Shown here: positions 1 through 64,000 of the stretch, in pieces | How the letters are laid out: every line of letters begins with the position of its first letter | How positions within the stretch are numbered: position 1 is the first letter of the stretch | Source: Acidimicrobiales bacterium | GTDB lineage: Bacteria; Actinomycetota; Acidimicrobiia; Acidimicrobiales; Aldehydirespiratoraceae | Direction: 5' to 3' | NCBI GenBank assembly: GCA_965116865.1 | Contig: OZ220727.1 | Coordinates: forward strand, 1,156,798-1,220,797 | Length of the DNA: 64,000 nucleotides | Made by a program: the position numbers and the translations under genes | Notes under the pieces: model-generated | What the model was told of the DNA's origin: nothing | Seen by the model: only the letters and a program-made list of their open reading frames with translations | The model's database searches: none

Positions 1-304
1 CAGCGGCGGCGTTGGCGGTGCTAGTTGCGGTGGCGTCCGGCGTGGTGTTGCTTGAGCAACTACTGACCTGTCTAGCCGGTAGAGATCTGCCGGTGCAGAT
101 GCGCTTCGACGGTCCGATGGACCGCTAGGCGACGGCTTGTGCGGCTCGGTCGGCGCAGTCGAGCAGGTACCGGTAGAGGTTGCGGTTCGTGACCCGGTGC
201 CAGCGAAGTCTGACGTGCGGGCATTGGTTCGATGATTCTTGGCGTGGCGGCGATACCGGCCGGCGGACAGCGCACGGGAAGCCACAGATCGCTGACGCGC
301 GCTG

Positions 305-754
305 TCAGCGGCCGGTCGCCAGCGCCTGCTCGAGTCGAGGACCGAGCTCGACCCGGTACGGGTTCGACAGCGCTGTCCCGATGGAGACCTCGTCGACGTC
401 GATGCCGTGCATGCGGCGCAGACGCTCGCTCACCCATTCGGGCGCTGTCGGGCGATCCTGTTCGTACTGTCTGAAGCACTCGCGCACGGCGTGGGCGAAG
501 TTCTTGCACGTGTGGTTGTGCAGACTGGTGTTGAGCCCGCGGTCGCTGCGCACGACGTAGCGGCTGCCGTCGCTGAGTTCGAGGAACTCTACGAAGCCGA
601 TACTGACATCGTTGCGGCGCCACCGGGGCCGTCGGCGTCTGAGGGACCTTCCGGTTCCGTCGGGGCGGTTGTGCAATTCGCACGTCACGCCAAGAGCGGC
701 TGCGGTCACCATGAACGGTGTCAGCCCAGGTTGTGGGGTCGGCAGTTGAGCCAC
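305..754 (-). CDS. hypothetical protein
   Basis: 149-aa ORF with coding-like composition. Its start overlaps the 3' end of the upstream secreted-protein gene. Its stop lies in a GCTGAC/GTCAGC hairpin (about 291-309). No recognisable motif. Confidence 0.4.
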   Translation of the reverse strand: MAQLPTPQPGLTPFMVTAAALGVTCELHNRPDGTGRSLRRRRPRWRRNDVSIGFVEFLELSDGSRYVVRSDRGLNTSLHNHTCKNFAHAVRECFRQYEQDRPTAPEWVSERLRRMHGIDVDEVSIGTALSNPYRVELGPRLEQALATGR

Positions 755-1295
755 TTCTCGTCAGAAGTCTTGTTGGCATGCTTGTCGAACCACCAACTGA
801 TCGGGACCCGGACGACCGTGTATGTCCACCACTTTCCCGGTTCTGTGAGGTCGCACGGGACGTGCAGCGGCACTTGGTCTCTGGAGCGCACATGGCGTGT
901 CCTCGAAGACTGCGTGTGCCAGTGGCAGGTGTACGGGAACACCTGCAGGCATCCGTACGCCTGCAGGTGCACCGTCACATAGGCCCGGTCCGGGCACCGG
1001 CTTGCGGGGTTCGACGTGTTCACCCAGTTGCCGTGCCCCGACGCGTCGTTGCCGGAGCGGTGTGGCCAGTGGGCCGCGGCACGAAACTTGCATCTGCGTC
1101 CGGGCCATCGAGCCTGGCTTGCCTCGTCGCTGTCTTGTGCGTCAGGGGTGTCGAATTCTGTCTGGTCGGAGGTGCCGGGCTTCGGTGAGCTGGCTTCGGT
1201 GAGCTGGCTTCGGCGGGCGCCGCCAGCGCGGCGATCAGCAGTCCGGCGGCGGCTACAACCAACAAAGACCGCGCGGGCGACAGCTTCTTGAACAC
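721..1295 (-). pseudogene. secreted Cys/Trp/His-rich protein gene, reading frame broken by a 14-bp tandem duplication
   Basis: GTG at 1295 is preceded by GGGAGG (1303-1308). The frame of ORF 1020..1388 gives the signal peptide VFKKLSPARSLLVVAAAGLLIAALAAPAEA. The frame of ORF 721..1332 gives the mature part ending at 721. Both frames read EASSPKP across the duplication and fuse in frame if one 14-bp unit is removed. Confidence 0.55.
1181..1213. repeat. 14-bp tandem duplication (ttcggtgagctggc x2.4)
   Basis: Units at 1181-1194 and 1195-1208, plus a partial ttcgg at 1209-1213, read directly. Confidence 0.9.
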
Positions 1296-1506
1296 GGTTC
1301 GACCTCCCTGTGTCAGGATGCAGGCCGCGCATCCTACGGGCCGGTGTCGTATCGTGTCAAGACCGTTGCGCGGAGCTTGCCGGTACATCTGATCGCGGCC
1401 CAGCGGGAGTCGCCGCGCCGAGTGTCGGCGGCCATGAGATCCTGCCTACTGGCGGCCATCGGTTCTGCCCAGCGGTGGCCAACAGGGTTAACCCAGATTT
1501 TTTCAG

Positions 1507-1647
1507 TAAGAGCGTCCGCGAATAGGTGAGAGCCGATTGTGTCGCAGCGGTGTCATTCCCGCTCTTGTTCGCTGCGCTCACGGGCCGCTCGGGCCACGGC
1601 CTCGCCCGTATGATCCGGACTGGCCCGCCTATTCGCTCGGCCTCTAA
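1507..1647 (+). repeat. structured dispersed repeat (MITE/REP-like), copy 1
   Basis: About 140 bp. The core gtgtcgcagcggtgtcattcccgctcttgttcgctgcgctcacgggccgctcgggccacggcctcgcccgt is shared with the copies at 10244 and 13473. Imperfect terminal inverted repeats contain GCGAATAGG and CCTATTCGC. The ends are TAAGAG and CTCTAAG. Confidence 0.75.
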
Positions 1648-1649
1648 GG

Positions 1650-2302
1650 GGTTCGGTCATGGGCTAGCCGCCAAGCGGCTCCGCTGGCGATACGACATCA
1701 AGCGAACACTCAGCGACGGATCCCTCGAGCAAACATGTCCGTTCCACGCGGGCAAGCTCTACAACCCCCGCTTCGGGATCCCCAACAGACGCAAGTCCGC
1801 GCTGTTCGTCCCCGACGAGGACATCCCGAAAGGCGCCACGCGATGCTGCAACGGCAACGTGGTCGCCACCCCCGAGCAGCTCACCCGGTTCGAGTTCCAG
1901 AAGCCCACCTTCGGCACCGTCGCCCACCAGCAGTTGATGGGCTACCGCAACCCAGTCGAGGGCACCAACGCCGACGCCAAGCGCCGTCACGGCCTCCGGC
2001 ACGACACATGCCTCGCCCCCGGCCTCATCCCCCACGCCCTCGCCGCGGCCATCAGCGCCGCGGTACGCAACCTGCAGTTGACGCTCAACGCCGAATTCAA
2101 GCGGAGGCGAGAGCACCAACGACGCAAGACGACGAGAAGCGCTCGACGCAAGACCCGGCACCGTCACCAAGCCCCCCACGACGGCCGCCCTTCACCCACC
2201 GGGCACGCCTCCCCCCAAACCCCTGAGGCATCCGACCAGGAGCCCGCCGGCGCCACCAGCGCCGGCTCCGGCACGCTCACCCCGCTCCGAGCGCCCCCGT
2301 AA
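1650..2302 (+). pseudogene. DDE transposase C-terminal remnant (family uncertain)
   Basis: ORF 1526..2302 first reads through the dispersed repeat. The stretch GYRNPVEGTNADAKRRHGLRHDTCLAPGLIPHALAAAISAAVRNLQL then resembles the C-terminal end of IS4/IS5/IS1182-type transposases. There is no N-terminal catalytic part and no plausible start. The tail is Arg/His-rich. Confidence 0.35.
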
Positions 2303-2508
2303 CGATCCTCGGCAACGAGGTTTGAGGCTGGCGGTCCCGCACCGTCAGCCTCGCCGCGCCCATCGGCAGGCTCACAGACAGCCCCGCATCCCGAGACCCC
2401 GCAATCTGCCGCTGGATGCCTCCAAGACGGCCCGGGAACACCCTCCAAGGCTCCTACAGCAGATTGGTGTTAGGTGTCTGGGCCGCTAGGTGTTAGCGAA
2501 CCCGCCCG

Positions 2509-2582
2509 CACCCCCGACAGGACTCGAACCCGCAACCTGAGGGGTAGAAACCCTCCGCTCTATCCAGTTGAGCTACGGGGGC
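2509..2582 (-). tRNA. tRNA-Arg (anticodon TCT)
   Basis: Manual cloverleaf. Acceptor GCCCCCG/CGGGGGT, D-arm GCTC-AACTGGATA-GAGC, anticodon stem GAGGG/CCCTC, loop TTTCTAC, T-arm GCGGG-TTCGAGT-CCTGT. No encoded CCA. Confidence 0.85.
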
Positions 2583-2601
2583 GCCCCGAGGCTAGCGGAC
2601 G

Positions 2602-2707
2602 CCGTCCGAGTATCGACGATCGGCCCGCACCCGGCAGCGACCGCTGCCCCGAACCCGGCAATGACCGCGAACACCGCCCGAGTATCGACGATCGGCCCAC
2701 GCCCGGC
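2602..2707. repeat. X-Y-X junction repeat, period 72 bp
   Basis: The segment ccg(t/c)ccgagtatcgacgatcggccc.c.cccggc occurs at 2602-2635 and 2674-2707, between tRNA-Arg and tRNA-His. Confidence 0.85.
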
Positions 2708-2753
2708 TTCCGGCGGCTGCGGTACACTGTGCATCGCCCGCTTCGGCGGTCGT

Positions 2754-2828
2754 GGTGGCCGTAGCTCAGTCGGTTAGAGCGCCGGGTTGTGGTCCCGGAG
2801 GTCGGGGGTTCGACTCCCCTCGGTCACC
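2754..2828 (+). tRNA. tRNA-His (anticodon GTG) with encoded G-1
   Basis: Acceptor GTGGCCG/CGGTCAC, with G-1 (2754) opposite C73. D-arm GCTC-AGTCGGTTA-GAGC, anticodon loop TTGTGGT, T-arm GGGGG-TTCGACT-CCCCT. Confidence 0.9.
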
Positions 2829-3026
2829 CGCCCCCTCCCCTGTGCGGAGTCGTCGGTGCCGCCGCGGTCGAAGTCGACGGGTCCCGCCGTGGTCGGGAGA
2901 TGGGCCTTGGGAAGCGTCGCGGCTGCGGCCGGGCGACGCTGCAACCATCGGCAGCGCATGGGCCGACAACACCGCACCTACCGAGCCACGCGACTGGAGT
3001 ATCCGGGCTAGCCTGGAAGCTTGCAA

Positions 3027-3100
3027 GCGCCTCTAGCTCAATCAGGCAGAGCAACGGACTCTTAATCCGCAGGTTCTGGGTTCGAGTCCCAGGGGGCGTA
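3027..3100 (+). tRNA. tRNA-Lys (anticodon CTT)
   Basis: Acceptor GCGCCTC/GGGGCGT, with G1-T72 and T6-G67 wobbles. D-arm GCTC-AATCAGGCA-GAGC, anticodon loop CTCTTAA, T-arm CTGGG-TTCGAGT-CCCAG. Confidence 0.8.
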
Positions 3101-3233
3101 CTTACGCAAATGCAGGGACCATCGCAGGCAGGGGAAGCCGTCGGCACCAGGCTAGGCTGTAAGCGCCGGTCGGGCTCCGCCCGGTGGTGCAGGTCTGGAT
3201 GGACCTCGTGCAGGCGCGAAGGGTGACGCCGAC

Positions 3234-4130
3234 ATGGACCGCTACGCGATATTCGTAGACGCCGAGTTCCTCTACCGAGAGGGCGGCGTGCTGTGCTGCA
3301 ACAGCCCGGACCGGCAAGAGATCCTCCTCTACGCCCTAGGCGCCAACGACTTCCTCGTCGGTCTCGCGACTGAGGTCTGCGATCTCCGGCCGCTTCGCAC
3401 CTATTGGTACGACACCTCGAGCGACGGGGCGCCGACCCCGGCCCAGCAGATGGTGGCGACGCTTCCCGACATGAAGCTGCGACTCCAGACCGGCGCCGGC
3501 CAGGACTCGCAATCGTCGCTGGGCGCGGCGATCCGGCGCGACCTGTCCACGCTGGCCCGCGAGCGGGCCATCTGCGACGCCTTCCTGCTGACGGACGACG
3601 AGGATCTGCTCGACTGCGTCCTCGAGGTCCAGGACCAGGGACTGCGGGTGACCCTGATCGACATCGCGTCGCATGGGGAGAGCGGGGAGGGGCCGGCCAG
3701 ACTGGCCAACGAATCGGACGAGGTCATCAAATTGACCAAGGACGATCTGTCGAGGTTCATCAGACGCCGACGCACTCCCGACGACGCTTCTGCCGACACC
3801 TACGACCCGGTCGACTCGGTCGCCGCAGCAGCGGCAGCCTTCGCCGAGAACTGGCTCTGCCAGGCCAGCGACGACGAGTTCTACGCCATGCTCGGCCATC
3901 GCCCCCGCATACCCGAATCGCTGGACGGCGACCTGCTCTACGCTGTCGAGAACGTGATCGGTGGAAGCCTGCGAGGCCAGGACCGCCTCAGGATCGCTGT
4001 GCGCCAGGCCTTCTGGAACAGGATCGAACAGGAGATCGAAGGACTGGCCCCTGAACCGGTGCGGTCTGCGGCACGGGAGGCGGGACCGCCGAACCGCACA
4101 CGGATGAATCAGTCCGCGGGACCGCGGTAG
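3234..4130 (+). CDS. NYN (LabA/DUF88-like, PIN-fold) domain protein with uncharacterised C-terminal half
   Basis: N-terminus MDRYAIFVDAEFL and the later segment AFLLTDDEDLLDCVLEVQDQGLRVTLI match the acidic-residue pattern of NYN ribonuclease-like domains. 298-aa ORF. Confidence 0.65.
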   Translation: MDRYAIFVDAEFLYREGGVLCCNSPDRQEILLYALGANDFLVGLATEVCDLRPLRTYWYDTSSDGAPTPAQQMVATLPDMKLRLQTGAGQDSQSSLGAAIRRDLSTLARERAICDAFLLTDDEDLLDCVLEVQDQGLRVTLIDIASHGESGEGPARLANESDEVIKLTKDDLSRFIRRRRTPDDASADTYDPVDSVAAAAAAFAENWLCQASDDEFYAMLGHRPRIPESLDGDLLYAVENVIGGSLRGQDRLRIAVRQAFWNRIEQEIEGLAPEPVRSAAREAGPPNRTRMNQSAGPR

Positions 4131-4163
4131 CGGCCTCGGTTCTGAACGCCCGCCGCCGTCCGC

Positions 4164-5123
4164 TCAGCCGTCGGCCGCCGGAGCAGGTGCCGGCCCGCGC
4201 CGCGCTCCGAGAGCACGCAGCAACGCCCTCCGCCCAAGTGGCGGCATCTCCGCCGCCTGACCGGGCCCGCGCCGCGCTCCGAGAGCACGCAGCAACGTCT
4301 GCACCGTGAGCACGGCCAAGAACACGACGACGGTGGCGAGGGCCATGGTGGCTCCGGCTGCGGTGTCGTAGTGATAGCTGGCCAGCAGGCCGACCACCAC
4401 GGAGCCGATCCCGACCGCGGCTGCGACGACCATGATGCGCGGCACCCGCCGCACGAGCAGCACGGCAGTGGCCGGAGGAGCGATGAGGAAGGCGAACACC
4501 AGCAGGTTCCCCACGGCCTCGAACGATGCGATGATCGAGACGGCCAGCAGCACCAGCAGCACACCGTGGGCGAGACGGGGACGGAGGCCGAGGACCTGGG
4601 CCTGGGCGTGGTCGAACGTCATGACCAGGAACGCCCGATAGAAAACGACGACCCCGCCCACCGAGAGGACCGCCGCGACAGCCTGGCGGCGGAGGTCGCC
4701 CGCGTCCACTCCGGTGACGGACCCGAACAGGAAGCGGTTCAGGTCCCCGACGTAAGCTCCCGACGAACTGGACATGATGGCCACGGCTAGGGCCAGGAAA
4801 CCGACGAACAGCACCCCGATGGACGTGTCCTCCGGCAGCGGTGAGCAGCTGCGGATCATGTTGATGCCGCACACCATGGCGATGGCCGCCACGAAGGCGC
4901 CGATGGTGGTGTCGACCCCGATGATGAACGCCAGCGCGATCCCGGGAAGCACGCCGTGGGCCAGCGCGTCCCCTAGGAAGCTCATGCCCCGCAGCACTAC
5001 CCATGTGCCCACGACCGACGTGGTGAGGACCGCGAGCAGGCCCGCATAGAGAGCCCGGCGCATGAAGATGTTGGATGTGAACGGGTCGACCCACCACGAC
5101 ATGGGGTCGGTCAGGAACTCCAC
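4164..5123 (-). CDS. znuB: metal (zinc-type) ABC transporter permease, ABC-3 family
   Basis: 319-aa polytopic ORF typical of ZnuB/MntB/TroC permeases, directly downstream of the binding-protein gene. The C-terminus is extended in frame by the 72-bp repeat (LLRALGARRGP appears twice). Confidence 0.8.
   Translation of the reverse strand: MEFLTDPMSWWVDPFTSNIFMRRALYAGLLAVLTTSVVGTWVVLRGMSFLGDALAHGVLPGIALAFIIGVDTTIGAFVAAIAMVCGINMIRSCSPLPEDTSIGVLFVGFLALAVAIMSSSSGAYVGDLNRFLFGSVTGVDAGDLRRQAVAAVLSVGGVVVFYRAFLVMTFDHAQAQVLGLRPRLAHGVLLVLLAVSIIASFEAVGNLLVFAFLIAPPATAVLLVRRVPRIMVVAAAVGIGSVVVGLLASYHYDTAAGATMALATVVVFLAVLTVQTLLRALGARRGPGQAAEMPPLGRRALLRALGARRGPAPAPAADG
4190..4297. repeat. X-Y-X junction repeat, period 72 bp, inside the 3' end of znuB
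   Basis: The segment ggcccgcgccgcgctccgagagcacgcagcaacg occurs at 4192-4225 and 4264-4297. Confidence 0.9.
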
Positions 5124-5180
5124 AGCCGGATGTTCTAGTCCGGTTCAGCCGAAGACGCACGACCCGCTGGCGGCGCCGGC

Positions 5181-6332
5181 TCAGCCGAGAGCGTCGACAA
5201 TGAGGTCGGCGTTGGTACGCACGAAGTCGACGTAGGTCTCGGCGCCGCTGCCGGCGGGACCGAGGCTGCCGGTGTAGAGCGTGACCACGTCGACGTCGCC
5301 GACCCGGTCGGCCAGCGCCTCGACGTCGTCGACGGAGTGCAGGGTCTCGGCGAAGATGGCCTTGATCCCCTCGTGCTCGATGATCTCGGCCAGCTCCTCG
5401 AGCCCGGCGGGGCTGGCCTGCGCCATGCTCGCCGGCGTCGGGATGACCGTGCCGATGAGCTCGAACCCGTAGCGGTCGGCGAAGTACCCGAGCGCCTCGT
5501 GGTTGGTGACCAGCTTGCGGCTCTCGGCGGGGAGTCGCTCGACCTTGGCGGCGACCTCGGCGTCCACCGCCTCCAGCTCGGCCAGGTAGCTGTCCAGGCA
5601 GGCTTCGATCGCGGCGGAGTCGAGACCGACCTCGCTCGTCAGCACCCGGGCGAGGCTCGACAGCGCACCCGACACCCGCTGAGGATCGAACCACACGTGG
5701 GGATCGCCTCCGCTGCCGTGGCCCTCTTCCTCGTGGCCCTCTTCTTCTTCCTCGTGGCCCTCTTCTTCCTCGTGGCCCTCTTCTTCCTCGTGGCCCTCTT
5801 CTTCCTCGTGACCCTCTTCTTCCTCGTGACCCTCTTCTTCCTCGTGTCCTTCGTCTTCTCCACCCTCGCCGTGGTGGTGAGCGCCCTCGAACGAGAACGG
5901 GATGGTCTCCATCCCGTCTGCGAACTCGAACACCGGCGTGCCCGACTCTGCGACTGCTTCGAGCGTGTCTTCGAGGGCCTCCTCCAGCTCCAGGCCGTTG
6001 GCCACCACCAGCGCGGCGTTCTCCATGAGGGCCCGGTCCTGAAGGGAGGGCTCGTAGCTGTGGGGATCGCCGCCGACTGGGATGATCGTCTCGATGTCGG
6101 CCAGCCCGCCGCAGGCCACGTTCGAGACGATGTCGGCCCAGATGCCCGTGGTTACCAGGATTGCCGGAGTCTCAGCGGCAGCCTCGGGCTCGGCCTCTGA
6201 GTCAGTGCCGTCCCCGCTGCACGCTGCGGCTGTCAGGGCCATGACGGCAACAGCCGCGGACATGGCCGTCAGTATCGATGGTCGGGCGCGGGCGGCTGCA
6301 ATGGCGGTGCCGGGGCTTGCTGAACGGATCAC
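5181..6332 (-). CDS. znuA: metal ABC transporter substrate-binding lipoprotein (ZnuA/TroA family) with His/Glu-rich loop
   Basis: Cluster-9 binding-protein-like sequence with lipobox LTAAAC. Loop HHHGEGGEDEGHEEEEGHEEEEGH... The preferred start is GTG 6332, with AAGGAG (6340-6345) 7 nt upstream. The track ORF extends to TTG 6368. Confidence 0.8.
   Translation of the reverse strand: MIRSASPGTAIAAARARPSILTAMSAAVAVMALTAAACSGDGTDSEAEPEAAAETPAILVTTGIWADIVSNVACGGLADIETIIPVGGDPHSYEPSLQDRALMENAALVVANGLELEEALEDTLEAVAESGTPVFEFADGMETIPFSFEGAHHHGEGGEDEGHEEEEGHEEEEGHEEEEGHEEEEGHEEEEGHEEEEEGHEEEGHGSGGDPHVWFDPQRVSGALSSLARVLTSEVGLDSAAIEACLDSYLAELEAVDAEVAAKVERLPAESRKLVTNHEALGYFADRYGFELIGTVIPTPASMAQASPAGLEELAEIIEHEGIKAIFAETLHSVDDVEALADRVGDVDVVTLYTGSLGPAGSGAETYVDFVRTNADLIVDALG
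5717..5852. repeat. coding 18-bp repeat encoding (GHEEEE)n
   Basis: About 7-8 tandem copies of ctcttcttcctcgtggcc-like units on the plus strand. Confidence 0.85.
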
Positions 6333-6383
6333 GCATAGACTCCTTGTGGCAGGTGGGGCGGATGTCAACCGACCATCCTATAA

Positions 6384-6398
6384 TGGGAATAGTTCTCA
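6384..6398. promoter_or_regulatory. candidate Zur/Fur-family operator
   Basis: TGGGAATAGTTCTCA is an AT-rich imperfect palindrome (5 of 7 arm positions pair). It lies in the 78-bp divergent znuA-zur intergenic region. Confidence 0.45.
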
Positions 6399-6410
6399 AC
6401 AACGACCTGG

Positions 6411-6947
6411 ATGCCTGTGCCAAGCAATCGACCAGATCCTGACCTGTCGCCCGCCCTTCGAGATCTGCACGCCATGGTGCGTGCCCTCCTGGCCCGGCAC
6501 GATTCCCGCTACACCCCCGGTCGGCGGCGGTTGGTCGAGGCGCTGGTGGGCGCGGGACGCCCGGTGACGCTGACCGAGATCGCCTCGTCCGCCCCCGATC
6601 TGCCCGTCAGCTCGACTTACCGCAACCTCAGCGTGCTTGAACGCTCGGGCGTGGTCAACCGGATCTCGATCCGAAGCGATCGTGCCTATTTCGAGCTGGC
6701 TGAACCACTGCTGTCGCATCACCACCATCTCGTGTGCGTTGTCTGCGGCGCGATCACCGACGTACACTTGGACGACGAGTTGGAGGAGATGATCGACCAC
6801 CGTCTCGCCGAGGCGGCTTGTCGGGTCAATTTCACGCCCCTTCGTCACATGCTCGACCTGCACGGCCATTGCTCGCGCTGCGTTCATTTCGTCGAAGACT
6901 TGGCATCGGGAGATGGCGCTACTAATATGAGGAAGTCCCCGGCGTGA
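6411..6947 (+). CDS. zur: Fur-family metalloregulator, probably Zur
   Basis: Winged-helix part TLTEIASSAPDLPVSSTYRNLSVLERSGVV, then HHHH, then CVVCG ... CSRC metal sites. It is divergent from znuA. Confidence 0.75.
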   Translation: MPVPSNRPDPDLSPALRDLHAMVRALLARHDSRYTPGRRRLVEALVGAGRPVTLTEIASSAPDLPVSSTYRNLSVLERSGVVNRISIRSDRAYFELAEPLLSHHHHLVCVVCGAITDVHLDDELEEMIDHRLAEAACRVNFTPLRHMLDLHGHCSRCVHFVEDLASGDGATNMRKSPA

Positions 6948-7225
6948 CCGTCATCCACGACGTGCATGCCTGGACGGTGACCTCCGGGTACGTGTCGCTC
7001 ACCGCCCACGTGCTGGCCGACCCTGAGCATGCGGGCGACTTGGACGACATGCTTAGGGAGTTGCGGCGCATCGCCAACGAAGAGCACGGCATCGCTCACA
7101 GCACCATCCAGTTGGAGACCTCGGTCAGAGGATGCACCTCCGATGACCACCATGTGGACCATCTGCTGGAGCGCCAGATGGCCCGCAAGAAGAAGAAGCT
7201 CGCTTTCTTCGGCCACCATCACTGA
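6944..7225 (+). CDS. stand-alone cation-diffusion-facilitator C-terminal (ZT_dimer-like) domain protein with His tail
   Basis: VIHDVHAWTVTSGYVSLTAHV ... HGIAHSTIQLE matches the cytoplasmic C-terminal domain of CzcD/ZitB-type CDF proteins. There is no transmembrane part. GTG 6944 overlaps the zur TGA (GTGA). The protein ends FFGHHH. Confidence 0.55.
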   Translation: MTVIHDVHAWTVTSGYVSLTAHVLADPEHAGDLDDMLRELRRIANEEHGIAHSTIQLETSVRGCTSDDHHVDHLLERQMARKKKKLAFFGHHH

Positions 7226-7325
7226 GCGCATCCCCGCCTGCAACCCCGAATCGGGAACGCATGCCGGGAGCAGGCGCCGGAAGTTGTCAGCCCTCCTCGA
7301 CTAGGCCGGCAGCGGGTCCGGCCCG

Positions 7326-9830
7326 CTAGCCGCCTTCGTCCATCAAGGTGGCCGCTGCGACGGGCACCTCGATCTCGCTGCTGCGGTACCAGACGCCCAC
7401 ACGGGCGTCGGCCGGCAGGAAGGCGATGTCAGGCGTGATCGCTTCGCCGTCGGTGCCGATGAAGCCCACCTGGGAACGGCCGCCGGCGACGCGTCTCGCC
7501 CGGATCTTCCCGATGGCGTTCCCGTCCACCTCGACGTCGCCGCTCACCCGCCAGATGCCGACAGTGGCGTCGGCGGGCAAGAATCGGGCCGGTGGCAGGA
7601 CCCGCTCACCGCCGGCCAGTCTGACGCCGTGCTCCAGCCGACCGTCGTCCCCCAGCCGGACGACGACGCGCAGCCGGTGAGGTTCGGGTGCCGGTGTGGT
7701 GACCGGCGGCGTCAGCCTGAGCATCTCGGCGCTGCCGTCGAGCGAGAGGCCCCGGAGGAACCGCGAGAGCGCCGCGTCTGCGGCCTCGGCCGCGCACAGC
7801 GTCCGGTCGACAGCCAAGCCGTGGACTGGCCGTTCCAGCCGCATCCCGGCGTCCAACGCGAGCAGCTCGTCGACGTTGTCGATGCCGGCAGACTCGAGCG
7901 CTCGACGCAGCGCGTTCCCTCCCGGACGGCAGCCCGACTGCTCGGCCATCATCCTACGGACCTCGGGATCGTCCCATCCATCGTCGGCGCTGCGGGCCGC
8001 CGCGACGATGTCGCCGGCGACGACTGCGGACGCCACGATGCTCTCGGCATAGGCGATCTGGGAATGGACGGCGCGTGCATCCCAGTACGTGAGTTCCGGT
8101 TCACCTTCGGTCTGGTCCAGAAGCGATCGCCAGCCGGCGGCCATCGACGCGTAGTGGGAGGATGCGGCGCCGGCCGCGGCGAGCCACAGGTCCTCTACGG
8201 CGACCGGATCGATGACTTCTCGGGCGAGCCACCCGCCGATCAGTCCCGATGCGCTCAACGAAGCAGCGTACTGCTGCCCGAAAGTCCTGAGAAGAGTGCC
8301 CGAGGAAGGGTTCGCCACATCGATCCGTTGAGGGTCCGACTCCTCGGACAGGTCCGCGAGCGCGGGCCGCTCGAAGAAGCCGTCCAGAAGCTGGGTCAGC
8401 ACGCCCGCCGTGTAGACGGCCTGGATTCGAACCTGCGGGTCGACCGCCGCGTCCGGGTCGGAGACACGGGTCACCTCGACAGTCACCCGTCCCTCGTCGT
8501 CGGCCTCCGCAGCCACCGTGTAGTCGTTGAAGCCGACGGTGACATCAACGGGCCCGAAGACAGGGCCGCTCAACACCATCAGATTGTGCCAGAGCCCGTG
8601 GAATCCGATCTCGTTGCCGTAGGCGTCCTCCGTGACCACGCCGACGAACAGCCACGACGGGCCGTGACCGCCGATGGTCGCCTCGAACGGCGTCACTTCG
8701 TCGTTCGCGGAACTCGACGCACTGGCGGTCGCATCGCCGGTGTGGTAGGCGACACCGGCGTCCCAGATGCCCGAGACGGGGCCCAGCAGGTCGAATATCC
8801 GCCGCGGCGCCAAGTAGATGAGGGCGTGGCTGCCGTCGTCGGGAAGTTCGCCGCCGCCGATGTTGCCGACCCGGAAGTGGACGGAGAACGGGTCGCCCGC
8901 GACGACCTCCTCCGGAGTCCGGACTTCCTCGATCTTCAGCCGGGGCGCCTGCCGGCGGGCCGCCTCATCCACGCGGTGGACGGTGAGGGTGAAGTCGGCC
9001 TGCAGCGGCTGCAAGTCGCGCTCCAGGTAGGTCGTCGCCTCGATGAGGTAGACGCCAGGCAGCAGGTATTGCTCGATACGAGCGTTGCCGAACTCGCCGC
9101 CGTCGTCGTTGGCGCCGATGATGCCGTGCTCGAGCGACGCCAGCGACAGCACTGGGTCGCCGTTCTCGGACTGCAGGTCGATGCGCACTCGGGCGGCCTC
9201 GGTCATGATGAAGGAGTAGGAATGGGCGGGGTGCGCCGAAACGAATCGGGAGCCGCACGTCTCCAGCGACCAGGTTCCCGATGCGGTCAGGTCGGCGCCC
9301 GCTTCCAACGTGCCGAGATGAGCGAAGTCGCAGCCTTCGACCCGGCTCACGGTAAGCGTGAAGTCGGCCGGTCCCCGTCCGCGGCCGCCGACGGTGGTGG
9401 CCTCTGCCAAGTAAGTTCCGGGTACGAGGTCGCGCTCGACGCGGGCGTCGAGGCCCGCCCCGCTGTCGTCGTTGTCAGCGATGCGTTCGCCGTGCTCGGT
9501 GAGCAGGTAGAGGTAGGAGTCGGCCTCAGCGGATGTCAGGCCGATCCTGACCCTGCCCGCCTCGGCGACGCGGAACCGGTAGGTGTGGGCGTCGCTGGCC
9601 TCCCCGAAACGCGAGTCGCAGTCCTCGGTCGTCCAGCGGCCCTCCGCCTCCAGCACGCTGCCGGCCTCAGCACCCAGCGTCCCCAGGTCCGTGATTTCGC
9701 AGTCAGCGGCTTCTTGGCCCAGCGCGATGCTCGACCCGCCGACGGGCAGCACGCCGGCCAACATCGCAACGGCGACACAAGCACGCGCCAGCCGCCGCAC
9801 TCGAGAGCCGTCCCCAGTTCCCCTATTCAT
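7326..9830 (-). CDS. large secreted protein with two pre-peptidase C-terminal (PPC)-like domains
   Basis: ATG 9830 with GGGAGG upstream, and signal peptide RRLARACVAVAMLAGVLPVGG. There are two modules of about 110 aa of the type D.H.Y.F.V.EA.RV.I.L ... NDD ... L.PG.YL.EATT ... ADFTLTV. Confidence 0.7.
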   Translation of the reverse strand: MNRGTGDGSRVRRLARACVAVAMLAGVLPVGGSSIALGQEAADCEITDLGTLGAEAGSVLEAEGRWTTEDCDSRFGEASDAHTYRFRVAEAGRVRIGLTSAEADSYLYLLTEHGERIADNDDSGAGLDARVERDLVPGTYLAEATTVGGRGRGPADFTLTVSRVEGCDFAHLGTLEAGADLTASGTWSLETCGSRFVSAHPAHSYSFIMTEAARVRIDLQSENGDPVLSLASLEHGIIGANDDGGEFGNARIEQYLLPGVYLIEATTYLERDLQPLQADFTLTVHRVDEAARRQAPRLKIEEVRTPEEVVAGDPFSVHFRVGNIGGGELPDDGSHALIYLAPRRIFDLLGPVSGIWDAGVAYHTGDATASASSSANDEVTPFEATIGGHGPSWLFVGVVTEDAYGNEIGFHGLWHNLMVLSGPVFGPVDVTVGFNDYTVAAEADDEGRVTVEVTRVSDPDAAVDPQVRIQAVYTAGVLTQLLDGFFERPALADLSEESDPQRIDVANPSSGTLLRTFGQQYAASLSASGLIGGWLAREVIDPVAVEDLWLAAAGAASSHYASMAAGWRSLLDQTEGEPELTYWDARAVHSQIAYAESIVASAVVAGDIVAAARSADDGWDDPEVRRMMAEQSGCRPGGNALRRALESAGIDNVDELLALDAGMRLERPVHGLAVDRTLCAAEAADAALSRFLRGLSLDGSAEMLRLTPPVTTPAPEPHRLRVVVRLGDDGRLEHGVRLAGGERVLPPARFLPADATVGIWRVSGDVEVDGNAIGKIRARRVAGGRSQVGFIGTDGEAITPDIAFLPADARVGVWYRSSEIEVPVAAATLMDEGG

Positions 9831-9922
9831 ACAGACCTCCCTTGGTGGCCGATCCCAACGGCGCGGCATCGGCTGATCCATGCGTGAGCGCCTAGATCGG
9901 CGGCAGAGAACCTAGCGCCAGA

Positions 9923-10264
9923 CCTGGAACGGACCTCAGAGCAAACGCAGACAGGCGAGAGTCCCAGCCCCATTCGCCGGTCACGCGCACCCTGCCCGCT
10001 GGAACGGACCTCAGAGCAAACGCAGACAGGCGAGAGTCCCAGCCCCATTCGCCGGTCACGCGCACCCTGCCCGCTGGAACGGACCTCAGAGCAAACGCAG
10101 ACAGGCGAGAGTCCCAGCCCCATTCGCCGGTCACGCGCACCCTGCCCGCTGGAACGGACCTCAGAGCAAACGCAGACAGGCGAGAGTCCCAGCCCCATTC
10201 GCCGGTCACGCGCACCCTGCCCGCTGGAACGGACCTCAGAGCAAACGCAGACAGGCGAGAGTCC
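9923..10264. repeat. 75-bp tandem array, 4.5 copies
   Basis: The segment ggaacggacctcagagc starts at 9926, 10001, 10076, 10151 and 10226. The last unit runs directly into dispersed-repeat copy 2. Confidence 0.95.
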
Positions 10265-10378
10265 GTGGTGTCGCAGCGGTGTCATTCCCGCTCTTGTTAG
10301 CTGCGACCTGAGGGCCGCTCGGGCCACGGCCTCGCCTGTTGGTGGCGGATTCGCTCGCCTATTTGCTCGGCCTCTCAG
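10244..10378 (+). repeat. structured dispersed repeat (MITE/REP-like), copy 2
   Basis: The core gtgtcgcagcggtgtcattcccgctcttgttagctgcgacctgagggccgctcgggccacggcctcgcc and the right end cgcctatttgctcggcctctcag. Confidence 0.75.
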
Positions 10379-10460
10379 CCCATCTGGCCGCGCGCCGTCA
10401 TCGACGAACAGCCCGAGCCAGGCCCTCGGAGGTCGCGGCGCCACGCTAACGTGTGGACCT

Positions 10461-10886
10461 ATGCCGCCCAAAGTCCTCACCACGGCCCAGATGCAGGCCC
10501 GGACCCTCAAACGCGGCCAACGGATCCGACTCGTCTCGGAGTTGCCCGGAGTTCCCGCTGGAACCGAAGGCAAGGTGGCCATGGCCAACGGGTTCACCTG
10601 GAACCGCTACTGGGTGAGGCTGGTCGACGGCCGGGTGGTGGGCCATGTCGATCACGGCGACCTGGTGCGCGCCAAGGACTACGATCGGTACCTGGTCGCC
10701 CGCGACCGCGAGGCCGAGTTGGCCGCTCTGGCGGCCGCTGAGGCCGCGGAGGCAGACCCGCAGGACGCTCCGGCCGGCGGCGCCGGCGCGGACGGCGGCT
10801 CGGGTGACGCCGTCGTCAACGGCGTCACCGTGCCCGCCTACTTGCTGCAACGCTCGGCCGACGCCAGGGCCAGACTCGGCGCCTGA
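10461..10886 (+). CDS. hypothetical protein
   Basis: 141-aa ORF with coding-like composition. No motif recognised. Confidence 0.5.
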   Translation: MPPKVLTTAQMQARTLKRGQRIRLVSELPGVPAGTEGKVAMANGFTWNRYWVRLVDGRVVGHVDHGDLVRAKDYDRYLVARDREAELAALAAAEAAEADPQDAPAGGAGADGGSGDAVVNGVTVPAYLLQRSADARARLGA

Positions 10887-11024
10887 GCCGAGCTGCAGTC
10901 GACATTGGCGAACCGGAGCCGCCAGCCTGGCTCAGTGATCAAGCGAGGCTCTCGGATGAGGCTCTCAGACCGACAACCCCAGCCAGCCCAAGGATATATC
11001 GACGAATCCTGCAGGCTGCGGCGC

Positions 11025-11052
11025 GTCGCCCACGGTCCTCACCGTGGGCGAC
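11025..11052. terminator. perfect 11-bp-stem hairpin between convergent genes
   Basis: GTCGCCCACGG-tcctca-CCGTGGGCGAC. No T tract follows. Confidence 0.4.
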
Positions 11053-11104
11053 ACCCAGCGGTGGCGCCGAGGCGCCCCGAGCGGTTGCAGAGTGCGAGGA
11101 GCGG

Positions 11105-11722
11105 CTAGAGGGCTGCGCCCTCGTTGGCCAAGAGCTCGGCCTTGAGGCCGGGGCCGTAGCCGTAGTTGCCCACTCCCCCGCTGCTGGGCACCACCCGGTG
11201 GCAGGGAACCAGCAGCGGCACCGGGTTGCGGGCTACAGCCGTGCCGACCGCCCTGGCCGCCTTGGGCCGGCCCACGCTGACGGCCAGTTCCCTGTAGGTG
11301 CGAACCTCCCCGCGGGGGATGCGGGCGGTAGCCCTCAGGACCTCTTGATGGAACGGCGAGCGAGACGACAAGTCGACCGGCACGTCCGTGCGCCCGGTGG
11401 CGAGGGCCTCACTGACACCGGCCACGAGCCCGGGGTCGGGGTCGGGGTCGGGCTCCACGTCTTTGCCCACCTCGTCACGCATATAGTCGACGAACCGTCC
11501 GGGATCGGGCTCGCGGCCGTCACACGTGAGCATGAGACCGGACACCCACCCGTTCGAGTGGGCCACCAGCACCGGCCCCGCGGGACTATCGGCAATGAAC
11601 CACCGGTCGGCCCGGGCTGCCCGCTCGGTGCTGGCGTCGGGTGTGCAGTCGCCCTCGATTGTCGGGCTGTCGTGGGTTGCGATCATGGGTCGAGTCTCCG
11701 TTCTCGAATACTCGAACGACAT
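11105..11722 (-). CDS. ogt: methylated-DNA--protein-cysteine methyltransferase
   Basis: C-terminal active-site motif LLVPCHRVV, followed by GYGPGLKAELLANEG. Confidence 0.85.
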   Translation of the reverse strand: MSFEYSRTETRPMIATHDSPTIEGDCTPDASTERAARADRWFIADSPAGPVLVAHSNGWVSGLMLTCDGREPDPGRFVDYMRDEVGKDVEPDPDPDPGLVAGVSEALATGRTDVPVDLSSRSPFHQEVLRATARIPRGEVRTYRELAVSVGRPKAARAVGTAVARNPVPLLVPCHRVVPSSGGVGNYGYGPGLKAELLANEGAAL

Positions 11723-11780
11723 CGGTCAAGATTCGACCCGGACGGTAACCCCGGCACCCGCACTGTGCAAGTGCCTGCCG

Positions 11781-12464
11781 CTAGCCCAACTCCGGGATCG
11801 CCCAGTCCACGGGCTCACGCCCGGCAGCGGCGAGGGCCTCGTTGGCCCGGCTGAAGGGCCGGCTGCCGAAGAAACCGCCCGACGCCGACAACGGCGACGG
11901 GTGGGCCGACTCGATCACGGTGTGGCGGCCGGTGTCCACCAGCGTCCTCTTGCGGCGGGCCGAGCCGCCCCACAAGATGAACACCACCCGCTCATCCTTG
12001 GCGTCGACGACCCGGATCACCTCGTCGGTGAAGGTCTCCCAGCCCCTGCCCCGGTGGCTGGCCGCCTGCCGGGCCCGAACCGTGAGGGTGGCGTTGAGCA
12101 GCAGCACCCCCTGGCGAGCCCAGTGCTCCAGCGAGCCGTGGCCGGGAACGGGTGCTCCGATGTCTTCGTGCAGTTCGTTGAGGATGTTCACCAGCGAAGG
12201 CGGCTTGGCCACCCCGGGACGCACCGAGAAGCAGAGCCCGTGGGCCTGCCGGGGTGCGTGGTAGGGGTCCTGGCCCATGACCAGGACCTTGACCGACGCG
12301 TGGGGCGTCAAGCGCAGCGCGGCGAACACCTCGTCGTGGGGCGGGAACACCTCGTACCGGGCCCGCTCGCTCCGCACGAAGTCCTGCAGTTCACGCCAGT
12401 AGGGCCGGTCGAACTCACTCCGCAGCAGCGGGTTCCAGTCAGTCTTGGGCGCCATCGGCACCAC
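11781..12464 (-). CDS. ung: uracil-DNA glycosylase, family 1
   Basis: Motifs GQDPYH, HGLCFSV, LLLNATLTV and SAHPSPLSA. Confidence 0.9.
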   Translation of the reverse strand: MVPMAPKTDWNPLLRSEFDRPYWRELQDFVRSERARYEVFPPHDEVFAALRLTPHASVKVLVMGQDPYHAPRQAHGLCFSVRPGVAKPPSLVNILNELHEDIGAPVPGHGSLEHWARQGVLLLNATLTVRARQAASHRGRGWETFTDEVIRVVDAKDERVVFILWGGSARRKRTLVDTGRHTVIESAHPSPLSASGGFFGSRPFSRANEALAAAGREPVDWAIPELG

Positions 12465-12597
12465 AGTAGATCAGATCGAGCGGGACGGACGTCCACGATG
12501 CCGGCCCGCGCGATATATCCGGGCGTCCGGGCATCAGTCGCCGGCCACGGTTGTCGGGGTGGTGGCGGACGGCATGGTGCGAATATACGGTTGCAGC

Positions 12598-13476
12598 ATG
12601 GTCAACGCCGTAGAGGTCTCAGACCTCACCGTCAAGTTCGACCACGTCACCGCTCTCGACGGGGTGACCCACATCTTCGAGCCGGGCACGTCCACCGCGG
12701 TGATGGGGGTCAACGGTTCGGGCAAGACCACCATGCTGGAATGCCTGGCCGGGCTGCAGAAGCCCACCGCGGGCAGCGTCCGGGGGGTGACGTCGAACCT
12801 CGCCTACGTGTGCCAGCACCTGCCCGCCTGCTGGATGCCCATCACAGCCGGCGAGGTTTTGGCCATGGGCCGCTACGGCAAGCGGGGACTGCTCGGGCGG
12901 CTGGGGGACGAGGACCGGGCCGCCATGCGGGACGCGGGAACCAAGCTCGATGTGAACCAGCTCGCGAAGAGGAGTTTCGGCGACCTCAGCGGAGGCCAGC
13001 AGCAGAGGGTGCGGATCGCGCAGGTGCTGGCAGGCGAGCCGGACGTCCTCATGCTCGACGAGCCCGTCACCGGCTTGGACATTCCCAGCCAGGAACGGAT
13101 CCTCGAAGTGATCGACGACTGCTCGAGCCGGGGTGCCGTCGTGATCATCACCACCCACCATCTCGACGAGGCCCGGCATTGCGACTCGGTGATGTTGATG
13201 GCCAACCGGCTGATCGCCGCGGGCACGCCCGCGGAGATCCTCACCGAGGAGCGGTTGAGGGAAGCGTTCGCGGATCGGCTGCTCGGGGGCCACGCAGGCC
13301 ACGATCACGACCATGAGCTCATCGTGCTCGACGACCACGGCCACGGGCACGTCCACGGGCACGTCCGTGATGGCCATGACCATCACGGAACCGGTCACAG
13401 TCACGGACACAGCCACGACCACGACCACAGACACCGGGAGCACGGCCATCAGGACCACGGACCCCACGCCCATTAG
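12598..13476 (+). CDS. metal ABC transporter ATP-binding protein (ZnuC-like) with about 60-aa His-rich tail
   Basis: Walker A GVNGSGKTT, signature LSGGQQQR and Walker B LMLDEP. Tail HAGHDHDHELIVLDDHGHGHVHGHVRDGHDHHGTGHSHGHSHDHDHRHREHGHQDHGPHAH. The start could be 12598 or 12574. Confidence 0.8.
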   Translation: MVNAVEVSDLTVKFDHVTALDGVTHIFEPGTSTAVMGVNGSGKTTMLECLAGLQKPTAGSVRGVTSNLAYVCQHLPACWMPITAGEVLAMGRYGKRGLLGRLGDEDRAAMRDAGTKLDVNQLAKRSFGDLSGGQQQRVRIAQVLAGEPDVLMLDEPVTGLDIPSQERILEVIDDCSSRGAVVIITTHHLDEARHCDSVMLMANRLIAAGTPAEILTEERLREAFADRLLGGHAGHDHDHELIVLDDHGHGHVHGHVRDGHDHHGTGHSHGHSHDHDHRHREHGHQDHGPHAH

Positions 13477-13615
13477 AGCGAGCGCGAATAGGCGAGGAAC
13501 CATCGTGCCGCAGCGGTGCCGATCCCGCTCTTGTTCGCTTCGCTCACGGGCCGTTCGGGCCACGGCCTCACCCGTATGCGCCTGATCGCTCACCTCTCCG
13601 CTCGGCCTCTGAGAG
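13473..13615 (+). repeat. structured dispersed repeat (MITE/REP-like), copy 3
   Basis: The left end ttagagcgagcgcgaataggcgagg contains the ATPase stop TAG (13474-13476). The core gtgccgcagcggtgccgatcccgctcttgttcgcttcgctcacgggccgttcgggccacggcctcacccgt is conserved. The right end is cggcctctgagag. Confidence 0.75.
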
Positions 13616-13628
13616 ACAGCGCGGCGCG

Positions 13629-14861
13629 ATGAGAGCGGTTCGGCGGGATGTGGCCGTCATCGGTGCCGGTCCGGCCGGGGCGGCGGCCGCCATCCGGGCC
13701 GCTCGGGGCGGCGCCCGGGTGACGGTCTTCGAGAAAGGGTCTCCCGGTCGGGACAAGGTGTGCGGAGACGGCCTCACTCCCAGGGCGGTGGCGGCCCTCG
13801 ATGAGCTCGGCGTCACCCTCGACGGAGCGCACCGCATCGACGGACTGCGGATGATCGCGGGCAGCACGCGGCGTGAGCTGCTGTGGCCCTCGAACAACCG
13901 GTTCGGCCCCCACGGAGCTGTGTGGCCCCGCCGAGCGCTGGACAAGCACCTCGTCGAGGCGGCCGGGGAGGCCGGTGCCGAGATCCTATGGAACACCGAG
14001 GTCATGCCCACCCTGGCGGACGACGGCACGGTCGTCGGCGTGGAGAGCGCCGACGACGGGGGGCGCTGGCCGGCCGACCTGGTCGTGCTGGCCGCCGGCG
14101 CCCCCGGCGCAGCCGCCCGCGCTCTCGGGGCCGAACGTGTCGAGTCGGAGCCCTTCGGTCTTGCCATCCGCACCTATGCCCCCAGCCCCCGCCACTCCGA
14201 CCGCCACCTCGAGGCATGCCTCACTCTGCGAGGAGCCGGGGGCGGATGGGTTCCCGGCTACGGCTGGATGTTCCCGGCCGGCGACGGCACGGTGAACATC
14301 GGCGCGGGCTCCATGTCCACCATGAAGGGCTTCCGAAAGCTCAACCTCAACCGCTTGTTGAGCGACTACCGGGATCTGGTGGCAGAAGAGTGGGAGCTCG
14401 GCGACTTCCTGGAACGGCCCCGGGCCTGGAGGCTGCCCATGAGCGTCGGCCGTCGCCACGGCCCCGGATGGGCCGCAGTGGGCGACGCGGCCGGACTGAT
14501 CAATCCGATGAACGGCGAGGGCATCGACTACGGGTTGGAGTCGGGGATGCTTCTGGCCGATCTGTTCCTGGCCGGCCCGGCGGCTGCTCCCGACGCCTAC
14601 GACCGCATCATCGGCGAGCGCTTCGACGGGTTCCTGCGCACCGGGCGGCGCTTCAGCTTCCTCATCGGCCACCCTTGGATCCTGCGCAACGGCCTGCGCT
14701 TGGCCGTCGGAACGCAGGCGGTAGCCGACATCACCCTGCAGGTGATGGGCAACCTCGTCGACGGCGACACGCCGGGGCTCGCGCCGCGCGTCCTGGACGT
14801 AGTCGACCGGGGCCTGAAGCTCGCCGATCCGCTGCTGCGCCGCACCCGAGCGGCCGCCTAG
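13629..14861 (+). CDS. geranylgeranyl reductase family FAD-dependent oxidoreductase
   Basis: N-terminal dinucleotide-binding fold DVAVIGAGPAGAAAA, plus KVCGDGLTPRAV, typical of this family. Confidence 0.8.
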   Translation: MRAVRRDVAVIGAGPAGAAAAIRAARGGARVTVFEKGSPGRDKVCGDGLTPRAVAALDELGVTLDGAHRIDGLRMIAGSTRRELLWPSNNRFGPHGAVWPRRALDKHLVEAAGEAGAEILWNTEVMPTLADDGTVVGVESADDGGRWPADLVVLAAGAPGAAARALGAERVESEPFGLAIRTYAPSPRHSDRHLEACLTLRGAGGGWVPGYGWMFPAGDGTVNIGAGSMSTMKGFRKLNLNRLLSDYRDLVAEEWELGDFLERPRAWRLPMSVGRRHGPGWAAVGDAAGLINPMNGEGIDYGLESGMLLADLFLAGPAAAPDAYDRIIGERFDGFLRTGRRFSFLIGHPWILRNGLRLAVGTQAVADITLQVMGNLVDGDTPGLAPRVLDVVDRGLKLADPLLRRTRAAA

Positions 14862-14884
14862 AGGCCGAGCGGGTAGGCAGCACC

Positions 14885-17722
14885 GTGGAAACGGGGCCCC
14901 GGGCCCGAGCGGCCCGCGAACGCACCGAAGAACAGCGGGAAACCCAACCCCGAGCGGCCCGCGAACGCACCGCAGAACAGCGGGAAACCCGGCTCGACGG
15001 GCCGCTGGGAGAGCTCGACTCCGCGTTGCGCGGCGACATCCGGCGTATCGGCGCCCAGCTCGGCGACACGCTGGTCCGCCAGCACGGACCCGGGCTGCTC
15101 GAACGGGTGGAGCAGGTGCGCCGCTTGGCCCGGGGTCTGCGTCGCAGCTACGAGGACAGCACAGAGCTGGCCGAGTTCCTGGCCGATGTGGGCGTGGCCG
15201 AGGCCGGCCTGCTCGCCCGGGCCTTCACCGTGTACTTCCATCTCGCCAACACCGCCGAGCAGGTACACCGCATCGACGACCTCACCGAGAAACGGGCGGC
15301 CGGCTCCAACCGCTTCGGCGAGATGGTCGGCCGGCTGCGCGAGATGGGCTACGCCGACGACGAGATAGTCGCCACCGTCAACTCGGCCGAACTGCGGCCC
15401 GTGTTCACCGCCCATCCCACTGAGGCGTCGCGCCGGTCGATCCTGGACAAGCTGGCCGAGATCTCCAGCCTGATCGAGCAGCGGGCCCACGCGGGCGCCG
15501 ACGAGACGGCCCGCCGCCGAGTGGACCGCAGAGTGGACGAGTTGATCGACGCCATCTGGCAGACGGACGAGTTGCGCCGACAGCGTCCCGACCCGGTGGA
15601 CGAGGCCCGGTCGATCCTCTACTTCCTCACCGAGATCGCGGTGGAGGGTACGCCCGAACTGTTCGACGACATCGACTCCGTACTCGAGTCTGTGGGAGGG
15701 GAACTCGATCCCGACCGGTCGCCCGTCCGCTTCGGGTCGTGGGTGGGCGGCGACCGGGACGGCAACCCCAACGTCACCCCGGCCACCACTGTGGAGGTGC
15801 TCGAGTTTCAGCGTCACAGGGCTCTGCGCTTGCTGATCGAGGAGATCGAGGGGCTGTCGTCGGAGTTGAGCGTGGGTCTGGCGGTTCGCGGGGTCTCCGA
15901 GGAGCTGGCCGAGCGGCTGGAGGCCGACCGCGAGCAGTTCCGAGAAGTCACGGCCCGGTTCGACACGCTCAGCGCGGGCGAGCCCTACCGCCAGAGGCTG
16001 GCGGTCGTGCACCGGCGCCTGCTCGAGACGGACCAGCCGGCGCCCGGAGCTCGCGCCTACCGCTCGGCGGACGAGTTGGCCCGCGACCTGGCCGTGATCG
16101 CTCGGTCGCTGGAGGCCAACCAGGGCCGCCTGCTGGCCCGCGGGCGGCTGGCCCGGGTGCGGCGCATCGTGGCAATGATCGGGTTCGACCTCGCCACTCT
16201 CGACATCCGCGAGCACTCCGAGCGCCACCACTTGGCGCTGGCCCGCCTGTTCGCGCCGCTTGGAATCGACTACCCCCGGCTGCCGGCAGAGGAACGGGCG
16301 GCGCTGCTCGCCGGTGAGCTGGCCGGCCCCCGGCCGCTGGCGCCGCGCGGGCGGCCCCTGCCGGACGGCGCCGAGGACGTGCTGGAGCTGTTCCGGGTGC
16401 TGCGCCGTCAGATGGACGCGCGCGGCGACCAGATCGTGCGCAGCTACATCGTGTCCATGACCCGCGGTGTCGACGACGTGCTGGCGCCGGCAGTCCTGGC
16501 GCGGGAGGCCGGGCTCGTAGACCTGACCGCGGGAGTGGCCCGGCTGGGGTTCGTGCCCCTGTTCGAGACCATCGACGACCTGCGCTCGGTCGGGCCGGTG
16601 CTGAGGGATCTGCTCGCAGTGGAGCCCTACCGGCGCCTCGTCGAGTTGCGGGGCGGCGTCCAGGAGGTGATGGTCGGCTACTCCGACTCCAACAAGGACG
16701 GCGGGATCACGACGTCGCAATGGGAGATCCACAAGGCGCTGAGAGCTATCGCGGAGGTCTCGGACGCCACCGGGGTTCAGACGACGGTGTTCCACGGCCG
16801 GGGAGGCACCGTCGGGCGGGGCGGAGGACCCACCCACGCCTCCATCCTGGGCCAGCCGCCCGGCGCGGTGCGCGGCTCGGTCAAAATCACCGAGCAGGGA
16901 GAGGTGATAGCCGACAAGTACGGACTGCCACGGCTGGCTCATCGCAACCTTGACCTGGCTTTCGCAGCCGTGGTCGAGGCGTCGATGGCCCACCGGTCGC
17001 CCCGCCACGACCCCGCCGTGACCCGGAGGTGGAACCAGGTGATGGAGACGGCCTCCGGCGCGGCCTACGGCGCCTACCGGGCCTTCCTGCAGGCCCCCGG
17101 CCTGGTCGAGTACTTCCAATCGTCCACTCCGGTGGAGGAGCTGACCAAGATGAACATCGGCTCCCGTCCGTCACGGCGCAGCCGCGCCGACGAGGGAATC
17201 GAGGGTCTGCGGGCCATCCCCTGGGTGTTCGGCTGGACCCAGTCCCGCCAAATCGTGCCGGGATGGTTCGGGGTCGGCACGGGACTGGCGGCGGCTCGAG
17301 CGGCCGGCATGGGTTCGGACCTGGGCGAGATGCACGAGGGGTGGCAGTTCTTCCGCACGTTCGTCTCCAACGTGGAGATGACCCTGTTCAAGACCGACCT
17401 GGCCATCGCCCACCACTACGTGTCGACGCTGGTAGATCCGGCTCTGCACTGCCACTTCGACGCGGTGTGTGCCGAGTACGACCGCACCGTCACCCAAGTG
17501 ACCGAGCTCACCGGCAGGGGCCTGCTCGAGGACTTGCCGATCCTGCGCCGCACCCTGGCGGTGCGCGACGCCTACCTCGACCCGATCAACGTGCTGCAGG
17601 CCGACCTCCTGGCCCGGCACAGGGCCGGACGGGCCGGAGTCTCAGCCGAGGACGAGTTTCTGCTCCGCACGCTGCTGCTCACTGTCAACGGTGTGGCCGC
17701 CGGCATGCGCAACACCGGCTGA
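14885..17722 (+). CDS. ppc: phosphoenolpyruvate carboxylase
   Basis: Motifs TAHPTE and GYSDSNKDGG, and the C-terminal GMRNTG. The start is uncertain. GTG 14885 would translate the 45-bp repeat. TTG 15026 gives MRGDIRRIGAQLG. The upstream part of track ORF 13883.. overlaps the reductase gene and is not coding. Confidence 0.9.
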   Translation: METGPRARAARERTEEQRETQPRAARERTAEQRETRLDGPLGELDSALRGDIRRIGAQLGDTLVRQHGPGLLERVEQVRRLARGLRRSYEDSTELAEFLADVGVAEAGLLARAFTVYFHLANTAEQVHRIDDLTEKRAAGSNRFGEMVGRLREMGYADDEIVATVNSAELRPVFTAHPTEASRRSILDKLAEISSLIEQRAHAGADETARRRVDRRVDELIDAIWQTDELRRQRPDPVDEARSILYFLTEIAVEGTPELFDDIDSVLESVGGELDPDRSPVRFGSWVGGDRDGNPNVTPATTVEVLEFQRHRALRLLIEEIEGLSSELSVGLAVRGVSEELAERLEADREQFREVTARFDTLSAGEPYRQRLAVVHRRLLETDQPAPGARAYRSADELARDLAVIARSLEANQGRLLARGRLARVRRIVAMIGFDLATLDIREHSERHHLALARLFAPLGIDYPRLPAEERAALLAGELAGPRPLAPRGRPLPDGAEDVLELFRVLRRQMDARGDQIVRSYIVSMTRGVDDVLAPAVLAREAGLVDLTAGVARLGFVPLFETIDDLRSVGPVLRDLLAVEPYRRLVELRGGVQEVMVGYSDSNKDGGITTSQWEIHKALRAIAEVSDATGVQTTVFHGRGGTVGRGGGPTHASILGQPPGAVRGSVKITEQGEVIADKYGLPRLAHRNLDLAFAAVVEASMAHRSPRHDPAVTRRWNQVMETASGAAYGAYRAFLQAPGLVEYFQSSTPVEELTKMNIGSRPSRRSRADEGIEGLRAIPWVFGWTQSRQIVPGWFGVGTGLAAARAAGMGSDLGEMHEGWQFFRTFVSNVEMTLFKTDLAIAHHYVSTLVDPALHCHFDAVCAEYDRTVTQVTELTGRGLLEDLPILRRTLAVRDAYLDPINVLQADLLARHRAGRAGVSAEDEFLLRTLLLTVNGVAAGMRNTG
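14887..14990. repeat. 45-bp tandem repeat (2.3 copies) at the 5' end of ppc
   Basis: The segment cccgagcggcccgcgaacgcaccg.agaacagcgggaaaccc occurs at 14904 and 14949. Confidence 0.85.
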
Positions 17723-17873
17723 GCAACTGGCTACGGCCGGGCAATCAGCTGCCACAGCCTGCGCTATCGCAGCGAAAGGCAACCCATACGCGAAGGCGCT
17801 CCGGTCGTCGCGGTCGGTCCTCTCGACTGCGCTGCTCAGAAGCCTGGACCTCGCAACGAGACGTCCACTCCGG

Positions 17874-19061
17874 TCATGGCGACTCTGAACGGGATCTGAG
17901 CCCTTCAAGCACCTCGGCGGTGTCGGCGCCCAGCGCAGGGGGTGCCAGGCGGTGCGAGGCCGGCGTGCGCGAGAAGCTGATGGGGTTGGCGACGGTGGCA
18001 GCCGACTGGCCGTCGCCGCTCGACAAACGGCGCACCGGGTCGAGTCCGAGCTCAGCAGCCAACCGGAACGCGTCCTCGATCGTGTTGACCGGACTGCAGG
18101 GCACCCCATGAGCAGTCAAGCGCTCCACCCACTGACCACAGGGCCGGTGCCGCAGGATGGACTCCAGTTCGGCCCTCACGGCCTCCCGGTGCTCAACACG
18201 AGCGGGATTGGACGACAAGCGACGGTCGGAAGCCAGGTGGGGCGCGTCCAGCGCCTCGCACAGAGCCGAGAACTGGCGATCGTTGGTGGCGGCGACGGCA
18301 ATGGGTTCCGTGGCCGTCGAGAACGTCTGGTACGGGGTGATGCTCGGATGGAGGTTCCCGATCCGGCCCGGCACCACCCCGCCGCTGACGAATGACGACG
18401 CCTGATTGACCAGCGCCGCCAGCGCCGACGACAGCAGGTTGACCTCGATGAACTGGCCCAGACCACTGGACTGTCGCTCGACCAGCGCGGCGACGACGCC
18501 GATCGTTGCATACAGCCCGGTCACCACATCGACTATGGCCACTCCGGTTCTGGCGGGCGTCCCTTCGGCCTCTCCGGTGATGCTCATCAGGCCGCTGGCC
18601 GCCTGCACGATGAAGTCGTAGCCCGTCAAGTCACGCCCGCCGGCGGGCCCGTAGGCGCTCACCCGGCAGTAGACCAGGCCCGGGTTGCCGGCCTGCAGCG
18701 ACTCGTAGTCGAGACCGAAGCGCTCCGCGGTGCCGGCGCGAAAGTTCTCCACCACCACGTCGGCGGAGCGGGCCAGGGCCCGGGCCTGGGCGAGCTGCTC
18801 GGGGTCGGCGAGGTCGAGGGTCGCGCTGCGCTTGTTGCGGTTCGCCGACAGGTAATAGGTGGCCGAGCCGTCATCGGCGAATGGCGGGCCCCACGAGCGG
18901 GTGTCGTCACCGAGGCCTGGCCGCTCGATCTTGATCACATCGGCACCGAGATCGCCCAGCATCATGGCGGCCAAGGGGCCGGCCAGGATGCGCGAGAAGT
19001 CGACAACCACGACACCGTCCAGCGGCCCTCCAGCCGAGACCTCAGCACCGGACATTGACAT
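17874..19061 (-). CDS. CaiB/BaiF family (class III) CoA-transferase
   Basis: The N-terminal segment VVVVDFSRILAGPLAAMMLGDLGADVIKIE is typical of family III CoA-transferases. Confidence 0.8.
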   Translation of the reverse strand: MSMSGAEVSAGGPLDGVVVVDFSRILAGPLAAMMLGDLGADVIKIERPGLGDDTRSWGPPFADDGSATYYLSANRNKRSATLDLADPEQLAQARALARSADVVVENFRAGTAERFGLDYESLQAGNPGLVYCRVSAYGPAGGRDLTGYDFIVQAASGLMSITGEAEGTPARTGVAIVDVVTGLYATIGVVAALVERQSSGLGQFIEVNLLSSALAALVNQASSFVSGGVVPGRIGNLHPSITPYQTFSTATEPIAVAATNDRQFSALCEALDAPHLASDRRLSSNPARVEHREAVRAELESILRHRPCGQWVERLTAHGVPCSPVNTIEDAFRLAAELGLDPVRRLSSGDGQSAATVANPISFSRTPASHRLAPPALGADTAEVLEGLRSRSESP

Positions 19062-19153
19062 TCACCCCGCCACTCTACGGCCACGGCGCGAGCTGGTTGC
19101 GACGCTGGTCCGCAGAGCCGCAGCTACGGTTCAGCTCCGCCTCTGGCGTTGTC

Positions 19154-20110
19154 TCAGCGTTCCTCGCGGTGGTAGGGCAGGCAGAGTTCGGCCGGTGCGG
19201 GAGACGGCCGGTTGCGGGCCCGCCAACTCACCAGCACCAACACAAGGACCGTGAGGACGAATGGCAGGATCCCGAGCAGCGCGGGCGAGATCGAGTTGAG
19301 ATGGACCCCCAGCACCGACACGTCGAAGGTCTGCAGGCGAGGCTGCAACGCCAGCGTGAAGCCGAACAACAGCGCGCCCGCGGCCAGCCGGCCGGGCCGC
19401 CACGCCCCGAAAATCACCAGAGCGACCGCTATCCAGCCGCGCCCGGCGACCATTCCCTCGGTCCATCCGGCCGCCATGTAGAGCGACAGGAAGGCGCCCG
19501 CGGCACCCGCGAAGGCGCCCCCCACAAGCACAGCCCCCGCACGGAGGCCCACCACCGAGTGCCCAGCGCCGTCCGTCGTCGCGGCGGACTCACCCACCGC
19601 CCGCAGGGCCAGGCCCAGCCGGGTGCGGTTCAGCACGAACCACGTCGCCGCTCCGAGCAGACCGGCCAGGTACACCACCGGCGGATGGTCGAACAGGACG
19701 GGGCCGATCCACGGTATGTCCGCCAACCCGACGATCCCCAAGTCGGTGAACACCGACTCCGGCCGGCGGATCACCCAGTCGCGGCCCACATAGGCCGACA
19801 GCCCCACTCCGCCGATGGTGATCGCCAGGCCCGACACGACCTGCCCGGCGCCGGCGGCCACGCTGACCACAGCATGCACCGCGGCCACGAGCATGCCCAC
19901 CACCGCCGCCGCGACGAAGCCGGCCCACGGGCTTCGGGTGCCCAGCGCCACGATGAATCCCGACACCGCCCCCATCGACATCATCCCCTCGACGCCGAGG
20001 TTCAGCACCCCGGCCCGCTCTGCGATGAGCTCGCCGAGAGCGGCCAGGTATATGAGGGTCCCGAACTGCACGCTCGCCACCAGCAGGCCGACGACGGCGT
20101 CTTCAGACAC
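19154..20110 (-). CDS. ABC transporter permease (BMP/nucleoside-type system)
   Basis: Polytopic 318-aa ORF that overlaps the upstream permease stop by 8 nt. Confidence 0.8.
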   Translation of the reverse strand: MSEDAVVGLLVASVQFGTLIYLAALGELIAERAGVLNLGVEGMMSMGAVSGFIVALGTRSPWAGFVAAAVVGMLVAAVHAVVSVAAGAGQVVSGLAITIGGVGLSAYVGRDWVIRRPESVFTDLGIVGLADIPWIGPVLFDHPPVVYLAGLLGAATWFVLNRTRLGLALRAVGESAATTDGAGHSVVGLRAGAVLVGGAFAGAAGAFLSLYMAAGWTEGMVAGRGWIAVALVIFGAWRPGRLAAGALLFGFTLALQPRLQTFDVSVLGVHLNSISPALLGILPFVLTVLVLVLVSWRARNRPSPAPAELCLPYHREER

Positions 20111-21209
20111 GCTCGGCCGTCCCGCGGTCGCCGGCGCCGGCTACGGTGCGGCGCTCGCCGATCTCCCACCGGATCCGATAGTTGAGGAGCACGGCCACCG
20201 CCAGCGCTGCGAGAAGGATCAACGCCTGCAGGATCACCGAGATCGACGACTCCACACCGAGCGTCTGGATCGACTGGCCGCCGACCTGCACAGCGCCGAA
20301 CACGCAGGCCACCACGGCCACGCCGGAGGGCCGCATCAGCGCGAGCGCGGCCACGATGATTCCCGCGTATCCGTAGCCGTTCGACAGGCCGGGAGACAGA
20401 CGGCTGGCCGTCCCGGTCAACTCCACCGCCCCGGCCAGTCCGGCGATGGCTCCGGACAGCAGCAGAGAGACCAAGATCTTGCGCTCCAAGGAGATCCCCG
20501 CATAGCGCGCCGTCGCCGCCGACGATCCAGCGACCCGGAGCTCGTACCCCCAGGCGGTGCGCGCCACCGCCAGCCAGAACACGATCAGCAGCCCCGCCGC
20601 CATCAGCACACCGACATGCGCCCGACCGAACAGCACCGGCAAGGACGACTGGTCGGGCAGTTCGGCGATGACCGCGAACCCGAACGAGTCGGGATCCTTC
20701 CAAGGCCCCACCTCGAGCCATTCGACGATCCGGATCGACACCTCCACCAGCATCAGGGTGGTGATGATCTCGTTCACGTTCAGGTACGCACGGGCCAGCG
20801 CCGGCCCGACGGCGAGAACCAGTCCCCCCAGCGCGCCGGCGGCGACCATCACCACGATCAGCGGCGGCCCGGCGAGGTCCTCAGCCACTAGGGCGACGGC
20901 GGTGGCCAGCGTGGCGCCGGCCATCATCTGACCCTCCGCTCCGATGTTCCAGAGCCCCATCGACCCCGCCACCGCCACCGCCAGCCCGGTCAACGCCAGC
21001 GGGGTGGCCCTCACCAGGGTGCGCGACAGCGAGTCGGTCCCGCCGAGAGAGGAGTCCAGCATCCGCTCGTACACGGTGATCGGGGAATGGCCCGAAGCCG
21101 CCAGCAGGACCGCGCCCACCACGAGGGCCGCTCCGATCCCGACCAGGAAGGCGACGCCCTGCGCAGCCGGCACCACGCGCTCGCGCCGCTGGAGCACCGG
21201 AAGGATCAT
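20103..21209 (-). CDS. ABC transporter permease (BMP/nucleoside-type system)
   Basis: Polytopic ORF. The likely start is ATG 21209 (MILPVLQRRERVV). The upstream 53 codons of the track ORF are repeat read-through. Confidence 0.8.
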   Translation of the reverse strand: MILPVLQRRERVVPAAQGVAFLVGIGAALVVGAVLLAASGHSPITVYERMLDSSLGGTDSLSRTLVRATPLALTGLAVAVAGSMGLWNIGAEGQMMAGATLATAVALVAEDLAGPPLIVVMVAAGALGGLVLAVGPALARAYLNVNEIITTLMLVEVSIRIVEWLEVGPWKDPDSFGFAVIAELPDQSSLPVLFGRAHVGVLMAAGLLIVFWLAVARTAWGYELRVAGSSAATARYAGISLERKILVSLLLSGAIAGLAGAVELTGTASRLSPGLSNGYGYAGIIVAALALMRPSGVAVVACVFGAVQVGGQSIQTLGVESSISVILQALILLAALAVAVLLNYRIRWEIGERRTVAGAGDRGTAERV

Positions 21210-21368
21210 GGCCCCACCCGCACGGCGGCCCCGCGGCCGCGGAATGGTCCCGCAACTGCCAATGGGATCATGAGACGCACCCGCACGGCGGCCCCGCGGC
21301 CGCGGAATGGTCCCGCAACTGCCAATGGGATCATGAGACGCACCCGCACGGCGGCCCCGCGGCCGCAT
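21201..21368. repeat. 63-bp tandem array (2.4 copies) between the ATPase stop and the permease start
   Basis: Units start with acccgcacgg at 21216, 21279 and 21342. Each unit ends gggatcatgagacgc, mimicking the permease start region ggaaggatcatg. Confidence 0.9.
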
Positions 21369-21420
21369 GCCCTGCGCCGGCAGCCCGTCCCCAGCCGCTC
21401 GGCGACCCCGGCCGGGCCGG

Positions 21421-23022
21421 TCACACCGCCTCCGACACCCGGCCGGCCATGGCCGCGCCGACCTCGGCGCGGCTGGTCCTCGTCGGGTCGAGGACGGCCA
21501 CCACCTCGCCGTCGAACATCACCGCGAGCCGGTCCGACAGCGCCATCAGCTCGTCGAGGTCCTCCGAGATGAGGAGAACGCCCACCCCGCGGCCTCGCTG
21601 GGAGACGATCTGATCCTGGACCGCAGCGATCCCCTGCACGTCCAAGCCGCGGGTCGGCTGCGCTGCCAGCAGCACGCTGGGCTCTCCGCTCAGCTCGCGG
21701 CCCAGCAGGAGCCGCTGCAGGTTCCCGCCCGACAGGGTCGCAGCCGGATCCTGGACCCGGCCCACGCTCACGCCGAACCGCTCCACCAGCCGCATGCAGA
21801 AGTCCAGGCACCGGCGCAGGCTCAGCACCGGACCGTCACGGTGCGACTTGTACGAGCGGATCACGGCGTTGTCGACCACCGACATGTTGCGGGCCAGACC
21901 CACACCCATCCGGTCCTCCGGGACATAGGCGAGGCCCCGCTGGAACCGGTTCCGCGGCGAGGCCGAAGTGACGTCCGCACCGGCGAGCACTACCCGTCCT
22001 GCGGACGCGGCACGCAGCCCGCTGATGGCCTCGGCCAGTTCCTTCTGACCGTTGCCTGACACCCCGGCGATGCCGACGATCTCGCCGGAACGCACTTCGA
22101 GCGACACGTTCCTGAGCGCCGGCAACCCACGGTCGCTGAGAGCGCCCAGTCCCTCCAGCACCAAGACCGGATCACCGGTCATGGCCGGCGGCGGACGCGG
22201 GATGTGCCCGCCCTCGGAGGATCCGACCATCAACTCGGCGAGCGTCGCGGGATCGACCGACGCGAGATCGTCGACGACGGCGGTGGTGCGGCCCCTGCGC
22301 AGCACCGTGGCCTCGTCGCAGCAGGCGATCACCTCGTCAAGCTTGTGGCTGATGTAGATCACCGAGCGGCCGGAGTCGGCCATGGCTCGGATGGTTCTGG
22401 CGAGTTCCTCAGCCTCCGCGGGGGTGAGCACCGCGGTAGGTTCGTCCAAGATCAGGATGTCCGCGTCCCGCCACAAGGCCTTCAAGATCTCCACCCGCTG
22501 ACGCTCCCCCATGGAGAGCTGCCAAACCGGACGGGATGGGTCGACCGCCAGCGAATAGGTGTCGGCCAGCTGCGCCACTCGCTGCTCAATGTCGTGGGTG
22601 TCCATCAGGCGCGGCGCCAATCCGAGCACGATGTTCTCGGCCACGGTGAGCGTCGGCACCAGACGGAACTCCTGATGGACCATCCCGACGCCAGCGGCGA
22701 TCGCGTCTGCGGGCGAGCGGAACCGACGGCGCCGGCCGGAGACGAACACCTCGCCGTGGTCGGGCAGGTACACGCCCGCCAGGACGCTCACCAGCGACGT
22801 CTTCCCAGCGCCGTTCTCGCCGATCAGTGCATGCACCGTGCCGGGCCTGACTGTCAGGTTGGCGCCGTCGCAGGCCACCACCCCCGGGAACTGCTTGCGT
22901 ATCCCGTTGAGCCGCACCGCGTCCGACGGCGCGCCGGAGCCGCCCTCACAGCCGGAGCCGGCCCGGCCGTGAGGGTCTGGACGCTCACCGCCCGCGGGCG
23001 CGGGCAAACCCGGCGCGGTCAC
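21421..23022 (-). CDS. ABC transporter ATP-binding protein with two ATPase domains
   Basis: Two Walker A motifs (GENGAGKTS and GVSGNGQKE) and the signatures LSMGERQR and LSGGNLQR. Confidence 0.9.
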   Translation of the reverse strand: MTAPGLPAPAGGERPDPHGRAGSGCEGGSGAPSDAVRLNGIRKQFPGVVACDGANLTVRPGTVHALIGENGAGKTSLVSVLAGVYLPDHGEVFVSGRRRRFRSPADAIAAGVGMVHQEFRLVPTLTVAENIVLGLAPRLMDTHDIEQRVAQLADTYSLAVDPSRPVWQLSMGERQRVEILKALWRDADILILDEPTAVLTPAEAEELARTIRAMADSGRSVIYISHKLDEVIACCDEATVLRRGRTTAVVDDLASVDPATLAELMVGSSEGGHIPRPPPAMTGDPVLVLEGLGALSDRGLPALRNVSLEVRSGEIVGIAGVSGNGQKELAEAISGLRAASAGRVVLAGADVTSASPRNRFQRGLAYVPEDRMGVGLARNMSVVDNAVIRSYKSHRDGPVLSLRRCLDFCMRLVERFGVSVGRVQDPAATLSGGNLQRLLLGRELSGEPSVLLAAQPTRGLDVQGIAAVQDQIVSQRGRGVGVLLISEDLDELMALSDRLAVMFDGEVVAVLDPTRTSRAEVGAAMAGRVSEAV

Positions 23023-23084
23023 CGCTCAGAGCGACCGCGCCGGGCGCGCCGCGACACGTACGGCGGGTGTTGCCGACGGTTCGA

Positions 23085-24497
23085 TCAGGGTGCGGCGTTC
23101 CCCACGACGCCCTCGACGAACCAGCTCATGCCCAGCATCGAGCCGTCGTCCATCGTCTCGCCGGCGGCGACCATCTCTTTGCCGTCCTGGTCGTTGATCG
23201 GGCCGGTGAACACGTCCCACGATCCGCTGACGATCTCCTCCGTTCTCGACGCGATGAGGTCGGCCGTGGCGCTGGGAACATCGTCCGCCAAAGGCGCCAG
23301 GCCGACTATGCCGTCGTCCATGCCGCCCCAGTATGCGCCGGACTTGTAGCTGCCGTCGGCCACAGCTTCGATAGTGGCCGCATAGCGGGGACCCCAGTTC
23401 CAGACGGGGGCGGTGATCCATGCTTCGGGGGCGAACAGGCTCATGTCGGAGTTGTAGGCCACCCAGCGGGCGCCCGCGTCCTGCGCTGCCGTCCCTGCCG
23501 CGGTGGAGTCCTGGTGCATAGCGATCACGTCGGCACCCGCCTCGAGGAGCGCCTTGGCTGTGTCGCCCTCGATCGTGGGATCGAACCAGGTGAAAGTCCA
23601 GTTGACATGGACCTGAGCGTCCGGGTTGGTGTCGCGAACGCCCAGCGTGAACGCGTTGATGCCCCTGATCACCTCAGGGATCGGGAACGCGGCCACGTAG
23701 CCGATGTTGCCCGTCTGGGTCATGGCGCCGGCCGCCAGACCCGAGAGGTAGCGGGGCTGGTACATGCGTCCGAAGTAGTTGCCGAAGTTGGTGTCGTTCA
23801 TCTTGTACCCGCTGGCGTGCTCGAACACGACTCCGGGGTACTCGCCGGCCAGTTCCTCCATCGCGTCCATGTAGCCGAACGACGTGCCGAAGATCACGTC
23901 GGCGCCGTCGTTGTCGATGAAGTCGATGGCGAACGCCTTGAAGTCCTCGGCGTTCTCCGGGACGCTCTCCACGAACAGGGTGGCGGCGCCGGTGTGCTCC
24001 TCGGCGTACTGCCGGCCCTGGTCGTGAGCCCAGTTCCAGCCTGCGTCTCCGACCGGCCCGACGAGCACGAAGGCCGCCGTGATGTCCGAGGCGTCGTCCA
24101 TAGAACCGTCGTCCATGGAACCGTCGTCCATGGAACCGTCGTCCATAGAACCGTCGTCCATAGACCCGTCGTCCATAGACCCGTCGTCCATAGAACCGTC
24201 GTCCATAGACCCGTCGTCCATGGAACCGTCGTCCATGGAACCGTCGTCCATGGAACCGTCGTCCATGGAACCGTCGTCCATGGAACCGTCGTCAGACCCG
24301 TCGTCCATGGAACCGTCGTCGGCGTCGGCCGTCTGCTCGTCGACCGTCGACTCCTCGTCTGTGGCAGGATCAACGGCGTCGTCGTCGCCGCCGCAGGCCG
24401 CGGCGAACAGAGCGAGCGCGGCCAGCGCGGCTACGAGCGTCCAGATCGTCCGGCCACCGCTGGACCGTGATCTACGGCATCGATTGAATTTAAGCAT
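23085..24497 (-). CDS. BMP-family (Med/PnrA-like) ABC substrate-binding lipoprotein with (DDGSM)n linker
   Basis: Lipobox LFAAACGG. The mature domain ITAAFVLVGPVGDAGWNWAHDQG is typical of the basic membrane protein family. Confidence 0.8.
   Translation of the reverse strand: MLKFNRCRRSRSSGGRTIWTLVAALAALALFAAACGGDDDAVDPATDEESTVDEQTADADDGSMDDGSDDGSMDDGSMDDGSMDDGSMDDGSMDDGSMDDGSMDDGSMDDGSMDDGSMDDGSMDDGSMDDGSMDDASDITAAFVLVGPVGDAGWNWAHDQGRQYAEEHTGAATLFVESVPENAEDFKAFAIDFIDNDGADVIFGTSFGYMDAMEELAGEYPGVVFEHASGYKMNDTNFGNYFGRMYQPRYLSGLAAGAMTQTGNIGYVAAFPIPEVIRGINAFTLGVRDTNPDAQVHVNWTFTWFDPTIEGDTAKALLEAGADVIAMHQDSTAAGTAAQDAGARWVAYNSDMSLFAPEAWITAPVWNWGPRYAATIEAVADGSYKSGAYWGGMDDGIVGLAPLADDVPSATADLIASRTEEIVSGSWDVFTGPINDQDGKEMVAAGETMDDGSMLGMSWFVEGVVGNAAP
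24093..24318. repeat. coding 15-bp repeat encoding (DDGSM)n, about 14 copies
   Basis: Units of the form gtcgtccat(g/a)ga(a/c)cc are repeated in tandem. Confidence 0.9.
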
Positions 24498-24769
24498 CTT
24501 GATCCCTCCAAGAAACGCGGATTCTCCGTTGGCACGCCCAGAACCGGCCCGTGCCGGAAGTGAACTCTAGTACGAAGCGCTCGCCAGCGCCACGCCCCGA
24601 GCAGCCGGGCGAGCCGCGGCGCGGGCGCTGATGCCCTCCCACCGATCCGGAACCGACGCTCAGAACGGGGCGCCGAGGCGCGGACGCCGGGCTCGGAGGC
24701 TGATCCGAATCGTGGAACACGGCCCGGCAGGCATGGATCCAAGGCTCGGGATCGCTACACTTCCGCCGC

Positions 24770-25399
24770 ATGATCTCCTCAACCGTCCCACCTTCCTGCT
24801 CGAGTTCCGGTGCCCTGACCGTGGCCCTGACCATGGACGGCGTCATCGCGAACTGGGTGAAGGGTCTGAGGGCGCATGTCGCCGCCCGGCACGCGATCGC
24901 GGACAGGCAACTGGCGCTGAACGTCTCCTGGGACCTCTCCGAATGGGGCGTGGACGACCCGGCGGGCATGATCCGCGACTTCCTGCTGTCACCGATGTCT
25001 GGGCGGCTCAAGCTCGTCGAAGGAGCGCAGGCTGGGATATCCAGGCTTCAGTCGGCCGGCTTCAGGGTCGTGGCTGTGACCCGACGCGACCACCTAGTCG
25101 GCGACGATCCCGACGACCAGGACAAGACCCGCGGCATCGCCCGCCAGTGGTTCGCCGGTCAGCCGCATCTGTGCATAGGCGACAATGACATCGTGTTCAC
25201 CGACGACCCGGTCGCTGTGGACGCCGATTTGTGGGTGGACGACGCGCCTCGGCGAGTGAAGCGCCTGGTCGAGGCCGAGAAGCCGGTGTGGGTGCTGCCG
25301 CAGCCGTGGAACCGCTCAGTAGTGCAGCATCCAGGCGTGCATGTGCTGTTCGACGGCTGGGAATCGGTCGACGATCTCATAGCAGCCCACGCCTCCTGA
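24770..25399 (+). CDS. NT5C-like 5'(3')-deoxyribonucleotidase/HAD-superfamily protein, motif I atypical
   Basis: VALTMDGVIANW aligns with the DMDGVLADF motif I, but the first Asp is replaced by Thr. The C-terminal DLWVDD is motif-IV-like. The start is uncertain (24770, GTG 24821 or ATG 24833). Confidence 0.5.
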   Translation: MISSTVPPSCSSSGALTVALTMDGVIANWVKGLRAHVAARHAIADRQLALNVSWDLSEWGVDDPAGMIRDFLLSPMSGRLKLVEGAQAGISRLQSAGFRVVAVTRRDHLVGDDPDDQDKTRGIARQWFAGQPHLCIGDNDIVFTDDPVAVDADLWVDDAPRRVKRLVEAEKPVWVLPQPWNRSVVQHPGVHVLFDGWESVDDLIAAHAS

Positions 25400-25549
25400 T
25401 CCCAGTCCGATGATGTCGGCGAGCCAGCGGCCTCAGGACAGCAGGCACCCGCTCCGTGCATCGCATCGACCCCGCCCGTGGTGCGGACGAACCCCGGACG
25501 GCGGCGGTTGCCGCGATTCGAGCGGCGCGGGAACCGGCCCCGGCGGGGG

Positions 25550-25555
25550 TATAAT
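25550..25555 (+). promoter_or_regulatory. candidate -10 box for a leaderless carD mRNA
   Basis: TATAAT lies 7 nt upstream of the carD GTG (25563), with no Shine-Dalgarno sequence between them. Confidence 0.35.
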
Positions 25556-25562
25556 CGGTTGA

Positions 25563-26042
25563 GTGAGCTTCAAGGTCGGAGATCGGGTGGTGTACCCGCA
25601 TCACGGTGCCGCTGAGATAGTGAGGCTGGAGAAACGCACAGACTTCGGCAAGGAGCAGGACTATCTCGTGCTGCGCATGACCCACGGCGACATGATCGTG
25701 GCCGTGCCCGCCGAGAAGGCAGAGGACGTCGGGATGCGCTGGCCCATCAGCACCGAGGACGTGGACGACCTCTTCGAGGTGCTGGCGCGCCGCGACGTGC
25801 GCGAGCCCGCCAACTGGTCGCGACGCTACAAGAACCATCAGGAGAAGCTCAAGTCGGGCGACGTGTACCAGGTGGCCGAGGTGGTGCGCAACCTGGCCCT
25901 GCGGGAGCGGGCCAAAGGACTCTCAGCAGGCGAGAAGACGCTCTACAACACCGCTCGCAGCGTGCTGGTCTCGGAGCTGTCGTTCGCGCTCGAAGTGAGC
26001 GAGGACGATGCGTCGCGCCGCGTCGACAACGCCCTGAACTGA
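25563..26042 (+). CDS. carD: CarD family RNA-polymerase-binding transcription regulator
   Basis: MSFKVGDRVVYPHHGAAEIVRLEKRTDFGKEQDYLVLRM is the typical CarD N-terminal Tudor-like domain. 159 aa. Confidence 0.9.
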   Translation: MSFKVGDRVVYPHHGAAEIVRLEKRTDFGKEQDYLVLRMTHGDMIVAVPAEKAEDVGMRWPISTEDVDDLFEVLARRDVREPANWSRRYKNHQEKLKSGDVYQVAEVVRNLALRERAKGLSAGEKTLYNTARSVLVSELSFALEVSEDDASRRVDNALN

Positions 26043-26118
26043 CTCCCGCGGGGCCGGCCGACGCCGCCGGCCGCGAACGATGCGAGCGTCCATCGCCGCT
26101 GGTGCTTCCCTTGCTGCC

Positions 26119-27468
26119 TCAATCGGCAGTCAACGAGACCACGATGGATTCCGCTACTCTCCGTGCTACCTCGCTCGGCTTCAACCTGGCCACGCGCCCG
26201 TCGGGCAGACGCACTGTCCACTTGTCGGCATTCGGCAGCTCCAGTGTCAACTCCTCAACCCCTGGGGAATGCGAGCAGGCGCGCCTCCACCTTCGGGCGC
26301 CCGCGAGATCAGGGACCGACCAGAAGACAGCCGGTCCGTCACCCGCCTTGAGCCAGTCCTTCATATCGTTGCTGCGAAATCCACACCACGCCAGGTAGCG
26401 ATTGTGATCCAGCCCCGGAACGTCCACGTCGATGCGGAACAGCCACGCGTTGCCCGCCGAGTCGCCCTCGCACAAGGCCGCATAGTCGCCTGCCGACATC
26501 TCTGACTCATACCACCGCGTGGTGACACGGCCCGTGTCGCCGACCGCGGACTCGATGGCGTCCGTCACGAGAGAGAACAGCAGGCTCGCCGCGTCGTTCC
26601 AGATGGCGACGCGCCGGGCCTGCGCCTTGCGGAGCATCTCCTGAGCCGCGTCGTAGCCCTCGTGCCGCTTGGCTGCGCGCTCCAAGTCGCGGAGTGCGTC
26701 CTCGGCTCTGGCCAGGATCAGTTCCGATATGGGCTCGAGATCTCCGCCCATGTCCGACTCGGCGAGCGCGTCGTAGTACCTCAGCCGGTCCTTGCGGCGA
26801 ATGATGACGCTCGGAAGACCGGCCCTGATCAGCTCCAGGTTCATGACTGCTCTCGCCGTGCGGCCGTTGCCGTCGGCGAAAGGGTGGATGTGCGTGAGCC
26901 ACGCGTGCAGGACGATCGCACGCAGCAGCGGAAGGGTGCCGGCCTGATCGGCGGACCAGCGCTCCCAGTCCTCCATGCTCGACATGACCTGGCCCCAGGT
27001 TGCGGGAGGGGTGTGAGGCGCTCCGGAGATGCGCACGGGATTCGAGCGGAACAGGCCGGCGGCCGGCCCCCCACCGAGAATCAGGCTGTGGAGCTCCTTC
27101 GCCTGACGACAGTCCGACGGCGACGGATCCTTCGCCAGCTCGACCATGTGCGCGAGCGCTCGCGACAAGTTGACGGCGTCAGCCGAGTATGCGGGGTCGT
27201 GGCCTGTGATCGTCACACCCTTCTCGACCGCCAGTTCTGTCTCCCCGACGCTCAGCGTGCTGCCCTCGATGGCGTTCGACTCTGCGATCTGCTCGTAGCG
27301 CTTGTCGCCGAAGTACGCCCGCAACGTCGCGTCGGTCAGGCTTCCCCGCGCCCTGAGAAGGTCGGCGCGCTCCTGGAGCTTCGCTGCATCTTCGAGCACG
27401 TGCCGGCCGGTGGCGGCGATCGTGTAGGGGCTGCCGTCGAGGCTGATCGCAGTGGGCTGCCCTGGCAT
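26119..27468 (-). CDS. Fic/DOC family protein
   Basis: Fic motif HPFADGNGRTARAV in a 449-aa ORF. Confidence 0.85.
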   Translation of the reverse strand: MPGQPTAISLDGSPYTIAATGRHVLEDAAKLQERADLLRARGSLTDATLRAYFGDKRYEQIAESNAIEGSTLSVGETELAVEKGVTITGHDPAYSADAVNLSRALAHMVELAKDPSPSDCRQAKELHSLILGGGPAAGLFRSNPVRISGAPHTPPATWGQVMSSMEDWERWSADQAGTLPLLRAIVLHAWLTHIHPFADGNGRTARAVMNLELIRAGLPSVIIRRKDRLRYYDALAESDMGGDLEPISELILARAEDALRDLERAAKRHEGYDAAQEMLRKAQARRVAIWNDAASLLFSLVTDAIESAVGDTGRVTTRWYESEMSAGDYAALCEGDSAGNAWLFRIDVDVPGLDHNRYLAWCGFRSNDMKDWLKAGDGPAVFWSVPDLAGARRWRRACSHSPGVEELTLELPNADKWTVRLPDGRVARLKPSEVARRVAESIVVSLTAD

Positions 27469-27566
27469 CCGTTAGAACCTACAGGCCGAGCACAGACCGG
27501 CAAGCGGATACCACGCGGTGGTCGAGACAGGCGAAGCGGACCCTGCATCCCGACGACCAGCAAGCC

Positions 27567-27673
27567 GTCGCCGGGGTCTTCGGCGGACTGATTCGAGTTC
27601 GTGCGCGCGGCGCGCCGAAAATCGTCCAGCCCCTCGAGTCGCCGGGGTCTTCGGCGGACTGATTCGAGTTCGT
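27567..27673. repeat. X-Y-X junction repeat, period 71 bp
   Basis: The segment gtcgccggggtcttcggcggactgattcgagttcgt occurs at 27567-27602 and 27638-27673, between the Fic start and tRNA-Pro. Confidence 0.9.
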
Positions 27674-27771
27674 CTCACACCGAGTCCCGGCAGACTCGGC
27701 AGCGGGCCACGCAGACCGAGACTCATCGCGCTTGGGGGCATGATCGTGCATCGGTAGCCTGACGAGTCGCT

Positions 27772-27845
27772 CGGGACGTGGCGCAGCCAGGTAGCGCACC
27801 TGCTTTGGGAGCAGGGGGTCGCCGGTTCGAATCCGGCCGTCCCGA
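27772..27845 (+). tRNA. tRNA-Pro (anticodon TGG)
   Basis: Acceptor CGGGACG/CGTCCCG, D-arm GCGC-AGCCAGGTA-GCGC, anticodon stem CCTGC/GCAGG, loop TTTGGGA, T-arm GCCGG-TTCGAAT-CCGGC. Confidence 0.9.
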
Positions 27846-27853
27846 CCCTTGTC

Positions 27854-29560
27854 ATGAGCCCACTTCACGAAGCCCAGCGCAGGGCCGACGCGATCAAGCG
27901 ATATCTAGCGCCCGAGTCGTTGGAAGACGCTCTGGACGTGCTCGCGACGCGCGGCCCCTCGGCACGGGCCATCGCCGGCGGCACCGACCTGCTGTTGGAA
28001 CTCAGCCGCGGCGCGCGGACCGGCATCGACACCCTCGTCGATCTGAGCGTGCTCGACGGGCTCGACACCATAACCGAGCACCGTGAGCGGGTCGAGCTGG
28101 GGCCCCTCGTCACCCACGCCGATGTCGTCGGGTACGAGAGGATGCCGTCGGTGGGACTGCCGCTCGCGCAGGCCTGCCTGGAAGTCGGAGGACCGCAGCT
28201 CCGCAACCGGGCCACGGTCGCCGGCAACATCGTCACAGCCAGTCCCGCCAACGACACTGTCTCCGCTCTGTACGCGCTCGGCGCCGACGTGACCGTCTCA
28301 TCAGCCGGAGGCGGCAACCGGACCATGCCGATCTCGGACTTCCTCACCGGTTTCCGCACCACCGCGCTGCAACCGGGCGAACTGGTGACCAGGATCGCCT
28401 TCGACGTCTTGGGAGGCCCCCGGCGGGGGATCTTCGTGAAGCTCGGGCTGAGGAGGGCGCAGGCCATCTCGGTGGTCCACGCCGCCGCGGTCGTCACCGA
28501 AGACAGCGACGGCGCCGTGGCCGACCTGGTGGTGGCTCTCGGAAGCGTCGGCCCGACCATCGAACTGGTGGACGCAGCCGTCGGCATAGCCAGGGGCCGG
28601 CGCCTCGCCGCCGCCGCCGCCGACGTAGCGGCCGCGTCACGGGCTGCGGTCACACCCATCGACGACCTGCGCGCCACAGCCGAGTACCGCAGCCGCACGG
28701 TCGAGGCAGTGGTGGAACGAGCGCTGCGCTCGCTGGCGGCCGGCACCGAGGCCGCCACCTGGCCGTATCGGCCTCCGCGCCTCGCGGCGGCCGCCCGCCC
28801 CGCAGCAGCGCCCGCGCCAGCGACCGACGGCGCCTCGCGGCGGGAGGACGCCGACGACAGCGCCGCCACCCGCGACGTGCTCACGGGCAGCGCCGTCGCC
28901 ACGGGCTCGCAGCGGGAGATCACCGACGGCAACACCATCACGGCGACCCACACCCCCGGCTGGCAGCTCCACCGGCCAGACGTTCGGGAGATCACCGACG
29001 GCAACACCATCACGGCGACGGTCAACGGCGTCGAGCGCCGCGCTGCCAACGCCGCGGGGCGCACGCTGCTCGACTGGCTGCGACTCGACCTCGGACTGAC
29101 CGGCACCAAGGAGGGCTGCGCCGAGGGCGAGTGCGGCGCCTGCACCGTCCATCTCGACGGCCGAGCCGTGCTGGCGTGTCTGGTGCCGGCCGCCCGGGCC
29201 GCCGCCGCCAGCGTCACCACGGTCGAGGGTCTGGCCTCGCCGGACGGAGCGCTGCATCCGGTCCAGCAGGCCCTGGCGGACTGCGGGGGCGTCCAGTGCG
29301 GCTTCTGCACCCCCGGGTTCGTGATGAGCGCCGCCATGCTGGCCGAGGAGGAGCCCCACCCGAGCCGGGCACAGGTGGAGCACGGTCTGGCCGGGAACCT
29401 GTGCCGCTGCACGGGGTACTACTCGATCATCAACTCCCTCACCGACAGCGACGCGTCCCCCGCCGCCGACACCACACCGCGAACCGGCAGCCACAAGCCC
29501 TCGAACGGGACTCCCCCGCCGCCGACTCCCACCGACGCGTCCGGAGCGGCCGGGCTGTGA
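27854..29560 (+). CDS. fused FAD-binding (CoxM/XdhB-like) and [2Fe-2S] (CoxS/XdhC-small-like) subunit of a molybdenum hydroxylase
   Basis: The N-terminal half has AIAGGTDLLLEL and other FAD-binding features. The C-terminal part has GCAEGECGACTV, QCGFCTPG and NLCRCTGY. An Ala/Pro-rich linker contains a 72-bp duplication. Confidence 0.85.
   Translation: MSPLHEAQRRADAIKRYLAPESLEDALDVLATRGPSARAIAGGTDLLLELSRGARTGIDTLVDLSVLDGLDTITEHRERVELGPLVTHADVVGYERMPSVGLPLAQACLEVGGPQLRNRATVAGNIVTASPANDTVSALYALGADVTVSSAGGGNRTMPISDFLTGFRTTALQPGELVTRIAFDVLGGPRRGIFVKLGLRRAQAISVVHAAAVVTEDSDGAVADLVVALGSVGPTIELVDAAVGIARGRRLAAAAADVAAASRAAVTPIDDLRATAEYRSRTVEAVVERALRSLAAGTEAATWPYRPPRLAAAARPAAAPAPATDGASRREDADDSAATRDVLTGSAVATGSQREITDGNTITATHTPGWQLHRPDVREITDGNTITATVNGVERRAANAAGRTLLDWLRLDLGLTGTKEGCAEGECGACTVHLDGRAVLACLVPAARAAAASVTTVEGLASPDGALHPVQQALADCGGVQCGFCTPGFVMSAAMLAEEEPHPSRAQVEHGLAGNLCRCTGYYSIINSLTDSDASPAADTTPRTGSHKPSNGTPPPPTPTDASGAAGL
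28914..29019. repeat. X-Y-X repeat, period 72 bp, in frame inside the CoxM-CoxS linker
   Basis: The segment gggagatcaccgacggcaacaccatcacggcgac occurs at 28914-28947 and 28986-29019. The protein reads REITDGNTITAT twice. Confidence 0.9.
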
Positions 29561-31800
29561 GCATCGGCGCCTCCCCGGTCCGCATCGATGCGTCGGCCAA
29601 GCTGACCGGCGCGGCCGAGTACCCGAGCGACAGGATCCCGCCCGACGCGCTGTGGGCCATGGCGGTGTTCACCGACCAGCCCCACGCCCGCCTGACCGGA
29701 CTCGACTTCTCCGCCGCGGAGGCCGTCGACGGAGTGGTGGCGGTGTTCGGCTCGGTCAACGTGCCCGTGAACGAGTTCGGTCTCACGATGGCAGACCATC
29801 CCGTGTTCGTCGGCCTGGAGCACACCGGCCGCAGTCCGCTGCCCTGCGACGTGTCCCGCTGGGAGGCGGACCGTCTGGCGCTGGTGGTGGCCGAGACCCC
29901 CGAGGCGGCCCGGGCGGGGGCAGCCGCCATCGAGGCTCGGTGGGCGCCGCTGCCGGTGCTGGCCGACATCGACCAGGCGCTGGCCTCCGAGACGCTGGTC
30001 CATCCCGAGAACGGCGAGCCCTCCAACGCCTACTACTCGCTGCGCATCCGCAAGGGGAACATGGATCAGGGCTGGGCCGACGCCGACGTGGTGGTCGAGT
30101 CGACCTACGAGTTCCCCTACCAGGAGCACGCCTACCTGCAGCCCGAGGCGGGCATGGCCTACTTCGACCGAGAGGGCCGGGTGACGGTGAAGGTGGCGGG
30201 CCAGTGGACCCACGAGGACCGGGAGCAGATCGCCCATGCCCTCGACCTTCCCGTCGAGCGGGTGCGGGTGGTCTATCCGGCCATAGGCGGCGCGTTCGGC
30301 GGCCGTGAGGACATATCGGTCCAGATCGTGCTGGCCCTGGCCGCGATGAGGCTCCGCGAGCGGGGCATCGACCGTCCAGTGGCCACCGTGTGGTCGCGCG
30401 AGGAGTCGATCGTCGGGCACGGCAAGCGGCACCGGGGCCGGATCACCGCCCGCTGGGGCGCCCGCCGCGACGGCCGCATCACTGCGGTGAGCAGCACGGC
30501 CTGGCTCGATGCGGGGGCCTACAACTTCACCTCCAACAAGGTGCTGGGCAACTGCCACCTGCACCAGGCCGGCCCCTACGAGGTTCCCAACGCCGAGATC
30601 GACAGCTTCGCGGTGTACACCAACGCCACTCCGGCGGGAGCGTTCCGGGGCTTCGGCGCCCCTCAGGCTGCCTTCGCGGCCGAGAGCCAGATCAACAAGC
30701 TGGCCGCCGCGCTGGGCATGGACCCGGTGGAGATCCGCCGCATCAACGCGCTGCGCGAGGGCAGCATCGGCGTCACCCAGACAGCCATGCCCGAAGGCGT
30801 GACGATGGGTGAGGTGATCGACCGCTGCGCCGAGGCCGCGGCGGAGCCCGCCTCCAACGGCGACGGCGCGGCCTTCAGCCCGTTCCTGTCGCTGCCGCCG
30901 GAGCCGTCGGCGCTGCGCCGGGGCCGGGGTTTCGCCTGCTCATTCAAGAACGTCGGGTTCTCCTTCGGCTTCCCGGAGCGCTGCGAGGCCGAGATAGTGC
31001 TCCACGGAGGCCAGGACTCCGACGTGCCCGAGCGGGCCGAGCTGTACCACGCCGGCGCCGAGGTGGGCCAGGGCGCCCACACCGCGCTGGTGCAGATGGC
31101 CGCCGAAGCCACCGGGCTGCCCGCGGACCGCATCGAGCACCGCTTCTCCGACACGGCCACCTCAGGCGACGCGGGCTCGGCGTCGGCGTCGAGGCTCACA
31201 TGGATGTCGGGCAACGCCATCCTGGGCGCTGCCGAGGAGGCCGAGAAGGCCTGGCGCGACGGCCGGCGCCCGGCCGCGGGCCGTTTCCGCTTCGTGCCTC
31301 CGCCCACCGAGACGCTCGACCCCGTCGACGGACGCGGTATGCCCAACTTCAGCTACGGCTACGTGGCCCAGTACGTCGAGCTCACGGTGGACACCGGCAC
31401 CGGCCACATACGTGTCGACCGGGTAGTCAGCGCCCACGACGTGGGGCGGGCCATCAACCCGGACCTGGTGGTGGGCCAGATCGAGGGCGCGGTCGTCCAG
31501 GCCCACGGCTACGCGCTGAGCGAGAACCTCCGATCGGACGGCGGCCGCCTGCAGAACATGCGGCTCAGCACCTACCTGATGCCCGGCGTCGGCGACATAC
31601 CCACCACCGTCGACAGCGTGGTGCTGGAGCTGGCCGACCCGCTCGGCCCGTGGGGCGCCCGCGGCATGGCCGAGATGGGCATGATCCCCTACGCCCCCGC
31701 GGTGACAGCCGCCCTCCACGACGCCACCGGCGTCTGGTTCGACAGCTTCCCCCTCACCCCCGACCGGGTCCTGACCGACCTCCGGCGGGCGCTCGGCTAG
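29557..31800 (+). CDS. molybdopterin-binding large subunit of the xanthine dehydrogenase/CO dehydrogenase family
   Basis: GTG 29557 overlaps the upstream TGA (GTGA). Family-typical segments include AIGGAFGGRE and GFGAPQ. About 747 aa. Confidence 0.85.
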   Translation: MSIGASPVRIDASAKLTGAAEYPSDRIPPDALWAMAVFTDQPHARLTGLDFSAAEAVDGVVAVFGSVNVPVNEFGLTMADHPVFVGLEHTGRSPLPCDVSRWEADRLALVVAETPEAARAGAAAIEARWAPLPVLADIDQALASETLVHPENGEPSNAYYSLRIRKGNMDQGWADADVVVESTYEFPYQEHAYLQPEAGMAYFDREGRVTVKVAGQWTHEDREQIAHALDLPVERVRVVYPAIGGAFGGREDISVQIVLALAAMRLRERGIDRPVATVWSREESIVGHGKRHRGRITARWGARRDGRITAVSSTAWLDAGAYNFTSNKVLGNCHLHQAGPYEVPNAEIDSFAVYTNATPAGAFRGFGAPQAAFAAESQINKLAAALGMDPVEIRRINALREGSIGVTQTAMPEGVTMGEVIDRCAEAAAEPASNGDGAAFSPFLSLPPEPSALRRGRGFACSFKNVGFSFGFPERCEAEIVLHGGQDSDVPERAELYHAGAEVGQGAHTALVQMAAEATGLPADRIEHRFSDTATSGDAGSASASRLTWMSGNAILGAAEEAEKAWRDGRRPAAGRFRFVPPPTETLDPVDGRGMPNFSYGYVAQYVELTVDTGTGHIRVDRVVSAHDVGRAINPDLVVGQIEGAVVQAHGYALSENLRSDGGRLQNMRLSTYLMPGVGDIPTTVDSVVLELADPLGPWGARGMAEMGMIPYAPAVTAALHDATGVWFDSFPLTPDRVLTDLRRALG

Positions 31801-32136
31801 TGTCCCGAGTGGCTAGTTCCTCGCGGTTGTGTCTTTGCGGTGGTCGGCGTTTCTGGCGGCACGCCGGTCGGTGAACAGCGGCCGACTGGCGAGCACTCTC
31901 ATGTCACCGTCTCGCGCCCCCTGACCGTTCTTGATGCAGTTGACCGTCCATGAGACGCACAACTGCATCAAGAACGGCCGGGCACCCCACAGGCGCCGCA
32001 GACCCCGCGGCTGGACCGACAATTGGATCGACAACCGCAACGAGCATCCGCACCCCTCCGTGTGGCGCATGACCGCCGACGAGAACCCGAGACCATCGCA
32101 GCATATCTGCAACGCATTCCCCACTCGGGACACTAG
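31797..32136. mobile_element. 340-bp element bounded by perfect 16-bp inverted repeats (MITE-like)
   Basis: CTAGTGTCCCGAGTGG at 31797-31812 and CCACTCGGGACACTAG at 32121-32136. An internal perfect 18-bp-stem hairpin lies at 31925-31977. There is no convincing ORF. The left repeat contains the coxL stop TAG. Confidence 0.6.
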
Positions 32137-32154
32137 CGCGCTGTTGGCTGAGGT

Positions 32155-34188
32155 TCAGGCGACTGCGAAGAGCCGGTTCCCGGCGGCGGGTCGGTGGTGT
32201 CCGCTTGTCGGCGGCGGCGCCGGCGGCGGGTCGGGTGCGTGTGCTGGTCCGTGGCGGGTCTGTTCGGGTGGGTGCAGGGTGTGGTTGCCGTCGGGGTTTT
32301 TGCGGATGCGCCAGTTGTGGTGGTGGATCTTCTGGTGGCAGTCCCAGCAGACGGGGGTCATGTTGTCGAGTTTGGTGGATCCGCCCTGAGCGACGGGTTT
32401 GATGTGGTGGATCTGGCACAGCGCGGGGTGCGCCGCGCAGTGGAAGCATCCGCCGTGGCGGGCCAGCAAGATCTGGCGCTGGGACTCGGTGGCGGTGCGG
32501 ACCGAGTGCGTCCGCCAGATCGGCTTGCCGTCGCGGTCGTACACCAGGCCGGTCAGTCTGGCGTTGCACGAGAGCTCCTCCAGCACAGCCCGCGGCAGCC
32601 GGGTGCCGTCGGGCAACTCCGCGACGAGCCTGCCAGTGGCACCGTCGACATGGGCGACCACACAGATGTCCGCTATCGGCCGGCCACCACCCCCGACACT
32701 GCGGCCGGAGCCGTCTGCTCGGCTGTTGCCGGGACCGTCTGCTCGGCCGCTGGTGTCGTTGTTGCGGGAGCCGCCTGCTCGGCCGCTGTCGTTGTTGCGG
32801 GAGCCGCTGTCGTTGTTGCGGGAGCCGCCTGCTCGGCCGCTGTCGTTGTTGCGGGAGCCGCTGTCGTTGTTGCGGGAGCCGCCTGCTCGGCCGCTGGTGT
32901 CGTTGTTGCGGGAGCCGCCTGCTCGGCCGCTGTCGTTGTTGCGGGAGCCGCTGTCGTTGTTGCGGGAGCCGCCTGCTCGGCCGCTGGTGTCGTTGTTGCG
33001 GGAGCCGCTGTCGTTGTTGCGGGAGCCGCCTGCTCGGCCGCTGTCGTTGTTGCGGGAGCCGCTGTCGTTGTTGCGGGAGCCGCCTGCTCGGCCGCTGGTG
33101 TCGTTGTTGCGGGAGCCGCCTGCTCGGCCGCTGTCGTTGTTGCGGGAGCCGCTGTCGTTGTTGCGGGAGCCGCCTGCTCGGCCGCTGGTGTCGTTGTTGC
33201 GGGAGCCGCCTGCTCGGCCGCTGTCGTTGTTGCGGGAGCCGCTGTCGTTGTTGCGGGAGCCGCCTGCTCGGCCGCTGGTGTCGTTGTTGCGGGAGCCGCT
33301 GTCGTTGTTGCGGGAGCCGCCTGCTCGGCCGCTGGTGTCGTTGTTGCGGGAGCCGCCTGCTCGGCCGCTGGTGTCGTTGTTGCGGGAGCCGCTGTCGTTG
33401 TTGCGGGAGCCGTTGTTGTGGGGTTTGTCTGTTGGGGTGTTGGTGGTGGTGAGGGCGTCGAGGGCGTCGGCCATGCATTGACCGAAATTGCGGCGGCCGG
33501 TTCCGTCGGCGGGGGCTTTCTTGTCGGCGCTGTGCATGCGAGCGGCTTGCGAGCGCAGCCGGTTGGCGACGCGTCTGCCGGTCACCGGGTCGAGCTCGCC
33601 GCGGAGATGGACCATCCCGTCGTCGCCGTCCCAGACACGAACACAGCGCCGCGCCCGCGAACGGCGATGCTGGGACTCCCCGTCGTCGCCGTCGCGGTCG
33701 ACCACCCACCGGCGAGCCTCTCGGGCGAACTGCTCGGGACGCATCGACACAGCCTTCGCCAACAGCTCCCCGTCGCCGTCGACAGCGCTGGCGCCGGCCG
33801 TCTCGGAAGCTTCGGCCAGCCGCCGCGCGTTCGCCGCGGACACCCGCCCCGACTCGACCGCATCACGCGCCGCGGGCGCCTCCCGCAACGCCTCGGCCGT
33901 CTTTAGGTGGCTGCGGGCCTCGCGCCGCGACAACCCGGCCGAACCCGCCAGCACCTCAGCGCCGCCGTCGCCGTGACGCTCACGGCCCGCCACCGCCGCC
34001 GCAGCCGACACCTGCGCAGCCGACAGCGCCGCCATCGCCGACCTCGACACCGCCAGCATCTCACGCAACTCCGAACACGACGCCGCGCCCGCGCCCACCA
34101 GCTCCAGCATCTCGGAGGCAGCGGCCTCGGCCCGACGAGCAGCTTCGATCAACATGCACACAGCATCCCACAGGGCTATGACATCCAC
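32155..34188 (-). CDS. DUF222/HNH endonuclease (REP13E12-type) with about 230-aa internal tandem-repeat expansion
   Basis: The N-terminal region resembles the mycobacterial 13E12 repeat family. The C-terminal HNH segment is CFHCAAHPALCQIHHIKPVAQGGSTKLDNMTPVCWDCHQKIHH. The middle is (GSRNNDSGSRNNDTSGRAGG)n. Confidence 0.8.
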   Translation of the reverse strand: MDVIALWDAVCMLIEAARRAEAAASEMLELVGAGAASCSELREMLAVSRSAMAALSAAQVSAAAAVAGRERHGDGGAEVLAGSAGLSRREARSHLKTAEALREAPAARDAVESGRVSAANARRLAEASETAGASAVDGDGELLAKAVSMRPEQFAREARRWVVDRDGDDGESQHRRSRARRCVRVWDGDDGMVHLRGELDPVTGRRVANRLRSQAARMHSADKKAPADGTGRRNFGQCMADALDALTTTNTPTDKPHNNGSRNNDSGSRNNDTSGRAGGSRNNDTSGRAGGSRNNDSGSRNNDTSGRAGGSRNNDSGSRNNDSGRAGGSRNNDTSGRAGGSRNNDSGSRNNDSGRAGGSRNNDTSGRAGGSRNNDSGSRNNDSGRAGGSRNNDSGSRNNDTSGRAGGSRNNDSGSRNNDSGRAGGSRNNDTSGRAGGSRNNDSGSRNNDSGRAGGSRNNDSGSRNNDSGRAGGSRNNDTSGRADGPGNSRADGSGRSVGGGGRPIADICVVAHVDGATGRLVAELPDGTRLPRAVLEELSCNARLTGLVYDRDGKPIWRTHSVRTATESQRQILLARHGGCFHCAAHPALCQIHHIKPVAQGGSTKLDNMTPVCWDCHQKIHHHNWRIRKNPDGNHTLHPPEQTRHGPAHAPDPPPAPPPTSGHHRPAAGNRLFAVA
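32710..33412. repeat. coding compound tandem repeat (21- and 39-bp sub-units)
   Basis: Alternating gccgctgtcgttgttgcgggagcc and gcctgctcggccgctggtgtcgttgttgcgggagcc blocks span about 700 bp. Confidence 0.9.
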
Positions 34189-34595
34189 CCCCCACAGCCC
34201 CCATCCTCACGCATTTCTCGATACTCCTCCACGCGAAAACTCCCACCAACCACACGATCCCGCGGATCCAGCGCCGCCGTCGCCGTGACGCTCACGGCCC
34301 GCCACCGCCGCCGCAGCCGACACCTGCGCAGCCGACAGCGCCGCCATCGCCGACCTCGACACCACCAACATCTCACGCAACTCCGAACACGACGCCGCGC
34401 CCGCGCCCACCAGCTCCAGCATCTCGGAGGCAGCGGCCTCGGCCCGACGAGCGGCTTCGATCAACATGCACACAGCATCCCACAGGGGTATGACATCCAC
34501 CCCCCACAGCCCCCATCCTCACGCATTTCTCGATACTCCTCCACGCGGAACTCCCACCAACCACGCGATCCCGCGGATCTAGCGCCGCCGTCGGT
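33957..34595. repeat. 311/312-bp tandem duplication covering the 5' end and upstream region of the HNH gene
   Basis: The segment cagcgccgccgtcgccgtgacgctcacgg starts at 33957 and 34269, with a third partial start at 34580. By eye the copies are about 97% identical. Confidence 0.9.
34207..34500 (-). pseudogene. duplicated N-terminal fragment of the DUF222/HNH gene
   Basis: MDVIPLWDAVCMLIEAARRAEAAASEMLELVGAGAASCSELREMLVVSRSAMAALSAAQVSAAAAVAGRERHGDGG is nearly identical to residues 1-76 of the 32155..34188 product. It then diverges and stops. Confidence 0.8.
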
Positions 34596-34662
34596 TGTCG
34601 TGGTCATCTTCGACGACCTCGTCGAGGCCATCCATGCGGTTCCGCGGATCTAGCGCCGCCGC
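34571..34662. repeat. X-Y-X junction repeat, period 71 bp
   Basis: The segment ccgcggatctagcgccgccg occurs at 34571 and 34642. Confidence 0.75.
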
Positions 34663-34719
34663 CGTTGCCGTGTCCGTCGGTTCGGGGCCCCGGGCTGTTG
34701 CCGCGCGCCGACCGGTTGG

Positions 34720-35121
34720 ATGGACGTGACCCGCTTCGGGCGCTGCGCGGCTGCGCCGAACTGCTCTGCTGTCATCGACCCGGCGCCGCGCGGATGGATC
34801 GTCGCGCTGGTGTCGGCCGAGGAGACCGCCGCCCAGACAGCGTTCTGCGACGCCTTCGAAGCCGAGGACCTCGTCGGCGCCGTCGAGGGCCGCCCCGGCG
34901 CCGGCGAACTTCCCGGCAGCGACGAGATCCCCGTCTTGTCGGCGGTCTCCGACAACGGCGCGCCCGCGACCGTCGACGCCGCCGAGGCGTTCATGGCGCT
35001 GTGCTCGACCGTGCAGCACCCCGACCGGCCCGACACTCCCACCGACCAGGTGCCGCAGCGGCGCGTGCAGAGAACGTTGGACGCCCCAACGCCGGGAATG
35101 GCCGGTGCTTCGCACTCATAG
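34720..35121 (+). pseudogene. integrase-core (rve) transposase fragment
   Basis: SAVIDPAPRGWIVALVSAEETAAQTAFCDAFEAE ... VLSAVSDNGAPATVDAAEAFMALCSTVQHPDRPDTPTDQ follows the rve-domain pattern (viD..sR.ivgw ... hSDNG ... P.dN). It lacks both N- and C-terminal parts. Confidence 0.5.
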
Positions 35122-35742
35122 TGTTGGTGGTGTCTTCGATGGGTGCGGGTCTGACTCGGTGCTTCGCTGGCTTCGTGTCTTGCAAACGATCTGTCGGCTG
35201 GTGCCCGTCGGGGACGCGCGCCAGCCGGTCGGAGGGAATGTGACCTGATAGGAGCCTCGGTTCGAGCGCCTTGAGTGTATTGTCGGTTGTTCCGGCCGGT
35301 GGTGCCCAGCCAGCTGGAAGTGGTCCAAAGGAAGGGCAGACCGATTGTGCCAGATGTACAACGAATCGTCATGGGTGGGGTGGACACCCACCGTGACGAG
35401 CGCACGGTAGGTGTCCATCGATTTGGCGGGGCGGCTGCTGGGCACGGCCTCGTTCGCGGTGACACGGGAAGGCTATGGGCAGCTACTGGGGTGGTTGCGC
35501 AGTCTCGGCGGGGTGGAGTGTGTCGGAGCAGAGGGCACCAGCAGCTACGGCGCGGGCCTGGCGCGTCGTCTCGCAGCGGAGGGCGTGAGCGTGGTCGAGG
35601 TGCTGCGCCCCAAGCGCGGGGCGCGCCGCGGGGACAAGTCGGATCCCGCGGATACCGAGGCGGCCGCGCGGGCTGTGCTGTCAGGAGAGGCCACAGCCCG
35701 CCCGAAGTCCGCTGACGGCCCGGTGGAGGCGATCCGGGTGCT

Positions 35743-35850
35743 GCGCGCCGCGCGGCGCTCCGCGGTCAAGGCCCGCACCCGAATCGCTGCTGCCTGCCTC
35801 GCTCACGGCTCACGCGCGCCGCGCGGCGCTCCGCGGTCAAGGCCCGCACC
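35743..35850. repeat. X-Y-X repeat, period 71 bp, disrupting the IS110 transposase frame
   Basis: The segment gcgcgccgcgcggcgctccgcggtcaaggcccgcacc occurs at 35743-35779 and 35814-35850. Confidence 0.9.
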
Positions 35851-36218
35851 GCCGCCGTCAACCAGATCAAAGCGCTGTTGGTGACCGCCCCCGAGCAGAT
35901 CGCCGCCCCGCTGCGGGGCCTTCGCACCGCCGCTTTGGTCGGTGCCTGTGCTCGACTGCGGCCCGATACCGCCGGCGGCGAGGCTGCCGGCGCGGCGAAG
36001 AGGACCATGCGCGGCCTGGCGCGACGGCACCGGGCGCTCAGCGGCGAGATAGACGAGCTCGACGCTGAGATCGCCCGCCTGTGCATGCAGGCGAATCCCG
36101 CTTTGATGGCCGCGCCCGGCGTCGGCGCGCAGACTGCCGCCGCGCTGCTCGTCGCCGCTGGCGACAACCCGCGGCGCCTGCACAGCGAGGCGTCCCTCGC
36201 GGCGCTCTGCGGAGCCGG

Positions 36219-36306
36219 CCCCATCGAGGCGTCCTCGGGGCGCACAATGGCTGTCCTCGTGGGCCGCGACAGCCAGTCGCCCCATCGAGGCGTCCTCGGG
36301 GCGCAC
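36219..36306. repeat. X-Y-X repeat, period 61 bp, disrupting the IS110 transposase frame
   Basis: The segment ccccatcgaggcgtcctcggggcgcac occurs at 36219-36245 and 36280-36306. Confidence 0.9.
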
Positions 36307-36454
36307 CGTGCGCCACCGCCTCAACCGCGGCGGCGACCGAGCAGCCAAACTCAGGACATTAGAGACCGAGCGCTTTGCGCAGTACCTCGTCGATGGCGCG
36401 GCGGCGTCGCAGCCGCCGGACCTGGCCCCTGATCCGCACCGATAGACCGTCTCG

Positions 36455-36703
36455 ATGTCCAAGGGCGCCTGCTGCGAGGCCGACGGACCACCGCCAGAGA
36501 ACGAGATACCGGTAGCCGACTACTTCCTGCAGTGCGCTGTCGAGGACGGCGAGAGCGAACAGCACATCGCCGAGCGCGTCGCGGCCGCCCTCTCGAACGG
36601 CACATCATGGAAGCGAGTCGCCGAGATCCTCGGGGTGTCAGTCGGCGAGGCCGAACGGCGCTTCGCTCACCTCCGGGCCAGCACATCGCCCGAACAGTCG
36701 TAG
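36455..36703 (+). CDS. small hypothetical protein with possible helix-turn-helix
   Basis: 82-aa ORF. SWKRVAEILGVSVGEAERRF looks HTH-like. No Shine-Dalgarno sequence was seen. Confidence 0.3.
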   Translation: MSKGACCEADGPPPENEIPVADYFLQCAVEDGESEQHIAERVAAALSNGTSWKRVAEILGVSVGEAERRFAHLRASTSPEQS

Positions 36704-36765
36704 AAGCTCCAACAGCGGGCGAGAGTCGCCGTCGGCGGACCACCACTGCCGCAGTTCACGAACAG

Positions 36766-37026
36766 TACCGGCCGAGGCTAGTCAGGGGACCTCCGTCGAC
36801 AGCGTCGTGGTGTTCCCATACGGTGCCGAGTTCGAGGCACCGGCCGAAGCTGGTCAGAGGACCTCCGTCGACAGCGTCGTGGTGTTCCCATACGGTGCCG
36901 AGTTCGAGGCACCGGCCGAAGCTGGTCAGAGGACCTCCGTCGACAGCGTCGTGGTGTTCCCATACGGTGCCGAGTTCGAGGCACCGGCCGAAGCTGGTCA
37001 GGGGACCTCCGTCGACAGCGTCGTGC
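36766..37026. repeat. 72-bp tandem array (3.6 copies)
   Basis: The segment gacctccgtcgacagcgtcgtg starts at 36788, 36860, 36932 and 37004. Confidence 0.95.
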
Positions 37027-38392
37027 TGGAGCTGGCCGACCCGCTCGGCCCGTGGGGCACCCGCCGGGCGGTCAATTGGCGGGCGGCACCCGGCTGGTAG
37101 CGTTCGCTGCGGGGACGGGCGTTGTAGTTCTCCATCCATTCCTGCACGTCGGCGTCGTTGTCGAAGTCGACGCCGTCGGCGATCATGTCGGTGACGATGT
37201 TGGTGGTGGCCGACCTCTTGGCCGGGTCCGCCGCGTTGGCCCTCATATCGCCGAACGCCCCTCGGGCCGCCTCGAGGTTCTCCTGCAACCGGTCCTGCGC
37301 GAGGCCCCGTTGCTGCGCCGCGAAGCGCAGCCATTGCGGGAACACCGACTCGACGACGTCGTGCCACCCCTCGTCGCACACCGACTTGGCCGGTATCCAC
37401 ACACTCACGAACTCCACAACCCTTCGCGGGCTCCAGCACAGCACATCACCGTCCCACCATGCTTCAGAGAACCGGCAGGCCGCCGCGAGCACCGTGTCGG
37501 CGTCGGAGGCGTCCCGCTCGTCGACCACGGCGCGGAACTCCCCGCGGAGGTCGTCGATCTCCTCGTCGGTCAGCCATCGGGGCCCGTGCTCCTCACCACA
37601 TGCCGGCAGCAGCCCGATCCGATGCTCCAACAGCGCCCTCAGCTTCTCGTCCATCATTTCGTCGTCACCGCCGTTGTCGCCGCCGTTGTCGCCGCCATGG
37701 CGGAGCGCCGCTGCGACGTCCTGCACCTCCAGAGCGGCCTCGACGATCACCCGAGCGTCACCCAGGCTGATCTCCTCCACTACCGCGTCGGGCCACTGCT
37801 TGAATTCTGCGGCCACCGTCTCAACCGCCGGGCCGTAGGCGAGACTGCTCGCGCCCTTGCCTGCCGTCGCGTGGACTGCGACGCCCATCCCCCGCACCGC
37901 GCCGTCGGGGCGCTGGAAGTCGATCCACACCGCTCGCTCGTCTCCCCATGGGTCGGTGAGCAGCACCGAGCGGCGCGGCACGACATCGCCGAGCGCCGCA
38001 GCCCAGCCAGGCGGCGGCTCACCGTCACCGGCCAACTGCTCCAACAGGTCATGCGCCTGGGCCCGGCATCCGGGCGGCCCGTACACCCCCATCGCCGCGG
38101 CCACCGCCCCGGCCGCGGCACGGTCGTCGCAGACCTCCGCCGCGGCCAGCACCCTCGGCGCAGCCATCGCGGGATCGCACGCGTAGACGAAGGGACGGAA
38201 CAGCGCCTGTATCGACGACGCCCAATACTCCGCCACGTCGAGGTCGGTGAGGACTGCGGCGTCGGCGGCGTCCGTCAACAGCACCTGTTCCAGCTGCGGT
38301 TCCGGGCCCGCAGCCGCCCTGAGGCGATCGCCGGGCCTGGTCCCTTTCGGCGTGACGCGACCGCCCCCGCAGCGGCGCTTCGGTCGTGGCAT
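36998..38392 (-). CDS. hypothetical protein (Arg/Lys-rich N-terminus MPRPKRRCGGGRVTPKGTRPG)
   Basis: Long ORF with coding-like composition. The preferred start is ATG 38392. The last roughly 20 codons are antisense read-through of the coxL-like fragment and repeat. Confidence 0.6.
   Translation of the reverse strand: MPRPKRRCGGGRVTPKGTRPGDRLRAAAGPEPQLEQVLLTDAADAAVLTDLDVAEYWASSIQALFRPFVYACDPAMAAPRVLAAAEVCDDRAAAGAVAAAMGVYGPPGCRAQAHDLLEQLAGDGEPPPGWAAALGDVVPRRSVLLTDPWGDERAVWIDFQRPDGAVRGMGVAVHATAGKGASSLAYGPAVETVAAEFKQWPDAVVEEISLGDARVIVEAALEVQDVAAALRHGGDNGGDNGGDDEMMDEKLRALLEHRIGLLPACGEEHGPRWLTDEEIDDLRGEFRAVVDERDASDADTVLAAACRFSEAWWDGDVLCWSPRRVVEFVSVWIPAKSVCDEGWHDVVESVFPQWLRFAAQQRGLAQDRLQENLEAARGAFGDMRANAADPAKRSATTNIVTDMIADGVDFDNDADVQEWMENYNARPRSERYQPGAARQLTARRVPHGPSGSASSSTTLSTEVP
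37007..37068 (+). other. 62-bp ectopic copy of an internal coxL segment
   Basis: This segment matches coxL 31604-31665 at about 58 of 62 positions in the same orientation. The matching peptide is TVDSVVLELADPLGPWGARG. Confidence 0.85.
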
Positions 38393-38467
38393 GTGCGGCC
38401 CCCTTGTTCTCTCCGGCACGGAACCGATCTGGGCATCGTCGCGCACCGACCGGATCCGTCTCTTCTA

Positions 38468-38819
38468 GCCGCGGCCGACGCACAACTGGGCGATCCCCCG
38501 CCGACCCAGCGTCGAGGCACCGACCACCCTCGGAATCCTCCTCAAGCCGCGGCCGACACACAACTGGGCGATCCCCCGCCGACCCAGCGTCGAGGCACCG
38601 ACCACCCTCGGAATCCTCCTCAAGCCGCGGCCGACACACAACTGGGCGATCCCCCGCCGACCCAGCGTCGAGGCACCGACCACCCTCGGAATCCTCCTCA
38701 AGCCGCGGCCGACACACAACTGGGCGATCCCCCGCCGACCCAGCGTCGAGGCACCGACCACCCTCGGAATCCTCCTCAAGCCGCGGCCGACACACAACTG
38801 GGCGATCCCCCGCCGACCC
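38468..38819. repeat. 78-bp tandem array (4.5 copies) in a divergent intergenic region
   Basis: The segment gccgcggccgac starts at 38468, 38546, 38624, 38702 and 38780. Confidence 0.95.
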
Positions 38820-38981
38820 GGCAGTCAGCCGAGGTTCTGACCGTCGATGAGAACTGTCGGGCGTCGAGGGTGCAGTGATCATTCCCGCTCACCCCCGACC
38901 AGGCCATGGCCGGTTCCAGGGCCGTCTACCGGCGGCACGGCGCCTGAGAATTCGAGCCGTGAAGTAGATTCGAGACGGCAA

Positions 38982-39404
38982 GTGAGACTCAACACCGATT
39001 TCTTGAACCGCTGCGTGCGGACGCTGGCCGCGGCTCTCGACCGCCTCGATGACGTCGAGACCGGCGACGACGACTACGACATCTTCAGGGCGGCCTGCGT
39101 CAAGGAGTTCGAGATCATCCTGGAACAGTGCGGCAGCCTTCTCAGGAAACGCCTCCGGCCCTACTTCTCATCGAACCGCGAGGCCGACTCGCTCGCCTTC
39201 AAGGCCACGTTCCGCGAGGCCGCCCGGCACGGCCTGATCGCAGTGGAGGCGTGCGAGCGGTGGCTGGAGTACCGCGACTGCCGCAACGACACGTCCCACA
39301 AGCACGGCGAGGCGTTCGCGGAGGCCACGCTGGCGGTGCTTCCGGCGTTCGTGGCCGACGCCCGCCGGATCGCCGCCGTCGTCGGGGAACCCTTCGATGA
39401 CTGA
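38982..39404 (+). CDS. HEPN-type nucleotidyltransferase substrate-binding protein (HI0074 family; HepT-like toxin)
   Basis: FRAACVKEFEIILEQCGSLLRK ... WLEYRDCRNDTSHKHGE carries the R-x4-H HEPN motif. The GTG 38982 start is in frame. Confidence 0.75.
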   Translation: MRLNTDFLNRCVRTLAAALDRLDDVETGDDDYDIFRAACVKEFEIILEQCGSLLRKRLRPYFSSNREADSLAFKATFREAARHGLIAVEACERWLEYRDCRNDTSHKHGEAFAEATLAVLPAFVADARRIAAVVGEPFDD

Positions 39405-39741
39405 CCGGCTGGATCTTCGCTGCCGCCACCGCCGACGGGTCGAGGCGCTGCTCGCGGCCCATGTGCCCGACACCGAAGTGTGGGCCTACGGCAGCCGTGT
39501 CAACGGCGGAGGCCACGAGGCAAGCGACTTGGACCTCGTGCTGCGCGGCCCTAACCTCGGCCCGATCCCCCGCGGGCGCATGGCCCGGCTCGATACCGCT
39601 CTCGAACAGTCCAACATTCCCATCGTGGTGCAGACCCTCGACTGGGCAAGGCTGCCGCAGAGCTTCCGCGACGAGATCGAGAAGCAGTACGTGGTCCTAC
39701 GCGCGGCGCCTCAGCCCAGCCCCGACCGACAGGCAGAATGA
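39397..39741 (+). CDS. minimal nucleotidyltransferase (MNT/HI0073-like antitoxin)
   Basis: AYGSRVNGGGHEASDLDLVL matches the GS..G..DxD motif. Its ATG overlaps the upstream stop. Confidence 0.8.
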   Translation: MTDRLDLRCRHRRRVEALLAAHVPDTEVWAYGSRVNGGGHEASDLDLVLRGPNLGPIPRGRMARLDTALEQSNIPIVVQTLDWARLPQSFRDEIEKQYVVLRAAPQPSPDRQAE

Positions 39742-40400
39742 GCCGCGGCGGCGAACTGCACCGCCAGAGGCTCGACACCGGAGCCTGCGACGTCGGCGAG
39801 CCGTCCGGGACCGACTATGCGGCCTTGACAACGCACCGCCAGAGGCTCACACCGGAGCCTGCGACGTCATCTGACAGCGTCGACGAGCAGCACCTCAGGA
39901 GTTCCCTCGCCGTCTGGCTCGTGCGCGTCCGCGACGGCGCCGACCCCGACCCGGTCGCCGCCACACGCTTCGCGGACGTGTCCGCCGACCATCCCCACGC
40001 CGCGTTCATAGAACGCTTCGCTCAACTCGAAGTCACCGAAGGCTGCCGCGACGGCACCCGCTACTGCCCCGACGACACCGTCACCCGTGCCCAGATGGCG
40101 AGCTTCCTGCACCGTGCCCGGACCCTGAAACTCCTCGAGCTCGACGACGCGCCCGCGCTGGAGGTGCTCCGAGCCGACCCGCACCTGGTGGGCACCTACC
40201 CGCCGCCGGTGGTCATAATGGCAGCGCCTCCCCGCGGTGTTCGACGCCGTGAGACGGGCCGTGGACGACGACCGCTCCCCGGGGCGGTTCCTCATCACCG
40301 GCTCAACCTCGCCCAAGCGGCCTCCGACCACCACTCTTCACGGCTGAGCCGATGCACGGCTTCGGCCACGACATCGAGCATGGTCGTGCCCCGCTGCTGA
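39738..40400 (+). pseudogene. composite remnant: SLH-like domain fragment followed by a fragment of a DUF4143-type AAA ATPase
   Basis: FADVSADHPHAAFIERFAQLEVTEGCRDGTRYCPDDTVTRAQMASFLHRA is SLH-like. In another frame at about 40240-40350, AVFDAVRRAVDDDRSPGRFLITGSTSP parallels residues of the 41708..43000 ATPase (GRPGQFILTGSAVP). Confidence 0.35.
39759..39868. repeat. X-Y-X repeat, period about 75 bp
   Basis: The segment caccgccagaggctcgacaccggagcctgcgacgtc occurs at 39759. The second copy at 39834 has a 1-nt deletion. Confidence 0.85.
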
Positions 40401-40468
40401 GCCAAGCGAGAAATCTCGTCCCTCAACTCGACGGGGACCCGCAACGCAGTAGTCTCAGAAAGCGCCAT
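40295..40468 (-). CDS. orphan ribbon-helix-helix (CopG/Arc-like) protein
   Basis: MALSETTALRVPVELRDEISRLAQQRGTTMLDVVAEAVHRLS has the typical RHH beta-alpha-alpha pattern, starting at ATG 40468. No partner toxin is adjacent. Confidence 0.5.
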   Translation of the reverse strand: MALSETTALRVPVELRDEISRLAQQRGTTMLDVVAEAVHRLSREEWWSEAAWARLSR

Positions 40469-40613
40469 ATTTGTAGCCCAACAAAGCAACTCCATGCACC
40501 CTAGTGCTGTGTCGTCGAAATGGCTAGGGCAGCGCAGCAGGACCGAGACCCTGCTTGGGAGCGCTCCGGACACCCCGATTATTTCAGCGACGGACCCCTA
40601 GCTGGTAGCAATT

Positions 40614-40640
40614 CTACTGCTACTATAGTAGTATTATAAT
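40614..40640. promoter_or_regulatory. AT-rich operator/promoter of mazEF
   Basis: CTACTG CTACTATAGTAG contains a perfect 12-bp palindrome at 40620-40631. TAGTAT and TATAAT hexamers lie just upstream of ATG 40642. There is no Shine-Dalgarno sequence. Confidence 0.5.
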
Positions 40641-40641
40641 T

Positions 40642-40866
40642 ATGAAAATCAGTGTGAGCATTCCTGAGGGCGATGTCGAGTTCCTGGACGACTACGCCGC
40701 GACCCATGGCATGGCGTCCCGGTCGGCAGCACTGCAACGGGCGATACGGCTGCTACGGGCCAACGAACTGTCGCGGCACTACGCGGCAGCCTTCGCCGAA
40801 TGGGCTGACGACGCCGACAGCCGCGTGTGGGATGACGCCGTCGCCGACGGGCTGAGTGGAGACTGA
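40642..40866 (+). CDS. mazE: RHH antitoxin (MazE/CopG-like)
   Basis: MKISVSIPEGDVEFLDDYAATHGMASRSAALQRAIRLL is an RHH fold. Its stop overlaps the toxin ATG by 1 nt. Confidence 0.7.
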   Translation: MKISVSIPEGDVEFLDDYAATHGMASRSAALQRAIRLLRANELSRHYAAAFAEWADDADSRVWDDAVADGLSGD

Positions 40867-41213
40867 TGCGACGGGGCGAGATCCGCATCGTCGGGCTGGA
40901 CCCGGTGGTGGGCACCGAGTCGGCCCGGACCCGTCCCGCGGTGGTCGTCAGCAACGACGGCGCCAACACGATCGCGGCTCTGCTGGGGCAGGGCGTCGTG
41001 ACGGTCGTCCCGGTGACTTCCAACACCGAGGTGATCCACCCCTTCCAAGTGATGCTGGCCGCGTCCAGCACCGGCCTCAGGCTCGACTCGAAGGCCCAGG
41101 TCGAGCAGATCAGATCTGTAGACGTGAAGCGGATCGGCGACACGGTCGGCCTGGTGCCGCTCGATCTCATGGCGCAAATCGAAGACGCCATGCGACTGCA
41201 TCTGGAACTCTGA
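40866..41213 (+). CDS. mazF: MazF/PemK family endoribonuclease toxin
   Basis: MRRGEIRIVGLDPVVGTESARTRPAVVVSND ... VVPVTSN ... AQVEQIRSVDVKRI is the typical PemK pattern. Confidence 0.85.
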   Translation: MRRGEIRIVGLDPVVGTESARTRPAVVVSNDGANTIAALLGQGVVTVVPVTSNTEVIHPFQVMLAASSTGLRLDSKAQVEQIRSVDVKRIGDTVGLVPLDLMAQIEDAMRLHLEL

Positions 41214-41707
41214 CATCCGGCCCGGCAGCCGGCCGGAGCGCGAAGTGTCTGAGTTCGCCGCGGCCCGCCGTTCGATGACGACTCGCCGGGCGCCGACAAC
41301 GAGCACCGCGAGCCAGCACCGTTCCGAACTCACAAACCCCGCAACACAAAAACACCGCCCCCCGACGCCGAACACGCGCTACTCCGGCCCAGCTGGAAGC
41401 TGCTCGACACCCTCACCCCGACCTGAACGCGGAAAGCCTGTAATCGTCGATGAACTCGCCCAGTGACCGAGCCTCCACGCCGACCAAGCGCTCACAGCGA
41501 CGCCACGGCTCCAGAAGACTCTGCCACATTTTTCCTTTCTAAAAGGAGAAAATATCAGTGAATTGTCCTTTTCAAGAGGAGAAGTTTCTGCCATGGTGCG
41601 GTCCGGCAGCAGAGCGGATGCTTCGGATGGGACGTGTTGACTTGTAGCGAATTGCATTCGATCGCCGGCTTGAGGCAGCGCGCCGCTGCCCCGTGACGAC
41701 AGTCGTC

Positions 41708-43000
41708 TCAGGGTGCCAGGGCGGTGATGGGGGCCACTGCCACGCCGTCGGGGCGCTCGTAGGCGTATCCGCCGGCGGTGACGACGAGCAGTTTGGCCGG
41801 CTCGCCCGCCTTGTCGAGGTTCACCTTGTTGCGCAGCCGCAGAAGCGCGGCCGCGGCGTCATCGGGGCCGCGGCCGCCGCCGAGCTTGATCTCCGCGGCG
41901 ATCCACCGCCCGTCGGAGCGTTCGAGGACGGCGTCCACCTCCAGTCCGGTGTTGTCGCGGTAGTAGTGGATGCTCGCGTCGTTGGCCTCGGCGTACACCC
42001 GCAGGTCGCGCACCGCCAAGGCTTCGAACAGTGCGCCGAACCCCCTCGGGTCGGCCATGAGCCGGGCCCGGTTGGACCGCAGGGCCGCCACCGCCAGCGA
42101 CGGGTCCACCAGGTAGCGCTTCGGTGTGGCCGCGATGTGAGCCCGGGACCGCAGATCGGCGGGCCACGGGGTGAGATGCTCCAGGACGAACAGCTGCTCC
42201 AGGGCCGACAGGTAGGCGGCCACCGTCCTCGGGTCCGCGGGGCGGACCGTGTCCATGTCGGCCGCGAGGACCCTTCGTGAGGCGCTGGTGGCGATGTTGC
42301 GGGCCAGCGACTCCAGCAGCCGAGCCACGCCCGCAGGGTCGCGGCGGGCCCGGTCGACGTACTCGATGTCGGCCTTGCACAGGTCGGCCAGATAGTCGCG
42401 CAGCACCTGCTGGGCCCCGGCGCCGTCGGCAGTCACCAGCGCGGGCCAGCCGCCCCGGCACACCAGCTCGTAGACGTCGGGCTCGTCGCCGATCGCGGGC
42501 GCCGACACCTCCCCGGAGCCGAACAGGGCGCCCAGCGACACGGCCCCGGACGACTCGCCGGACTCGAACAGCGTCATGGGCCGCATCCGCACCCTGCGCA
42601 CCCGCCCCGCCCCGGTGTGGCGGGTGTGGCTGTCGGGCGGCACCGCCGAGCCGGTGAGGATGAACTGCCCCGGCCGTCCGATCTCGTCGCAGGCCCGCCG
42701 CATCGGGTTCCAGATGCCCGGCGACAGGTGGTACTCGTCGATGAGCCGGGGCCGCTCGCCCTCTAGCAGCAGCCTCCTGGCCATTGCCGAGGTGAGAGCT
42801 GCCGACTCCTCGGCGTCGATCAGCACGGCGCTGCGGGCCGCGTTGCCTCCCGTCCAGGTCTTGCCGCAGGCCCGCGGGCCCTCGACGAGCACCGCCGGGG
42901 CAGCCCCGAGGGCCTGAGCGAGAAGTGCGTCCGCGATCCGGGGCCGGTACCGCCCGCGGATCGTCATCAAGAGAGGATGCTCGCCCATCGCGCTGTCCAC
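41708..43000 (-). CDS. AAA ATPase with DUF4143-type C-terminal domain
   Basis: Walker A-like GPRACGKT and Walker B-like LIDEYH. The C-terminal restriction-endonuclease-like part contains YYRDNTGLEVDAVLE. 430 aa. The start could be GTG 43000 or ATG 42988. Confidence 0.75.
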   Translation of the reverse strand: MDSAMGEHPLLMTIRGRYRPRIADALLAQALGAAPAVLVEGPRACGKTWTGGNAARSAVLIDAEESAALTSAMARRLLLEGERPRLIDEYHLSPGIWNPMRRACDEIGRPGQFILTGSAVPPDSHTRHTGAGRVRRVRMRPMTLFESGESSGAVSLGALFGSGEVSAPAIGDEPDVYELVCRGGWPALVTADGAGAQQVLRDYLADLCKADIEYVDRARRDPAGVARLLESLARNIATSASRRVLAADMDTVRPADPRTVAAYLSALEQLFVLEHLTPWPADLRSRAHIAATPKRYLVDPSLAVAALRSNRARLMADPRGFGALFEALAVRDLRVYAEANDASIHYYRDNTGLEVDAVLERSDGRWIAAEIKLGGGRGPDDAAAALLRLRNKVNLDKAGEPAKLLVVTAGGYAYERPDGVAVAPITALAP

Positions 43001-43252
43001 AAAATCAATGTATCAAATTTGAGCTGTACAATGCACTAATATCAAATGCCGCAATGCATGAATGCTCGCCCGTGAGATTCTGCTCGAGAAGGACGGCCCG
43101 GCTGGAATTGTCTCTTGCGGAACGGAGACCGCGCAGGAGGCGAGCGGGCCCGCCGTGCGCGGCCGGCGCCGCAGGACACCATTGATCGCGGGCCGCGCAG
43201 GCGACGGAGCCGCCCGCCTGAACCGGAACCGCTCGCCTGTGCGCTCGGCCGA

Positions 43253-43678
43253 TCAGAGCGGGTTGCGCCAGCGCAGCCCCGGGAAGCGAGCGAAGTCGCT
43301 GTCGTTGGAGTGGACTTCGGCTTGGTGCTCGACGGCCAGCGCGGCGATGTGAGTGTCCGTGACGAGGTTGCCCCCCACGCCGGCGGCAGTCAGCATGCTT
43401 CGGAAGACAGCGATGTGCTGCGTGCCCGGGTTCAGCGGTGTGACGCCGGGCGACCGGAACCATTCGGCCACGAGGTCGACGGCGTGCTCCGGAGCCGCCG
43501 GCGCGTCCATGACACTGGGATGGGTGAGCAGCCGCACGAACCCGGCAGCCACGAGCCACGGAACCCCCACTCGCTCAGTTCCGTTCACCGCGTCCTCCCA
43601 CCACCGGCGCGCCGGTCCGTGCAACCGCGCACCGGTGCTGTGTGCGTAGACGAGCAAGTTCAGGTCTGGGACGATCAA
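43253..43678 (-). CDS. vapC: PIN-domain toxin
   Basis: TTG 43678 gives (M)IVPDLNLLVYAH... with VTDTHIAALAVEH and SNDSDFARF. A 4-nt TTGA overlap links it to the antitoxin stop. Confidence 0.8.
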   Translation of the reverse strand: MIVPDLNLLVYAHSTGARLHGPARRWWEDAVNGTERVGVPWLVAAGFVRLLTHPSVMDAPAAPEHAVDLVAEWFRSPGVTPLNPGTQHIAVFRSMLTAAGVGGNLVTDTHIAALAVEHQAEVHSNDSDFARFPGLRWRNPL

Positions 43679-43932
43679 TGTGGCGGCGAGCCCGTGAAGC
43701 CGGCAGCCTCGAGCGAGTCGTTGACCTGGTTCAGCCGCAACGGATCGACGCCGGGCCTGAAACCGCTGTCGTGGCACCTGACCACATAGTCGGGCCTCGG
43801 CTCTGCCGGCACAGGGGACAGACCCCGCCGCAGAGTGTCGTTGACGACCTTCTTGAACGGCTCCCCCGCCAGTTGGGCCTGCTCCTTCAGAGCCGCGGCC
43901 AAGTCGTCGTCGAGAGTCAACGTTGTACGCAT
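43675..43932 (-). CDS. vapB: VapB-type antitoxin
   Basis: MRTTLTLDDDLAAALKEQAQLAGEPFKKVVNDTLRRGL from ATG 43932. The upstream part of the track ORF is repeat read-through. Confidence 0.75.
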   Translation of the reverse strand: MRTTLTLDDDLAAALKEQAQLAGEPFKKVVNDTLRRGLSPVPAEPRPDYVVRCHDSGFRPGVDPLRLNQVNDSLEAAGFTGSPPH

Positions 43933-44004
43933 CAAGACATCGTAGCACCTTCTTTGAATGATGCCTTGACGCTCCGCCTCGATCGCAGCAGGCCCTCGAT
44001 GCTC

Positions 44005-44550
44005 GGAAGACCCCCGCGTGGGCGGCGCCTCAGACGGTCCACCTCCTCGCAGACCCGGCGCTTGGGGAAGACCCCCGCGTGGGCGGCGCCTCACCCCCGG
44101 ATCCGTCGCAGCGCCTCTGTCGCGTTCATCGGCAAAGCGGTCCGCACCCGCGTGGGCGGCCCTTCACCCCCGGATCCGTCGCAGCGCCTCTGTCGCGTTC
44201 ATCGGCAAAGCGGTCCGCACCCGCGTGGGCGGCCCTTCACCCCCGGATCCGTCGCAGCGCCTCTGTCGCGTTCATCGGCAAAGCGGTCCGCACCCGCGTG
44301 GGCGGCCCTTCACCCCCGGATCCGTCGCAGCGCCTCTGTCGCGTTCATCGGCAAAGCGGTCCGCACCCGCGTGGGCGGCCCTTCACCCCCGGATCCGTCG
44401 CAGCGCCTCTGTCGCGTTCATCGGCAAAGCGGTCCGCACCCGCGTGGGCGGCGCCTCACTCCCGGATCCGTCGCAGCGCCTCTGTCGCGTTCATCGGCAA
44501 AGCGGTCCGTACCCGCGTGGGCGGCCCTTCACCCCCGGATCCGTCGCAGC
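44005..44550. repeat. tandem array, 8 X copies (first interval 61, then 75, then 72 bp x5), seeded on the HIT gene stop
   Basis: The segment acccccgcgtgggcgg / acccgcgtgggcgg starts at 44010, 44071, 44146, 44218, 44290, 44362, 44434 and 44506. The unit contains ccttcacccccggatccgtcgcagc, which is the last 6 codons plus the TGA of the HIT gene. Confidence 0.95.
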
Positions 44551-45134
44551 TGGCCAGCCGCCGCCTGGCTCGGCCATGCGGCGGTCAGGCGCTCCCAGCA
44601 GTCCTGGAGGCTCCGGGGCAGGACCCTCACGTCGGCGATGGCGGTCATGAAGTTGGTGTCGGAACGCCAACGGGGCAGCACGTGAATATGGACATGGTCG
44701 AAGACGCTGGGGCCGGCGCCCTCTCCGAGATTGGCGCCGATGTTCACCCCGTCGGGCGAGAACGCGGCCTTCACCGCGGCCACAGCGTCGTGGACGGTGT
44801 CCCAGAGCTCGCGGCGCTCGCCGGAGTCCAGGCCCTCCAGGTCTCCAACAGCCCGATAGGGCAGGATCAGCAGGTGGCCCGTGGAGTACGGGTAGCGGTT
44901 CAGGATGGCGAAGACCAGTTCGCCCCGATGCACGATGTGGGTCTTGTCGTCGGGCAGGCCCGAGCTGAGGATGGCCTCGAACAGGCTCTTGCCCTCCCCG
45001 ACGCCCGGGCCGGTCCCGGCGCCGGGGACCGTGCCCGGGATGGTGCCGGAAGAGTTCACGATCCCGGCGGCGGCCGCCTCCCGGCCCTCCATCATGGCAG
45101 GGATCCGCCACCCGGCCCAGAGGCGCTCCACCAT
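44529..45134 (-). CDS. HIT-family nucleotide hydrolase/transferase (Ap4A phosphorylase-like)
   Basis: Histidine triad HVHIHVLPR, plus NRYPYSTGHLLILPYR. Confidence 0.8.
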   Translation of the reverse strand: MVERLWAGWRIPAMMEGREAAAAGIVNSSGTIPGTVPGAGTGPGVGEGKSLFEAILSSGLPDDKTHIVHRGELVFAILNRYPYSTGHLLILPYRAVGDLEGLDSGERRELWDTVHDAVAAVKAAFSPDGVNIGANLGEGAGPSVFDHVHIHVLPRWRSDTNFMTAIADVRVLPRSLQDCWERLTAAWPSQAAAGQLRRIRG

Positions 45135-45135
45135 G

Positions 45136-47124
45136 TCAGCCCCGAGCCTCCACCTCGGCCGCCAAACGGGCCGCGAAGGACTCCAGCGGGACGTCGCGCT
45201 CGGGGCTCTTGGCGCCCCGGGCGTTGACCCCGACCGTGCCGCCGGCCATATCGTCGTCGCCCACCACCAGCACGTACGGGACCTTGGCCACCTTGGCGTT
45301 GCGGACCCGCTTCCCCAGGGGATCTTCCGCCAGACTCACCTCAGTGCGGAAGCCTCGGCGCCGCAGCACGGCGGCCACCTCGGCGGCGTAGTCGGCGTGG
45401 GCCGCCGCCACCGGCAGAACCTCGGCCTGCACTGGCGCCAGCCAGGCCGGGAAGGCGCCTGCGTAATGCTCGATCAACACCCCGAAGAAGCGCTCGACCG
45501 ACCCGAACAGAGCGCGGTGGATCATCACCGGGCGAGGACGGGAACCGTCCGACGCCACATATTCCAGCCCGAAGCGCTCGGGCAGGTTGAAGTCCACCTG
45601 GATGGTGGAGAGCTGCCACGACCGTCCGATGGCGTCGCGCACGTCGACGTCGATCTTGGGGCCGTAGAAGGCGCCGCCGCCCTCGTCGGTCTCGTAGTCG
45701 AGCCCGGCCGACTCCAGCGCAGCCCGCAGACCGGCGGTGGCGTCGTCCCACAGCGCCTCCTCGCCCACGTACTTCTCTGCGGGCCGGGTGGACAGCTTGG
45801 CTTGGAACTCGGTGAAGCCGAAAGCCTCGAGCACGCTCAGCACGAACTCCAGCAGCGAGGCCAACTCGGCTCCGACATGCTCGCGGACGCAGAAGATATG
45901 GGCGTCGTCCTGGGTGAAGCCCCGGCTGCGAAGCAGACCGTGCACCGCGCCCGACAGCTCGTAGCGGTACACCGCGCCGAGCTCGAACAACCGCATGGGC
46001 AGTTCCCGGTAGCTGCGCTGCGACGACCGGTAGACCATCACATGGAACGGACAGTTCATCGGCTTCGGGTAGTAGTCGGCGCCGTCCATCTCCATGGGCG
46101 GGTACATGCTCTCGGCGTAGAAGTCGAGATGTCCGGAGGTCTCCCACAGCACCGACTTGGCGATGTGGGGCGAGAACACGAGCTCGTACCCGCCGTCTGC
46201 GTGGCGCCTGCGCGAGTAGTCCTCCATCAGCGTGCGCACCAGCGCTCCCTTGGGATGCCATACCGCCAGGCCGGGACCCAGCTCGGTCGGCCACGACACC
46301 AGGTCGAGCTCCGCTGCCAGGCGCCGGTGGTCGCGCCGCTCGGCCTCGGCAAGGCGGTACAGGTGGGCCTTGAGCTCCTTGCGGGCAGCCCAGGCCGTGC
46401 CGTAGATGCGCTGCAGCATCGGGTTGCTCTCACTGCCCCGCCAGTAGGCCCCGCTGACCCGCTGCAGCGCGAAATGCCCCAGCCGCCCGGTGGACGGCAC
46501 ATGGGGGCCGAGGCACAGGTCCACGAACCCGTCGGAGTCGCCGTTGCCGTCATCGTTGCGGTAGCAGCTGACGTTGCCGCCCTCGGACGCCTCCGAGACC
46601 AGGTCGCGGCCGGCGTCCGCGCCCATGGCCACCGCCTCGATGATGGCCCGCTTGTAGGGATGCTCAGCGAACAGCTCCAGAGCGTCCGCGGCGGCCATCT
46701 CGACCCGCCGGAACGGCTGGTCGGCCTCGATGATCTCCCGCATGCGGGCCTCGATGCGATCCAGGTCGGCGTCGGAGAATGTGCCGCCTTCGGGAAGCTC
46801 GAAGTCGTAGTAGAAGCCGTGCTCTATGGGCGGCCCGATGGCGAAAGTGGCCCCCGGAAAGAGGTCCAGCACCGCTTGGGCCAGCACATGCGCGGTGGAG
46901 TGGCGCAGAGTGTGCAATCCCCGGTCCGACGATGCGGCGACGATCTCCACCGACGCGCCGTCGGGCAGTGGCGCAACCAGGTCCCTCTCGTGGCCATCGA
47001 CCACCGCGACCACCGCATCGGCAGCCAGTCGGGGGCCGATGGCGGCAGCCAGATCGGCCGCGCTGGACCCCTCGGGCAGCTCACGAGCGGAGCCGTCAGG
47101 CAGCGAGACCGAGACCACGGACAT
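45136..47124 (-). CDS. thrS: threonine--tRNA ligase
   Basis: TGS-domain start MSVVSVSLPDGSARELPEGSSAADLA, editing-domain HSTAHVLAQAV, and class II motifs. The likely start is ATG 47124. Confidence 0.9.
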   Translation of the reverse strand: MSVVSVSLPDGSARELPEGSSAADLAAAIGPRLAADAVVAVVDGHERDLVAPLPDGASVEIVAASSDRGLHTLRHSTAHVLAQAVLDLFPGATFAIGPPIEHGFYYDFELPEGGTFSDADLDRIEARMREIIEADQPFRRVEMAAADALELFAEHPYKRAIIEAVAMGADAGRDLVSEASEGGNVSCYRNDDGNGDSDGFVDLCLGPHVPSTGRLGHFALQRVSGAYWRGSESNPMLQRIYGTAWAARKELKAHLYRLAEAERRDHRRLAAELDLVSWPTELGPGLAVWHPKGALVRTLMEDYSRRRHADGGYELVFSPHIAKSVLWETSGHLDFYAESMYPPMEMDGADYYPKPMNCPFHVMVYRSSQRSYRELPMRLFELGAVYRYELSGAVHGLLRSRGFTQDDAHIFCVREHVGAELASLLEFVLSVLEAFGFTEFQAKLSTRPAEKYVGEEALWDDATAGLRAALESAGLDYETDEGGGAFYGPKIDVDVRDAIGRSWQLSTIQVDFNLPERFGLEYVASDGSRPRPVMIHRALFGSVERFFGVLIEHYAGAFPAWLAPVQAEVLPVAAAHADYAAEVAAVLRRRGFRTEVSLAEDPLGKRVRNAKVAKVPYVLVVGDDDMAGGTVGVNARGAKSPERDVPLESFAARLAAEVEARG

Positions 47125-47188
47125 CGCCTGCGAGGCTACCGCTGCCCCTGAGGGCGCGGCTCCGCTCGAACGGCGGTCCACGGCGTCC

Positions 47189-47464
47189 GAGCCGCTCCAA
47201 GGGGGCCGAGCCGCCCCAAGGAGGTCTCGTGCGGACGACTCCCTGCAGCCGCCGACGCCGGAGCCTCACCGTGCGCATCGCCCGCAACCGGAGAGGTCTC
47301 GTGCGGACGACTCCCTGCAGCCGCCGACGCCGAGATCTGGCAGCGGCGGCGCTGGTGCCCCAAGGAGGTCCCGTGCGGACGACTCCCTGCAGCCGCCGAC
47401 GCCGAGAGCTGGCAGCGGCGGCGCTGGTGCCCCAAGGAGGTCTCGTGCGGACGACTCCCTGCAG
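47189..47464. repeat. repeat-spacer-like array, period 72 bp (X 40 bp, Y 32 bp), in the thrS/fabI divergent region
   Basis: X (gaggtctcgtgcggacgactccctgcagccgccgacgccg) occurs at 47221, 47293 and 47365, with a partial copy at 47437. Y1 at 47261-47292 differs from Y2 and Y3 (47333, 47405), which differ from each other by 1 nt. Confidence 0.9.
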
Positions 47465-47582
47465 TGCTGTCCGGGGCTGATCCGTGGCCGGCGTGCTCCC
47501 TGATCGTCGCGACGCCCGAGAAGACCCCCGCGCCCCGGGCCGCGTCGTGGAACGGCACGTTCTCAAGGTACCGTTGGCGGCT

Positions 47583-48350
47583 GTGGGCATCCTCGACGGC
47601 AAGCGCATCGTCGTCACCGGAGTCCTGACCGATGCCTCGCTCGCCTACGGCGCGGCCGCGCTGGCACTGGCCGAGGGCGCCGAGATCGTTTTGACCGGAG
47701 CCGGCCGGGCCATGCGCCTCACCCAGCGCACCGCCCGCAAGCTCGGCGACGGCATCGACGTGGTGGAGTTCGACGCTACCGAGCCGTCCCACGCCGACGC
47801 CCTGCGCGAGCACCTCGCCGGCAGCTGGGGGCAGGTGGACGGCGCGCTCCACGCCATCGGGTTCGCTCCCGAGGTGTGCCTGGGCGGCACGTTCATGGAA
47901 GCCAGCTGGGAAGACGTCAAGGTGGCGCTGGAGATCTCCACCTACTCGCTGAAGATGCTCGCCGACGCGGTCGCTCCTCTGATGCCGGCCGGCGGCTCGA
48001 TCCTGGGCCTGGACTTCGACGCCACCCGTGCCTGGCCGGGCTACGACTGGATGGGCGTGGCCAAGGCCGGCCTCGAGTCCACCTGCCGGTACCTGGCCCG
48101 CTACCTCGGACCGAAGGGGATCCGGGTGAACCTGGTCTCCGCCGGTCCGATGAGGACCATGGCCGCACGCTCCATCCCCGGCTTCTCCGACTTCGAGGAC
48201 GCCTGGGCGATGCGGGCGCCGCTCGGTTGGAGCGTCACCGACCCGACCGGCGTGTCGCGCACGATCGTGGCCATGCTGAGCGACTGGCTGCCGGCCACCA
48301 CCGGATCGGTCGTGCATGCGGACGGCGGCTACCACGCCGTCGGCGCCTGA
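47583..48350 (+). CDS. fabI: enoyl-[acyl-carrier-protein] reductase (NADH), FabI/InhA type
   Basis: GTG 47583 gives (M)GILDGKRIVVTGVLTDASLAYG. Later segments include GYDWMGVAKAGLES and VNLVSAGPMRT. Confidence 0.85.
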   Translation: MGILDGKRIVVTGVLTDASLAYGAAALALAEGAEIVLTGAGRAMRLTQRTARKLGDGIDVVEFDATEPSHADALREHLAGSWGQVDGALHAIGFAPEVCLGGTFMEASWEDVKVALEISTYSLKMLADAVAPLMPAGGSILGLDFDATRAWPGYDWMGVAKAGLESTCRYLARYLGPKGIRVNLVSAGPMRTMAARSIPGFSDFEDAWAMRAPLGWSVTDPTGVSRTIVAMLSDWLPATTGSVVHADGGYHAVGA

Positions 48351-48353
48351 GCA

Positions 48354-48546
48354 TCCCGAGCACCGGATCCGCCGAGCGTCGGACAATCTCGGCTTGCCGC
48401 CTCCGGCTCGCCCCATGGTGCGAACTCGGCAACGGAGCGGGCTCCAGAGCGTCCCGAGCACCGGATCCGCCGCGCGTCGGACAATCTCGGCTTGCCGCCT
48501 CCGGCTCGCCCCATGGTGCGAACTCGGCAACGGAGCGGGCTCCAGG
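48354..48546. repeat. 98-bp tandem duplication (about 2 copies) between convergent genes
   Basis: The segment tcccgagcaccggatccgcc occurs at 48354 and 48452. Confidence 0.9.
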
Positions 48547-48595
48547 CCGCACCGTGTCGCCGGGCCGGAGACCGGCTGAGAAACCGTTGCAACCC

Positions 48596-49654
48596 TCACG
48601 GGCCGCTGTCGTCGGTCTCGTCGAAGATGTCGCCCACCAGGCCCTCGAGGATGTCCTCCAGGGTGACCACGCCCAGCATGCGCCCGGTGTCGCTTCGCAC
48701 CAGAGCCATGTGAACTCGCGACCGCCGCATGTCGAGCAGGAGGTCGCGACCGGCCATATCAGGGCCCACCACCCGCATGCGGCGCACCAACTCCAACGGC
48801 AGCGGATCGTCGCAGGCCTCCTCCGGCATGCGGATCAGGTCCTTGGCGTGGACGAACCCCAGCACGTCGTCGGGTTCCGACCCCCACATCGGGATCCGGG
48901 TGTGTCCGGTGGCGGCCACCACATCCTCGAGTCGGGCCGCGGACGCCCCCCGGGGCACGGACACCAGCCGGTCGGCGGGCACCATCACCGATCCGACCGA
49001 CTGGGCACGGAACTCCAGCGCGCCCGACAGCAACTCGTGCTCGGTGGGCTCGATCACGCCCTCCTCGCGGGCGCCCGCGAGCAGCGTCCGGAACTCGTTG
49101 ATGGTGAGCGCGGTGTTGATCTCGTCCACCGGATTGATGCCCATCAGGCGCACGATGCGGTTCCCCACGAAGTTGAGGGACGCGATGACCGGTCTGAACA
49201 CTGCACCGTAGATGCGCATGGCCGGCGCCAGCAGCCGTGCCGACGCCTCCGGCTCGGCAATGGCCATGTTCTTGGGGACCATCTCGCCCACCACCACATG
49301 CAGCGTCGTCACCACGAACAGCGCCACCGCGAAGGAGATCGTGTGCAGGACGCCGGACGGAACCTCCACGACCCTCTCGATGACCGGCTCGATGAGGTGG
49401 GCGATGGCCGGCTCGGCCACATAGCCCAGCACCAGCGAGGCCATGGTGATGCCGAACTGGGCTCCAGCGAGCTGGGTCTGCAGGTCGCGCACCGCTGCCA
49501 GGGCGATGCCGCTGCGCCTGTCGCCGTCGGACGCGGCCGCCTCCAAGCGAACAGCACGGGCCGCGACCAGCGCGAACTCGGCCGCCACGAAAAAGGCGTT
49601 GGCCCCGAGCATCACCACCGCCACAACCAAGGCTACGACCGTCGCCGTGCTCAC
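48596..49654 (-). CDS. CNNM/CorC/TlyC family protein (DUF21 + CBS pair)
   Basis: GTG 49654 gives VSTATVVALVVAVVMLGANAFFVAAEFALV (DUF21), followed by CBS-pair-like regions. The track ORF start at 49849 lies inside the repeat. Confidence 0.8.
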   Translation of the reverse strand: MSTATVVALVVAVVMLGANAFFVAAEFALVAARAVRLEAAASDGDRRSGIALAAVRDLQTQLAGAQFGITMASLVLGYVAEPAIAHLIEPVIERVVEVPSGVLHTISFAVALFVVTTLHVVVGEMVPKNMAIAEPEASARLLAPAMRIYGAVFRPVIASLNFVGNRIVRLMGINPVDEINTALTINEFRTLLAGAREEGVIEPTEHELLSGALEFRAQSVGSVMVPADRLVSVPRGASAARLEDVVAATGHTRIPMWGSEPDDVLGFVHAKDLIRMPEEACDDPLPLELVRRMRVVGPDMAGRDLLLDMRRSRVHMALVRSDTGRMLGVVTLEDILEGLVGDIFDETDDSGP

Positions 49655-49876
49655 CGCGACACCCCCGAACCGACCAAGCACCGACCCCGCCGAAAAAAAC
49701 AGCCCACAACCGTCGCCGCGCTCACCGCGACACCCCCGAACCGACCAAGCACCGACCCCGCCGAAAAAACAGCCCACGACCGTCGCCGTGCTCACCGCGA
49801 CACCCCCGAACCGACCAAGCACCGACCCCGCCGAAAAAACAGCCCGCAACCGTCGCCGTGCTCACCGCGACACCCC
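49636..49876. repeat. 70/71-bp tandem array (3.4 copies) seeded on a GTGA stop/start junction
   Basis: The segment g(t/c)gctcaccgcgacaccccc occurs at 49647, 49718, 49788 and 49858. The A7 tract at 49693-49699 contrasts with A6 tracts in the other units. Confidence 0.95.
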
Positions 49877-51235
49877 CGGTGCTGCCGGGCCGCACCCGTC
49901 CCTTCGCCCCAGCGCGGGCGCGGCTACGGATACGACAGGCGCCGCCACCCGGACAGCGGCGATCCTCAAACGGTCGACAGCCACCACCTCGAGGCGCCAG
50001 CCGTCCACGGTGACGACCTCGCCGGGCACCGGTATGTGGCCCAGCCTGTCCAGCACCAGCCCGGCCAGCGTCTCGTAGCCGCCTTCGGGCATGGCGAAGC
50101 CGGTAGCGTCGAACACCTCGTCGGTGTGCAGCGACGCGGACAGCACCGTCGAGCCCCGGGACTCGGACCGGGTGCGCTCAGGGGTGGACGAGTCGTGCTC
50201 GTCGTCGATCTCACCGACGATCTCCTCAAGCACGTCCTCGAGGGTGATGATCCCCGCCGTGCCGCCGTGCTCGTCGACCACCACGGCCAGCAGACCCGCG
50301 CCGGCGCGCAGGTCGTGCAGGATGTCGTTGAGATCGCGGGACTCGGGCACGGCAAGCACCGGCTGCATCAACTGCGACACCGGCGTGGAATGCCGTTGCG
50401 GCCCGGGCACGGCGAACAGCGATTTCACATGGACCACGCCGGCCACGTTGTCGAGATGGCCCGCCGTGACCGGAAACCGGGAATGGCCGGTGCCGACGGC
50501 CAGTTCGGCGAGGTAAGCCACCGAGGCGTCGGCCTCGATGGCGACCACCTCCACCCTGGGCACCATGGCGTCGTCGGCCTGCTTGTCGGCCAGGCGGATC
50601 GACCGGGTGAGCAGCCACACCTCGTCCTCGTCGAGCATCCCCCCCTGCCCCGATGAAACGAAGAGGTGTTCGAGTTCGTCGCGATCAGGCACCGTGTCTA
50701 TCTCCTCGCGCGGCTCCATGCCGAGTCGGCGCACCATCCAGTTGGCCGCGCCGTTGAGGAAAGCCACCACAGGCCGGGCCAGCACGCCGTACACGGTGGT
50801 CGGAACGGCCACCGCCACCGCTGTCCCGAAGGGCTTCGTGGTGGCCACCGCCTTGGGGACGAGCTCGCCCATCATCATCTGCACGATCGTGGCCAGCATC
50901 AGCGCGACCGCGACGGACACGCCCGAGGGCGTGTTGCCCCCGAACAGCGCCTCGACTCCGGGCGCAATCATCGGCGCCAGGGCCGGTTCGACCATGAAGC
51001 CGAGAAGCAACGACGAGACCGTGATGCCGATCTGCGCGCCCGACAGGTGAAACGACAGCCGGGCCACCAAGCGCTGGACCATCCGGGCCCGGCGGTCTCC
51101 GGCCCCTGCCCGTTCGTCCACTCGGGTGCGGTCCACCGCCACCAGCGCGAACTCCATGGCGACGAAGAAGGCGTTGGCTGCCATCAGCGCGAGAGCGGCC
51201 AAGAGCCACAGCGCGGTCTCTATCGGTCCTCCCAA
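49862..51235 (-). CDS. CNNM/CorC/TlyC family protein (DUF21 + CBS pair + CorC_HlyC)
   Basis: N-terminus LLAALALMAANAFFVAMEFALVAVDR, then CBS-like segments and the C-terminal transporter-associated domain. 457 aa. Confidence 0.85.
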   Translation of the reverse strand: MGGPIETALWLLAALALMAANAFFVAMEFALVAVDRTRVDERAGAGDRRARMVQRLVARLSFHLSGAQIGITVSSLLLGFMVEPALAPMIAPGVEALFGGNTPSGVSVAVALMLATIVQMMMGELVPKAVATTKPFGTAVAVAVPTTVYGVLARPVVAFLNGAANWMVRRLGMEPREEIDTVPDRDELEHLFVSSGQGGMLDEDEVWLLTRSIRLADKQADDAMVPRVEVVAIEADASVAYLAELAVGTGHSRFPVTAGHLDNVAGVVHVKSLFAVPGPQRHSTPVSQLMQPVLAVPESRDLNDILHDLRAGAGLLAVVVDEHGGTAGIITLEDVLEEIVGEIDDEHDSSTPERTRSESRGSTVLSASLHTDEVFDATGFAMPEGGYETLAGLVLDRLGHIPVPGEVVTVDGWRLEVVAVDRLRIAAVRVAAPVVSVAAPALGRRDGCGPAAPGVSR

Positions 51236-51280
51236 GAATCTCCGGGCCCTTCGGGACCCGAATCTATCCGGCCGGCCCTC

Positions 51281-51320
51281 TCATGCCCGCTCCTGTTCGA
51301 TGCGACCTGAGGGCCGTGTC
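51281..51320 (+). repeat. partial fourth copy of the structured dispersed repeat
   Basis: By eye, tcatgcccgctcctgttcgatgcgacctgagggccgtgtc is about 80% identical to copy 2 (tcattcccgctcttgttagctgcgacctgagggccgctc). Confidence 0.5.
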
Positions 51321-51339
51321 GAGCTGGGACGGTTCCTGT

Positions 51340-51650
51340 GGCCCCACCGATACGGCTCGTGGTGGCATTCCTGCTGGTGGGCGGCGAGACCGTCGAGCTG
51401 CAGCTCGGACCGCTGTTCACCCAGATCGGGGTTGACGACGGCATCACGGCCCGCGACACGCGCCGCCGCCGCGGTGACCATCGCCCATCGCCTCACCACC
51501 GCCCGGCGGGCGGATCGCATCGCGGTGGTCGATGCTGGTCGTATCGTCGAGATCGGGACCCACCGCGAGCTGGTGGATCTGGGCGGGCGCTATGCGACGA
51601 TGTGCGAGATGTGGGAGAGCCACGACGAAAAGATCCCCGTCCGCGCAGAG
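51340..51650 (+). pseudogene. decayed 3' remnant of an ABC exporter-type ATPase
   Basis: VTIAHRLTTARRADRIAVVDAGRIVEIGTHRELVDLGGRYATMCEMW is the typical C-terminal end of MsbA/CydCD-type ATPases. Weaker signature and Walker B-like traces (LVGGETVELQLGPLF..IGVDDGIT) lie in a different frame upstream. Confidence 0.55.
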
Positions 51651-51772
51651 CCTCGACCGCGACGGTGCGACCCGGTGACCGCGCCGGACGCACAGGGGCC
51701 GCCCGGGGCTGCCGTGCCGGTGCCCGGAGGCCGAGCGGATGCACGACAATCTCACGAGAGCCCCGAGAGACC

Positions 51773-52696
51773 GTGAGCGAGGCCGAGGCCCGAGCGGCCC
51801 TTGGGCGCAGCAAGCAGGAGCGAGACGCGCAACGCTGCACAGCCAAGCGGCTCCACCTGCCCGTTCTGGCTCTGCGGGGTGTTCAGCGCACGATCGACGG
51901 AGCCTGCCTGCTGCGGGACGTCGACTGGGAGGTGCGACCAGGCCAGAGGTGGGTGGTGCTCGGTCCGAACGGCTCGGGCAAGACCACGCTCATGCGTATC
52001 GCCACGATGTGGGACCACCCCTCCGCAGGCGCCGTCGAGCTGCTCGGCGAGCGGCTGGGGAGCACCGATGTGCGAAAGCTGCGAGCCAGGGTCGGGTTCA
52101 CGAGCGCGGCGCTGGCCGCCATGCTGCAGCCGTCGTTGACCGTGGCCGAGGTGGTGATGACGGCCAGGCACGCTGCGCTGGCCCCGTGGTGGCATGCCTA
52201 CGAAGCCGACGATGCCGGCCGGGCTCGGGCCGCCCTGGCTCGAGTCGGTTGCGAGGACCGGGCCGACCGGCGCTTCGGGACGCTTTCCTCGGGTGAGCAG
52301 CAGCGGGTGCTGCTGGCTCGAGTGCTGTCACTGGAGCCAGCAGTGATCGTTCTCGACGAGCCCAACGCCGGGCTCGACCTGGCGGGACGCGAGCAGTTGA
52401 TGGTCACGTTGAGCGGCCTGGCTCACGATCCGCTGACCCCGCCGTTGGTGCTGGTGACCCACCACACCGAGGAGATACCGGACGGTTTCACCCACGCGCT
52501 GCTGCTCCGCGACGGAGCAGTGCTGGCGGCGGGACCGATCGACGAGACGCTGACGAGCACCGGCCTCTCGGAGTGCTTCGGGCTCGACCTGATGCTGGAA
52601 CGCCGACGCGGCCGCTGGACCGTCCGAGCGACCGGCCCCGAGACGCAAAGGCCAGGACGCCCGGCCGCCGACTCGCGGACCCCAGACTCGGCTTGA
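51773..52696 (+). CDS. ABC transporter ATP-binding protein (single domain, no adjacent permease)
   Basis: Walker A GPNGSGKTT, signature LSSGEQQR and Walker B VLDEPNAGLD. The start is uncertain. GTG 51773 is in frame. Confidence 0.75.
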   Translation: MSEAEARAALGRSKQERDAQRCTAKRLHLPVLALRGVQRTIDGACLLRDVDWEVRPGQRWVVLGPNGSGKTTLMRIATMWDHPSAGAVELLGERLGSTDVRKLRARVGFTSAALAAMLQPSLTVAEVVMTARHAALAPWWHAYEADDAGRARAALARVGCEDRADRRFGTLSSGEQQRVLLARVLSLEPAVIVLDEPNAGLDLAGREQLMVTLSGLAHDPLTPPLVLVTHHTEEIPDGFTHALLLRDGAVLAAGPIDETLTSTGLSECFGLDLMLERRRGRWTVRATGPETQRPGRPAADSRTPDSA

Positions 52697-52708
52697 CACA
52701 TACTGTGA

Positions 52709-53110
52709 TTGCATCTCGCTATTCTCAGTGCTAAGGTGGAGGATGTGCAGACGCTCTCATTCGCAGACCTGGCGCCCGTGCTCGCCGCCGTCCTCGGACC
52801 GATACTGCTGTTAGCGGTCACGATCATGCGCTACCAGCACGTCGACAGCACCAAGACCCGCGACCTCATCGACCGCAACCGCGAAGCCAGCGAACAAGCC
52901 CACAAAGAAACCCGCGACCTCATCGACCGCAACCGCGAAGCCAGCGAACAAGCCCACAAAGAAACCCGCGACCTCATCGACAAGAACTATCGGGAGATGG
53001 TCAGCGGCCTCGGACGCGCCGATGCGCGACTGAGCCGCATAGAGGGCACCCTGGGTATTCTGTCGGCGACTGCTCACAACGTGGACGACAGCGGCACCGA
53101 GGCAGCCTGA
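52709..53110 (+). CDS. small membrane-anchored protein with 18-aa tandem repeat
   Basis: One TM segment, LAPVLAAVLGPILLLAVTIM. TRDLIDRNREASEQAHKE occurs 2.3 times, encoded by a 54-bp repeat at 52856-52981. AAGGTGGAGG lies upstream of the alternative GTG starts at 52736 and 52745. Confidence 0.55.
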   Translation: MHLAILSAKVEDVQTLSFADLAPVLAAVLGPILLLAVTIMRYQHVDSTKTRDLIDRNREASEQAHKETRDLIDRNREASEQAHKETRDLIDKNYREMVSGLGRADARLSRIEGTLGILSATAHNVDDSGTEAA

Positions 53111-53147
53111 GCCACCCACTCGAGAACCCGACGCGGGCGCGCCGACG

Positions 53148-53325
53148 GTCGTTCCGGAGGACCGCGACCTGACGGCACCGCACCCCCGGGCTCCGGAACC
53201 TCACCGGCATGTTCCTCGCAGACCGTGACCTGACGGCACCGCACCCCCGGGCTCCGGACAAGCCCGCAGCCTCATGAGGCAAGTCGTTCTGGAGGACCGC
53301 GACCTGACAGCGCCGCGCCGGTGCC
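53148..53325. repeat. three-copy X-Y repeat (intervals 61 and 74 bp) between convergent genes
   Basis: The segment gaccg(c/t)gacctgac(g/a)gc(a/g)ccgc occurs around 53161, 53222 and 53296. Confidence 0.75.
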
Positions 53326-53365
53326 GACGTGACCGTGCCGGTGCGGGCTCTGCAGGCCCGCCGTG

Positions 53366-54028
53366 CTAGACCGCGGCCAGGCCGGGACCGCCGACCGCGC
53401 CGCAGGGGCGGATGGCCAGCAGCACGCCCTCGGCCACCTCCACCGTCGGCGGCGCGGCAACGATCACGTTGGAGGTGCCCCGTCCGGAAGTCGGGCTGAG
53501 CGCCTCCTCGACCAGCGGGAACAGCAGACCAGAGGTGGACGCGACCAGCGCGGGCCCGCCGACAGCCAGCAGCGACACGACCTCCCCCACCTCGCCGCGG
53601 AGACGACGCAGTCCCCGCACCACAGTCACATGGGCCTCCCCCACCGTGGCCGACACCTCCAGCGAGGACCAGCGAGGCGAGGCCAGAACCGCCAGGCTGG
53701 CCATCGCCTGGTCGAGCCGCCCTCCGGTGGGGAGCAGCACATGCACCGCCGAGACCTGCCGCAGCGCCAGCGCCATGGCCAGCTCGAGGTCGGTGGCGTC
53801 CTTGTCGACAGGATGCGCGTCGACGGTGCTGCCGCAGCGCTCGGCCCAATCCAGCGCGGCCTCGCCGGCGGAGTCCAGGTCGCCCACCACGGCATCGACG
53901 CGCAACCGCCAGCGGCGGGCCGCGTCAAGCCCGCCGTCAGCTGCGATCACGAGGTCGGGAGATCCCGTCGCGGGCGCCTCGCCGTGCTGGTCGCCCGCCA
54001 CCAGCAACGCCCACGATCGACGTCTCAC
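53366..54028 (-). CDS. thiamine pyrophosphokinase
   Basis: VIAADGGLD ... VVGDLDS ... DKDATDLELA and a C-terminal thiamine-binding-like domain. The start is GTG 54028. Confidence 0.8.
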   Translation of the reverse strand: MRRRSWALLVAGDQHGEAPATGSPDLVIAADGGLDAARRWRLRVDAVVGDLDSAGEAALDWAERCGSTVDAHPVDKDATDLELAMALALRQVSAVHVLLPTGGRLDQAMASLAVLASPRWSSLEVSATVGEAHVTVVRGLRRLRGEVGEVVSLLAVGGPALVASTSGLLFPLVEEALSPTSGRGTSNVIVAAPPTVEVAEGVLLAIRPCGAVGGPGLAAV

Positions 54029-54046
54029 GATCGACGTCTCACGATC
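54013..54046. repeat. 14-bp tandem duplication (acgatcgacgtctc x2.4) covering the thiamine pyrophosphokinase start codon
   Basis: Units at 54013-54026 and 54027-54040, with a partial unit at 54041-54046. Confidence 0.9.
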
Positions 54047-54070
54047 CTGCCGGCGCTGTGCAGTCGAACC

Positions 54071-55288
54071 TCACGGGAGGTACGGCGTGGGGTCCACGGC
54101 CCTGCCGTCGATGCGCATCTCGAAGTGCAGGTGGGGGCCGGTGGACCATCCGGTGGAGCCGATCGCACCGATGCGGTCCCCGCTCTGCACGTCCTGGCCC
54201 TCGGACACCTCGATACGGCTGAGATGGCCGTAGAGGGTGCTGTATCCGAAACCGTGGTAGATGACGACCACGTTGCCGAAACCGCCCCGCTGCCCGGCCA
54301 GGATCACTTCACCGGAGCGGGCCGCTCTGACCCGGTCGCCGGTGTCGCCGTCGAGGTCGATCCCGTTGTGCTGGCGCACCGACCCGAAGATGGGGTGGAC
54401 CCTCGGCCCGAAGCCCGACGTCGTCTCGCCGTCCGCGGGCCAGGCCACCAGCTCGAACGGGCCGTTCTCCGCCTCGTGGCGACGGCGCTCCTCCTCGATC
54501 GCGCGGCGGCGCTCCTCCTCCTCCTGGCGGCGGCGCTCCTCCTCCCTGCGGCGGATCTCGTCCTCGATGCGGAAGATCTCCCGCTCCATCTCCTCGTCCG
54601 CCTGCTCGATCTCGGCCGAGACGAGGTCCCATTCGCGGATGCGGGCCTGGATCTCCCGGCGCAGCTCCAGCGCAGCCGACCGGGCGTCCTCGAGGTCTGC
54701 GAGCCGCTGCTGCTGGGCTAAGCGCTCCTCGTCGGCGTCGGCGGCCCGGTCGAGGGCCCGCCGACGCACCACTTCGATCTGCGCCTCCGCGGTCCGCAGC
54801 TCGTCGGTGATCTCCAACTCGTTGCCGAGGGCGAGGTCGAGCAGGAACAGCTTCACAGCGCTCTGGTTGAGGCCCGTCGAGAACTGCTCGACGAGATTGG
54901 CCGGCGGCTGGACGTAAGCCTCCACAGCCCGTCGGCGCAGCCGTTCTCGGAGGGCCTCGATCTCGTCCACGAACCATTCGGCCTCGGCCCGGGCCGCGTC
55001 AGCCTCGGCCTCCGCAGCCGCGATGGCTGCCTCCGCCGCTTCGACCCGGGTGTGTTGGAGGTCGATGTAGTCGTCCAGCTGCTGGAGCGCATCGACGAGG
55101 GCCGCGTCGTCCGCGACGAGCGCATCGACCTGGACAGCGACGTCAGCGGCATCGCGGGCCAGCTGCACCCGCTGCCGACGGAGGCCGTCGAGGCGCTCGT
55201 CGTCCTGTGCCGGCGCGGCTGCCGCCATCAGCGCTGCCGCGGAAACGATCAGAAGTAGCGCTCCGCAGAGGCGTCGCAGCCTACGCAC
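54071..55288 (-). CDS. M23 family metallopeptidase with long N-terminal coiled coil
   Basis: C-terminal HNGIDLDG ... GHLSRI ... GSTGWSTGPHLHFE. The candidate start GTG 55288 gives the signal peptide RRLRRLCGALLLIVSAAALMAAAAPA. The track ORF extends to 55450. Confidence 0.85.
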   Translation of the reverse strand: MRRLRRLCGALLLIVSAAALMAAAAPAQDDERLDGLRRQRVQLARDAADVAVQVDALVADDAALVDALQQLDDYIDLQHTRVEAAEAAIAAAEAEADAARAEAEWFVDEIEALRERLRRRAVEAYVQPPANLVEQFSTGLNQSAVKLFLLDLALGNELEITDELRTAEAQIEVVRRRALDRAADADEERLAQQQRLADLEDARSAALELRREIQARIREWDLVSAEIEQADEEMEREIFRIEDEIRRREEERRRQEEEERRRAIEEERRRHEAENGPFELVAWPADGETTSGFGPRVHPIFGSVRQHNGIDLDGDTGDRVRAARSGEVILAGQRGGFGNVVVIYHGFGYSTLYGHLSRIEVSEGQDVQSGDRIGAIGSTGWSTGPHLHFEMRIDGRAVDPTPYLP

Positions 55289-55309
55289 GAAGATCAGCGT
55301 GACGGAACC

Positions 55310-55342
55310 GCAATATTTCCGCAATTTTAGTGCAATATTTCT
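55310..55342. promoter_or_regulatory. three helically phased 11-bp direct repeats upstream of the M23 peptidase gene
   Basis: The units gcaatatttcc, gcaattttagt and gcaatatttct lie at 55310, 55321 and 55332. The block is AT-rich in a GC-rich background and sits 22 nt upstream of the candidate start. Confidence 0.5.
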
Positions 55343-55380
55343 GGCGGTGCGCCCATGGCGGCCCGACCCGGTCCCTCCCG

Positions 55381-55492
55381 GCCCGCGCAACAGAGACAAC
55401 GCCTGTGGTTGTCGCACCTTGAAGATCTCGTCGGCGGTCATGCGCCGCACGGAGCCCGCGCAACATAGACAACGCCTGTGGTTGTCGCACCT
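55381..55492. repeat. X-Y-X junction repeat, period 73 bp, seeded on the stop of the 55491..56912 gene
   Basis: The segment gcccgcgcaaca(g/t)agacaacgcctgtggttgtcgcacct occurs at 55381-55419 and 55454-55492. Each X carries the hairpin gacaac-gcctgtg-gttgtc. Confidence 0.9.
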
Positions 55493-56912
55493 AGGCGCCG
55501 AGCAGCAGGAGCAGGCCGATGACGGTGTAGCAGACCATCACGGCCAGCATCGGGTACTGCGAGCGCATCGCCAACCTGTGAGGCCAGCGCTCCACCGCCC
55601 GGTCGTGGGACACCGCGACGGCCAGGACATGGCCCACTGCGATGGCCGCGGTCTGCGTCCAGGCGATTGTGTCGGTGGAGACGGCGGTGAAGTTCACCAG
55701 ATAGGAGGCAGTGCCGAAGAGGTCCCATCCCCGACCGAAGGGGTCGGAGACGTGCGCGATGATCTGCTGGCCCTCCAGCATCAGGTAGCTGAAATAGTGG
55801 GCGACTGTGTAGGCCGCCGCGATGGGCAGAAGCGAGGGCGCGAAGGCGTCGGCCAGTTCCCTCTCGCTGTCGCCGGTGACGGCGGCCATCCCGGCAATGG
55901 CCGCCCGGTACAGCACGAACACGACGAAGATCGCGAACACGAGCCCTACGGTGTTGACCGCGGTCAACTCCCAGCCGGTGCGTTGGGCGGCGACGTCGAG
56001 CCACACCGAACTGCGGGTGAAGCCGTCGTAGGTGGTGGAGCCGAGCACCACGAGGATGAACGCCACCGAGCCTCGCTTGACCGGCAGCACGGCCAGACCG
56101 GCCAGCGGCGCCCTCAGTCTCAGGGCGCCGCCCTCACGGTGCAGCGGCGCCATGGCAGACAGCTTGGTGAACAGCACGCCGAACCCCTCGGCGTCGTGCA
56201 GCCAGCCCCGACCGAACGCTGCCGCGCCCGCTAGCAACGCGACCGTGTAGGCAACCAGGCACATACCGAGCACCCGGATGTCGGTGTTGTCGTGGAAGGC
56301 GAGCTCGAACCAGACGAAGCCGAACACTGCGGCGGTGGCCCACCAGTGGTTTCCGGCGCCGCGGTCGGCGTCGGTTGCCGCCTGACCGCGGAGGCGGGCC
56401 CGCAGTCGGGCCGATCCGTCGGCGATGGTGGTGAACGGGCTGAGGTGCAGCCACACATCCCCCACCAGCACCGACACCACCTGGAGGCCCACCCAGAAGA
56501 TGACGTAGACCGCGACCGGGGCGATGTTCACCGACGGGTTGGTGTTGCCGGCCAGCCCTGCGTAGAGCAGCACGGCCAGCATGAACAGGCCGAGCGCTCT
56601 GAGCAGCGCCGCCAGGAACCGGCAGGCCTGCTGGAACAGCTCTGGGAGGATCCGTCCGGCTGCGGCCGCCCGGAACTTCGGCGTGTCCCAGAACATGCCC
56701 AGCGCCACGAACGAGGCAGCCACCGCGAACGACGCGGCCCATGCCAGTTGCCAGACGGGGACGGGCAGGTCGAGCCGTCCGCCCACGCCGTGCGCGGCCG
56801 CGTCGCCGGCCGACACCCACAGCACAGCGGCGGCCAGCGCCCCTGCGGCCAGGGTTCGGCAGACGGTGGGGCTCACGGCAGCAACGGCTCCTGGTCTATG
56901 GCGGTCCCGCAA
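55491..56912 (-). CDS. polytopic membrane protein, function unknown
   Basis: 473-aa ORF with more than 10 hydrophobic segments. The N-terminus contains AAAHGVGGRLDLPVPVWQLAW. Confidence 0.7.
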   Translation of the reverse strand: MRDRHRPGAVAAVSPTVCRTLAAGALAAAVLWVSAGDAAAHGVGGRLDLPVPVWQLAWAASFAVAASFVALGMFWDTPKFRAAAAGRILPELFQQACRFLAALLRALGLFMLAVLLYAGLAGNTNPSVNIAPVAVYVIFWVGLQVVSVLVGDVWLHLSPFTTIADGSARLRARLRGQAATDADRGAGNHWWATAAVFGFVWFELAFHDNTDIRVLGMCLVAYTVALLAGAAAFGRGWLHDAEGFGVLFTKLSAMAPLHREGGALRLRAPLAGLAVLPVKRGSVAFILVVLGSTTYDGFTRSSVWLDVAAQRTGWELTAVNTVGLVFAIFVVFVLYRAAIAGMAAVTGDSERELADAFAPSLLPIAAAYTVAHYFSYLMLEGQQIIAHVSDPFGRGWDLFGTASYLVNFTAVSTDTIAWTQTAAIAVGHVLAVAVSHDRAVERWPHRLAMRSQYPMLAVMVCYTVIGLLLLLGA

Positions 56913-56936
56913 GAGGTGGCGACGGATCTGAACCGG

Positions 56937-57010
56937 TGGGCGATACTGGACTCGAACCAGTGACCTCTGCCGTGTGAAAGCAGCACTCTAGCCATCTGAG
57001 CTAATCGCCC
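56937..57010 (-). tRNA. tRNA-Val (anticodon CAC)
   Basis: The reverse complement reads GGGCGAT-TA-GCTC-AGATGGCTA-GAGT-G-CTGCT-TTCACAC-GGCAG-AGGTC-ACTGG-TTCGAGT-CCAGT-ATCGCCC-A. Confidence 0.9.
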
Positions 57011-57103
57011 TGGTAACGGTCGAGGCTACCAGCGGCATGGGAGTTGAGAACGCCGGGTTGACGGCAAGGGGACCGCGCCGCCGGCTTCAGCCCCAAACCG
57101 AGA

Positions 57104-57194
57104 GTCCGGTCAGACCGCGTCGGGGGCGATGGTCCGACCGCATCGCCGTTGCCGCCGCCGGCGCCGTCCGGTCAGACCGCGTCGGGGGCGATGG
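57104..57194. repeat. X-Y-X junction repeat, period 62 bp, seeded on the amidase stop
   Basis: The segment gtccggtcagaccgcgtcgggggcgatgg occurs at 57104-57132 and 57166-57194. The second copy contains the amidase TGA (57172-57174). Confidence 0.9.
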
Positions 57195-58584
57195 GATCGA
57201 GGGCCAGAAGGTCCTCAATCACGGCGACGGTCTCAAGGACGGACAGATCGTCGAGCTGGTGGCCCACAACCTGCAAGCCGATGGGCACGCCCTCGGTGCT
57301 GAAGCCGCAGCACACCGTGCCGGCCGGGCGCCGGGCGAGGTTGGCCAGAGGCGTGAAACGGAACCAGTTGGGGGTCTCGACGCCGTTGATGGTGCCGTGC
57401 CCGGCCGGGGCCGGGGCCTGACCCGCCAGGGTGGGCGTCAGCAAGACATCGTAGCCGTCCATTAGTTCGGCCAGGCGGATGGACAGCTCACCGGCCTGCC
57501 GACGGGCGCCGTAGAGCGACTCCGGCGTGGCGCGCTGGTAGGCGTCCTCCAGCATGACTGCCAGCACGTCGGTGACGTCGTCCCACTCGTCGGTGCCGTA
57601 CAGCGGGCGGAGCGCGGGCCCGATCAAACCCCCCAGGAACAGCTGGAGGAACGCTCCGGGCACTGCGGTGATCACCGCGCCGGCCTCGACCACCGCCACA
57701 CCCTCGGCGGCCAGACGTTCGACCGCTGCTGTGCAGGCCGCCGCGATCTCGGCGTCTACCGGCTCTCCGTCGATCGCCGGCGCCCACAGCACCCGGGCCG
57801 GCGCCCGCGGGCTGTCGAGCGCGGCCCGCCAGGACGTGTCCGGCTTGGGCAGGCTGCGCAGGTCAGCCGGATGGGGGCCGACCACGGCGTCCAGGCACAG
57901 GGCCACGTCGCGGATGAGGCGGGCCATCGGACCCACGCACGACAGGTCGATCAGGCCCGACGGCGGCGGGCCGCTCGGCACCCGGCCCTGGCTTGTCTTG
58001 ATGCCCGACAAGCCGCACAGAGCCGACGGTATGCGGATCGAGCCGCCCCCGTCTGACCCGGTGCCTGCCGGGACCATCCCCGACGCGATGGCCGCGCCCG
58101 TGCCCCCCGAGGACCCGCCCGGCGAGCGCTCCAGGTTCCAGGGGTTGAGCGTGGGCCCGAACCGGGGGTTCCAGGTGTCGCCCATGCAGCCGTGCTCGGG
58201 AGTGTTGGTCTTGCCCACGATCACGCAGCCCGCAGCCCGCATCCGGGCGACCTCTGTGCTGTCGAAAGCGGCCTGCGGGTCGTCGCGGGTGTGCATCGCT
58301 CCCTTGGAGGTGCAGAACCCGGCCGCGTCCGCCAGGTCCTTCACGCCGATGGGGATCCCCGCCAGCGGACCGACGTCCTCGCCGGCTTCGATCCGGGCAT
58401 CGATCGCCTCTGCCTGGGATCGTGCGCCGTCGACATCCACGGACACGAAGGCGTTCAGCACCGGGTTGAGCGCCTCTATGCGCTCGAGCGCATGCTCGAC
58501 AACCGCGGCGGCGGTGAGGGCGCCGTCCCGCACCATGGTCGCGAGGGCCTCCACGGTCACCGTCCGGAAGTCGGGTACTTCCAT
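57172..58584 (-). CDS. amidase-signature family amidase
   Basis: GGSSGGTGAAIASG and GSDGGGSIRIPSALCG motifs. 470 aa. Confidence 0.85.
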   Translation of the reverse strand: MEVPDFRTVTVEALATMVRDGALTAAAVVEHALERIEALNPVLNAFVSVDVDGARSQAEAIDARIEAGEDVGPLAGIPIGVKDLADAAGFCTSKGAMHTRDDPQAAFDSTEVARMRAAGCVIVGKTNTPEHGCMGDTWNPRFGPTLNPWNLERSPGGSSGGTGAAIASGMVPAGTGSDGGGSIRIPSALCGLSGIKTSQGRVPSGPPPSGLIDLSCVGPMARLIRDVALCLDAVVGPHPADLRSLPKPDTSWRAALDSPRAPARVLWAPAIDGEPVDAEIAAACTAAVERLAAEGVAVVEAGAVITAVPGAFLQLFLGGLIGPALRPLYGTDEWDDVTDVLAVMLEDAYQRATPESLYGARRQAGELSIRLAELMDGYDVLLTPTLAGQAPAPAGHGTINGVETPNWFRFTPLANLARRPAGTVCCGFSTEGVPIGLQVVGHQLDDLSVLETVAVIEDLLALDPIAPDAV

Positions 58585-58679
58585 TGACTCAGCCCTCCCG
58601 TGTATGTCTCCCGCCGCCGGCCCGAGCAGCCAGTCCGAAGGGGCTCACCCACAACCTGCCGGCCGGGTGGGTGGGCATT

Positions 58680-59087
58680 TCACCACACCGTCGGCGCCGA
58701 GGGGGACCCGCGGTGCCGTCTCATGCGGTCGTCCTTGGCGACGAGGCTCCAGCCGTGCTCGACGGCAGTGGCGTAGATCAGACGGTCCGCGGGGTCGCCG
58801 GGGAACGTGTCGGGCAGAGACGCCGCGATGGACGCGACGGACGGGCTCGACACCGCTGCACGAACGGACTCGGCGAGCTGTCCGAGCCATCTGCCAATGG
58901 GCAGGCTCACACTGATCCGGCCCCGTCGGGCCAGCCAGCCGAGCTCATACCAGGTGATGGCGGCCACCGCTAGCTCGTCGGCTTCCTCCAGTGCGGTCCG
59001 CGCTGCGGCACTGACCCGTTCGGGCTCGGCAGACCACCAATGAAGAACATGAGTGTCGACAAGGAGCGCGCTCAATCGAAGTCCCAC
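58680..59087 (-). CDS. vapC: PIN-domain toxin
   Basis: LLVDTHVLHWW ... ITWYELGWL ... DPADRLIYATAVEH. The GTG 59087 start overlaps the antitoxin 3' end. Confidence 0.75.
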   Translation of the reverse strand: MGLRLSALLVDTHVLHWWSAEPERVSAAARTALEEADELAVAAITWYELGWLARRGRISVSLPIGRWLGQLAESVRAAVSSPSVASIAASLPDTFPGDPADRLIYATAVEHGWSLVAKDDRMRRHRGSPSAPTVW

Positions 59088-59299
59088 TCCGCGCCGGTAG
59101 TGAAGAGGGGCTCGCCATCGGTGACGCTTCGAGCCACGCCGATGAACCGGCCCCGCAGAGAGGCGGGTCCGGAGGCCGGTACGAGCCGGGCGACGGTGCG
59201 GCCGTGCTTGGTTATCTCGATCTCGTCTCCGGCTGCGACATCGTCCAGCAGAGCGAGGATGCCGGCCTTCGCCTGAGTTGCCGTCACTTGCCTGGCCAT
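59072..59299 (-). CDS. Phd/YefM-type antitoxin
   Basis: QVTATQAKAGILALLDDVAAGDEIEITKHGRTVARLVP is the typical Phd/YefM N-terminal fold pattern. Confidence 0.75.
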   Translation of the reverse strand: MARQVTATQAKAGILALLDDVAAGDEIEITKHGRTVARLVPASGPASLRGRFIGVARSVTDGEPLFTTGAEWDFD

Positions 59300-59318
59300 A
59301 TTGCCATTGTAATGGCCA

Positions 59319-60677
59319 TCACCGGTGTGCGCTGCCGCCAGAGAGATGCTCCACTAGCCGTTCCAGCCCGGCGACCCGCGATCCCTTCACCAGCACGGCC
59401 GATGAATCGTCCAAGGGACCGATGCCTGCCAGTGCGGCCAGGGCTCCGGCGATGCCCTCTGCCTCCACGGCTGCGGCTCCGCCCGACGAATAGAGCGGCG
59501 CGTCGACTGCGATCACCTTGATTCCGAGCTGTCCTGCCAACGAGCCGACGGCGGCATGCTCCGCGGCTTCGAACTCCCCGAGTTCCGCCATAGTGCCCAG
59601 CACGGCGATACGGCGCGAGGCTGGCAGCGCTGCCAAGGCGCGCAGGGCCGCCCGCATCGACAGCGGATTGGCGTTGTAGGTGTCGTTCAGGAGTCTGGCG
59701 CCCCCTGCAGTCCGCACGACCTCCATACGCAACGGCGACAGCGTCGGCTCCGCCAGCCCCGCCGCCACATCGTCCAGCGCCACCCCGAGTTCGATGCCGA
59801 CCGCGGCTGCGGCCAGGGCATTGTCGACCGAATGCAGGCCGCGGGCTCCCAGCTCGACCTCGATCTCCCCGGCCGGGCTCTGAAGCACGAAGCGGGGGGT
59901 GAGTTCGTCATCGAGGGTGAGGTTCCGTGCCCGCACCTCGCCGCCGGCGCCGAATGTGACCACCCGGACGTCCGCGGCCTTCGCCATGGCGGCCACCTCG
60001 GGCACGCCCGAGTTGAGGAAGGCCACTCCCCCGACGCCGGCAGCGGGGAGGCACTCGACCAGCTCCCGCTTGGCCGCCACCACCGCGGCGAGCGACCCCA
60101 GCTCGCTGGTGTGCGACAGCCCCACCGTGGTGACCACGCCCATGGTCGGACGGGCCACACGACACATTTCGGCGATGTGCCCGGCGCCCCTCGAACCCAT
60201 CTCGACCACCAGCGCTTCGACGTCGTCCGGGGCCGACAGCAGAGTGATCGGCACTCCGATCTCGTTGTTGAACGACCGGGTGCTGGCCCACACCCGTCTG
60301 TCCCGCCCGAGCACCGCTGCCAGCAGGTCCTTGGTGATGGTCTTGCCCACCGACCCGGTCACGCCCACCACCGGCGCCGACCCGAGCCGGCGCCGTGCAG
60401 CGCAGGCCAGGGCGGTCAACGCTGCCAGGGTGTCGTCCACCTCCACCGCGGCGGCGTCGACACCGACGGGCCCGCGGGCGGTCAGATAGGCGGACGCGCC
60501 TGCTGCGACCGCATCGGCGATGAAGTCGTGACCGTCGCGCTCGGCCACCAGCGGGACGAACAGCATGCCCGGCTGCACGTCTCGGCTGTCCTGGATGGCG
60601 CCGTCGATCGTGGCGGCACCGTCGCCGCGCAGGCAGCCCCCGGTGGCCGCCGCGACCTCATCGAGCGTCCAGCGCAT
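59319..60677 (-). CDS. murF: UDP-N-acetylmuramoyl-tripeptide--D-alanyl-D-alanine ligase
   Basis: ATG 60677 gives MRWTLDEVAAATGG...IQDSRDVQPGMLFVPL. P-loop VGVTGSVGKTITKD. The C-terminal end is Mur-ligase-like. The upstream 181 codons of the track ORF are repeat read-through. Confidence 0.85.
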   Translation of the reverse strand: MRWTLDEVAAATGGCLRGDGAATIDGAIQDSRDVQPGMLFVPLVAERDGHDFIADAVAAGASAYLTARGPVGVDAAAVEVDDTLAALTALACAARRRLGSAPVVGVTGSVGKTITKDLLAAVLGRDRRVWASTRSFNNEIGVPITLLSAPDDVEALVVEMGSRGAGHIAEMCRVARPTMGVVTTVGLSHTSELGSLAAVVAAKRELVECLPAAGVGGVAFLNSGVPEVAAMAKAADVRVVTFGAGGEVRARNLTLDDELTPRFVLQSPAGEIEVELGARGLHSVDNALAAAAVGIELGVALDDVAAGLAEPTLSPLRMEVVRTAGGARLLNDTYNANPLSMRAALRALAALPASRRIAVLGTMAELGEFEAAEHAAVGSLAGQLGIKVIAVDAPLYSSGGAAAVEAEGIAGALAALAGIGPLDDSSAVLVKGSRVAGLERLVEHLSGGSAHR

Positions 60678-60708
60678 GCCGCGAGTGTTGCACGCCCAGC
60701 CACGGCTG

Positions 60709-60885
60709 GCAGAACAAAGCACGCGCGCGCACGCCATGCACGACCGGTGCGCGTGTTTGGACCGAACACGCGCACCGGTGGCAGAACAAAGCGCGCGCAC
60801 GCCATGCACGACCCCGGTGGCCCGGCCCCGGTGGACGGCCCGCAGCCGCGCAGAACAAAGCACGCGCGCGCACGCCATGCACGAC
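60709..60885. repeat. repeat-spacer-like array (X 36/32/36 bp, two unrelated Y of 36 and 37 bp) in the murF/ddl divergent region
   Basis: X (gcagaacaaagc(ac)gcgcgc(gc)acgccatgcacgac) occurs at 60709, 60781 and 60850. Y1 (60745-60780) is a perfect 14-bp-stem hairpin. Y2 (60813-60849) is unrelated to Y1. Confidence 0.9.
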
Positions 60886-60935
60886 GCTGCCATTTCGGCG
60901 CCGGCGCTAGCGTCGTCGGCGTGGAGGACCGCAGG

Positions 60936-62048
60936 GTGAGGCTGGTCGTGCTGTTCGGAGGACGCTCCGCCGAACACGACGTGTCGTGCGTCTCGGCCCG
61001 TCATGTGGTGGCCGCCGCCGATCCCGCGAAGTACATCGTCGAGCCGGTGGGCATAACCCGGGAGGGCCGCTGGGTGCGGGCGACGGAAGCCCTCGGCGCC
61101 GGCTCCGACGCTCTGCCCGAGCGACTCAGCGCCGCCGGTCAGGAGATCGAGCCTCTGACGCTGGCCGCAGACCGCGGAGACGACCCGTCCCGACCGACGG
61201 TGGTGCTTCCGATCCTGCACGGTCCGATGGGCGAGGACGGAACGGTGCAGGGCTTGCTGGAGCTGGCCCGGGTCCCCTACGCCGGGGCCGGGGTGCTGGC
61301 CTCAGCGCTGTGCATGGACAAGACCGCGGCCGCGACGATGCTGACAGCGGCCGGCATCGCCCACACCCGCTGGCGCAGCATGACGCTCGACGACCCGGAC
61401 GCTAGCGACGCCGCGCTGGCACCGCAGGTCGAGGCCATCGTCGATGATCTCGGCCTGCCGGTGTTCGTGAAGCCGGCCGGCATGGGATCGTCGGTCGGCA
61501 TCTCCAGGGCGGCCACCCGCCGCGGCATAGCCGACGGACTGCGCCTGGCATGCCGCTACGACCGATCCGTCATCGTGGAGGAGGAGGCCCGTGCCCGCGA
61601 GATCGAGGTGGCCGTGCTCGGCAACGACGAGCCCGCAGCGAGCCTGCCCGGTGAGATAGTCCCCGGCGCGGACTTCTACGACTACGCAGACAAGTACGAC
61701 GACGGCGCCGATCTGCTGGTCCCGGCGCCCCTCGACGACGACGAGACCGACGCTTGCCGGAGCCTCGCCGTCGCCGCCTACCGGGCGCTGCGGGCGGAGG
61801 GCCTGGCCCGGGTGGACTTCCTGTACGAGGACGGGCGCGGCGGGCGCGGCGACCGGGGCTGGATGGTGAGCGAACTGAACACGATGCCGGGCTTCACTCC
61901 CATATCGATGTACCCGAAGCTCTGGGCCGCGACCGGGCTCACCTACCCCCGGCTCATCGACCGTCTCGTGGAGCTTGCCCTGGAACGCCACGCCCGCCGC
62001 GAGCACCACACCCGCACCGATCCCGACACCGCCCTTCGCTTCGACTGA
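60936..62048 (+). CDS. ddl: D-alanine--D-alanine ligase
   Basis: GTG 60936 with GGAGGA 7 nt upstream. VVLFGGRSAEHDVSCVSA, ILHGPMGEDGTVQGLLEL and ELNTMPGFT. Confidence 0.9.
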   Translation: MRLVVLFGGRSAEHDVSCVSARHVVAAADPAKYIVEPVGITREGRWVRATEALGAGSDALPERLSAAGQEIEPLTLAADRGDDPSRPTVVLPILHGPMGEDGTVQGLLELARVPYAGAGVLASALCMDKTAAATMLTAAGIAHTRWRSMTLDDPDASDAALAPQVEAIVDDLGLPVFVKPAGMGSSVGISRAATRRGIADGLRLACRYDRSVIVEEEARAREIEVAVLGNDEPAASLPGEIVPGADFYDYADKYDDGADLLVPAPLDDDETDACRSLAVAAYRALRAEGLARVDFLYEDGRGGRGDRGWMVSELNTMPGFTPISMYPKLWAATGLTYPRLIDRLVELALERHARREHHTRTDPDTALRFD

Positions 62049-62139
62049 CAGGCCGATCGGCGCGCCGTGCATGGCGAGCGGCCCGTGATGCCGGTGGATT
62101 CAGGCTCCATCAGAAGTCGGCCGCGCTCGGCAGCAGGCT

Positions 62140-62403
62140 TCATCGAGACCTGCAGACGTCGCGGCGATGGCCGACGCGGATCACATGGATCACCAGGCGC
62201 TCGCCGATGACCTCATACAAGATCCGATAGTCGCCGACGCTCACCCGATACACGGACTCCTCACCCGCGAGAGCGACACAGTTCGGAGGCCTCGGCTCGT
62301 CAGCCAGCAGGTCTATCGCGGCTCGAACACGGCGCTGTTCGTGACGGGGCGCGGTTGGAGTTGGTGTTACCGCGTTCATTCGTCGCAGCATCGCCGGGGT
62401 CAC
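62140..62403 (-). CDS. relE: RelE/ParE-family toxin, N-terminally atypical and without a cognate antitoxin gene
   Basis: C-terminal YRVSVGDYRILYEVIGERLVIHVIRVGHRRDV is the canonical RelE/ParE core. The N-terminal strand and helix are replaced by repeat-derived sequence. Confidence 0.6.
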   Translation of the reverse strand: MTPAMLRRMNAVTPTPTAPRHEQRRVRAAIDLLADEPRPPNCVALAGEESVYRVSVGDYRILYEVIGERLVIHVIRVGHRRDVCRSR

Positions 62404-62459
62404 GGCCTCGACGTCCAGTCAATAGTTGGAGTTGGTGCTACCGCGTTCATTCGTCACAG
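62354..62459. repeat. X-Y-X junction repeat, period 71 bp, at the relE 5' end
   Basis: The segment gttggagttggtg(t/c)taccgcgttcattcgtc(g/a)cag occurs at 62354-62388 and 62425-62459. X contains an ATGA stop/start junction on the minus strand. Confidence 0.9.
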
Positions 62460-62520
62460 TGTCTTGAGACCGGCTGAACTGGAGAGATTTCGTATGATGT
62501 TCCACCCTCGCCGAGGCCGC

Positions 62521-63279
62521 TCACCCAGCCTGACCCTCAGCCGCTCCGGGTTGGATGTCGAGGAGGGGGCCGAGCTCCCGGAGGCGGGCGCGTCGTATGC
62601 GGTAGTCGGGCACGGCCTGGGCGACCACAGCCCAGTATTCGGGCGTGTGGCCGCGGACGCGCAGGTGTGCGAGCTCGTGGGCGATCACGTAGTCGAGGAG
62701 GGCGGGCGGGGCCATGACGGCACGCCAGTTGAAGCGCAGCGTGCCGTCCGGGGCGCAGCTCGCCCAGCGGCGGCGCTGACCGCGGACGAGGACCGCTTTC
62801 GGCTGCGCGCCGAGGAGGCTCGCGATGCGCTCCACGCGCGGCGGGAGCTTCAGCGCGGCGCGGTCGCGGTACCACGCCTCGAATGCGGCCCGCACCTTCT
62901 CGAGCCGTTCCTCGCCTCGCAGAAAGCGGGGGACGCCGACGTCGAACTCCCAGTGGTGGAACCCGACCTCGACCCTGGCGCCGTCGATGGGATGCACGGT
63001 GAGGCGCACCGACCGGCCGAGATAGGGCAGGGACTCGCCGCTGACGAACCGGCGGGGCGGTGCGCACGCCGTGGCCGCGCCGTCGTGCCGGACGATCCAG
63101 CCGGCACGGCGACGCACAGTCTCCTCGACTTGCTCCGCAGGCGTGTCGACAGGCGCCGCCACCCTGACGACACCGGGCGCATCGACGGTGACCTCGATCG
63201 TCTTGCGCCGTCTCGGGCTGCGGACGACCTGGTACTCGATCCGGGCTTCGCCGAAGACGACCTCCCCGCGCTCTGTCAC
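62521..63279 (-). CDS. DUF45/YgjP-like (M48-type) zinc metallopeptidase
   Basis: The HELAHL zinc motif lies within LDYVIAHELAHLRVRGH. The real start is GTG 63279 (VTERGEVVFGEARIEYQVVRS). This gene type is a common companion of type I R-M systems. Confidence 0.8.
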   Translation of the reverse strand: MTERGEVVFGEARIEYQVVRSPRRRKTIEVTVDAPGVVRVAAPVDTPAEQVEETVRRRAGWIVRHDGAATACAPPRRFVSGESLPYLGRSVRLTVHPIDGARVEVGFHHWEFDVGVPRFLRGEERLEKVRAAFEAWYRDRAALKLPPRVERIASLLGAQPKAVLVRGQRRRWASCAPDGTLRFNWRAVMAPPALLDYVIAHELAHLRVRGHTPEYWAVVAQAVPDYRIRRARLRELGPLLDIQPGAAEGQAG

Positions 63280-63450
63280 ACGAGCCTCTTGCGGGCCATC
63301 TCCATGACCTTCGAGCACCGCGACGACGACGCCGTACAGGCCCGCGTCACACGAGCCTCTTGCGGGCCATCTCCATGACCTTCGAGCACCGCGACGACGA
63401 CGCCGTACAGGCCCGCGTCACACGAGCCTCTTGCGGGCCATCTCCATGAC
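63275..63450. repeat. 71-bp tandem array (X-Y-X-Y-X) seeded on the hsdR stop / DUF45 start GTGA junction
   Basis: X (gtcacacgagcctcttgcgggccatctccatgac) occurs at 63275, 63346 and 63417. Y (cttcgagcaccgcgacgacgacgccgtacaggcccgc) occurs twice. Confidence 0.95.
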
Positions 63451-64000
63451 TTGGCGGGCCAGCTCCTCGACCTCGCCCTCGTCGTAAGGGCCGGCACGCA
63501 GGCGGCGCTTAATGTCGCGCCGCACCTCGCGCTGGCTCTCGAGGTTCTCGTGCCAGTCGAGCAAGGACTGGAGGTTCCGAACGATCTCCTCGATGTCGAG
63601 GGCCGTCTCTTTGACCCTGGCGTCAAGGTCGGCGGGTTGGAGCTCCAGGTGCTCCGATGCTGCGGGTGAGGAGCCGCCGGGGTCGCCTGCCTCGGTGCGT
63701 TTGCGGCCCAGCAGGCCGTACACCGCGTACGCCATCGGCGTGAGGCCCTGGTCTGCGGCGAACATTTCCTCCTGAGTGACCTGCTCGCGCAGCGCGGCCA
63801 TGCGTTTGCAGCCCTCGGCCGCGTCGATCACCTTGCCCCGCAGCTCGCCGATGATGCGGGCGAGCGCCTCCGAGAGCCTCTCGTAGAGGGCGGGATTCTC
63901 TGCGACCCGCTCGTTGATCTGGGCCCGCAGCGCGTGCTCCATCAGCGAGGCCCGCGCCTCGTCGTGGGGCAGGCTCTCGATCTTCTGTTCGAAGTCGCGG
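63418..64000 (-). CDS. hsdR: type I restriction enzyme R subunit, C-terminal part (gene continues beyond the window)
   Basis: The frame is open to the window edge. FEQKIESLPHDEARASLMEHALRAQINERVAENPALYERLSEALARII resembles the HsdR C-terminal (DUF3387-like) region. It ends MEMARKRLV. Confidence 0.7.
   Translation of the reverse strand, partial: RDFEQKIESLPHDEARASLMEHALRAQINERVAENPALYERLSEALARIIGELRGKVIDAAEGCKRMAALREQVTQEEMFAADQGLTPMAYAVYGLLGRKRTEAGDPGGSSPAASEHLELQPADLDARVKETALDIEEIVRNLQSLLDWHENLESQREVRRDIKRRLRAGPYDEGEVEELARQVMEMARKRLV

Follow-up and report, generated by a model that had tools for sequence, protein, structure and literature searches.

Short tandem arrays are scattered throughout the window – the whole 64,000-nucleotide stretch of Acidimicrobiales DNA analyzed here – and raise the question of how units with no common sequence could come to have a common length and phase. 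The original prediction described at least 21 such arrays with a uniform geometry, in which a segment X both begins and ends the array and is separated from its next copy by a segment Y (X-Y-X), and all 21 were recovered by TRF, a repeat finder, and our own self-shift scan. They are listed by window coordinates, and no strand is assigned to them.

2595..2707: X-Y-X, period 72, X copies of about 41 nt that are 88% alike (repeat search, shift scan)
4192..4297: X-Y-X, period 72, X 34 and Y 38 nt
9924..10264: amplified array, period 75, 4.55 copies, units 100% identical, terminal X 41 nt (TRF)
21203..21366: array, period 63, 2.6 copies, X 26 and Y 37 nt, of uncertain class (TRF)
27567..27673: X-Y-X, period 71, X 36 and Y 35 nt, a textbook I-G geometry
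28913..29019: X-Y-X, period 72, X 35 and Y 37 nt
34571..34661: weak member, period 71, X only 20 nt, in genome-multicopy DNA
35743..35850: X-Y-X, period 71, X 37 and Y 34 nt
36218..36306: class B (I-E-like) X-Y-X, period 61, X 28 and Y 33 nt
36767..37025: amplified array, period 72, 3.6 copies (TRF)
38460..38819: amplified array, period 78, 4.6 copies, X 41 and Y 37 nt, in the tail of the period distribution (TRF)
39775..39868: weak member, period 74, X 20 nt
44074..44550: amplified array, period 73, 6.5 copies, X 39 and Y 34 nt (TRF)
47221..47464: mini-array, period 72, with a 40-nt X four times, Y1 once, and Y2 twice (TRF)
49638..49878: amplified array, period 70/71, 3.4 copies (TRF)
53160..53258: period 61, atypically divided into X 38 and Y 23 nt
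55381..55492: X-Y-X, period 73, X 39 and Y 34 nt (repeat search, shift scan)
57104..57194: class B X-Y-X, period 62, X 29 and Y 33 nt
60701..60886: three diverged X copies, spaced by 68-73, and two Y segments that differ from each other (repeat search, shift scan)
62354..62455: X-Y-X, period 71, X 31 and Y 40 nt
63275..63450: amplified array, period 71, 2.5 copies, units 100% identical, X 34 and Y 37 nt (TRF)

Every predicted locus exists, although the long array at 44074-44550 has a period of 73 rather than 72, and most have the expected geometry, the exceptions being the 20-nt X at 39775 and 34571 and the split at 53160. The two arrays said to contain Y segments that differ from each other (47221..47464 and 60701..60886) do so. 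The locus at 2595..2707 looks like an older event because its X copies are only 88% alike, and the period of 75 at 9924 lies in the tail of the period distribution. A 45-bp repeat at 14904 and a 98-bp repeat of 2.0 copies at 48342 are ordinary integer duplications, and are not members of the class.

The source genome is a 3.32-Mb single-contig metagenome-assembled genome (MAG) of a sponge symbiont, and across its whole length the self-shift scan finds 469 direct repeats at a shift of 72, 182 at 73, 119 at 74, 92 at 71, and 90 at 61, with about five at each of the other shifts not divisible by 3. With the canonical CRISPR array removed, 628 loci have periods of 70-76 and 153 have periods of 59-64, such that the clustering into two classes predicted from the window holds genome-wide; together these approximately 780 scattered loci occupy about 4% of the genome. 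In the main class (class A, period ~72) the simple loci have X lengths peaking at 36-37 nt and Y at 36 nt, and in class B (period ~61) X peaks at 28 nt and Y at 33 nt. The units lack a common sequence between loci, as proposed, with 622 of 781 being singletons in an all-against-all BLAST comparison. The basic form at simple loci is 1.5 units, and the many loci that are tandemly amplified, up to about 18 copies, also tend to end near a half unit, as had been noted in the window: the fractional copy number is 0.4-0.6 in 173 of 259 multi-unit arrays (chi-square against uniform, p = 2.8e-82). The terminal X in amplified arrays is often 39-45 nt, not 36-37 nt, and this counts against the reading that we favor below. 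Positions deep within open reading frames are depleted, accounting for 22% of loci versus 61% of random points.

A comparison of occupied and empty sites, also proposed at the outset, finds a single X and no Y in paralogues and relatives. Thirty-eight loci lie in multicopy DNA, and the other copies read flank-X-flank, ungapped and without Y. The X of 49638..49878 is homologous to a native gene start in six congeners, all of which are missing Y, and opposite the array their gene junctions are only 3-13 bp long or overlap. Metagenome contigs contain an empty allele of 36218..36306, in which position 36217 is joined directly to 36279, omitting 61 nt, with 28 nt that can be assigned to either side.

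Searching the Y segments against their own genome returns matches at distant sites, as anticipated. Counting only simple loci, and only donors that lie outside other ectopic loci, Y-only donors are present elsewhere in the same chromosome for 45 class A and 32 class B loci (n=77); 49 of these 77 matches are 100% identical, and the match lengths peak at 35-38 nt in class A and 33 nt in class B. Within the window, the Y of 35743..35850 is 100% identical to genome positions 2174157 and 805584, that of 57104..57194 shares 32 of 33 nt with a single donor site at genome position 2100384, and that of 55381..55492 matches a genome multicopy element at 30 of 34 nt. Class A donors have TT within positions -4 to -1 in 19 of 45 cases versus a 12% background (p = 2.5e-7), and class B donors have A|G in 12 of 32 versus 9% (p = 1.9e-5); neither PAM-like motif is enriched in the opposite class. 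The enrichment is partial, involving about 40% of donors, and a donor is found in the genome for only 16-40% of Y segments; both count against the reading favored below.

The window contains no cas gene, as originally stated, though a type I-G locus lies approximately 150 kb to its right, and cas1 and cas2 are present in the genome. This locus encodes a Cas4g/Cas1g fusion, Cas2, Cas3g, Csb2, and Csb1, and adjoins an array with 146 copies of a 36-nt repeat and spacers of 35-39 nt (66 of 36 nt, 32 of 37 nt, and 29 of 38 nt). A 36-nt repeat with 35-39-nt spacers generates the same period spectrum as the scattered loci: periods 71:72:73:74:75 are represented 67:289:129:72:48 at ectopic loci and 10:66:32:29:6 in the canonical array, with period 72 having a 45-46% share in both. 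The component parts also agree, since the duplicated segment has the length of a CRISPR repeat (X of 36-37 nt versus the I-G repeat of 36 nt) and the insert that of a spacer (a Y peak of 36 nt and a donor-match peak of 35-38 nt, versus canonical spacers of 35-39 nt). For class B, the 28-nt X and the 33-nt peak of donor matches have their counterparts in the type I-E arrays of two congeners, which have 28-nt repeats and a period of 61-62. The proposed search for cas genes and repeat lengths succeeded for the 36-nt repeat, with the I-E module found only in congeners (2 of the 24 in a search of relatives). That there are no I-E cas genes in this single-contig assembly counts against the favored reading, so that the 61-bp class requires an integrase that has since been lost or that resides on an unbinned replicon. 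The class B X copies appear no older than those of the 72-bp class, which fits either a recent I-E loss or an unbinned replicon and proves neither.

The target sites resemble integrase substrates of the same two subtypes. AGCN|G is present at the left end of 11 of 69 36-nt X segments and at the right end of 14 of 69 (16-20%, versus a 0.8% background), and is the conserved leader-repeat junction of type I-G loci, which in 52 related loci reads A (41/52) G (44/52) C (36/52) G (41/52) | G (47/52). Class B X segments match the congener I-E repeat in register at 12.6 of 28 positions, against 10.5 (p = 2e-14). The X of ectopic loci shows no similarity to the I-G repeat, and the loci do not have the makeup of a functional CRISPR array (a single conserved repeat with many different spacers, a leader, and crRNA processing), as X differs at every locus and most loci have just one kind of Y, present once or in identical copies. 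Only 69 chains, of the form X-Y1-X-Y2-X, combine at least two different Y segments, and one of them has six 28-nt X copies with five different 33-nt Y segments.

The geometry, donor sites, empty sites, target and PAM motifs, and the presence of a type I-G system are direct observations, and we are confident that they reflect off-target (non-canonical) Cas1-Cas2 spacer integrations that were later amplified by slippage. The second of the two explanations in the original prediction, ectopic integration scars in which 36+36=72 and 28+33=61, is supported by the periods, the phase, the cas1/cas2 locus, the donors, and the empty sites. In class A, we infer that the resident I-G Cas4/Cas1-Cas2 would take up a prespacer of approximately 36-38 nt, often from its own chromosome and with partial selection for a TTN PAM. 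The leader-proximal repeat would be bypassed, the two strand transfers instead striking opposite strands of non-CRISPR DNA at a distance of 36-37 bp from each other. Both attacked ends would resemble the leader-repeat junction AGCN|G, and gap repair would copy the 36-37 bp between the attacks to give X-Y-X. In class B, a type I-E integrase would generate a 28-bp duplication and a 33-nt insert at targets resembling the I-E repeat palindrome. Because X-Y-X is already a direct repeat of 1.5 units it is amplifiable, and slipped-strand or unequal recombination could convert it to X(YX)n, with up to about 18 copies and the half-unit end always retained; some sites may acquire further, different spacers to become neo-CRISPR mini-arrays. 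Selection has presumably filtered the products, with gene-breaking insertions purged so that survivors lie between genes or at their ends. Spacers derived from the cell itself would persist at ectopic sites, where a real array would probably purge them through autoimmunity; a search of the 145 canonical spacers against their own genome gave no full-length match.

The other candidate in the original prediction was a MIRU-like VNTR family, which we considered in the form of a MIRU- or REP-like short element, mobile or selfish, that colonizes operon junctions and has a variable copy number. Mycobacterial MIRU-VNTRs are indeed found at gene junctions as variable-copy arrays with units of 40-100 bp, and the loci here lie mostly at gene boundaries and in intergenic DNA, many being tandemly amplified as MIRUs are. 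MIRUs form a sequence family, however, whereas here there is no unit consensus, most units are singletons, and lengths alone are conserved; moreover, X belongs to the local native sequence, and the other half of each unit, Y, is inserted DNA copied from arbitrary chromosomal sites. Such a family is therefore not supported, and we consider it very improbable. We place a similarly low value on plain tandem duplication by slippage, or on NHEJ with a length set by the wrapping of DNA on a nucleoid protein. About 63 or 73 bp make up six or seven helical turns of B-DNA, and the observed periods of 61-63 and 72-74 are near these values. Plain duplication nonetheless predicts integer copies and a native Y, whereas the basic form here is 1.5 units, a single X without Y is found at empty sites, the donors of Y are distant and have PAM-like flanks, and both length classes match a CRISPR subtype in each part and not merely in sum. 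Constant-size, variable-sequence tandem repeats of unexplained origin have been described in Firmicutes (Subirana & Messeguer, PMC8161180), which speaks for such a mechanism, and resemble ours in having many loci per genome with a common length and different sequences; their sizes are 52 and 20-21 nt, their detection needed at least four copies, and no link to CRISPR geometry was shown.

The same chemistry could be performed by another, unrecognized integrase (Cas1-solo, casposase-like, or a phage or plasmid enzyme), which would accommodate the lack of an I-E cas1 in the assembly. It would also accommodate three congeners (G046, G006, and G005) whose Cas4/Cas1 proteins are 89-96% identical but which have few or no such loci in samples of 100-400 kb. 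With near-identical integrases in locus-poor congeners, the integrase alone leaves a roughly 10-fold or greater excess unaccounted for, and no substitutions specific to this genome were found at conserved Cas4/Cas1 columns; both points count against the favored reading. Casposases, for their part, make duplications of about 14-15 bp and have terminal inverted repeats, which counts against an enzyme of that kind. The genome has a single detectable Cas1 homologue, the target motif is that of the I-G leader-repeat junction, the 28-nt targets match the I-E repeat in register, and the insert lengths are spacer lengths, all of which make a different integrase unlikely. An assembly artefact might be suspected because the genome is a MAG and assemblies classically go wrong at tandem repeats, but we regard its probability as close to negligible. 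The region is present in an independent 2015 sponge metagenome, which contains 87% of the words of window positions 44000-50000 and whose contigs break exactly at the arrays. Artefacts would not give approximately 780 loci with two exact geometries, donors, and PAM-like motifs, and congeners assembled in the same project have few or none of these loci.

Off-target spacer integration is known from laboratory work, in which it generated neo-CRISPR loci (Nivala, Shipman & Church 2018, Nat Microbiol 3:310, described in bioRxiv 10.1101/148544, PMC7054753, and PMC6698737). The experiments used over-produced Cas1-Cas2 of the E. coli type I-E system and oligonucleotides supplied to the cells. Such events were rare, and the evidence from nature, in two species, is called circumstantial. 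The loci described there likewise have a spacer-sized insert between repeat-length duplications at a non-CRISPR site, targets sharing repeat or leader-junction features, and reuse of sites to form small new arrays. The loci here, in contrast, are natural, fixed, and numbered in the hundreds; they probably derive mostly from an I-G Cas4/Cas1 fusion, have many self-derived inserts, and are often amplified into minisatellite-like arrays. The type I-G (formerly I-U) Cas4/Cas1-Cas2 integrates 36-bp spacers, and an upstream TTN PAM accompanies about 50% of those that are unique and naive (Almendros et al. 2019, PMC6547450). The 36-bp inserts, TTN-type PAM signal, and 36-nt duplication seen here parallel that canonical adaptation; the differences are that integration is away from the leader-proximal repeat, and that the duplicated DNA is arbitrary and shares only the junction motif.

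We found no earlier report in the literature at a comparable natural scale, and we lean slightly towards the view that a natural CRISPR adaptation module has acted here as a genome-wide insertional mutator, with hundreds of spacers, self-derived ones among them, being inserted at non-CRISPR sites. With about 780 misplaced insertions, some 4% of the genome would document, in a natural setting, CRISPR adaptation that missed its proper target. Since spacers at ectopic sites are probably spared the autoimmunity filter, the genome would constitute an unfiltered fossil record of naive adaptation, from which donor choice, PAM use, and the target rules of the integrase could be read. The excess of 10-fold or more over congeners with near-identical integrases would point to a fidelity factor or to a regulatory failure. 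Off-target integration would also be a general and so far unrecognized process by which bacteria come to have new CRISPR arrays, as well as minisatellites of constant period and variable sequence.

Off-target integration of spacers by Cas1-Cas2, followed by amplification of the resulting X-Y-X loci – a target segment X duplicated at either end of an insert Y – is very probably the origin of the tandem arrays in this genome, a single contig of 3.32 Mb and 68.5% G+C. A direct-repeat scan of the whole genome at all shifts from 20 to 160 gave 469 direct repeats at shift 72, 182 at 73, 119 at 74, 92 at 71 and 90 at 61, with about five at each of the remaining shifts that are not multiples of 3. With one canonical CRISPR array taken out, there are 628 ectopic loci at periods of 70–76 (class A) and 153 at 59–64 (class B), some 780 in all, which together span about 140 kb. 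In simple class-A loci the length of X peaks at 36–37 nt and Y is 36 nt, and in simple class-B loci X is 28 nt and Y 33 nt. The fractional copy number lies between 0.4 and 0.6 in 173 of 259 multi-unit arrays (p = 2.8e-82 vs uniform). Only 22% of the ectopic loci lie deep inside open reading frames, vs 61% of random points, a depletion to be read qualitatively since gene context comes from a crude GC3-based ORF caller covering 67% of the genome. Ectopic arrays sit on gene starts and stops, and lengthen or blur ORF calls there.

Within the window, which occupies 1,156,798-1,220,797 of the contig, Tandem Repeats Finder (TRF) returned the following arrays, by window start.

Arrays of the X-Y-X kind returned by Tandem Repeats Finder
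9924, array with a period of 70–78
36767, array with a period of 70–78
38460, array with a period of 70–78
44074, array with a period of 70–78
47215, array with a period of 70–78
49638, array with a period of 70–78
63275, array with a period of 70–78
21203, array with a period of 63

Loci of 1.5 units are too short for TRF scoring and were recovered by direct-repeat search and a self-shift scan; with these, all 21 arrays of the original prediction prove to be real. The array at 44074 has a measured period of 73 and not the 72 first given as its main period, and at 34571 and 39775 the locus exists with a repeated part of just 20 nt. Other repeats in the window are of different kinds. The 45-bp repeat at 14904 is an ordinary integer duplication outside the X-Y-X class, and so is the 98-bp unit present in 2.0–2.1 copies between two genes at 48342-48545, as its whole-number copies and different length indicate; other strains and species show a mere 16–20 nt at this place (joints 48348->48598 and 48348->48602). 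In-frame coding repeats of 15 nt x15.5 (24092-24320) and 18 nt x7.3 (5725-5858) are ordinary peptide repeats with no relation to the X-Y-X loci. At 32754-33416 and 33957-34593 there are one nested repeat of 21/54/57/90/201/291 nt on GCCGCTGTCGTTGTTGCGGGA and one 312-bp unit x2; because several near-copies occur elsewhere in the genome (e.g. around 3119316, 3165903 and 2175476), these are probably part of a repetitive gene family or multicopy element. The depth of metagenome contigs rises 10- to 40-fold at 40004-40670 and 51343-52009 in all four of four sponge runs, which suggests sequence common to many community members, either conserved or mobile.

A MIRU-like VNTR family, one of the two candidates raised originally for the X-Y-X loci, does not hold, as 622 of 781 units are sequence singletons and there is no sequence family. 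Plain tandem duplication is excluded by donor sites and empty sites. Near-identical chromosomal matches to Y exist for 76 of 289 simple class-A and 46 of 81 simple class-B loci, and when whole-locus duplicates and matches inside other ectopic loci are excluded, donors matching Y alone remain for 45 class-A and 32 class-B loci. The lengths of these donor matches peak at 35–38 nt in class A and at 33 nt in class B, and 49 of the 77 are perfect. An exact search of viral contigs with three Y segments from the window gave no match. For 38 loci in multicopy DNA, other copies are empty, reading as ungapped flank-X-flank; the copy at genome position 221124, for example, is filled, in contrast to the empty copy at 213256 and no fewer than 11 others. 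Within the window, a metagenome contig joint at 36217-36279 skips 61 nt, with 28 nt fitting both sides, and is a class-B empty allele. Congeners are at most 90% identical, so that comparison across species concerns gene junctions and not base-exact empty sites; at the junctions homologous to the window arrays at 48342 and 49638, six congeners have only a few bases, X aligning with the native gene end and Y being absent. The second candidate, ectopic Cas1-Cas2 integration, is thus borne out by geometry, donors and empty sites, together with the target motifs described below. The junction homologous to window 49650-49940 also carries different insertions of their own in congeners G005 (L027 region), G043 and G008, that of G043 being a triplicated 21-bp unit followed by about 80 nt, and small insertions seem to have occurred there repeatedly in different species.

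A type I-G CRISPR-Cas locus lies about 150 kb to the right of the window, and encodes a Cas4g/Cas1g fusion, Cas2, Cas3g, a Cas3-extension protein, Csb2 and Csb1. It adjoins the canonical array, in which a 36-nt repeat occurs 146 times and the spacers measure 35–39 nt, with 66 spacers at 36 nt, 32 at 37 nt and 29 at 38 nt. The period spectra at 71:72:73:74:75 are in close agreement, at 10:66:32:29:6 in the canonical array and 67:289:129:72:48 at the ectopic loci. All 145 canonical spacers lack a full-length match in the genome that carries them, as would be the case if autoimmunity removed self spacers, lethal in an active array and harmless at ectopic sites; this lack suggests that I-G interference may work. 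No match to the Csx17/Cas8g profile was found in the genome, nor could a large subunit of Csx17/Cas8g type be detected in the I-G operon; the region upstream of cas7 (L003:8094-12300, genome 1376993-1381200) holds only two small ORFs that fall in no known family and one that belongs to a multicopy family, for which reason this last ORF was rejected as a Cas8 candidate. Three degenerate repeats, matching the consensus over their last 24 nt only, lie about 9–11 repeats from the leader (1368272-1368454 of the contig), the remaining repeats being otherwise perfect.

The donors and targets carry signatures of an integrase. TT occurs no more than 4 bases upstream of 19 of 45 class-A donors vs 12% expected (p = 2.5e-7), and A|G, where G is the first base of the insert, at 12 of 32 class-B donors vs 9% expected (p = 1.9e-5); enrichment of each motif is confined to its own class. 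For one type I-U/I-G Cas4/1-Cas2, spacers of 36 bp have been reported, of which about half of the unique naive ones have TTN (PMC6547450). On the target side, AGCN|G stands at the left end of 11 of 69 and the right end of 14 of 69 X segments of 36 nt, vs a background of 0.8%. The genome's own leader-repeat junction is GAGCG|GTCAGG, and among 52 related I-G loci this junction has A in 41, G in 44, C in 36 and G in 41, and then, past the boundary, G in 47. The interior of class-A X has no significant likeness to the I-G repeat (13.0 vs 12.8 matches, p = 0.056); the junction motif alone is common to the two.

Class B points to a different system. Its X resembles the type I-E repeat of congeners in register (12.6 vs 10.5 of 28 matches, p = 2e-14), with common positions G1, C8 C9, C11 G12 C13 and G18 C19 G20 G21. 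Of the 24 congeners that the search for relatives covered, two carry type I-E cas1, and the arrays of these two, with 28-nt repeats and a period of 61–62, have exactly the class-B geometry. As to coupling between PAM end and repeat polarity, the class-B motif is palindromic and only 6 of 32 loci can be oriented by I-E repeat similarity. Neither a second Cas1 nor type I-E cas genes were found in the genome itself, and we attribute class B, with less assurance than the integration model overall, to an I-E module that has been lost or has escaped binning.

After integration, slippage between X copies would amplify the loci: many consist of identical units, numbering about 18 at most, and keep X as their end. 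Chains with at least two different Y between copies of one X number 69, a count that takes in a few coding repeats; the chain at genome 3308530 has six 28-nt X copies and five different 33-nt Y, and the window loci at 47221 and 60701 are further examples. Copies of X within a locus differ by 1–2% on average, and 54–73% are identical.

The excess is not general among relatives. In samples of 100–400 kb from 14 congeners, G018, G005, G006, G008, G011, G023 and G043 have about 0–3 ectopic-type loci per 100 kb, vs about 60 in the genome under study. G013 and G024 have roughly 5–8 by inspection among the matches listed; G003, G046, G044 and G010 have 2–3, those of G010 at about 5 kb or less from its own array; and the matches at 70–76 in G017 are its own canonical array. 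The cas-flank loci L031–L110, in which canonical arrays confound a scan for ectopic sites, do not enter these figures. The low-density congeners include some whose Cas4/Cas1 is 89–96% identical, and a comparison with 30 relatives shows no substitution at conserved Cas4/Cas1 columns that this genome alone carries. Ectopic loci also occur beside cas genes, at the cas1-cas2 junction and cas2 5′ end (1369570-1369678 of the contig, outside the window; X 36, period 73) and about 1 kb upstream of cas7 (genome 1379127), and three ectopic-type loci of G010 are no more than 5 kb from its array; closeness to the source of integrase may matter.

The kind of event is already known; what is new, as far as we have found, is that it occurs on this scale in nature and in this subtype, that inserts derive from self DNA and that loci later grow into minisatellite-like arrays. 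As later papers describe the study of Nivala et al. (2018), over-produced type I-E Cas1-Cas2 in E. coli integrated off target and gave ‘neo-CRISPR’ loci, with natural evidence that was circumstantial and from two species. Off-target sites in vitro share repeat features (PMC6698737). The literature searched contains no report of a natural genome with hundreds of off-target integrations, nor of type I-G making them. Tandem repeats of constant size and variable sequence, 52 and 20–21 nt long and of unexplained origin, have been described in Firmicutes (PMC8161180); they share length and not sequence, as do the loci here, though at other sizes, and might have a common origin.

Off-target integration has so far been known as a rare side reaction under laboratory over-expression, and here it has shaped a wild genome. 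The loci form a readable data set for the type I-G integrase, which takes up self DNA, selecting in part for TTN, and attacks AGCN|G ends 36–37 bp apart. They illustrate a route by which CRISPR-like arrays and minisatellites particular to one locus may arise anew, and offer a testable explanation for tandem repeats alike in length and not in sequence. As the excess is missing from congeners whose integrases are nearly identical, there is now something concrete to look for, either a factor that governs fidelity or a failure of regulation.

Follow-up and report, generated by a model that had tools for sequence, protein, structure and literature searches.

Scattered X-Y-X arrays in the chromosome of a sponge-associated Acidimicrobiia as probable products of CRISPR spacer integration outside the CRISPR array

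Off-target spacer integration and the formation of neo-CRISPR arrays have been described in E. coli (Nivala, Shipman & Church 2018, Nat Microbiol 3:310). Those events are reported to be rare, to belong to type I-E and to follow artificial overproduction of Cas1-Cas2, with natural occurrence reported as no more than 'circumstantial evidence' from two other species. With P. furiosus Cas1-Cas2 in vitro, off-target sites in a plasmid assay carry short features of the leader-repeat junction (PMC6698737). Such integration has so far been regarded as a rare laboratory side reaction, with its natural frequency and the birth of new arrays as standing questions. Tandem units at gene junctions are also familiar from the MIRU-VNTR loci of mycobacteria, high-GC actinobacteria in which the 50–100 bp units are homologous between loci.

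Here we compare these systems with short arrays in a window of 64 kb (the whole stretch of DNA analysed) from the 3.32-Mb chromosome of a sponge-associated Acidimicrobiia metagenome-assembled genome (MAG) of the 'Ca. Aldehydirespirator' group, estimated to be 94.5% complete. The original prediction was of at least 21 arrays in which a segment X recurs around a segment Y, explained either as a MIRU-like VNTR family or as ectopic staggered-cut integration with the geometry of Cas1-Cas2 (28+33=61, 36+36=72). All 21 that it listed are present, one of them (at 44005) splitting into two. TRF and direct-repeat scans picked up the longer ones; in 19 of 21 cases a best-offset scan gave the stated period, and the other two, 39759 and 60709, were settled by reading the sequence. 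As claimed, units of different loci have no sequence in common, X and Y being locus-specific. Every proposed test that was run supported the integration explanation, and we consider it very probable, on the sequence evidence set out below, that these arrays arose when spacers were inserted by full-site integration at places outside the CRISPR locus.

The predicted clustering of periods holds genome-wide, far above chance. Scanning the chromosome yielded ~934 short direct-repeat loci with periods of 40–130 bp, of which 530 lie at 70–76 bp and 102 at 60–63 bp (44 of them at 61), with peaks at 72–73 bp and 61 bp. Single-unit X-Y-X pairs with at most 3 mismatches number 303 at periods of 71–75 bp (versus 14 and 13 in two control period bands) and 97 at 60–62 bp (versus 16 and 13 in control bands). 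Altogether ~543 locus-specific X-Y-X loci occupy 77 kb, or 2.3% of the chromosome; 301 hold one unit, 207 hold identical amplified units and 35 hold at least two different Y segments. Regarding these loci as canonical CRISPR arrays was rejected on two counts, since only these 35 hold several distinct spacers and each locus has its own X in place of a common repeat. The oriented X segments gave no consensus resembling the canonical repeat, except G at the first base. The terminal phase of the partial copies, checked against a uniform expectation, is non-uniform: X measures 36–37 bp in 120 of 263 single-unit arrays and in 70 of 266 multi-unit arrays (~7 expected, p ~1e-46), its mode is exactly 36 bp after site orientation, and in the 61-bp class it peaks at 28–31 bp.

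That the window holds no cas gene was correctly noted at the outset; a complete type I-G locus, however, lies ~150 kb to its right. The genome search for cas1 and cas2 found them there as a Cas4g/Cas1g fusion (753.8 bits) and Cas2, in an operon completed by Cas3g, Csb2 and Cas7g, and turned up no second cas1 homologue. Residue 24, adjoining the first Fe-S cysteine of the Cas4 domain, is Arg here, Gln in G069, the other array-rich genome, and Pro in eight relatives. Cas4g/Cas1g and Cas2 adjoin an array of 36-bp repeats and so provide a matching Cas1-Cas2 for the 72-bp class; none was found for the 61-bp class. Looking for canonical CRISPR repeat lengths likewise recovered the 36-bp array. The canonical array consists of 146 repeats, confined to this one array in the genome, with spacers of 35–39 bp (36 nt, 66; 37, 32; 38, 29; 35, 10; 39, 6), so its periods rank 72 > 73 > 74 > 71 > 75 and its shortest unit is not below 71 bp. 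The period spectrum of the scattered arrays, 72 (245), 73 (113), 74 (58), 71 (53) and 75 (38), matches it, and the X mode of 36–37 bp compares with the 36-bp canonical repeat. The geometry is that of a Cas1-Cas2-type integrase, with ~36 bp (or ~28 bp) of native X duplicated around a spacer-length Y, and the numbers of the 72–73-bp class fit the resident type I-G system. None of the 145 canonical spacers matches its own genome in full, which would follow if self-targeting were lethal there, and one agrees with an ectopic Y at 27 of 29 nt. No phage or plasmid matches of the canonical spacers were found, and related arrays gave one informative match only.

When Y segments were searched against their own genome, as had been proposed, they gave distant matches over exactly the spacer length and none to the sequence flanking X. 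Matches elsewhere in the genome exist for 134 of the 543, and at least 73 are clean protospacers on the same chromosome, where the match stops at the ends of Y; these spacer-length inserts copied from elsewhere have a modal length of 36–39 nt in the 72-bp class and 33 nt in the 61-bp class, and their distances to the arrays are random. A PAM-like TAC lies directly beside the protospacer in 13 of 49 cases in the 72-bp class, 10-fold above the 2.7% expected (p = 4e-10), with 73% lacking it, and in 0 of 24 cases in the 61-bp class. Empty sites, the other check on the origin of Y, were found in congeners. At 28913–29019 (X-Y-X, period 72, X 35, Y 37), G008, G009 and G011 each carry X once and lack Y; at 4192–4297 (X-Y-X, period 72, X 34, Y 38), G003 has a single X without Y; and at 63275–63450 ((XY)2X, period 71), between the stop of a 1041-aa gene, presumably hsdR as the original prediction named it, and the start of the next gene, exactly 142 bp are absent in G008, which retains one X. 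The amplified array at 36767–37025 ((XY)3X, period 72) corresponds in congeners to one copy of the right half of X, with no Y, and that at 49623–49878 (period 70/71, ~3.4 copies, amplified) to a single partial copy. X is thus native sequence and Y is imported.

These observations bear on the MIRU-like explanation, under which replication slippage would have made tandem copies of native operon-junction sequence and no DNA would have come from elsewhere. The arrays do lie at gene boundaries, many contain several identical units, and slippage probably accounts for later amplification. As an account of origin, however, it fails and we hold it to be scarcely credible: no sequence is common to units of different loci, Y is foreign to the site, the congeners' single X comes without Y, distant loci hold exact copies of Y segments, the terminal phase is not uniform but fixed at 36–37 bp, and the period spectrum is the same as that of the CRISPR array. 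The likeness to MIRU-VNTR is therefore one of tandem units at gene junctions in a high-GC actinobacterium, whereas each locus here has its own X and Y and would have originated by insertion with target duplication.

The sequence directly before X links the sites to the type I-G leader. AGC occupies positions -4 to -2 in 65 of 478 flanks (9.6 expected, p = 2e-33) and GAGC positions -5 to -2 in 30 (3.6 expected). At the canonical array the leader ends in GAGCG and the repeat starts with GTC, and GAGCG followed by G is also found in most of 49 related I-G loci with traceable arrays, so that GAGC-N directly before X equals the conserved last five leader bases of the I-G family. In the window, the left flank of the array at 27567–27673 (X-Y-X, period 71, X 36, Y 35), AGCC then GTC, resembles this junction. 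Among the observations that count against a Cas1-Cas2 reading, most protospacers lack TAC, ~56% of 72-bp-class sites are without a recognisable AGC motif, and the few loci where a PAM occurs together with a site motif show inconsistent orientations. The first two of these, with the occurrence of closely related I-G systems elsewhere unaccompanied by such arrays, could be taken to favour a non-CRISPR integrase or transposase that makes 36-bp target-site duplications around ~36-bp cargo, its match to CRISPR being coincidental. We judge this very improbable. With neither sequence nor ends in common, the cargo is no mobile element; the resident array agrees in both lengths and in their spread; the site motif is identical in sequence and offset to the conserved end of the I-G leader; and the genome yielded a single cas1 homologue. 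We know of no enzyme besides Cas1-Cas2 with such behaviour.

The 61-bp class bears the marks of another CRISPR type. Its X of 28–29 bp fits the type I-E repeats of congeners, which have the same length, and full type I-E systems with 61-bp arrays are present in congeners G005 and G069; its flank has GAG at -4 and an X start of GTC, and the type I-E junction of G069 reads GGAGA then GTG. In the window, the arrays at 36218–36306 and 44006–44094 (both X-Y-X, period 61, X 28, Y 33) belong here, the first having type I-E geometry and the second sharing a 15-nt core of X with the type I-E repeat of G005 and carrying a Y that equals G000 position 972192 (32 nt, 100%). Over the amidase stop codon at 57104–57194 (X-Y-X, period 62, X 29, Y 33), the flank GAGA then GTC resembles the congener type I-E leader-repeat junction, Y equals G000 position 2100384 (32 nt, 100%), and in congeners the conserved sequence picks up again where X2 begins, Y being absent. 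No type I-E cas genes were found in this nearly complete chromosome, although the spectrum of divergence between X copies looks equally young in the 61-bp and 72-bp classes; the integrase of the 61-bp class is therefore unaccounted for, and the 28+33 class is not assignable to any integrase encoded in this chromosome. It would have been made likewise by a type I-E Cas1e-Cas2e that is lost, extrachromosomal or unbinned here and occurs in congeners. The lack of a chromosomal I-E gene and the youth of the class would also suit a second ruler mode of the resident I-G integrase (28-bp duplication, 33-nt spacer), which would need no I-E enzyme, as would the overlapping targets of both classes at window 44006/44074 and G000 1351109. 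This appears unlikely, because spacer and duplication lengths, the PAM signal and the offset of the flank motif all set the classes apart, 28+33 is exactly the geometry of the congeners' I-E arrays, and the canonical I-G array has no unit below 71 bp.

Repeated use of one site is also seen in the window. The array at 44005, originally described as mixed, does contain the repeats but is not a single array; the 61-bp unit at 44006–44094 and the array at 44074–44550 ((XY)6X, period 73, X 39, Y 34, x6.5) are two nested events, because the target of the latter overlaps the second X of the former. At 53160–53258 the period is 61 and a third copy of X, a partial one, follows at 53292 with a spacing of 74; this is a complex event, probably nested. 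Two arrays said to contain differing Y segments indeed do so: 47221–47464 (period 72, three units, two different Y), in the thrS/fabI divergent region, is read as repeated integration at one ectopic site, and 60708–60888 (X-Y1-X-Y2-X), with unrelated Y of 35 and 37 nt, as two independent integrations at the same site. By comparison, the array at 9924–10264 ((XY)4X, period 75, units 100% identical) is read as a single spacer insertion amplified later, and that at 38460–38819 ((XY)4X, period 78) is also amplified. Simple X-Y-X units lie at 2595–2707, between tRNA-Arg and tRNA-His (period 72, X ~41, Y ~31, X copies 88% identical), at 35743–35850 (period 71, X 37, Y 34) and at 39759–39871 (period 74/75, X ~37 with a 1-nt indel, Y 38). 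A further unit at 34557–34661 (period 71, X 34, Y 37) lies within a multi-copy DUF222/HNH element and was copied together with it. At a permease gene 5' end, 21203–21366 (period 63, 2.6 copies) has an ambiguous X/Y split of 38/25 or 26/37.

Given a single contig assembled from a metagenome, and the proneness of repeats to error, the arrays could be assembly or sequencing artefacts, to which we assign a negligible probability. Independently assembled contigs from three studies (2015, 2023 and 2025) hold 84–92% of sampled words and include arrays; the X-Y junction at 55381–55492 (X-Y-X, period 73, X 39, Y 34) is in contigs of all three, and the array at 62354–62459 (X-Y-X, period 71, X 35, Y 36) lies in its entirety, with no differences, on a 782-nt contig of run X3. 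The units are also internally consistent in PAM, site motif and empty sites. As to copy-number variation, short-read contigs break at the arrays, and the one difference seen was a 4-nt GCGC indel in the middle X of the 60708 array (run X1).

The claimed bias toward gene boundaries was borne out on a crude gene map, in which 54% of sites are intergenic versus 17% of random sites, 13% cover a stop codon versus 2.4%, and 25% lie within genes versus 77%; in-gene arrays are enriched in periods divisible by 3 (62% versus 49%). Gene names given earlier agreed on spot-checking for ppc, thrS/fabI, a permease and the amidase. Combining these data, we propose that the integrase would make its first cut at leader-like motifs and a second 36 bp away by a ruler mechanism, after which gap repair would duplicate X. 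Prespacers would come partly from the cell's own chromosome and presumably otherwise from foreign DNA. Self-derived spacers may be tolerated because the locus-specific X would be no substrate for the repeat-processing protein Csb2, leaving neither crRNA nor self-targeting. Disruptive insertions would be purged by selection, and survivors would therefore lie in intergenic DNA and at gene ends, where duplication of X keeps one intact copy of each end. Through the X...X direct repeat, slippage or unequal recombination could gain or lose whole XY units, giving (XY)nX with the half-unit phase kept; we infer that multi-copy arrays are such later amplifications, and they may behave as VNTRs. Occasionally a second, different spacer would be put into the same site, creating a neo-CRISPR array.

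Compared with the reported E. coli events, the arrays share a spacer placed outside the array, a target duplication of repeat length and a reused site that can found a new array, but differ in comprising ~540 fixed loci in a natural chromosome, in bearing signatures of two CRISPR types, one not encoded in the genome, and in that many units have since been amplified into tandem arrays. Short leader-repeat-junction features are common to these sites and the P. furiosus assay, although the events here are chromosomal and fixed. Canonical type I-G adaptation shares the 36-bp duplication, the spacer length spectrum, GAGC-N before the site and the PAM-like TAC bias, whereas here each locus duplicates a sequence of its own that does not resemble the repeat, a leader is lacking, spacers are often self-derived and most protospacers lack TAC. 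The I-G system alone does not explain the array excess, because most other sampled carriers of closely related systems have few or no such arrays.

On this reading the chromosome is a natural record of ~540 off-target events, far above the rare ones so far reported from engineered E. coli, and a large body of in vivo data on target recognition by a type I-G integrase, namely a 5-nt leader-end motif and a 36-bp ruler. It also lets one see the naive and largely PAM-independent sampling of self DNA, which usually escapes notice since a self-targeting spacer in a real array is fatal to the cell, together with a mechanism that makes tandem-repeat (VNTR) loci with a fixed half-unit phase and examples of nascent arrays holding several spacers. 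Scars of a CRISPR type would thus outlast its genes in a chromosome, and in MAG annotation such units will be mistaken for CRISPR arrays or for generic tandem repeats. DNA-recording applications may profit from an integrase that is promiscuous by nature. It is possible, and we suggest it only tentatively, that in this lineage CRISPR adaptation has broken out of its array and now acts as a major mutational force, maybe still active, which writes hundreds of spacer-sized copies of self and foreign DNA across the chromosome, seeds tandem repeats and nascent arrays and records the past activity of a type I-E integrase whose genes the chromosome has since lost, and that the array excess may trace to a change in the integrase, perhaps at residue 24.

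This genome (G000) is a single contig of 3.32 Mb with 68.5% GC, in which the window occupies G000:C1:1156798-1220797. The original prediction, which is confirmed, described at least 21 short tandem arrays here that share no sequence between loci but share a geometry, each beginning and ending with the same segment X and enclosing a segment Y (X-Y-X or (XY)nX). The longer arrays were visible by TRF and a direct-repeat scan; a best-offset scan recovered the predicted periods at 19 of the 21 positions, and the remaining two were settled by reading the sequence. By such reading, the array at 39759 is X-Y-X with an X of ~37 bp, a Y of 38 bp and a 1-nt indel, and that at 60709 is X-Y1-X-Y2-X with unrelated Y1 and Y2. 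The array at 44005, predicted to be of mixed period, is present but is instead a 28+33 unit with a 73-bp array of 6.5 copies nested in its second X. Across the whole chromosome, an offset-match scan for periods of 40-130 bp found ~934 short direct-repeat loci, including 530 at 70-76 bp (245 at 72 and 113 at 73; hereafter the 72-bp class) and 102 at 60-63 bp (44 at 61; the 61-bp class). Single-unit pairs with three or fewer mismatches numbered 303 at periods 71-75 versus 14 and 13 at control periods, and 97 at periods 60-62 versus 13 and 16 at controls. The most frequent X/Y splits were 36/36, 37/35 and 37/36, and 28/33 in the shorter class. With tolerant boundaries, X was 36-37 bp long in 120 of the 263 arrays with a single unit and in 70 of the 266 with several, versus ~7 expected for the latter under uniform phase (p ~1e-46).

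For further analysis we used 543 loci whose period was 59-64 or 69-79 bp and whose X measured 20-48 bp, excluding the canonical CRISPR array. These ectopic loci show an even spread around the chromosome, and collapsing each to one X takes out 77.4 kb, or 2.3% of the genome. They comprise 301 single X-Y-X units, 207 loci with 2-18 identical units and 35 with at least two different Y segments. Slippage between X copies, or unequal exchange between them, probably gave rise to the identical units, as either process preserves phase. Different Y segments at one locus mark repeated integration at the same site.

Comparison with species of the same genus indicates that X is native and Y imported, as orthologous sites there carry a single X and lack Y. 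At window position 63275, exactly 142 bp (2 x 71) are missing in the congener G008, which reads flank-X-flank; the site at 28913 has a single X in G008 and in two further congeners (G009 and G011), those at 4192 and 36767 have only one X in congeners, and at 57104 congeners lack Y and conservation restarts at the start of the second X. Matches to Y elsewhere in the same chromosome were found for 134 of the 543 loci. After segmental duplicates with matching flanks were dropped, 73 clean protospacers remained, in which identity ends at the ends of Y and whose modal length is 36-39 nt in the 72-bp class and 33 nt in the 61-bp class. The Y segments at window positions 44006 and 57104, for example, match G000 positions 972192 and 2100384, respectively, perfectly over 32 nt. 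Copying of Y in cis was ruled out because the distances between arrays and protospacers are no shorter than random.

The chromosome encodes one cas1 and one cas2, ~150 kb to the right of the window. The cas1 product is a Cas4g/Cas1g fusion of 549 aa (G000:C1:1369651-1371300), and its nearest relatives are in the sponge-associated 'Candidatus Aldehydirespirator' and other Acidimicrobiia MAGs. The type I-G operon is complete (Cas3g, Cas3-extension protein, Csb2, Csb1/Cas7g), and a canonical array of 146 repeats of 36 bp (C1:1358520-1369103) adjoins cas2; one of these repeats is a four-base variant with TGTCAG in place of TGGAGG. Canonical spacers are 36 nt (66), 37 nt (32), 38 nt (29), 35 nt (10) and 39 nt (6) long, which with a 36-bp repeat ranks the canonical periods as 72 > 73 > 74 > 71 > 75, and the scattered arrays rank identically. 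No full match to the chromosome itself was found for any of the 145 canonical spacers, and none of them matched the phage or plasmid collections. One canonical spacer (G000:C1:1361614) and one ectopic Y (G000:C1:1106966, two copies) match at 27 of 29 nt, both presumably deriving from related foreign DNA.

Marks of an integrase were found on both the donor and the target side. The trinucleotide TAC lies directly beside 13 of 49 protospacers in the 72-bp class versus 2.7% expected (p = 4e-10), and beside 0 of 24 in the 61-bp class. On the target side, AGC occupies positions -4 to -2 of X in 65 of 478 flanks versus 9.6 expected (p = 2e-33), and GAGC at -5 occurs 30 times versus 3.6 expected, this motif being mostly one-sided. 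At the canonical junction GAGCG closes the leader and GTC opens the repeat, and a junction of GAGCG then G is kept at most of the 49 related I-G loci with traceable arrays, which come from sponge-associated Acidimicrobiia. When sites are oriented by the motif, the modal X is exactly 36 bp and its first base is G in 59%. Both a PAM side and a leader-like side are marked at five loci only, and their orientations disagree. A comparison of 1,700 spacers of the 49 related arrays and the 145 local ones with G000 and the related loci gave one usable match, too few to define a PAM, with TAC two bases off the predicted edge. Taken together, the array geometry, the empty sites, the imported Y and the site motif support one of the two predicted origins of the arrays, ectopic Cas1-Cas2 integration.

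The 61-bp class is distinct from the 72-bp class, with a duplication of 28-29 bp, a spacer of 33 nt, no TAC signal, and a flank with GAG at -4 and an X often starting with GTC. Searches of the G000 chromosome with PF09707, PF09344 and a congener Cas1e protein found no type I-E genes, and no orphan I-E array was found there. Two species of the same genus (G005 and G069) have complete type I-E systems whose arrays have a 61-bp period. The I-E leader-repeat junction of G069 reads GGAGA then GTG, and the flank at window position 57104 reads GAGA then GTC. The 28-bp X at window 44006-44033 holds the 15-nt core CCCCCGCGTGGGCGG of the G005 I-E repeat, with differing ends; this resemblance may be accidental, or the integrase may have been attracted by a repeat-like feature. 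Identical X pairs make up 42% of the 61-bp class versus 43% of the 72-bp class, so that the two classes are equally young and the integrase of the former was lost recently or lies on a replicon outside the assembly. A second mode of the resident I-G enzyme seems less likely for a class with its own duplication length, spacer length and flank. Units of both classes are nested at overlapping targets (G000:C1:1351109 and window 44006/44074), and thus some sites attract both integrase types.

Ectopic sites were compared with random 36-bp sites on a crude gene map (~80% coding) of the collapsed genome, on which the percentages are approximate: 54% of ectopic versus 17% of random sites are intergenic, 13% versus 2.4% cover a stop codon, 4.8% versus 2.5% cover a start codon, and 25% versus 77% lie inside a gene. 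Because X is duplicated, each gene end remains intact in one copy, which explains the survival of insertions at boundaries; at window position 63275, the upstream gene has its stop codon in the last X and the next gene has its start in the first. The period is divisible by three in 62% of in-gene arrays versus 49% of intergenic ones (p = 0.014). Mismatches between X copies numbered 0 in 129, 1 in 89, 2 in 54 and 3 in 31 pairs, and so on, a spectrum indicating that insertions were built up over time and not in one burst.

Independent contigs were consistent with the assembled arrays and recorded some strain variation. Between 84 and 92% of sampled words of window 54001-64000 were present in runs of three studies, one a sponge metagenome of 2015 and the others dating from 2023 and 2025. 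Contigs from these runs cross from X into Y at array 55381 and cover array 62354 from end to end. Short-read contigs break off at arrays, and no 71-73-bp 'skip' joint was found among the 15 joints listed (there were 65 further). At window position 60790, the middle X of the two-spacer array lacks four nt (GCGC) relative to the 2015 sponge-metagenome contigs, a small polymorphism inside an ectopic unit. A contig from run X2 disagrees with the window at 73 positions out of 1457 (~5%), yet it spans array 62354-62459 without gaps, and this insertion is therefore older than a strain-level split. Window 48349-48597 is replaced by 16 other letters in contigs of runs X2 and X3, so this stretch varies between strains; it overlaps a plain tandem duplication (48342-48545, 98 bp x 2.1) without the half-unit phase.

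A window segment of about 12.8 kb (31800-44570), absent from congeners whose conserved flanks adjoin directly, carries a multi-copy DUF222 and HNH-endonuclease gene family with more than 10 further copies in G000 at 86-98% identity, and several ectopic units lie within it. Ordinary in-frame coding repeats at 24092-24320, 5725-5858, 32754-33416 and 33957-34593 (15 bp x 15.5, 18 bp x 7.3, complex 21/54/57-bp and 312 bp x 2) are unrelated to the arrays. We also considered stop codons mutated in internal copies at 38460, where the first unit has TAG and later units AAG, and in comparable cases at 36767 and 48342; the differing bases fall outside the 36-39-bp X, and the TAG/AAG difference is more simply a spacer end resembling the flank by chance.

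Array density varied greatly among I-G carriers. For arrays with periods of 70-76 bp, each 100 kb of sampled DNA held 15.5 in G000, 6.2, 1.5, 1.0 and 0 in the same-genus carriers G069, G005, G006 and G010, and 0 in two carriers from outside the genus but within the family (G042 and G023). Four congeners without the I-G fusion (G008, G003, G012 and G011) had 0-3 such arrays per 68-85 kb of syntenic DNA, and short-repeat arrays of all periods number 22 in the 64 kb of the window. A scan of 80 related I-G loci was rejected as a density estimate, as its matches lay almost all on the canonical-array side and the mask missed variant repeats. G069 and G000 share ~88% identity in genes and 96% in Cas4-Cas1. 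At residue 24 of Cas4g/Cas1g, which follows the first cysteine of the Fe-S cluster in the Cas4 domain, G000 has Arg and G069, also rich in arrays, has Gln; eight further orthologues have Pro and come from genomes that either hold few if any ectopic arrays or are of unknown density. A tie between this residue and array-rich genomes is a lead and not a finding.

The mechanism, off-target spacer integration, is of a known kind. According to papers that cite it, Nivala, Shipman & Church 2018 reported chromosomal off-target integration and neo-CRISPR arrays as rare events in E. coli overproducing Cas1-Cas2, with circumstantial evidence only for two other species, and in-vitro off-target sites with leader-junction features are described for P. 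furiosus (PMC6698737). In full-text literature searches, the former was the only chromosomal precedent, and neither a natural genome with hundreds of such scars nor tandem-repeat loci seeded by off-target integration was found reported. What is new here is the natural scale of ectopic integration, the amplification of inserted units into fixed-phase arrays, a large record of self-derived spacers, and the footprint left by a CRISPR type that the chromosome does not encode.

Follow-up and report, generated by a model that had tools for sequence, protein, structure and literature searches.

Off-target integration of spacers is known mainly from engineered E. coli. Nivala, Shipman and Church (2018, Nat Microbiol 3:310) are reported to have obtained neo-CRISPR arrays by such integration in E. 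coli with over-produced type I-E Cas1-Cas2, in rare events. A 2018 preprint describes the natural evidence as circumstantial and from two other species, and leaves unclear whether the production of such arrays is common. Among type I-G (I-U) systems, the Cas4/1-Cas2 module of Geobacter sulfurreducens selects TTN and yields spacers that are mostly 36 bp (Almendros et al. 2019, PMC6547450). Our literature searches turned up no account of comparable loci from Acidimicrobiia or from sponge symbionts. The mechanism is already known; the natural scale reported below, a massive case in a sponge symbiont, is new as far as our searches reach.

The window, a stretch of 64,000 nucleotides from the genome of an Acidimicrobiales bacterium, had been described in a first-pass annotation as carrying at least 21 short tandem arrays, with periods clustered at 61-63 and 70-75 bp, in which a segment X both opens and closes the array and alternates with a second segment Y. 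All 21 were recovered by an offset self-match scan, and Tandem Repeats Finder, together with a scan for direct repeats, agreed on their positions (Table 1). The clustering also extended to the whole genome and far exceeded chance: self-matches numbered 96, 488, 181, 135, and 115 at offsets of 71, 72, 73, 74, and 75, respectively, and 88 at an offset of 61, over a background of ~0-10 matches at other offsets not divisible by three. The 3.32-Mb chromosome contains ~690 X-Y-X loci, comprising 574 with periods of 70-76 and 112 with periods of 60-63, which together take up ~144 kb of the 3.3-Mb genome (~4% of the DNA). Periods of 64-69 and 77-80 (110 loci) were left out of this family count because they showed no sharp peak of X length and resembled ordinary, mostly coding repeats. 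Most of the 60-80-bp tandem arrays of this genome come from X-Y-X loci, and many gene boundaries have been altered by them.

Table 1. X-Y-X loci and arrays of the window (window positions; lengths and periods in nt)
Scan start	Extent	Form and period	X and Y	Setting and further observations
2606	2595..2707	Degenerate X-Y-X, 36-nt class, period 72	Arms 41 nt at 88% identity	
4192	4192..4297	X-Y-X, period 72	X 34 exact, Y ~36-38	
9924	9924..10264	X(YX)4 array, period 75, long-X variant	X 41, Y 34; units 100% identical	
21215	21203..21366	2.6-copy array of period 63, assigned to neither class	X 26, Y 37	5' end of ABC permease gene
27567	27567..27673	Clean X-Y-X	X 36, Y 35	
28913	28913..29019	X-Y-X	X 35-36, Y 36-37	5' end of gene upstream of xanthine-dehydrogenase-family subunit; single X, Y absent in G008, G009, G003, G005
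34571	34571..34661	Degenerate X-Y-X, period 71		In segment whose unit reappears near C1:2.175 Mb
35743	35743..35850	X-Y-X, period 71	X 37, Y 34	Unit common to loci C1:1987060 and C1:2174119
36218	36218..36306	Clean X-Y-X, 28-nt class, period 61	X 28, Y 33	
36787	36767..37025	3.6-copy array, period 72		3' end of ORF 36998-38446 (-)
38467	38460..38819	4.6-copy array, period 78	X 41, Y 37	5' side of ORF 36998-38446 (-)
39775	39775..39868	Degenerate X-Y-X, period 74		
44005	44005..44093	X-Y-X, 28-nt class	X 28, Y 33	Abuts and overlaps array 44074..44550; Y an exact copy of C1:972161-972195 (- strand)
	44074..44550	6.5-copy array, period 73	Final partial copy 39 nt	
47221	47221..47464	Neo-array, period 72	One X (~36-40), two different Y	
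49638	49623..49878	3.4-copy array, period 70/71		3' end of CNNM/CorC-family gene; single X, no Y in G008, G012
53166	53160..53258	X-Y-X, 28-nt class, period 61		Y matches C1:2326689-2326721 with 1 mismatch
55381	55381..55492	X-Y-X, period 73	X 39, Y 34	Between convergent ORF ends; contigs of three independent metagenomes cover X and Y and end at second X
57104	57104..57194	X-Y-X, 28-nt class	X 28-29, Y 33-34	At amidase gene stop; Y an exact copy of C1:2100384-2100415; one X, no Y in G008
60723	60701..60886	Degenerate three-arm array, spacings 68-73	Two different Y	Upstream of murF
62354	62354..62455	X-Y-X, period 71	X 31+ with 1 mismatch	Spanned by 2023 metagenome contig, 0 differences
63275	63275..63450	2.5-copy array, period 71	X 34, Y 37; units 100% identical	

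The X-Y-X form was borne out, and the loose range of 25-45 bp first given for X gave way to sharp peaks at 36 nt (periods of 71-74) and 28 nt (period of 61), with a Y of 33 nt in the 28-nt class. About 20% of the 36-class loci have an X of 40-48 nt, exceeding chance extension, and four older or degenerate loci of the window (those detected at 2606, 34571, 39775, and 60723) now retain an exact X of only 20-23 nt. Many loci have expanded to 2-19 near-identical units. As had been suggested for the window, the terminal phase was not uniform: of 365 arrays with periods of 58-80, 263 had a fractional copy number in the range.35-.65 (p = 2e-61), compared with only 48 of 180 control arrays with periods of 30-57. 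An all-against-all comparison of units left 610 of 686 loci (89%) as singletons; the claim that loci share no sequence therefore stands for these and fails for the other 76, which formed 30 small clusters. The inserts Y are unrelated to one another and lack terminal repeats. At 39 loci, copies of one X are separated by at least two different Y segments in the same register, and the two arrays of the window singled out for this property showed it clearly at 47221 and more loosely at 60701-60886.

These loci are not randomly placed relative to genes. The CNNM, amidase, murF, and permease neighbors named in the first-pass annotation were verified, and its impression of gene-boundary siting extended to the genome, where 46% of loci lie at gene boundaries (16% expected) and 16% inside genes (64% expected); these location statistics are approximate because they depend on the looser of two gene maps (73.5% coding), which replaced a stricter one (63% coding). 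Clean loci were found inside genes in 26% of cases when the period was divisible by three and in 4% when it was not (Fisher p = 6e-7). Gene interiors are thus avoided, save by periods divisible by three.

The window itself contains no cas gene, as had been noted. The search for cas1, cas2, and CRISPR repeats that the same annotation proposed revealed that this chromosome encodes a complete type I-G system ~150 kb rightward of the window, with a cas4/cas1 fusion, cas2, and a canonical array of 146 repeats, each exactly 36 nt (C1:1358519-1369107). An intact operon of cas4g/cas1g, cas2, cas3g, csb2, and csb1 adjoins this array. The cas4g/cas1g product (549 aa; 754 bits against a cut-off of 560), encoded with cas2 at C1:1369273-1371299, is the only Cas1 homologue in the genome. 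The modal length of the duplicated X, 36 nt, is the length of the resident repeat, and canonical spacer lengths, ranked 36>37>38>35>39, match those of Y. At periods of 71, 72, 73, 74, 75, and 76, we counted 23, 129, 60, 27, 17, and 7 clean ectopic loci and 10, 66, 32, 29, 6, and 1 canonical periods, respectively, and the two distributions were not significantly different (chi-square p = 0.052). At no locus did X resemble the canonical repeat. None of the 145 canonical spacers had a full-length match in its own genome, and the canonical array had no match in phage and plasmid collections. Short matches of canonical spacers in congeners were rejected as partial, chance-level alignments.

Many Y segments could be traced to the chromosome. 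For 45 of them, a unique exact match occurred elsewhere in the genome, and the ends of this match lay between -2 and +3 nt from the borders predicted for Y in 39 cases and coincided with them in 20. Flank controls matched solely as parts of 46-1577-nt repeats. A wider search gave 61 distinct sources copied exactly from border to border, all single-copy and dispersed along the chromosome, with 47 inside predicted genes; ~70% of Y segments had no detectable source within this genome. Beside the source, the PAM-like motif T[A/T]N was present in 28 of 38 cases for the 36-nt class (11.9% at random; p = 1.7e-18), with TAC being the commonest form. The 28-nt class showed this motif in only 6 of 23 cases and instead an A-G junction at the border in 8 of 23 (9.8% at random; p = 0.001). 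In type I-E systems, a PAM-derived G is carried into the array, which the A-G border of the 28-nt class resembles. A target-site consensus sought in 23 PAM-oriented sites, a small sample, gave no convincing motif.

Comparison with relatives, also proposed at the outset, uncovered empty sites, where X is single and Y absent, in congeners (G008, G009, G012, G003, and G005) for three loci of the window (28913, 49638, and 57104). Abundance varied among congeners with a type I-G system: five (G038, G006, G044, G032, and G005) had 0-4 matches per 100-kb sample, and only one (G035) was also rich in such loci. Carriage of type I-G is therefore not sufficient for many loci.

These findings support the X-Y-X loci as scars of off-target spacer integration by Cas4/1-Cas2 followed by local amplification, a reading to which we assign a probability of roughly 0.88. 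In this model, the resident type I-G Cas4/Cas1-Cas2 complex would capture prespacers of ~35-39 bp, many of them chromosomal, beside T[A/T]N. Bypassing the leader-proximal repeat, the integrase would attack the two strands of ordinary DNA ~36 bp apart, with these 36 bp representing a repeat-length ruler, and gap repair would copy them to give X(36)-Y(~36)-X(36). At some loci, X(YX)n may then have arisen when X arms, or entire units, slipped or recombined unequally, and amplification of this kind would explain why arrays end half a unit out of phase. An occasional second integration at the same X would account for arrays with different Y segments. Selection would purge insertions that break genes and leave those that are intergenic, that sit at a gene end, or that preserve the reading frame (72 or 75 bp). 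A self-derived Y presumably gives rise to no guide RNAs, since its X arms are not CRISPR repeats, and may be tolerated for that reason. Sampling of self DNA would thereby be visible at ectopic loci and hidden in the canonical array, where autoimmunity probably erases self-spacers.

Integration by Cas1-Cas2 at ectopic sites was one of two explanations offered in the first-pass annotation. It is strongly supported by the 36-nt repeat, the spacer lengths, the sources of Y, T[A/T]N, and the empty sites; its 28+33 part is incomplete, as we found no type I-E adaptation genes in the assembly. The other explanation, a MIRU-like VNTR family, did not hold up, since each locus has its own unit and carries a Y of foreign origin. 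In its broader form, which adds plain tandem duplication of intergenic sequence already in place, by replication slippage and without any integrase, this view would suit the intergenic or boundary location and the many loci with 2-19 near-identical units, and the amplification step itself is probably slippage or recombination. Simple duplication, however, should yield whole-number copies, yet most arrays end near half a unit; nor would it fix X at 36 or 28 nt, leave relatives with sites lacking Y, or deliver 61 Y segments as discrete copies of distant single-copy sequence, and a MIRU family would not have locus-specific units at 89% of loci. We regard it as very improbable. An assembly artefact is hardly credible. 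The genome is a MAG and short-read unitigs do break at the arrays, but flank-X-Y junctions occurred with 0 differences on contigs of three independent sponge metagenomes from different studies (2015, 2023, and 2025), one contig spans a whole locus, and artefacts would not make a frame filter, a PAM-like motif, or empty sites in relatives. No empty-site joint was among those listed for these contigs, which does not argue for its absence, and a raw Hi-C run placed 26 reads, too few to bear on polymorphism.

Another mobile element or integrase (casposon-like, transposon, or retron-like) might instead have created 36-bp and 28-bp target-site duplications and left a short insert. Transposition-like reactions in general flank an insert with duplicated target, no cognate cas genes for the 28+33 class occur in this genome, and the phenomenon is confined to certain lineages. 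We consider such an origin improbable, given that the sole Cas1 homologue is the I-G cas4/1, that duplication and insert lengths equal those of the resident repeat and spacers, that T[A/T]N fits a type I-G PAM, and that the inserts are mutually unrelated and lack terminal repeats. Within the Cas4/1-Cas2 reading, the smaller class (X 28 plus Y 33) looks type I-E-like, and I-E genes are missing from this assembly. This class could represent a second mode of the same type I-G integrase rather than the trace of a lost type I-E system: Cas1e is absent here, G035, the only other rich genome sampled, has both classes with I-G Cas1 and without Cas1e, and the I-E-bearing congeners showed no 61-class loci in their 100-kb samples. 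Against a second mode, the 28-nt class largely lacks T[A/T]N and has the A-G junction, and 61 = 28+33 is the classic I-E geometry; moreover, Cas1e was found in four congeners, making loss or plasmid carriage of Cas1e plausible. We know of no precedent for one ruler that works in two discrete modes (28+33 and 36+36), and we consider a second mode unlikely, though less so than any of the alternatives above.

Off-target Cas4/1-Cas2 integration on this scale would provide a natural data set on the target rules of a type I-G integrase, including how precise its ruler is, which PAMs it chooses on self DNA, and how it re-uses sites, with individual loci as snapshots of the birth of new arrays. It also calls for caution with CRISPR finders and VNTR typing in metagenome-derived genomes. 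More tentatively, and with the odds somewhat against it, CRISPR adaptation may be a major mutagenic and genome-shaping force in some sponge-symbiont Acidimicrobiia. A deregulated or low-fidelity Cas4/1-Cas2 and a now-missing I-E-like integrase would have been continually writing DNA, both self and foreign, into ordinary sites by the hundred, seeding most VNTRs, remodelling gene ends and promoters, and repeatedly giving birth to new multi-spacer arrays. Ectopic sites may also harmlessly absorb self-spacers whose presence in a real array would be lethal. If true, this would show how CRISPR arrays arise de novo in nature.

Each of the known systems shares some features with these loci. They resemble mycobacterial MIRU-VNTRs in being short 50-100-bp tandem arrays that occupy operon junctions and probably vary in copy number; MIRUs belong to one sequence family, whereas units here are unrelated between loci, have a fixed X/Y geometry, and carry a Y of external origin. 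They share with canonical CRISPR arrays the repeat-spacer-repeat geometry and the lengths of the resident array. In contrast to such arrays, X is native and locus-specific, no repeat, leader, or cas neighborhood is shared, and the Y segments of one locus are usually identical and often come from the genome itself. The type I-G system of G. sulfurreducens (PMC6547450) likewise combines a cas4-cas1 fusion with spacers of predominantly 36 bp and a T-rich 5' PAM (TTN); here the motif is T[A/T]N, most often TAC, integration takes place away from the array, and chromosomal sequence makes up a large part of the sources. The loci also resemble the neo-CRISPR arrays reported for E. coli (Nivala et al. 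2018), with a spacer-sized insert outside the array, a doubled native stretch of repeat length, and re-integration that can grow a new array. Relative to those arrays, the loci of this genome are natural and fixed, number ~690 per 3.3-Mb genome, pertain to a type I-G system, and are often self-derived, with frequent VNTR-like amplification and a second class of I-E-like geometry.

The first-pass annotation had described at least 21 arrays in the window in which a duplicated arm (X) stands at both ends of an insert (Y), and these arrays were seen by both Tandem Repeats Finder (TRF) and a direct-repeat scan, with an offset self-match scan recovering 21/21 loci. Across the genome under study (G000), a single contig of 3.32 Mb and 68.5% G+C whose chromosome we call C1 (window, C1:1156798-1220797), TRF detected 365 arrays with a period of 58-80, including a spike of 123 arrays at period 72. 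Fractional copy numbers fell between.35 and.65 in 263/365 of these arrays, piling at.5 (p = 2e-61), whereas their distribution was flat in control arrays of period 30-57. Genome-wide self-matches numbered 96, 488, 181, 135, and 115 at offsets 71-75, respectively, and 88 at offset 61, as opposed to ~0-10 at each remaining offset not divisible by 3. After low-complexity matches and the true CRISPR array were dropped, the count was 574 loci for periods 70-76, spanning 125 kb, and 112 for periods 60-63, spanning 19 kb; this gives a density of ~21 loci per 100 kb, with 20 loci in the window. The bare X-Y-X form was the majority in both classes (324/574 and 68/112, respectively).

The length of X peaked sharply at 36 nt for periods 71-74, with a tail at 37-38 nt as chance extension predicts, and at 28 nt for period 61, which leaves 35-38 nt and 33 nt, respectively, for Y. 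In about 20% of loci, window 9924 and 38467 among them, X measured 40-48 nt; by analogy with work in Haloarcula, this suggests that the ruler may slip at sites without repeat-internal anchors. We found no target-site motif among 23 PAM-oriented sites. The only Cas1 and Cas2 in C1 are both part of a complete type I-G operon with an adjoining canonical array (see table), the repeat of which is exactly 36 nt. Periods in this array were 72 (66), 73 (32), 74 (29), 71 (10), and 75 (6), a distribution not significantly different from that of clean ectopic loci outside it (chi-square p = 0.052). The Geobacter I-U/I-G Cas4/1-Cas2 module acquires spacers of mostly 36 bp, with the PAM TTN (PMC6547450). 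None of the 145 canonical spacers matched the genome over its full length, which would follow if a self-spacer in a real array is lethal. One canonical spacer (C1:1361613-1361649) showed 27/29 identity to an ectopic Y segment (array at C1:1107010-1107038), and the two may have a common source, possibly foreign.

Features of the resident type I-G system, sources of Y segments from the window, and window repeats outside the X-Y-X family
Feature	Position	Description
Type I-G operon		csb1/cas7g, csb2, cas3g, Cas3-extension protein, cas4g/cas1g fusion, cas2
Canonical array adjoining operon	C1:1358519-1369107	146 repeats; ~150 kb right of window
Source of Y of window 57104	C1:2100384-2100415	exact
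Source of Y of window 44005	C1:972161-972195	exact
Source of Y of window 53166	C1:2326689-2326721	one mismatch
Tandem repeat	window 24092-24320	15 bp x15.5; within long open reading frame
Tandem repeat	window 5725-5858	18 bp x7.3; within long open reading frame
Tandem repeat	window 14904-14990	45 bp x1.9
Tandem repeat	window 52856-52981	54 bp x2.3, exact

We compared Y segments against the rest of the genome, using equal-length flanks as controls. Unique exact matches elsewhere in the genome were found for 45 Y segments; the match ended -2 to +3 nt from the predicted Y borders in 39/45 and exactly at the borders in 20; flank controls matched only within repeats of 46-1577 nt. A wider search raised the number of distinct Y sources to 61, spread across the chromosome, with 47 within predicted genes. 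For the 36-nt class (periods 70-76), T[A/T]N occurred on one side of the source in 28/38 cases vs 11.9% at random (p = 1.7e-18), in the forms TAC (11), TTC (7), TTG (6), and TAT (4). For ~70% of Y segments, no source was found in the genome; the G+C content of these segments is that of the genome.

Placement relative to genes was assessed with our own crude gene map (73.5% coding), on which 16% of 36-class loci lay within genes vs 64% expected and 46% at gene boundaries vs 16% expected. Gene neighbors named in the first-pass annotation (a CNNM/CorC family gene, an amidase, murF, and an ABC permease) were confirmed. Clean loci lay in genes in 38/146 cases when the period was divisible by three vs 5/119 for other periods (Fisher p = 6e-7). 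It thus seems that insertions arise without regard to reading frame and that those breaking the frame are purged by selection.

At 39 loci, including window 47221, at least two different Y segments lie between copies of one X, which makes these loci genuine new arrays. Where the Y segments of a locus are identical, a later step of slippage or recombination is the best explanation. Among multi-insert arrays of the 28-nt class (C1:3308529-3308861, C1:2184067-2185080, C1:2344214-2344548, and C1:1864312-1864462), the first combines six arms of 28 nt with five different inserts of 33 nt. A CCCCAC...GGCCC(G/C)G-like core is common to several arms of these arrays, a hint that sites used more than once are similar to an I-E-type repeat. 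At window 44005-44550, a 28+33 insertion abuts a 36-class array with overlapping arms, and both classes thus used nearly one site. We also observed a dispersed family of related 71-75-nt units at eight loci (C1:456844, 643363, 1683759, 2088749, 2314257, 2648833, 2732384, and 3172330), one of which is a 75-bp array of 19 copies (C1:1683759-1685109). This family may have arisen by insertion into an element that is itself repeated, or by the copying of arrays around the genome.

We considered several other origins for the ectopic loci. Plain duplication, in which Y would be a duplicated neighbor of X, is contradicted by empty sites: in congeners with 81-88% identity in flanking genes, window 28913, 49638, and 57104 each correspond to a single X that runs straight into the downstream flank without Y, so that X is native and Y is an insertion. 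A MIRU-like VNTR family, proposed in the first-pass annotation beside staggered-cut integration, is contradicted by our tests, including the finding that 89% of units are locus-unique, and the tests also contradict another mobile element. Logan contigs from three sponge metagenomes of different studies (2015, 2023, and 2025) contained flank-X-Y junctions with 0 differences and stop at the second X, where the 31-mer graph must break; one contig covers window 61847-62628, across a complete locus. The arrays are therefore not artefacts of the G000 assembly, and assembly error is rejected.

Thirteen congeners, sampled over 80-100 kb, yielded 0-4 matches in these period classes, G035 excepted. Genomes poor in loci included carriers of a I-G system (G038, G006, G044, G032, and G005) and genomes without Cas1 (G037, G039, and G011), and a I-G system is therefore not sufficient. 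G035 (60% GC) has a I-G system and many X-Y-X loci of 36-nt and roughly 28-nt classes; the twelve other sampled congeners had almost none.

Sources of the 28+33 class (periods 60-63) lacked T[A/T]N, and its junction fell between A and G in 8/23 cases vs 9.8% at random (p = 0.001), which is reminiscent of type I-E systems, where the PAM G is carried into the array. Cas1e is absent from G000 and scored above the family cut-off in 4/39 genus genomes. In our judgment, this class most likely stems from an I-E adaptation module that was lost or is carried on a plasmid, at somewhat better than even odds, although the sole Cas1 of G035, which has both classes, is I-G and sampled I-E carriers were without such loci.

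The window also contains repeats outside this family. Those of 15, 18, 45, and 54 bp have periods all divisible by three, suggesting ordinary coding repeats. A 98-bp unit (x2.1, 96% identical) between two conserved genes at window 48342-48545 departs from the 36/28 geometry. In the congeners G008 and G012, this site is occupied by a short spacer of unrelated sequence, and in contigs from two metagenomes, window 48348 is joined to 48598 through 16 nt of other sequence. Window 31800-44500 looks like an island, as no syntenic region exists in G008, G011, or G012. It includes a large ORF packed with coding repeats of 21/54/57 nt (window 32754-33416) and a 312-bp repeat x2 (window 33957-34593), and two X-Y-X units from this stretch are found again near C1:2.174-2.175 Mb, suggesting a duplicated segment.

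The mechanism of off-target Cas1-Cas2 integration ("neo-CRISPR") matches the ectopic loci described here. Such integration has been shown in E. coli over-producing Cas1-Cas2, and natural evidence, from two species, was termed circumstantial. As far as our literature searches reach, the following are new: the scale seen in nature, the involvement of a type I-G system, the large self-derived share, the growth of loci into VNTR-like arrays by amplification, the filter on reading frame, and a second integrase signature.
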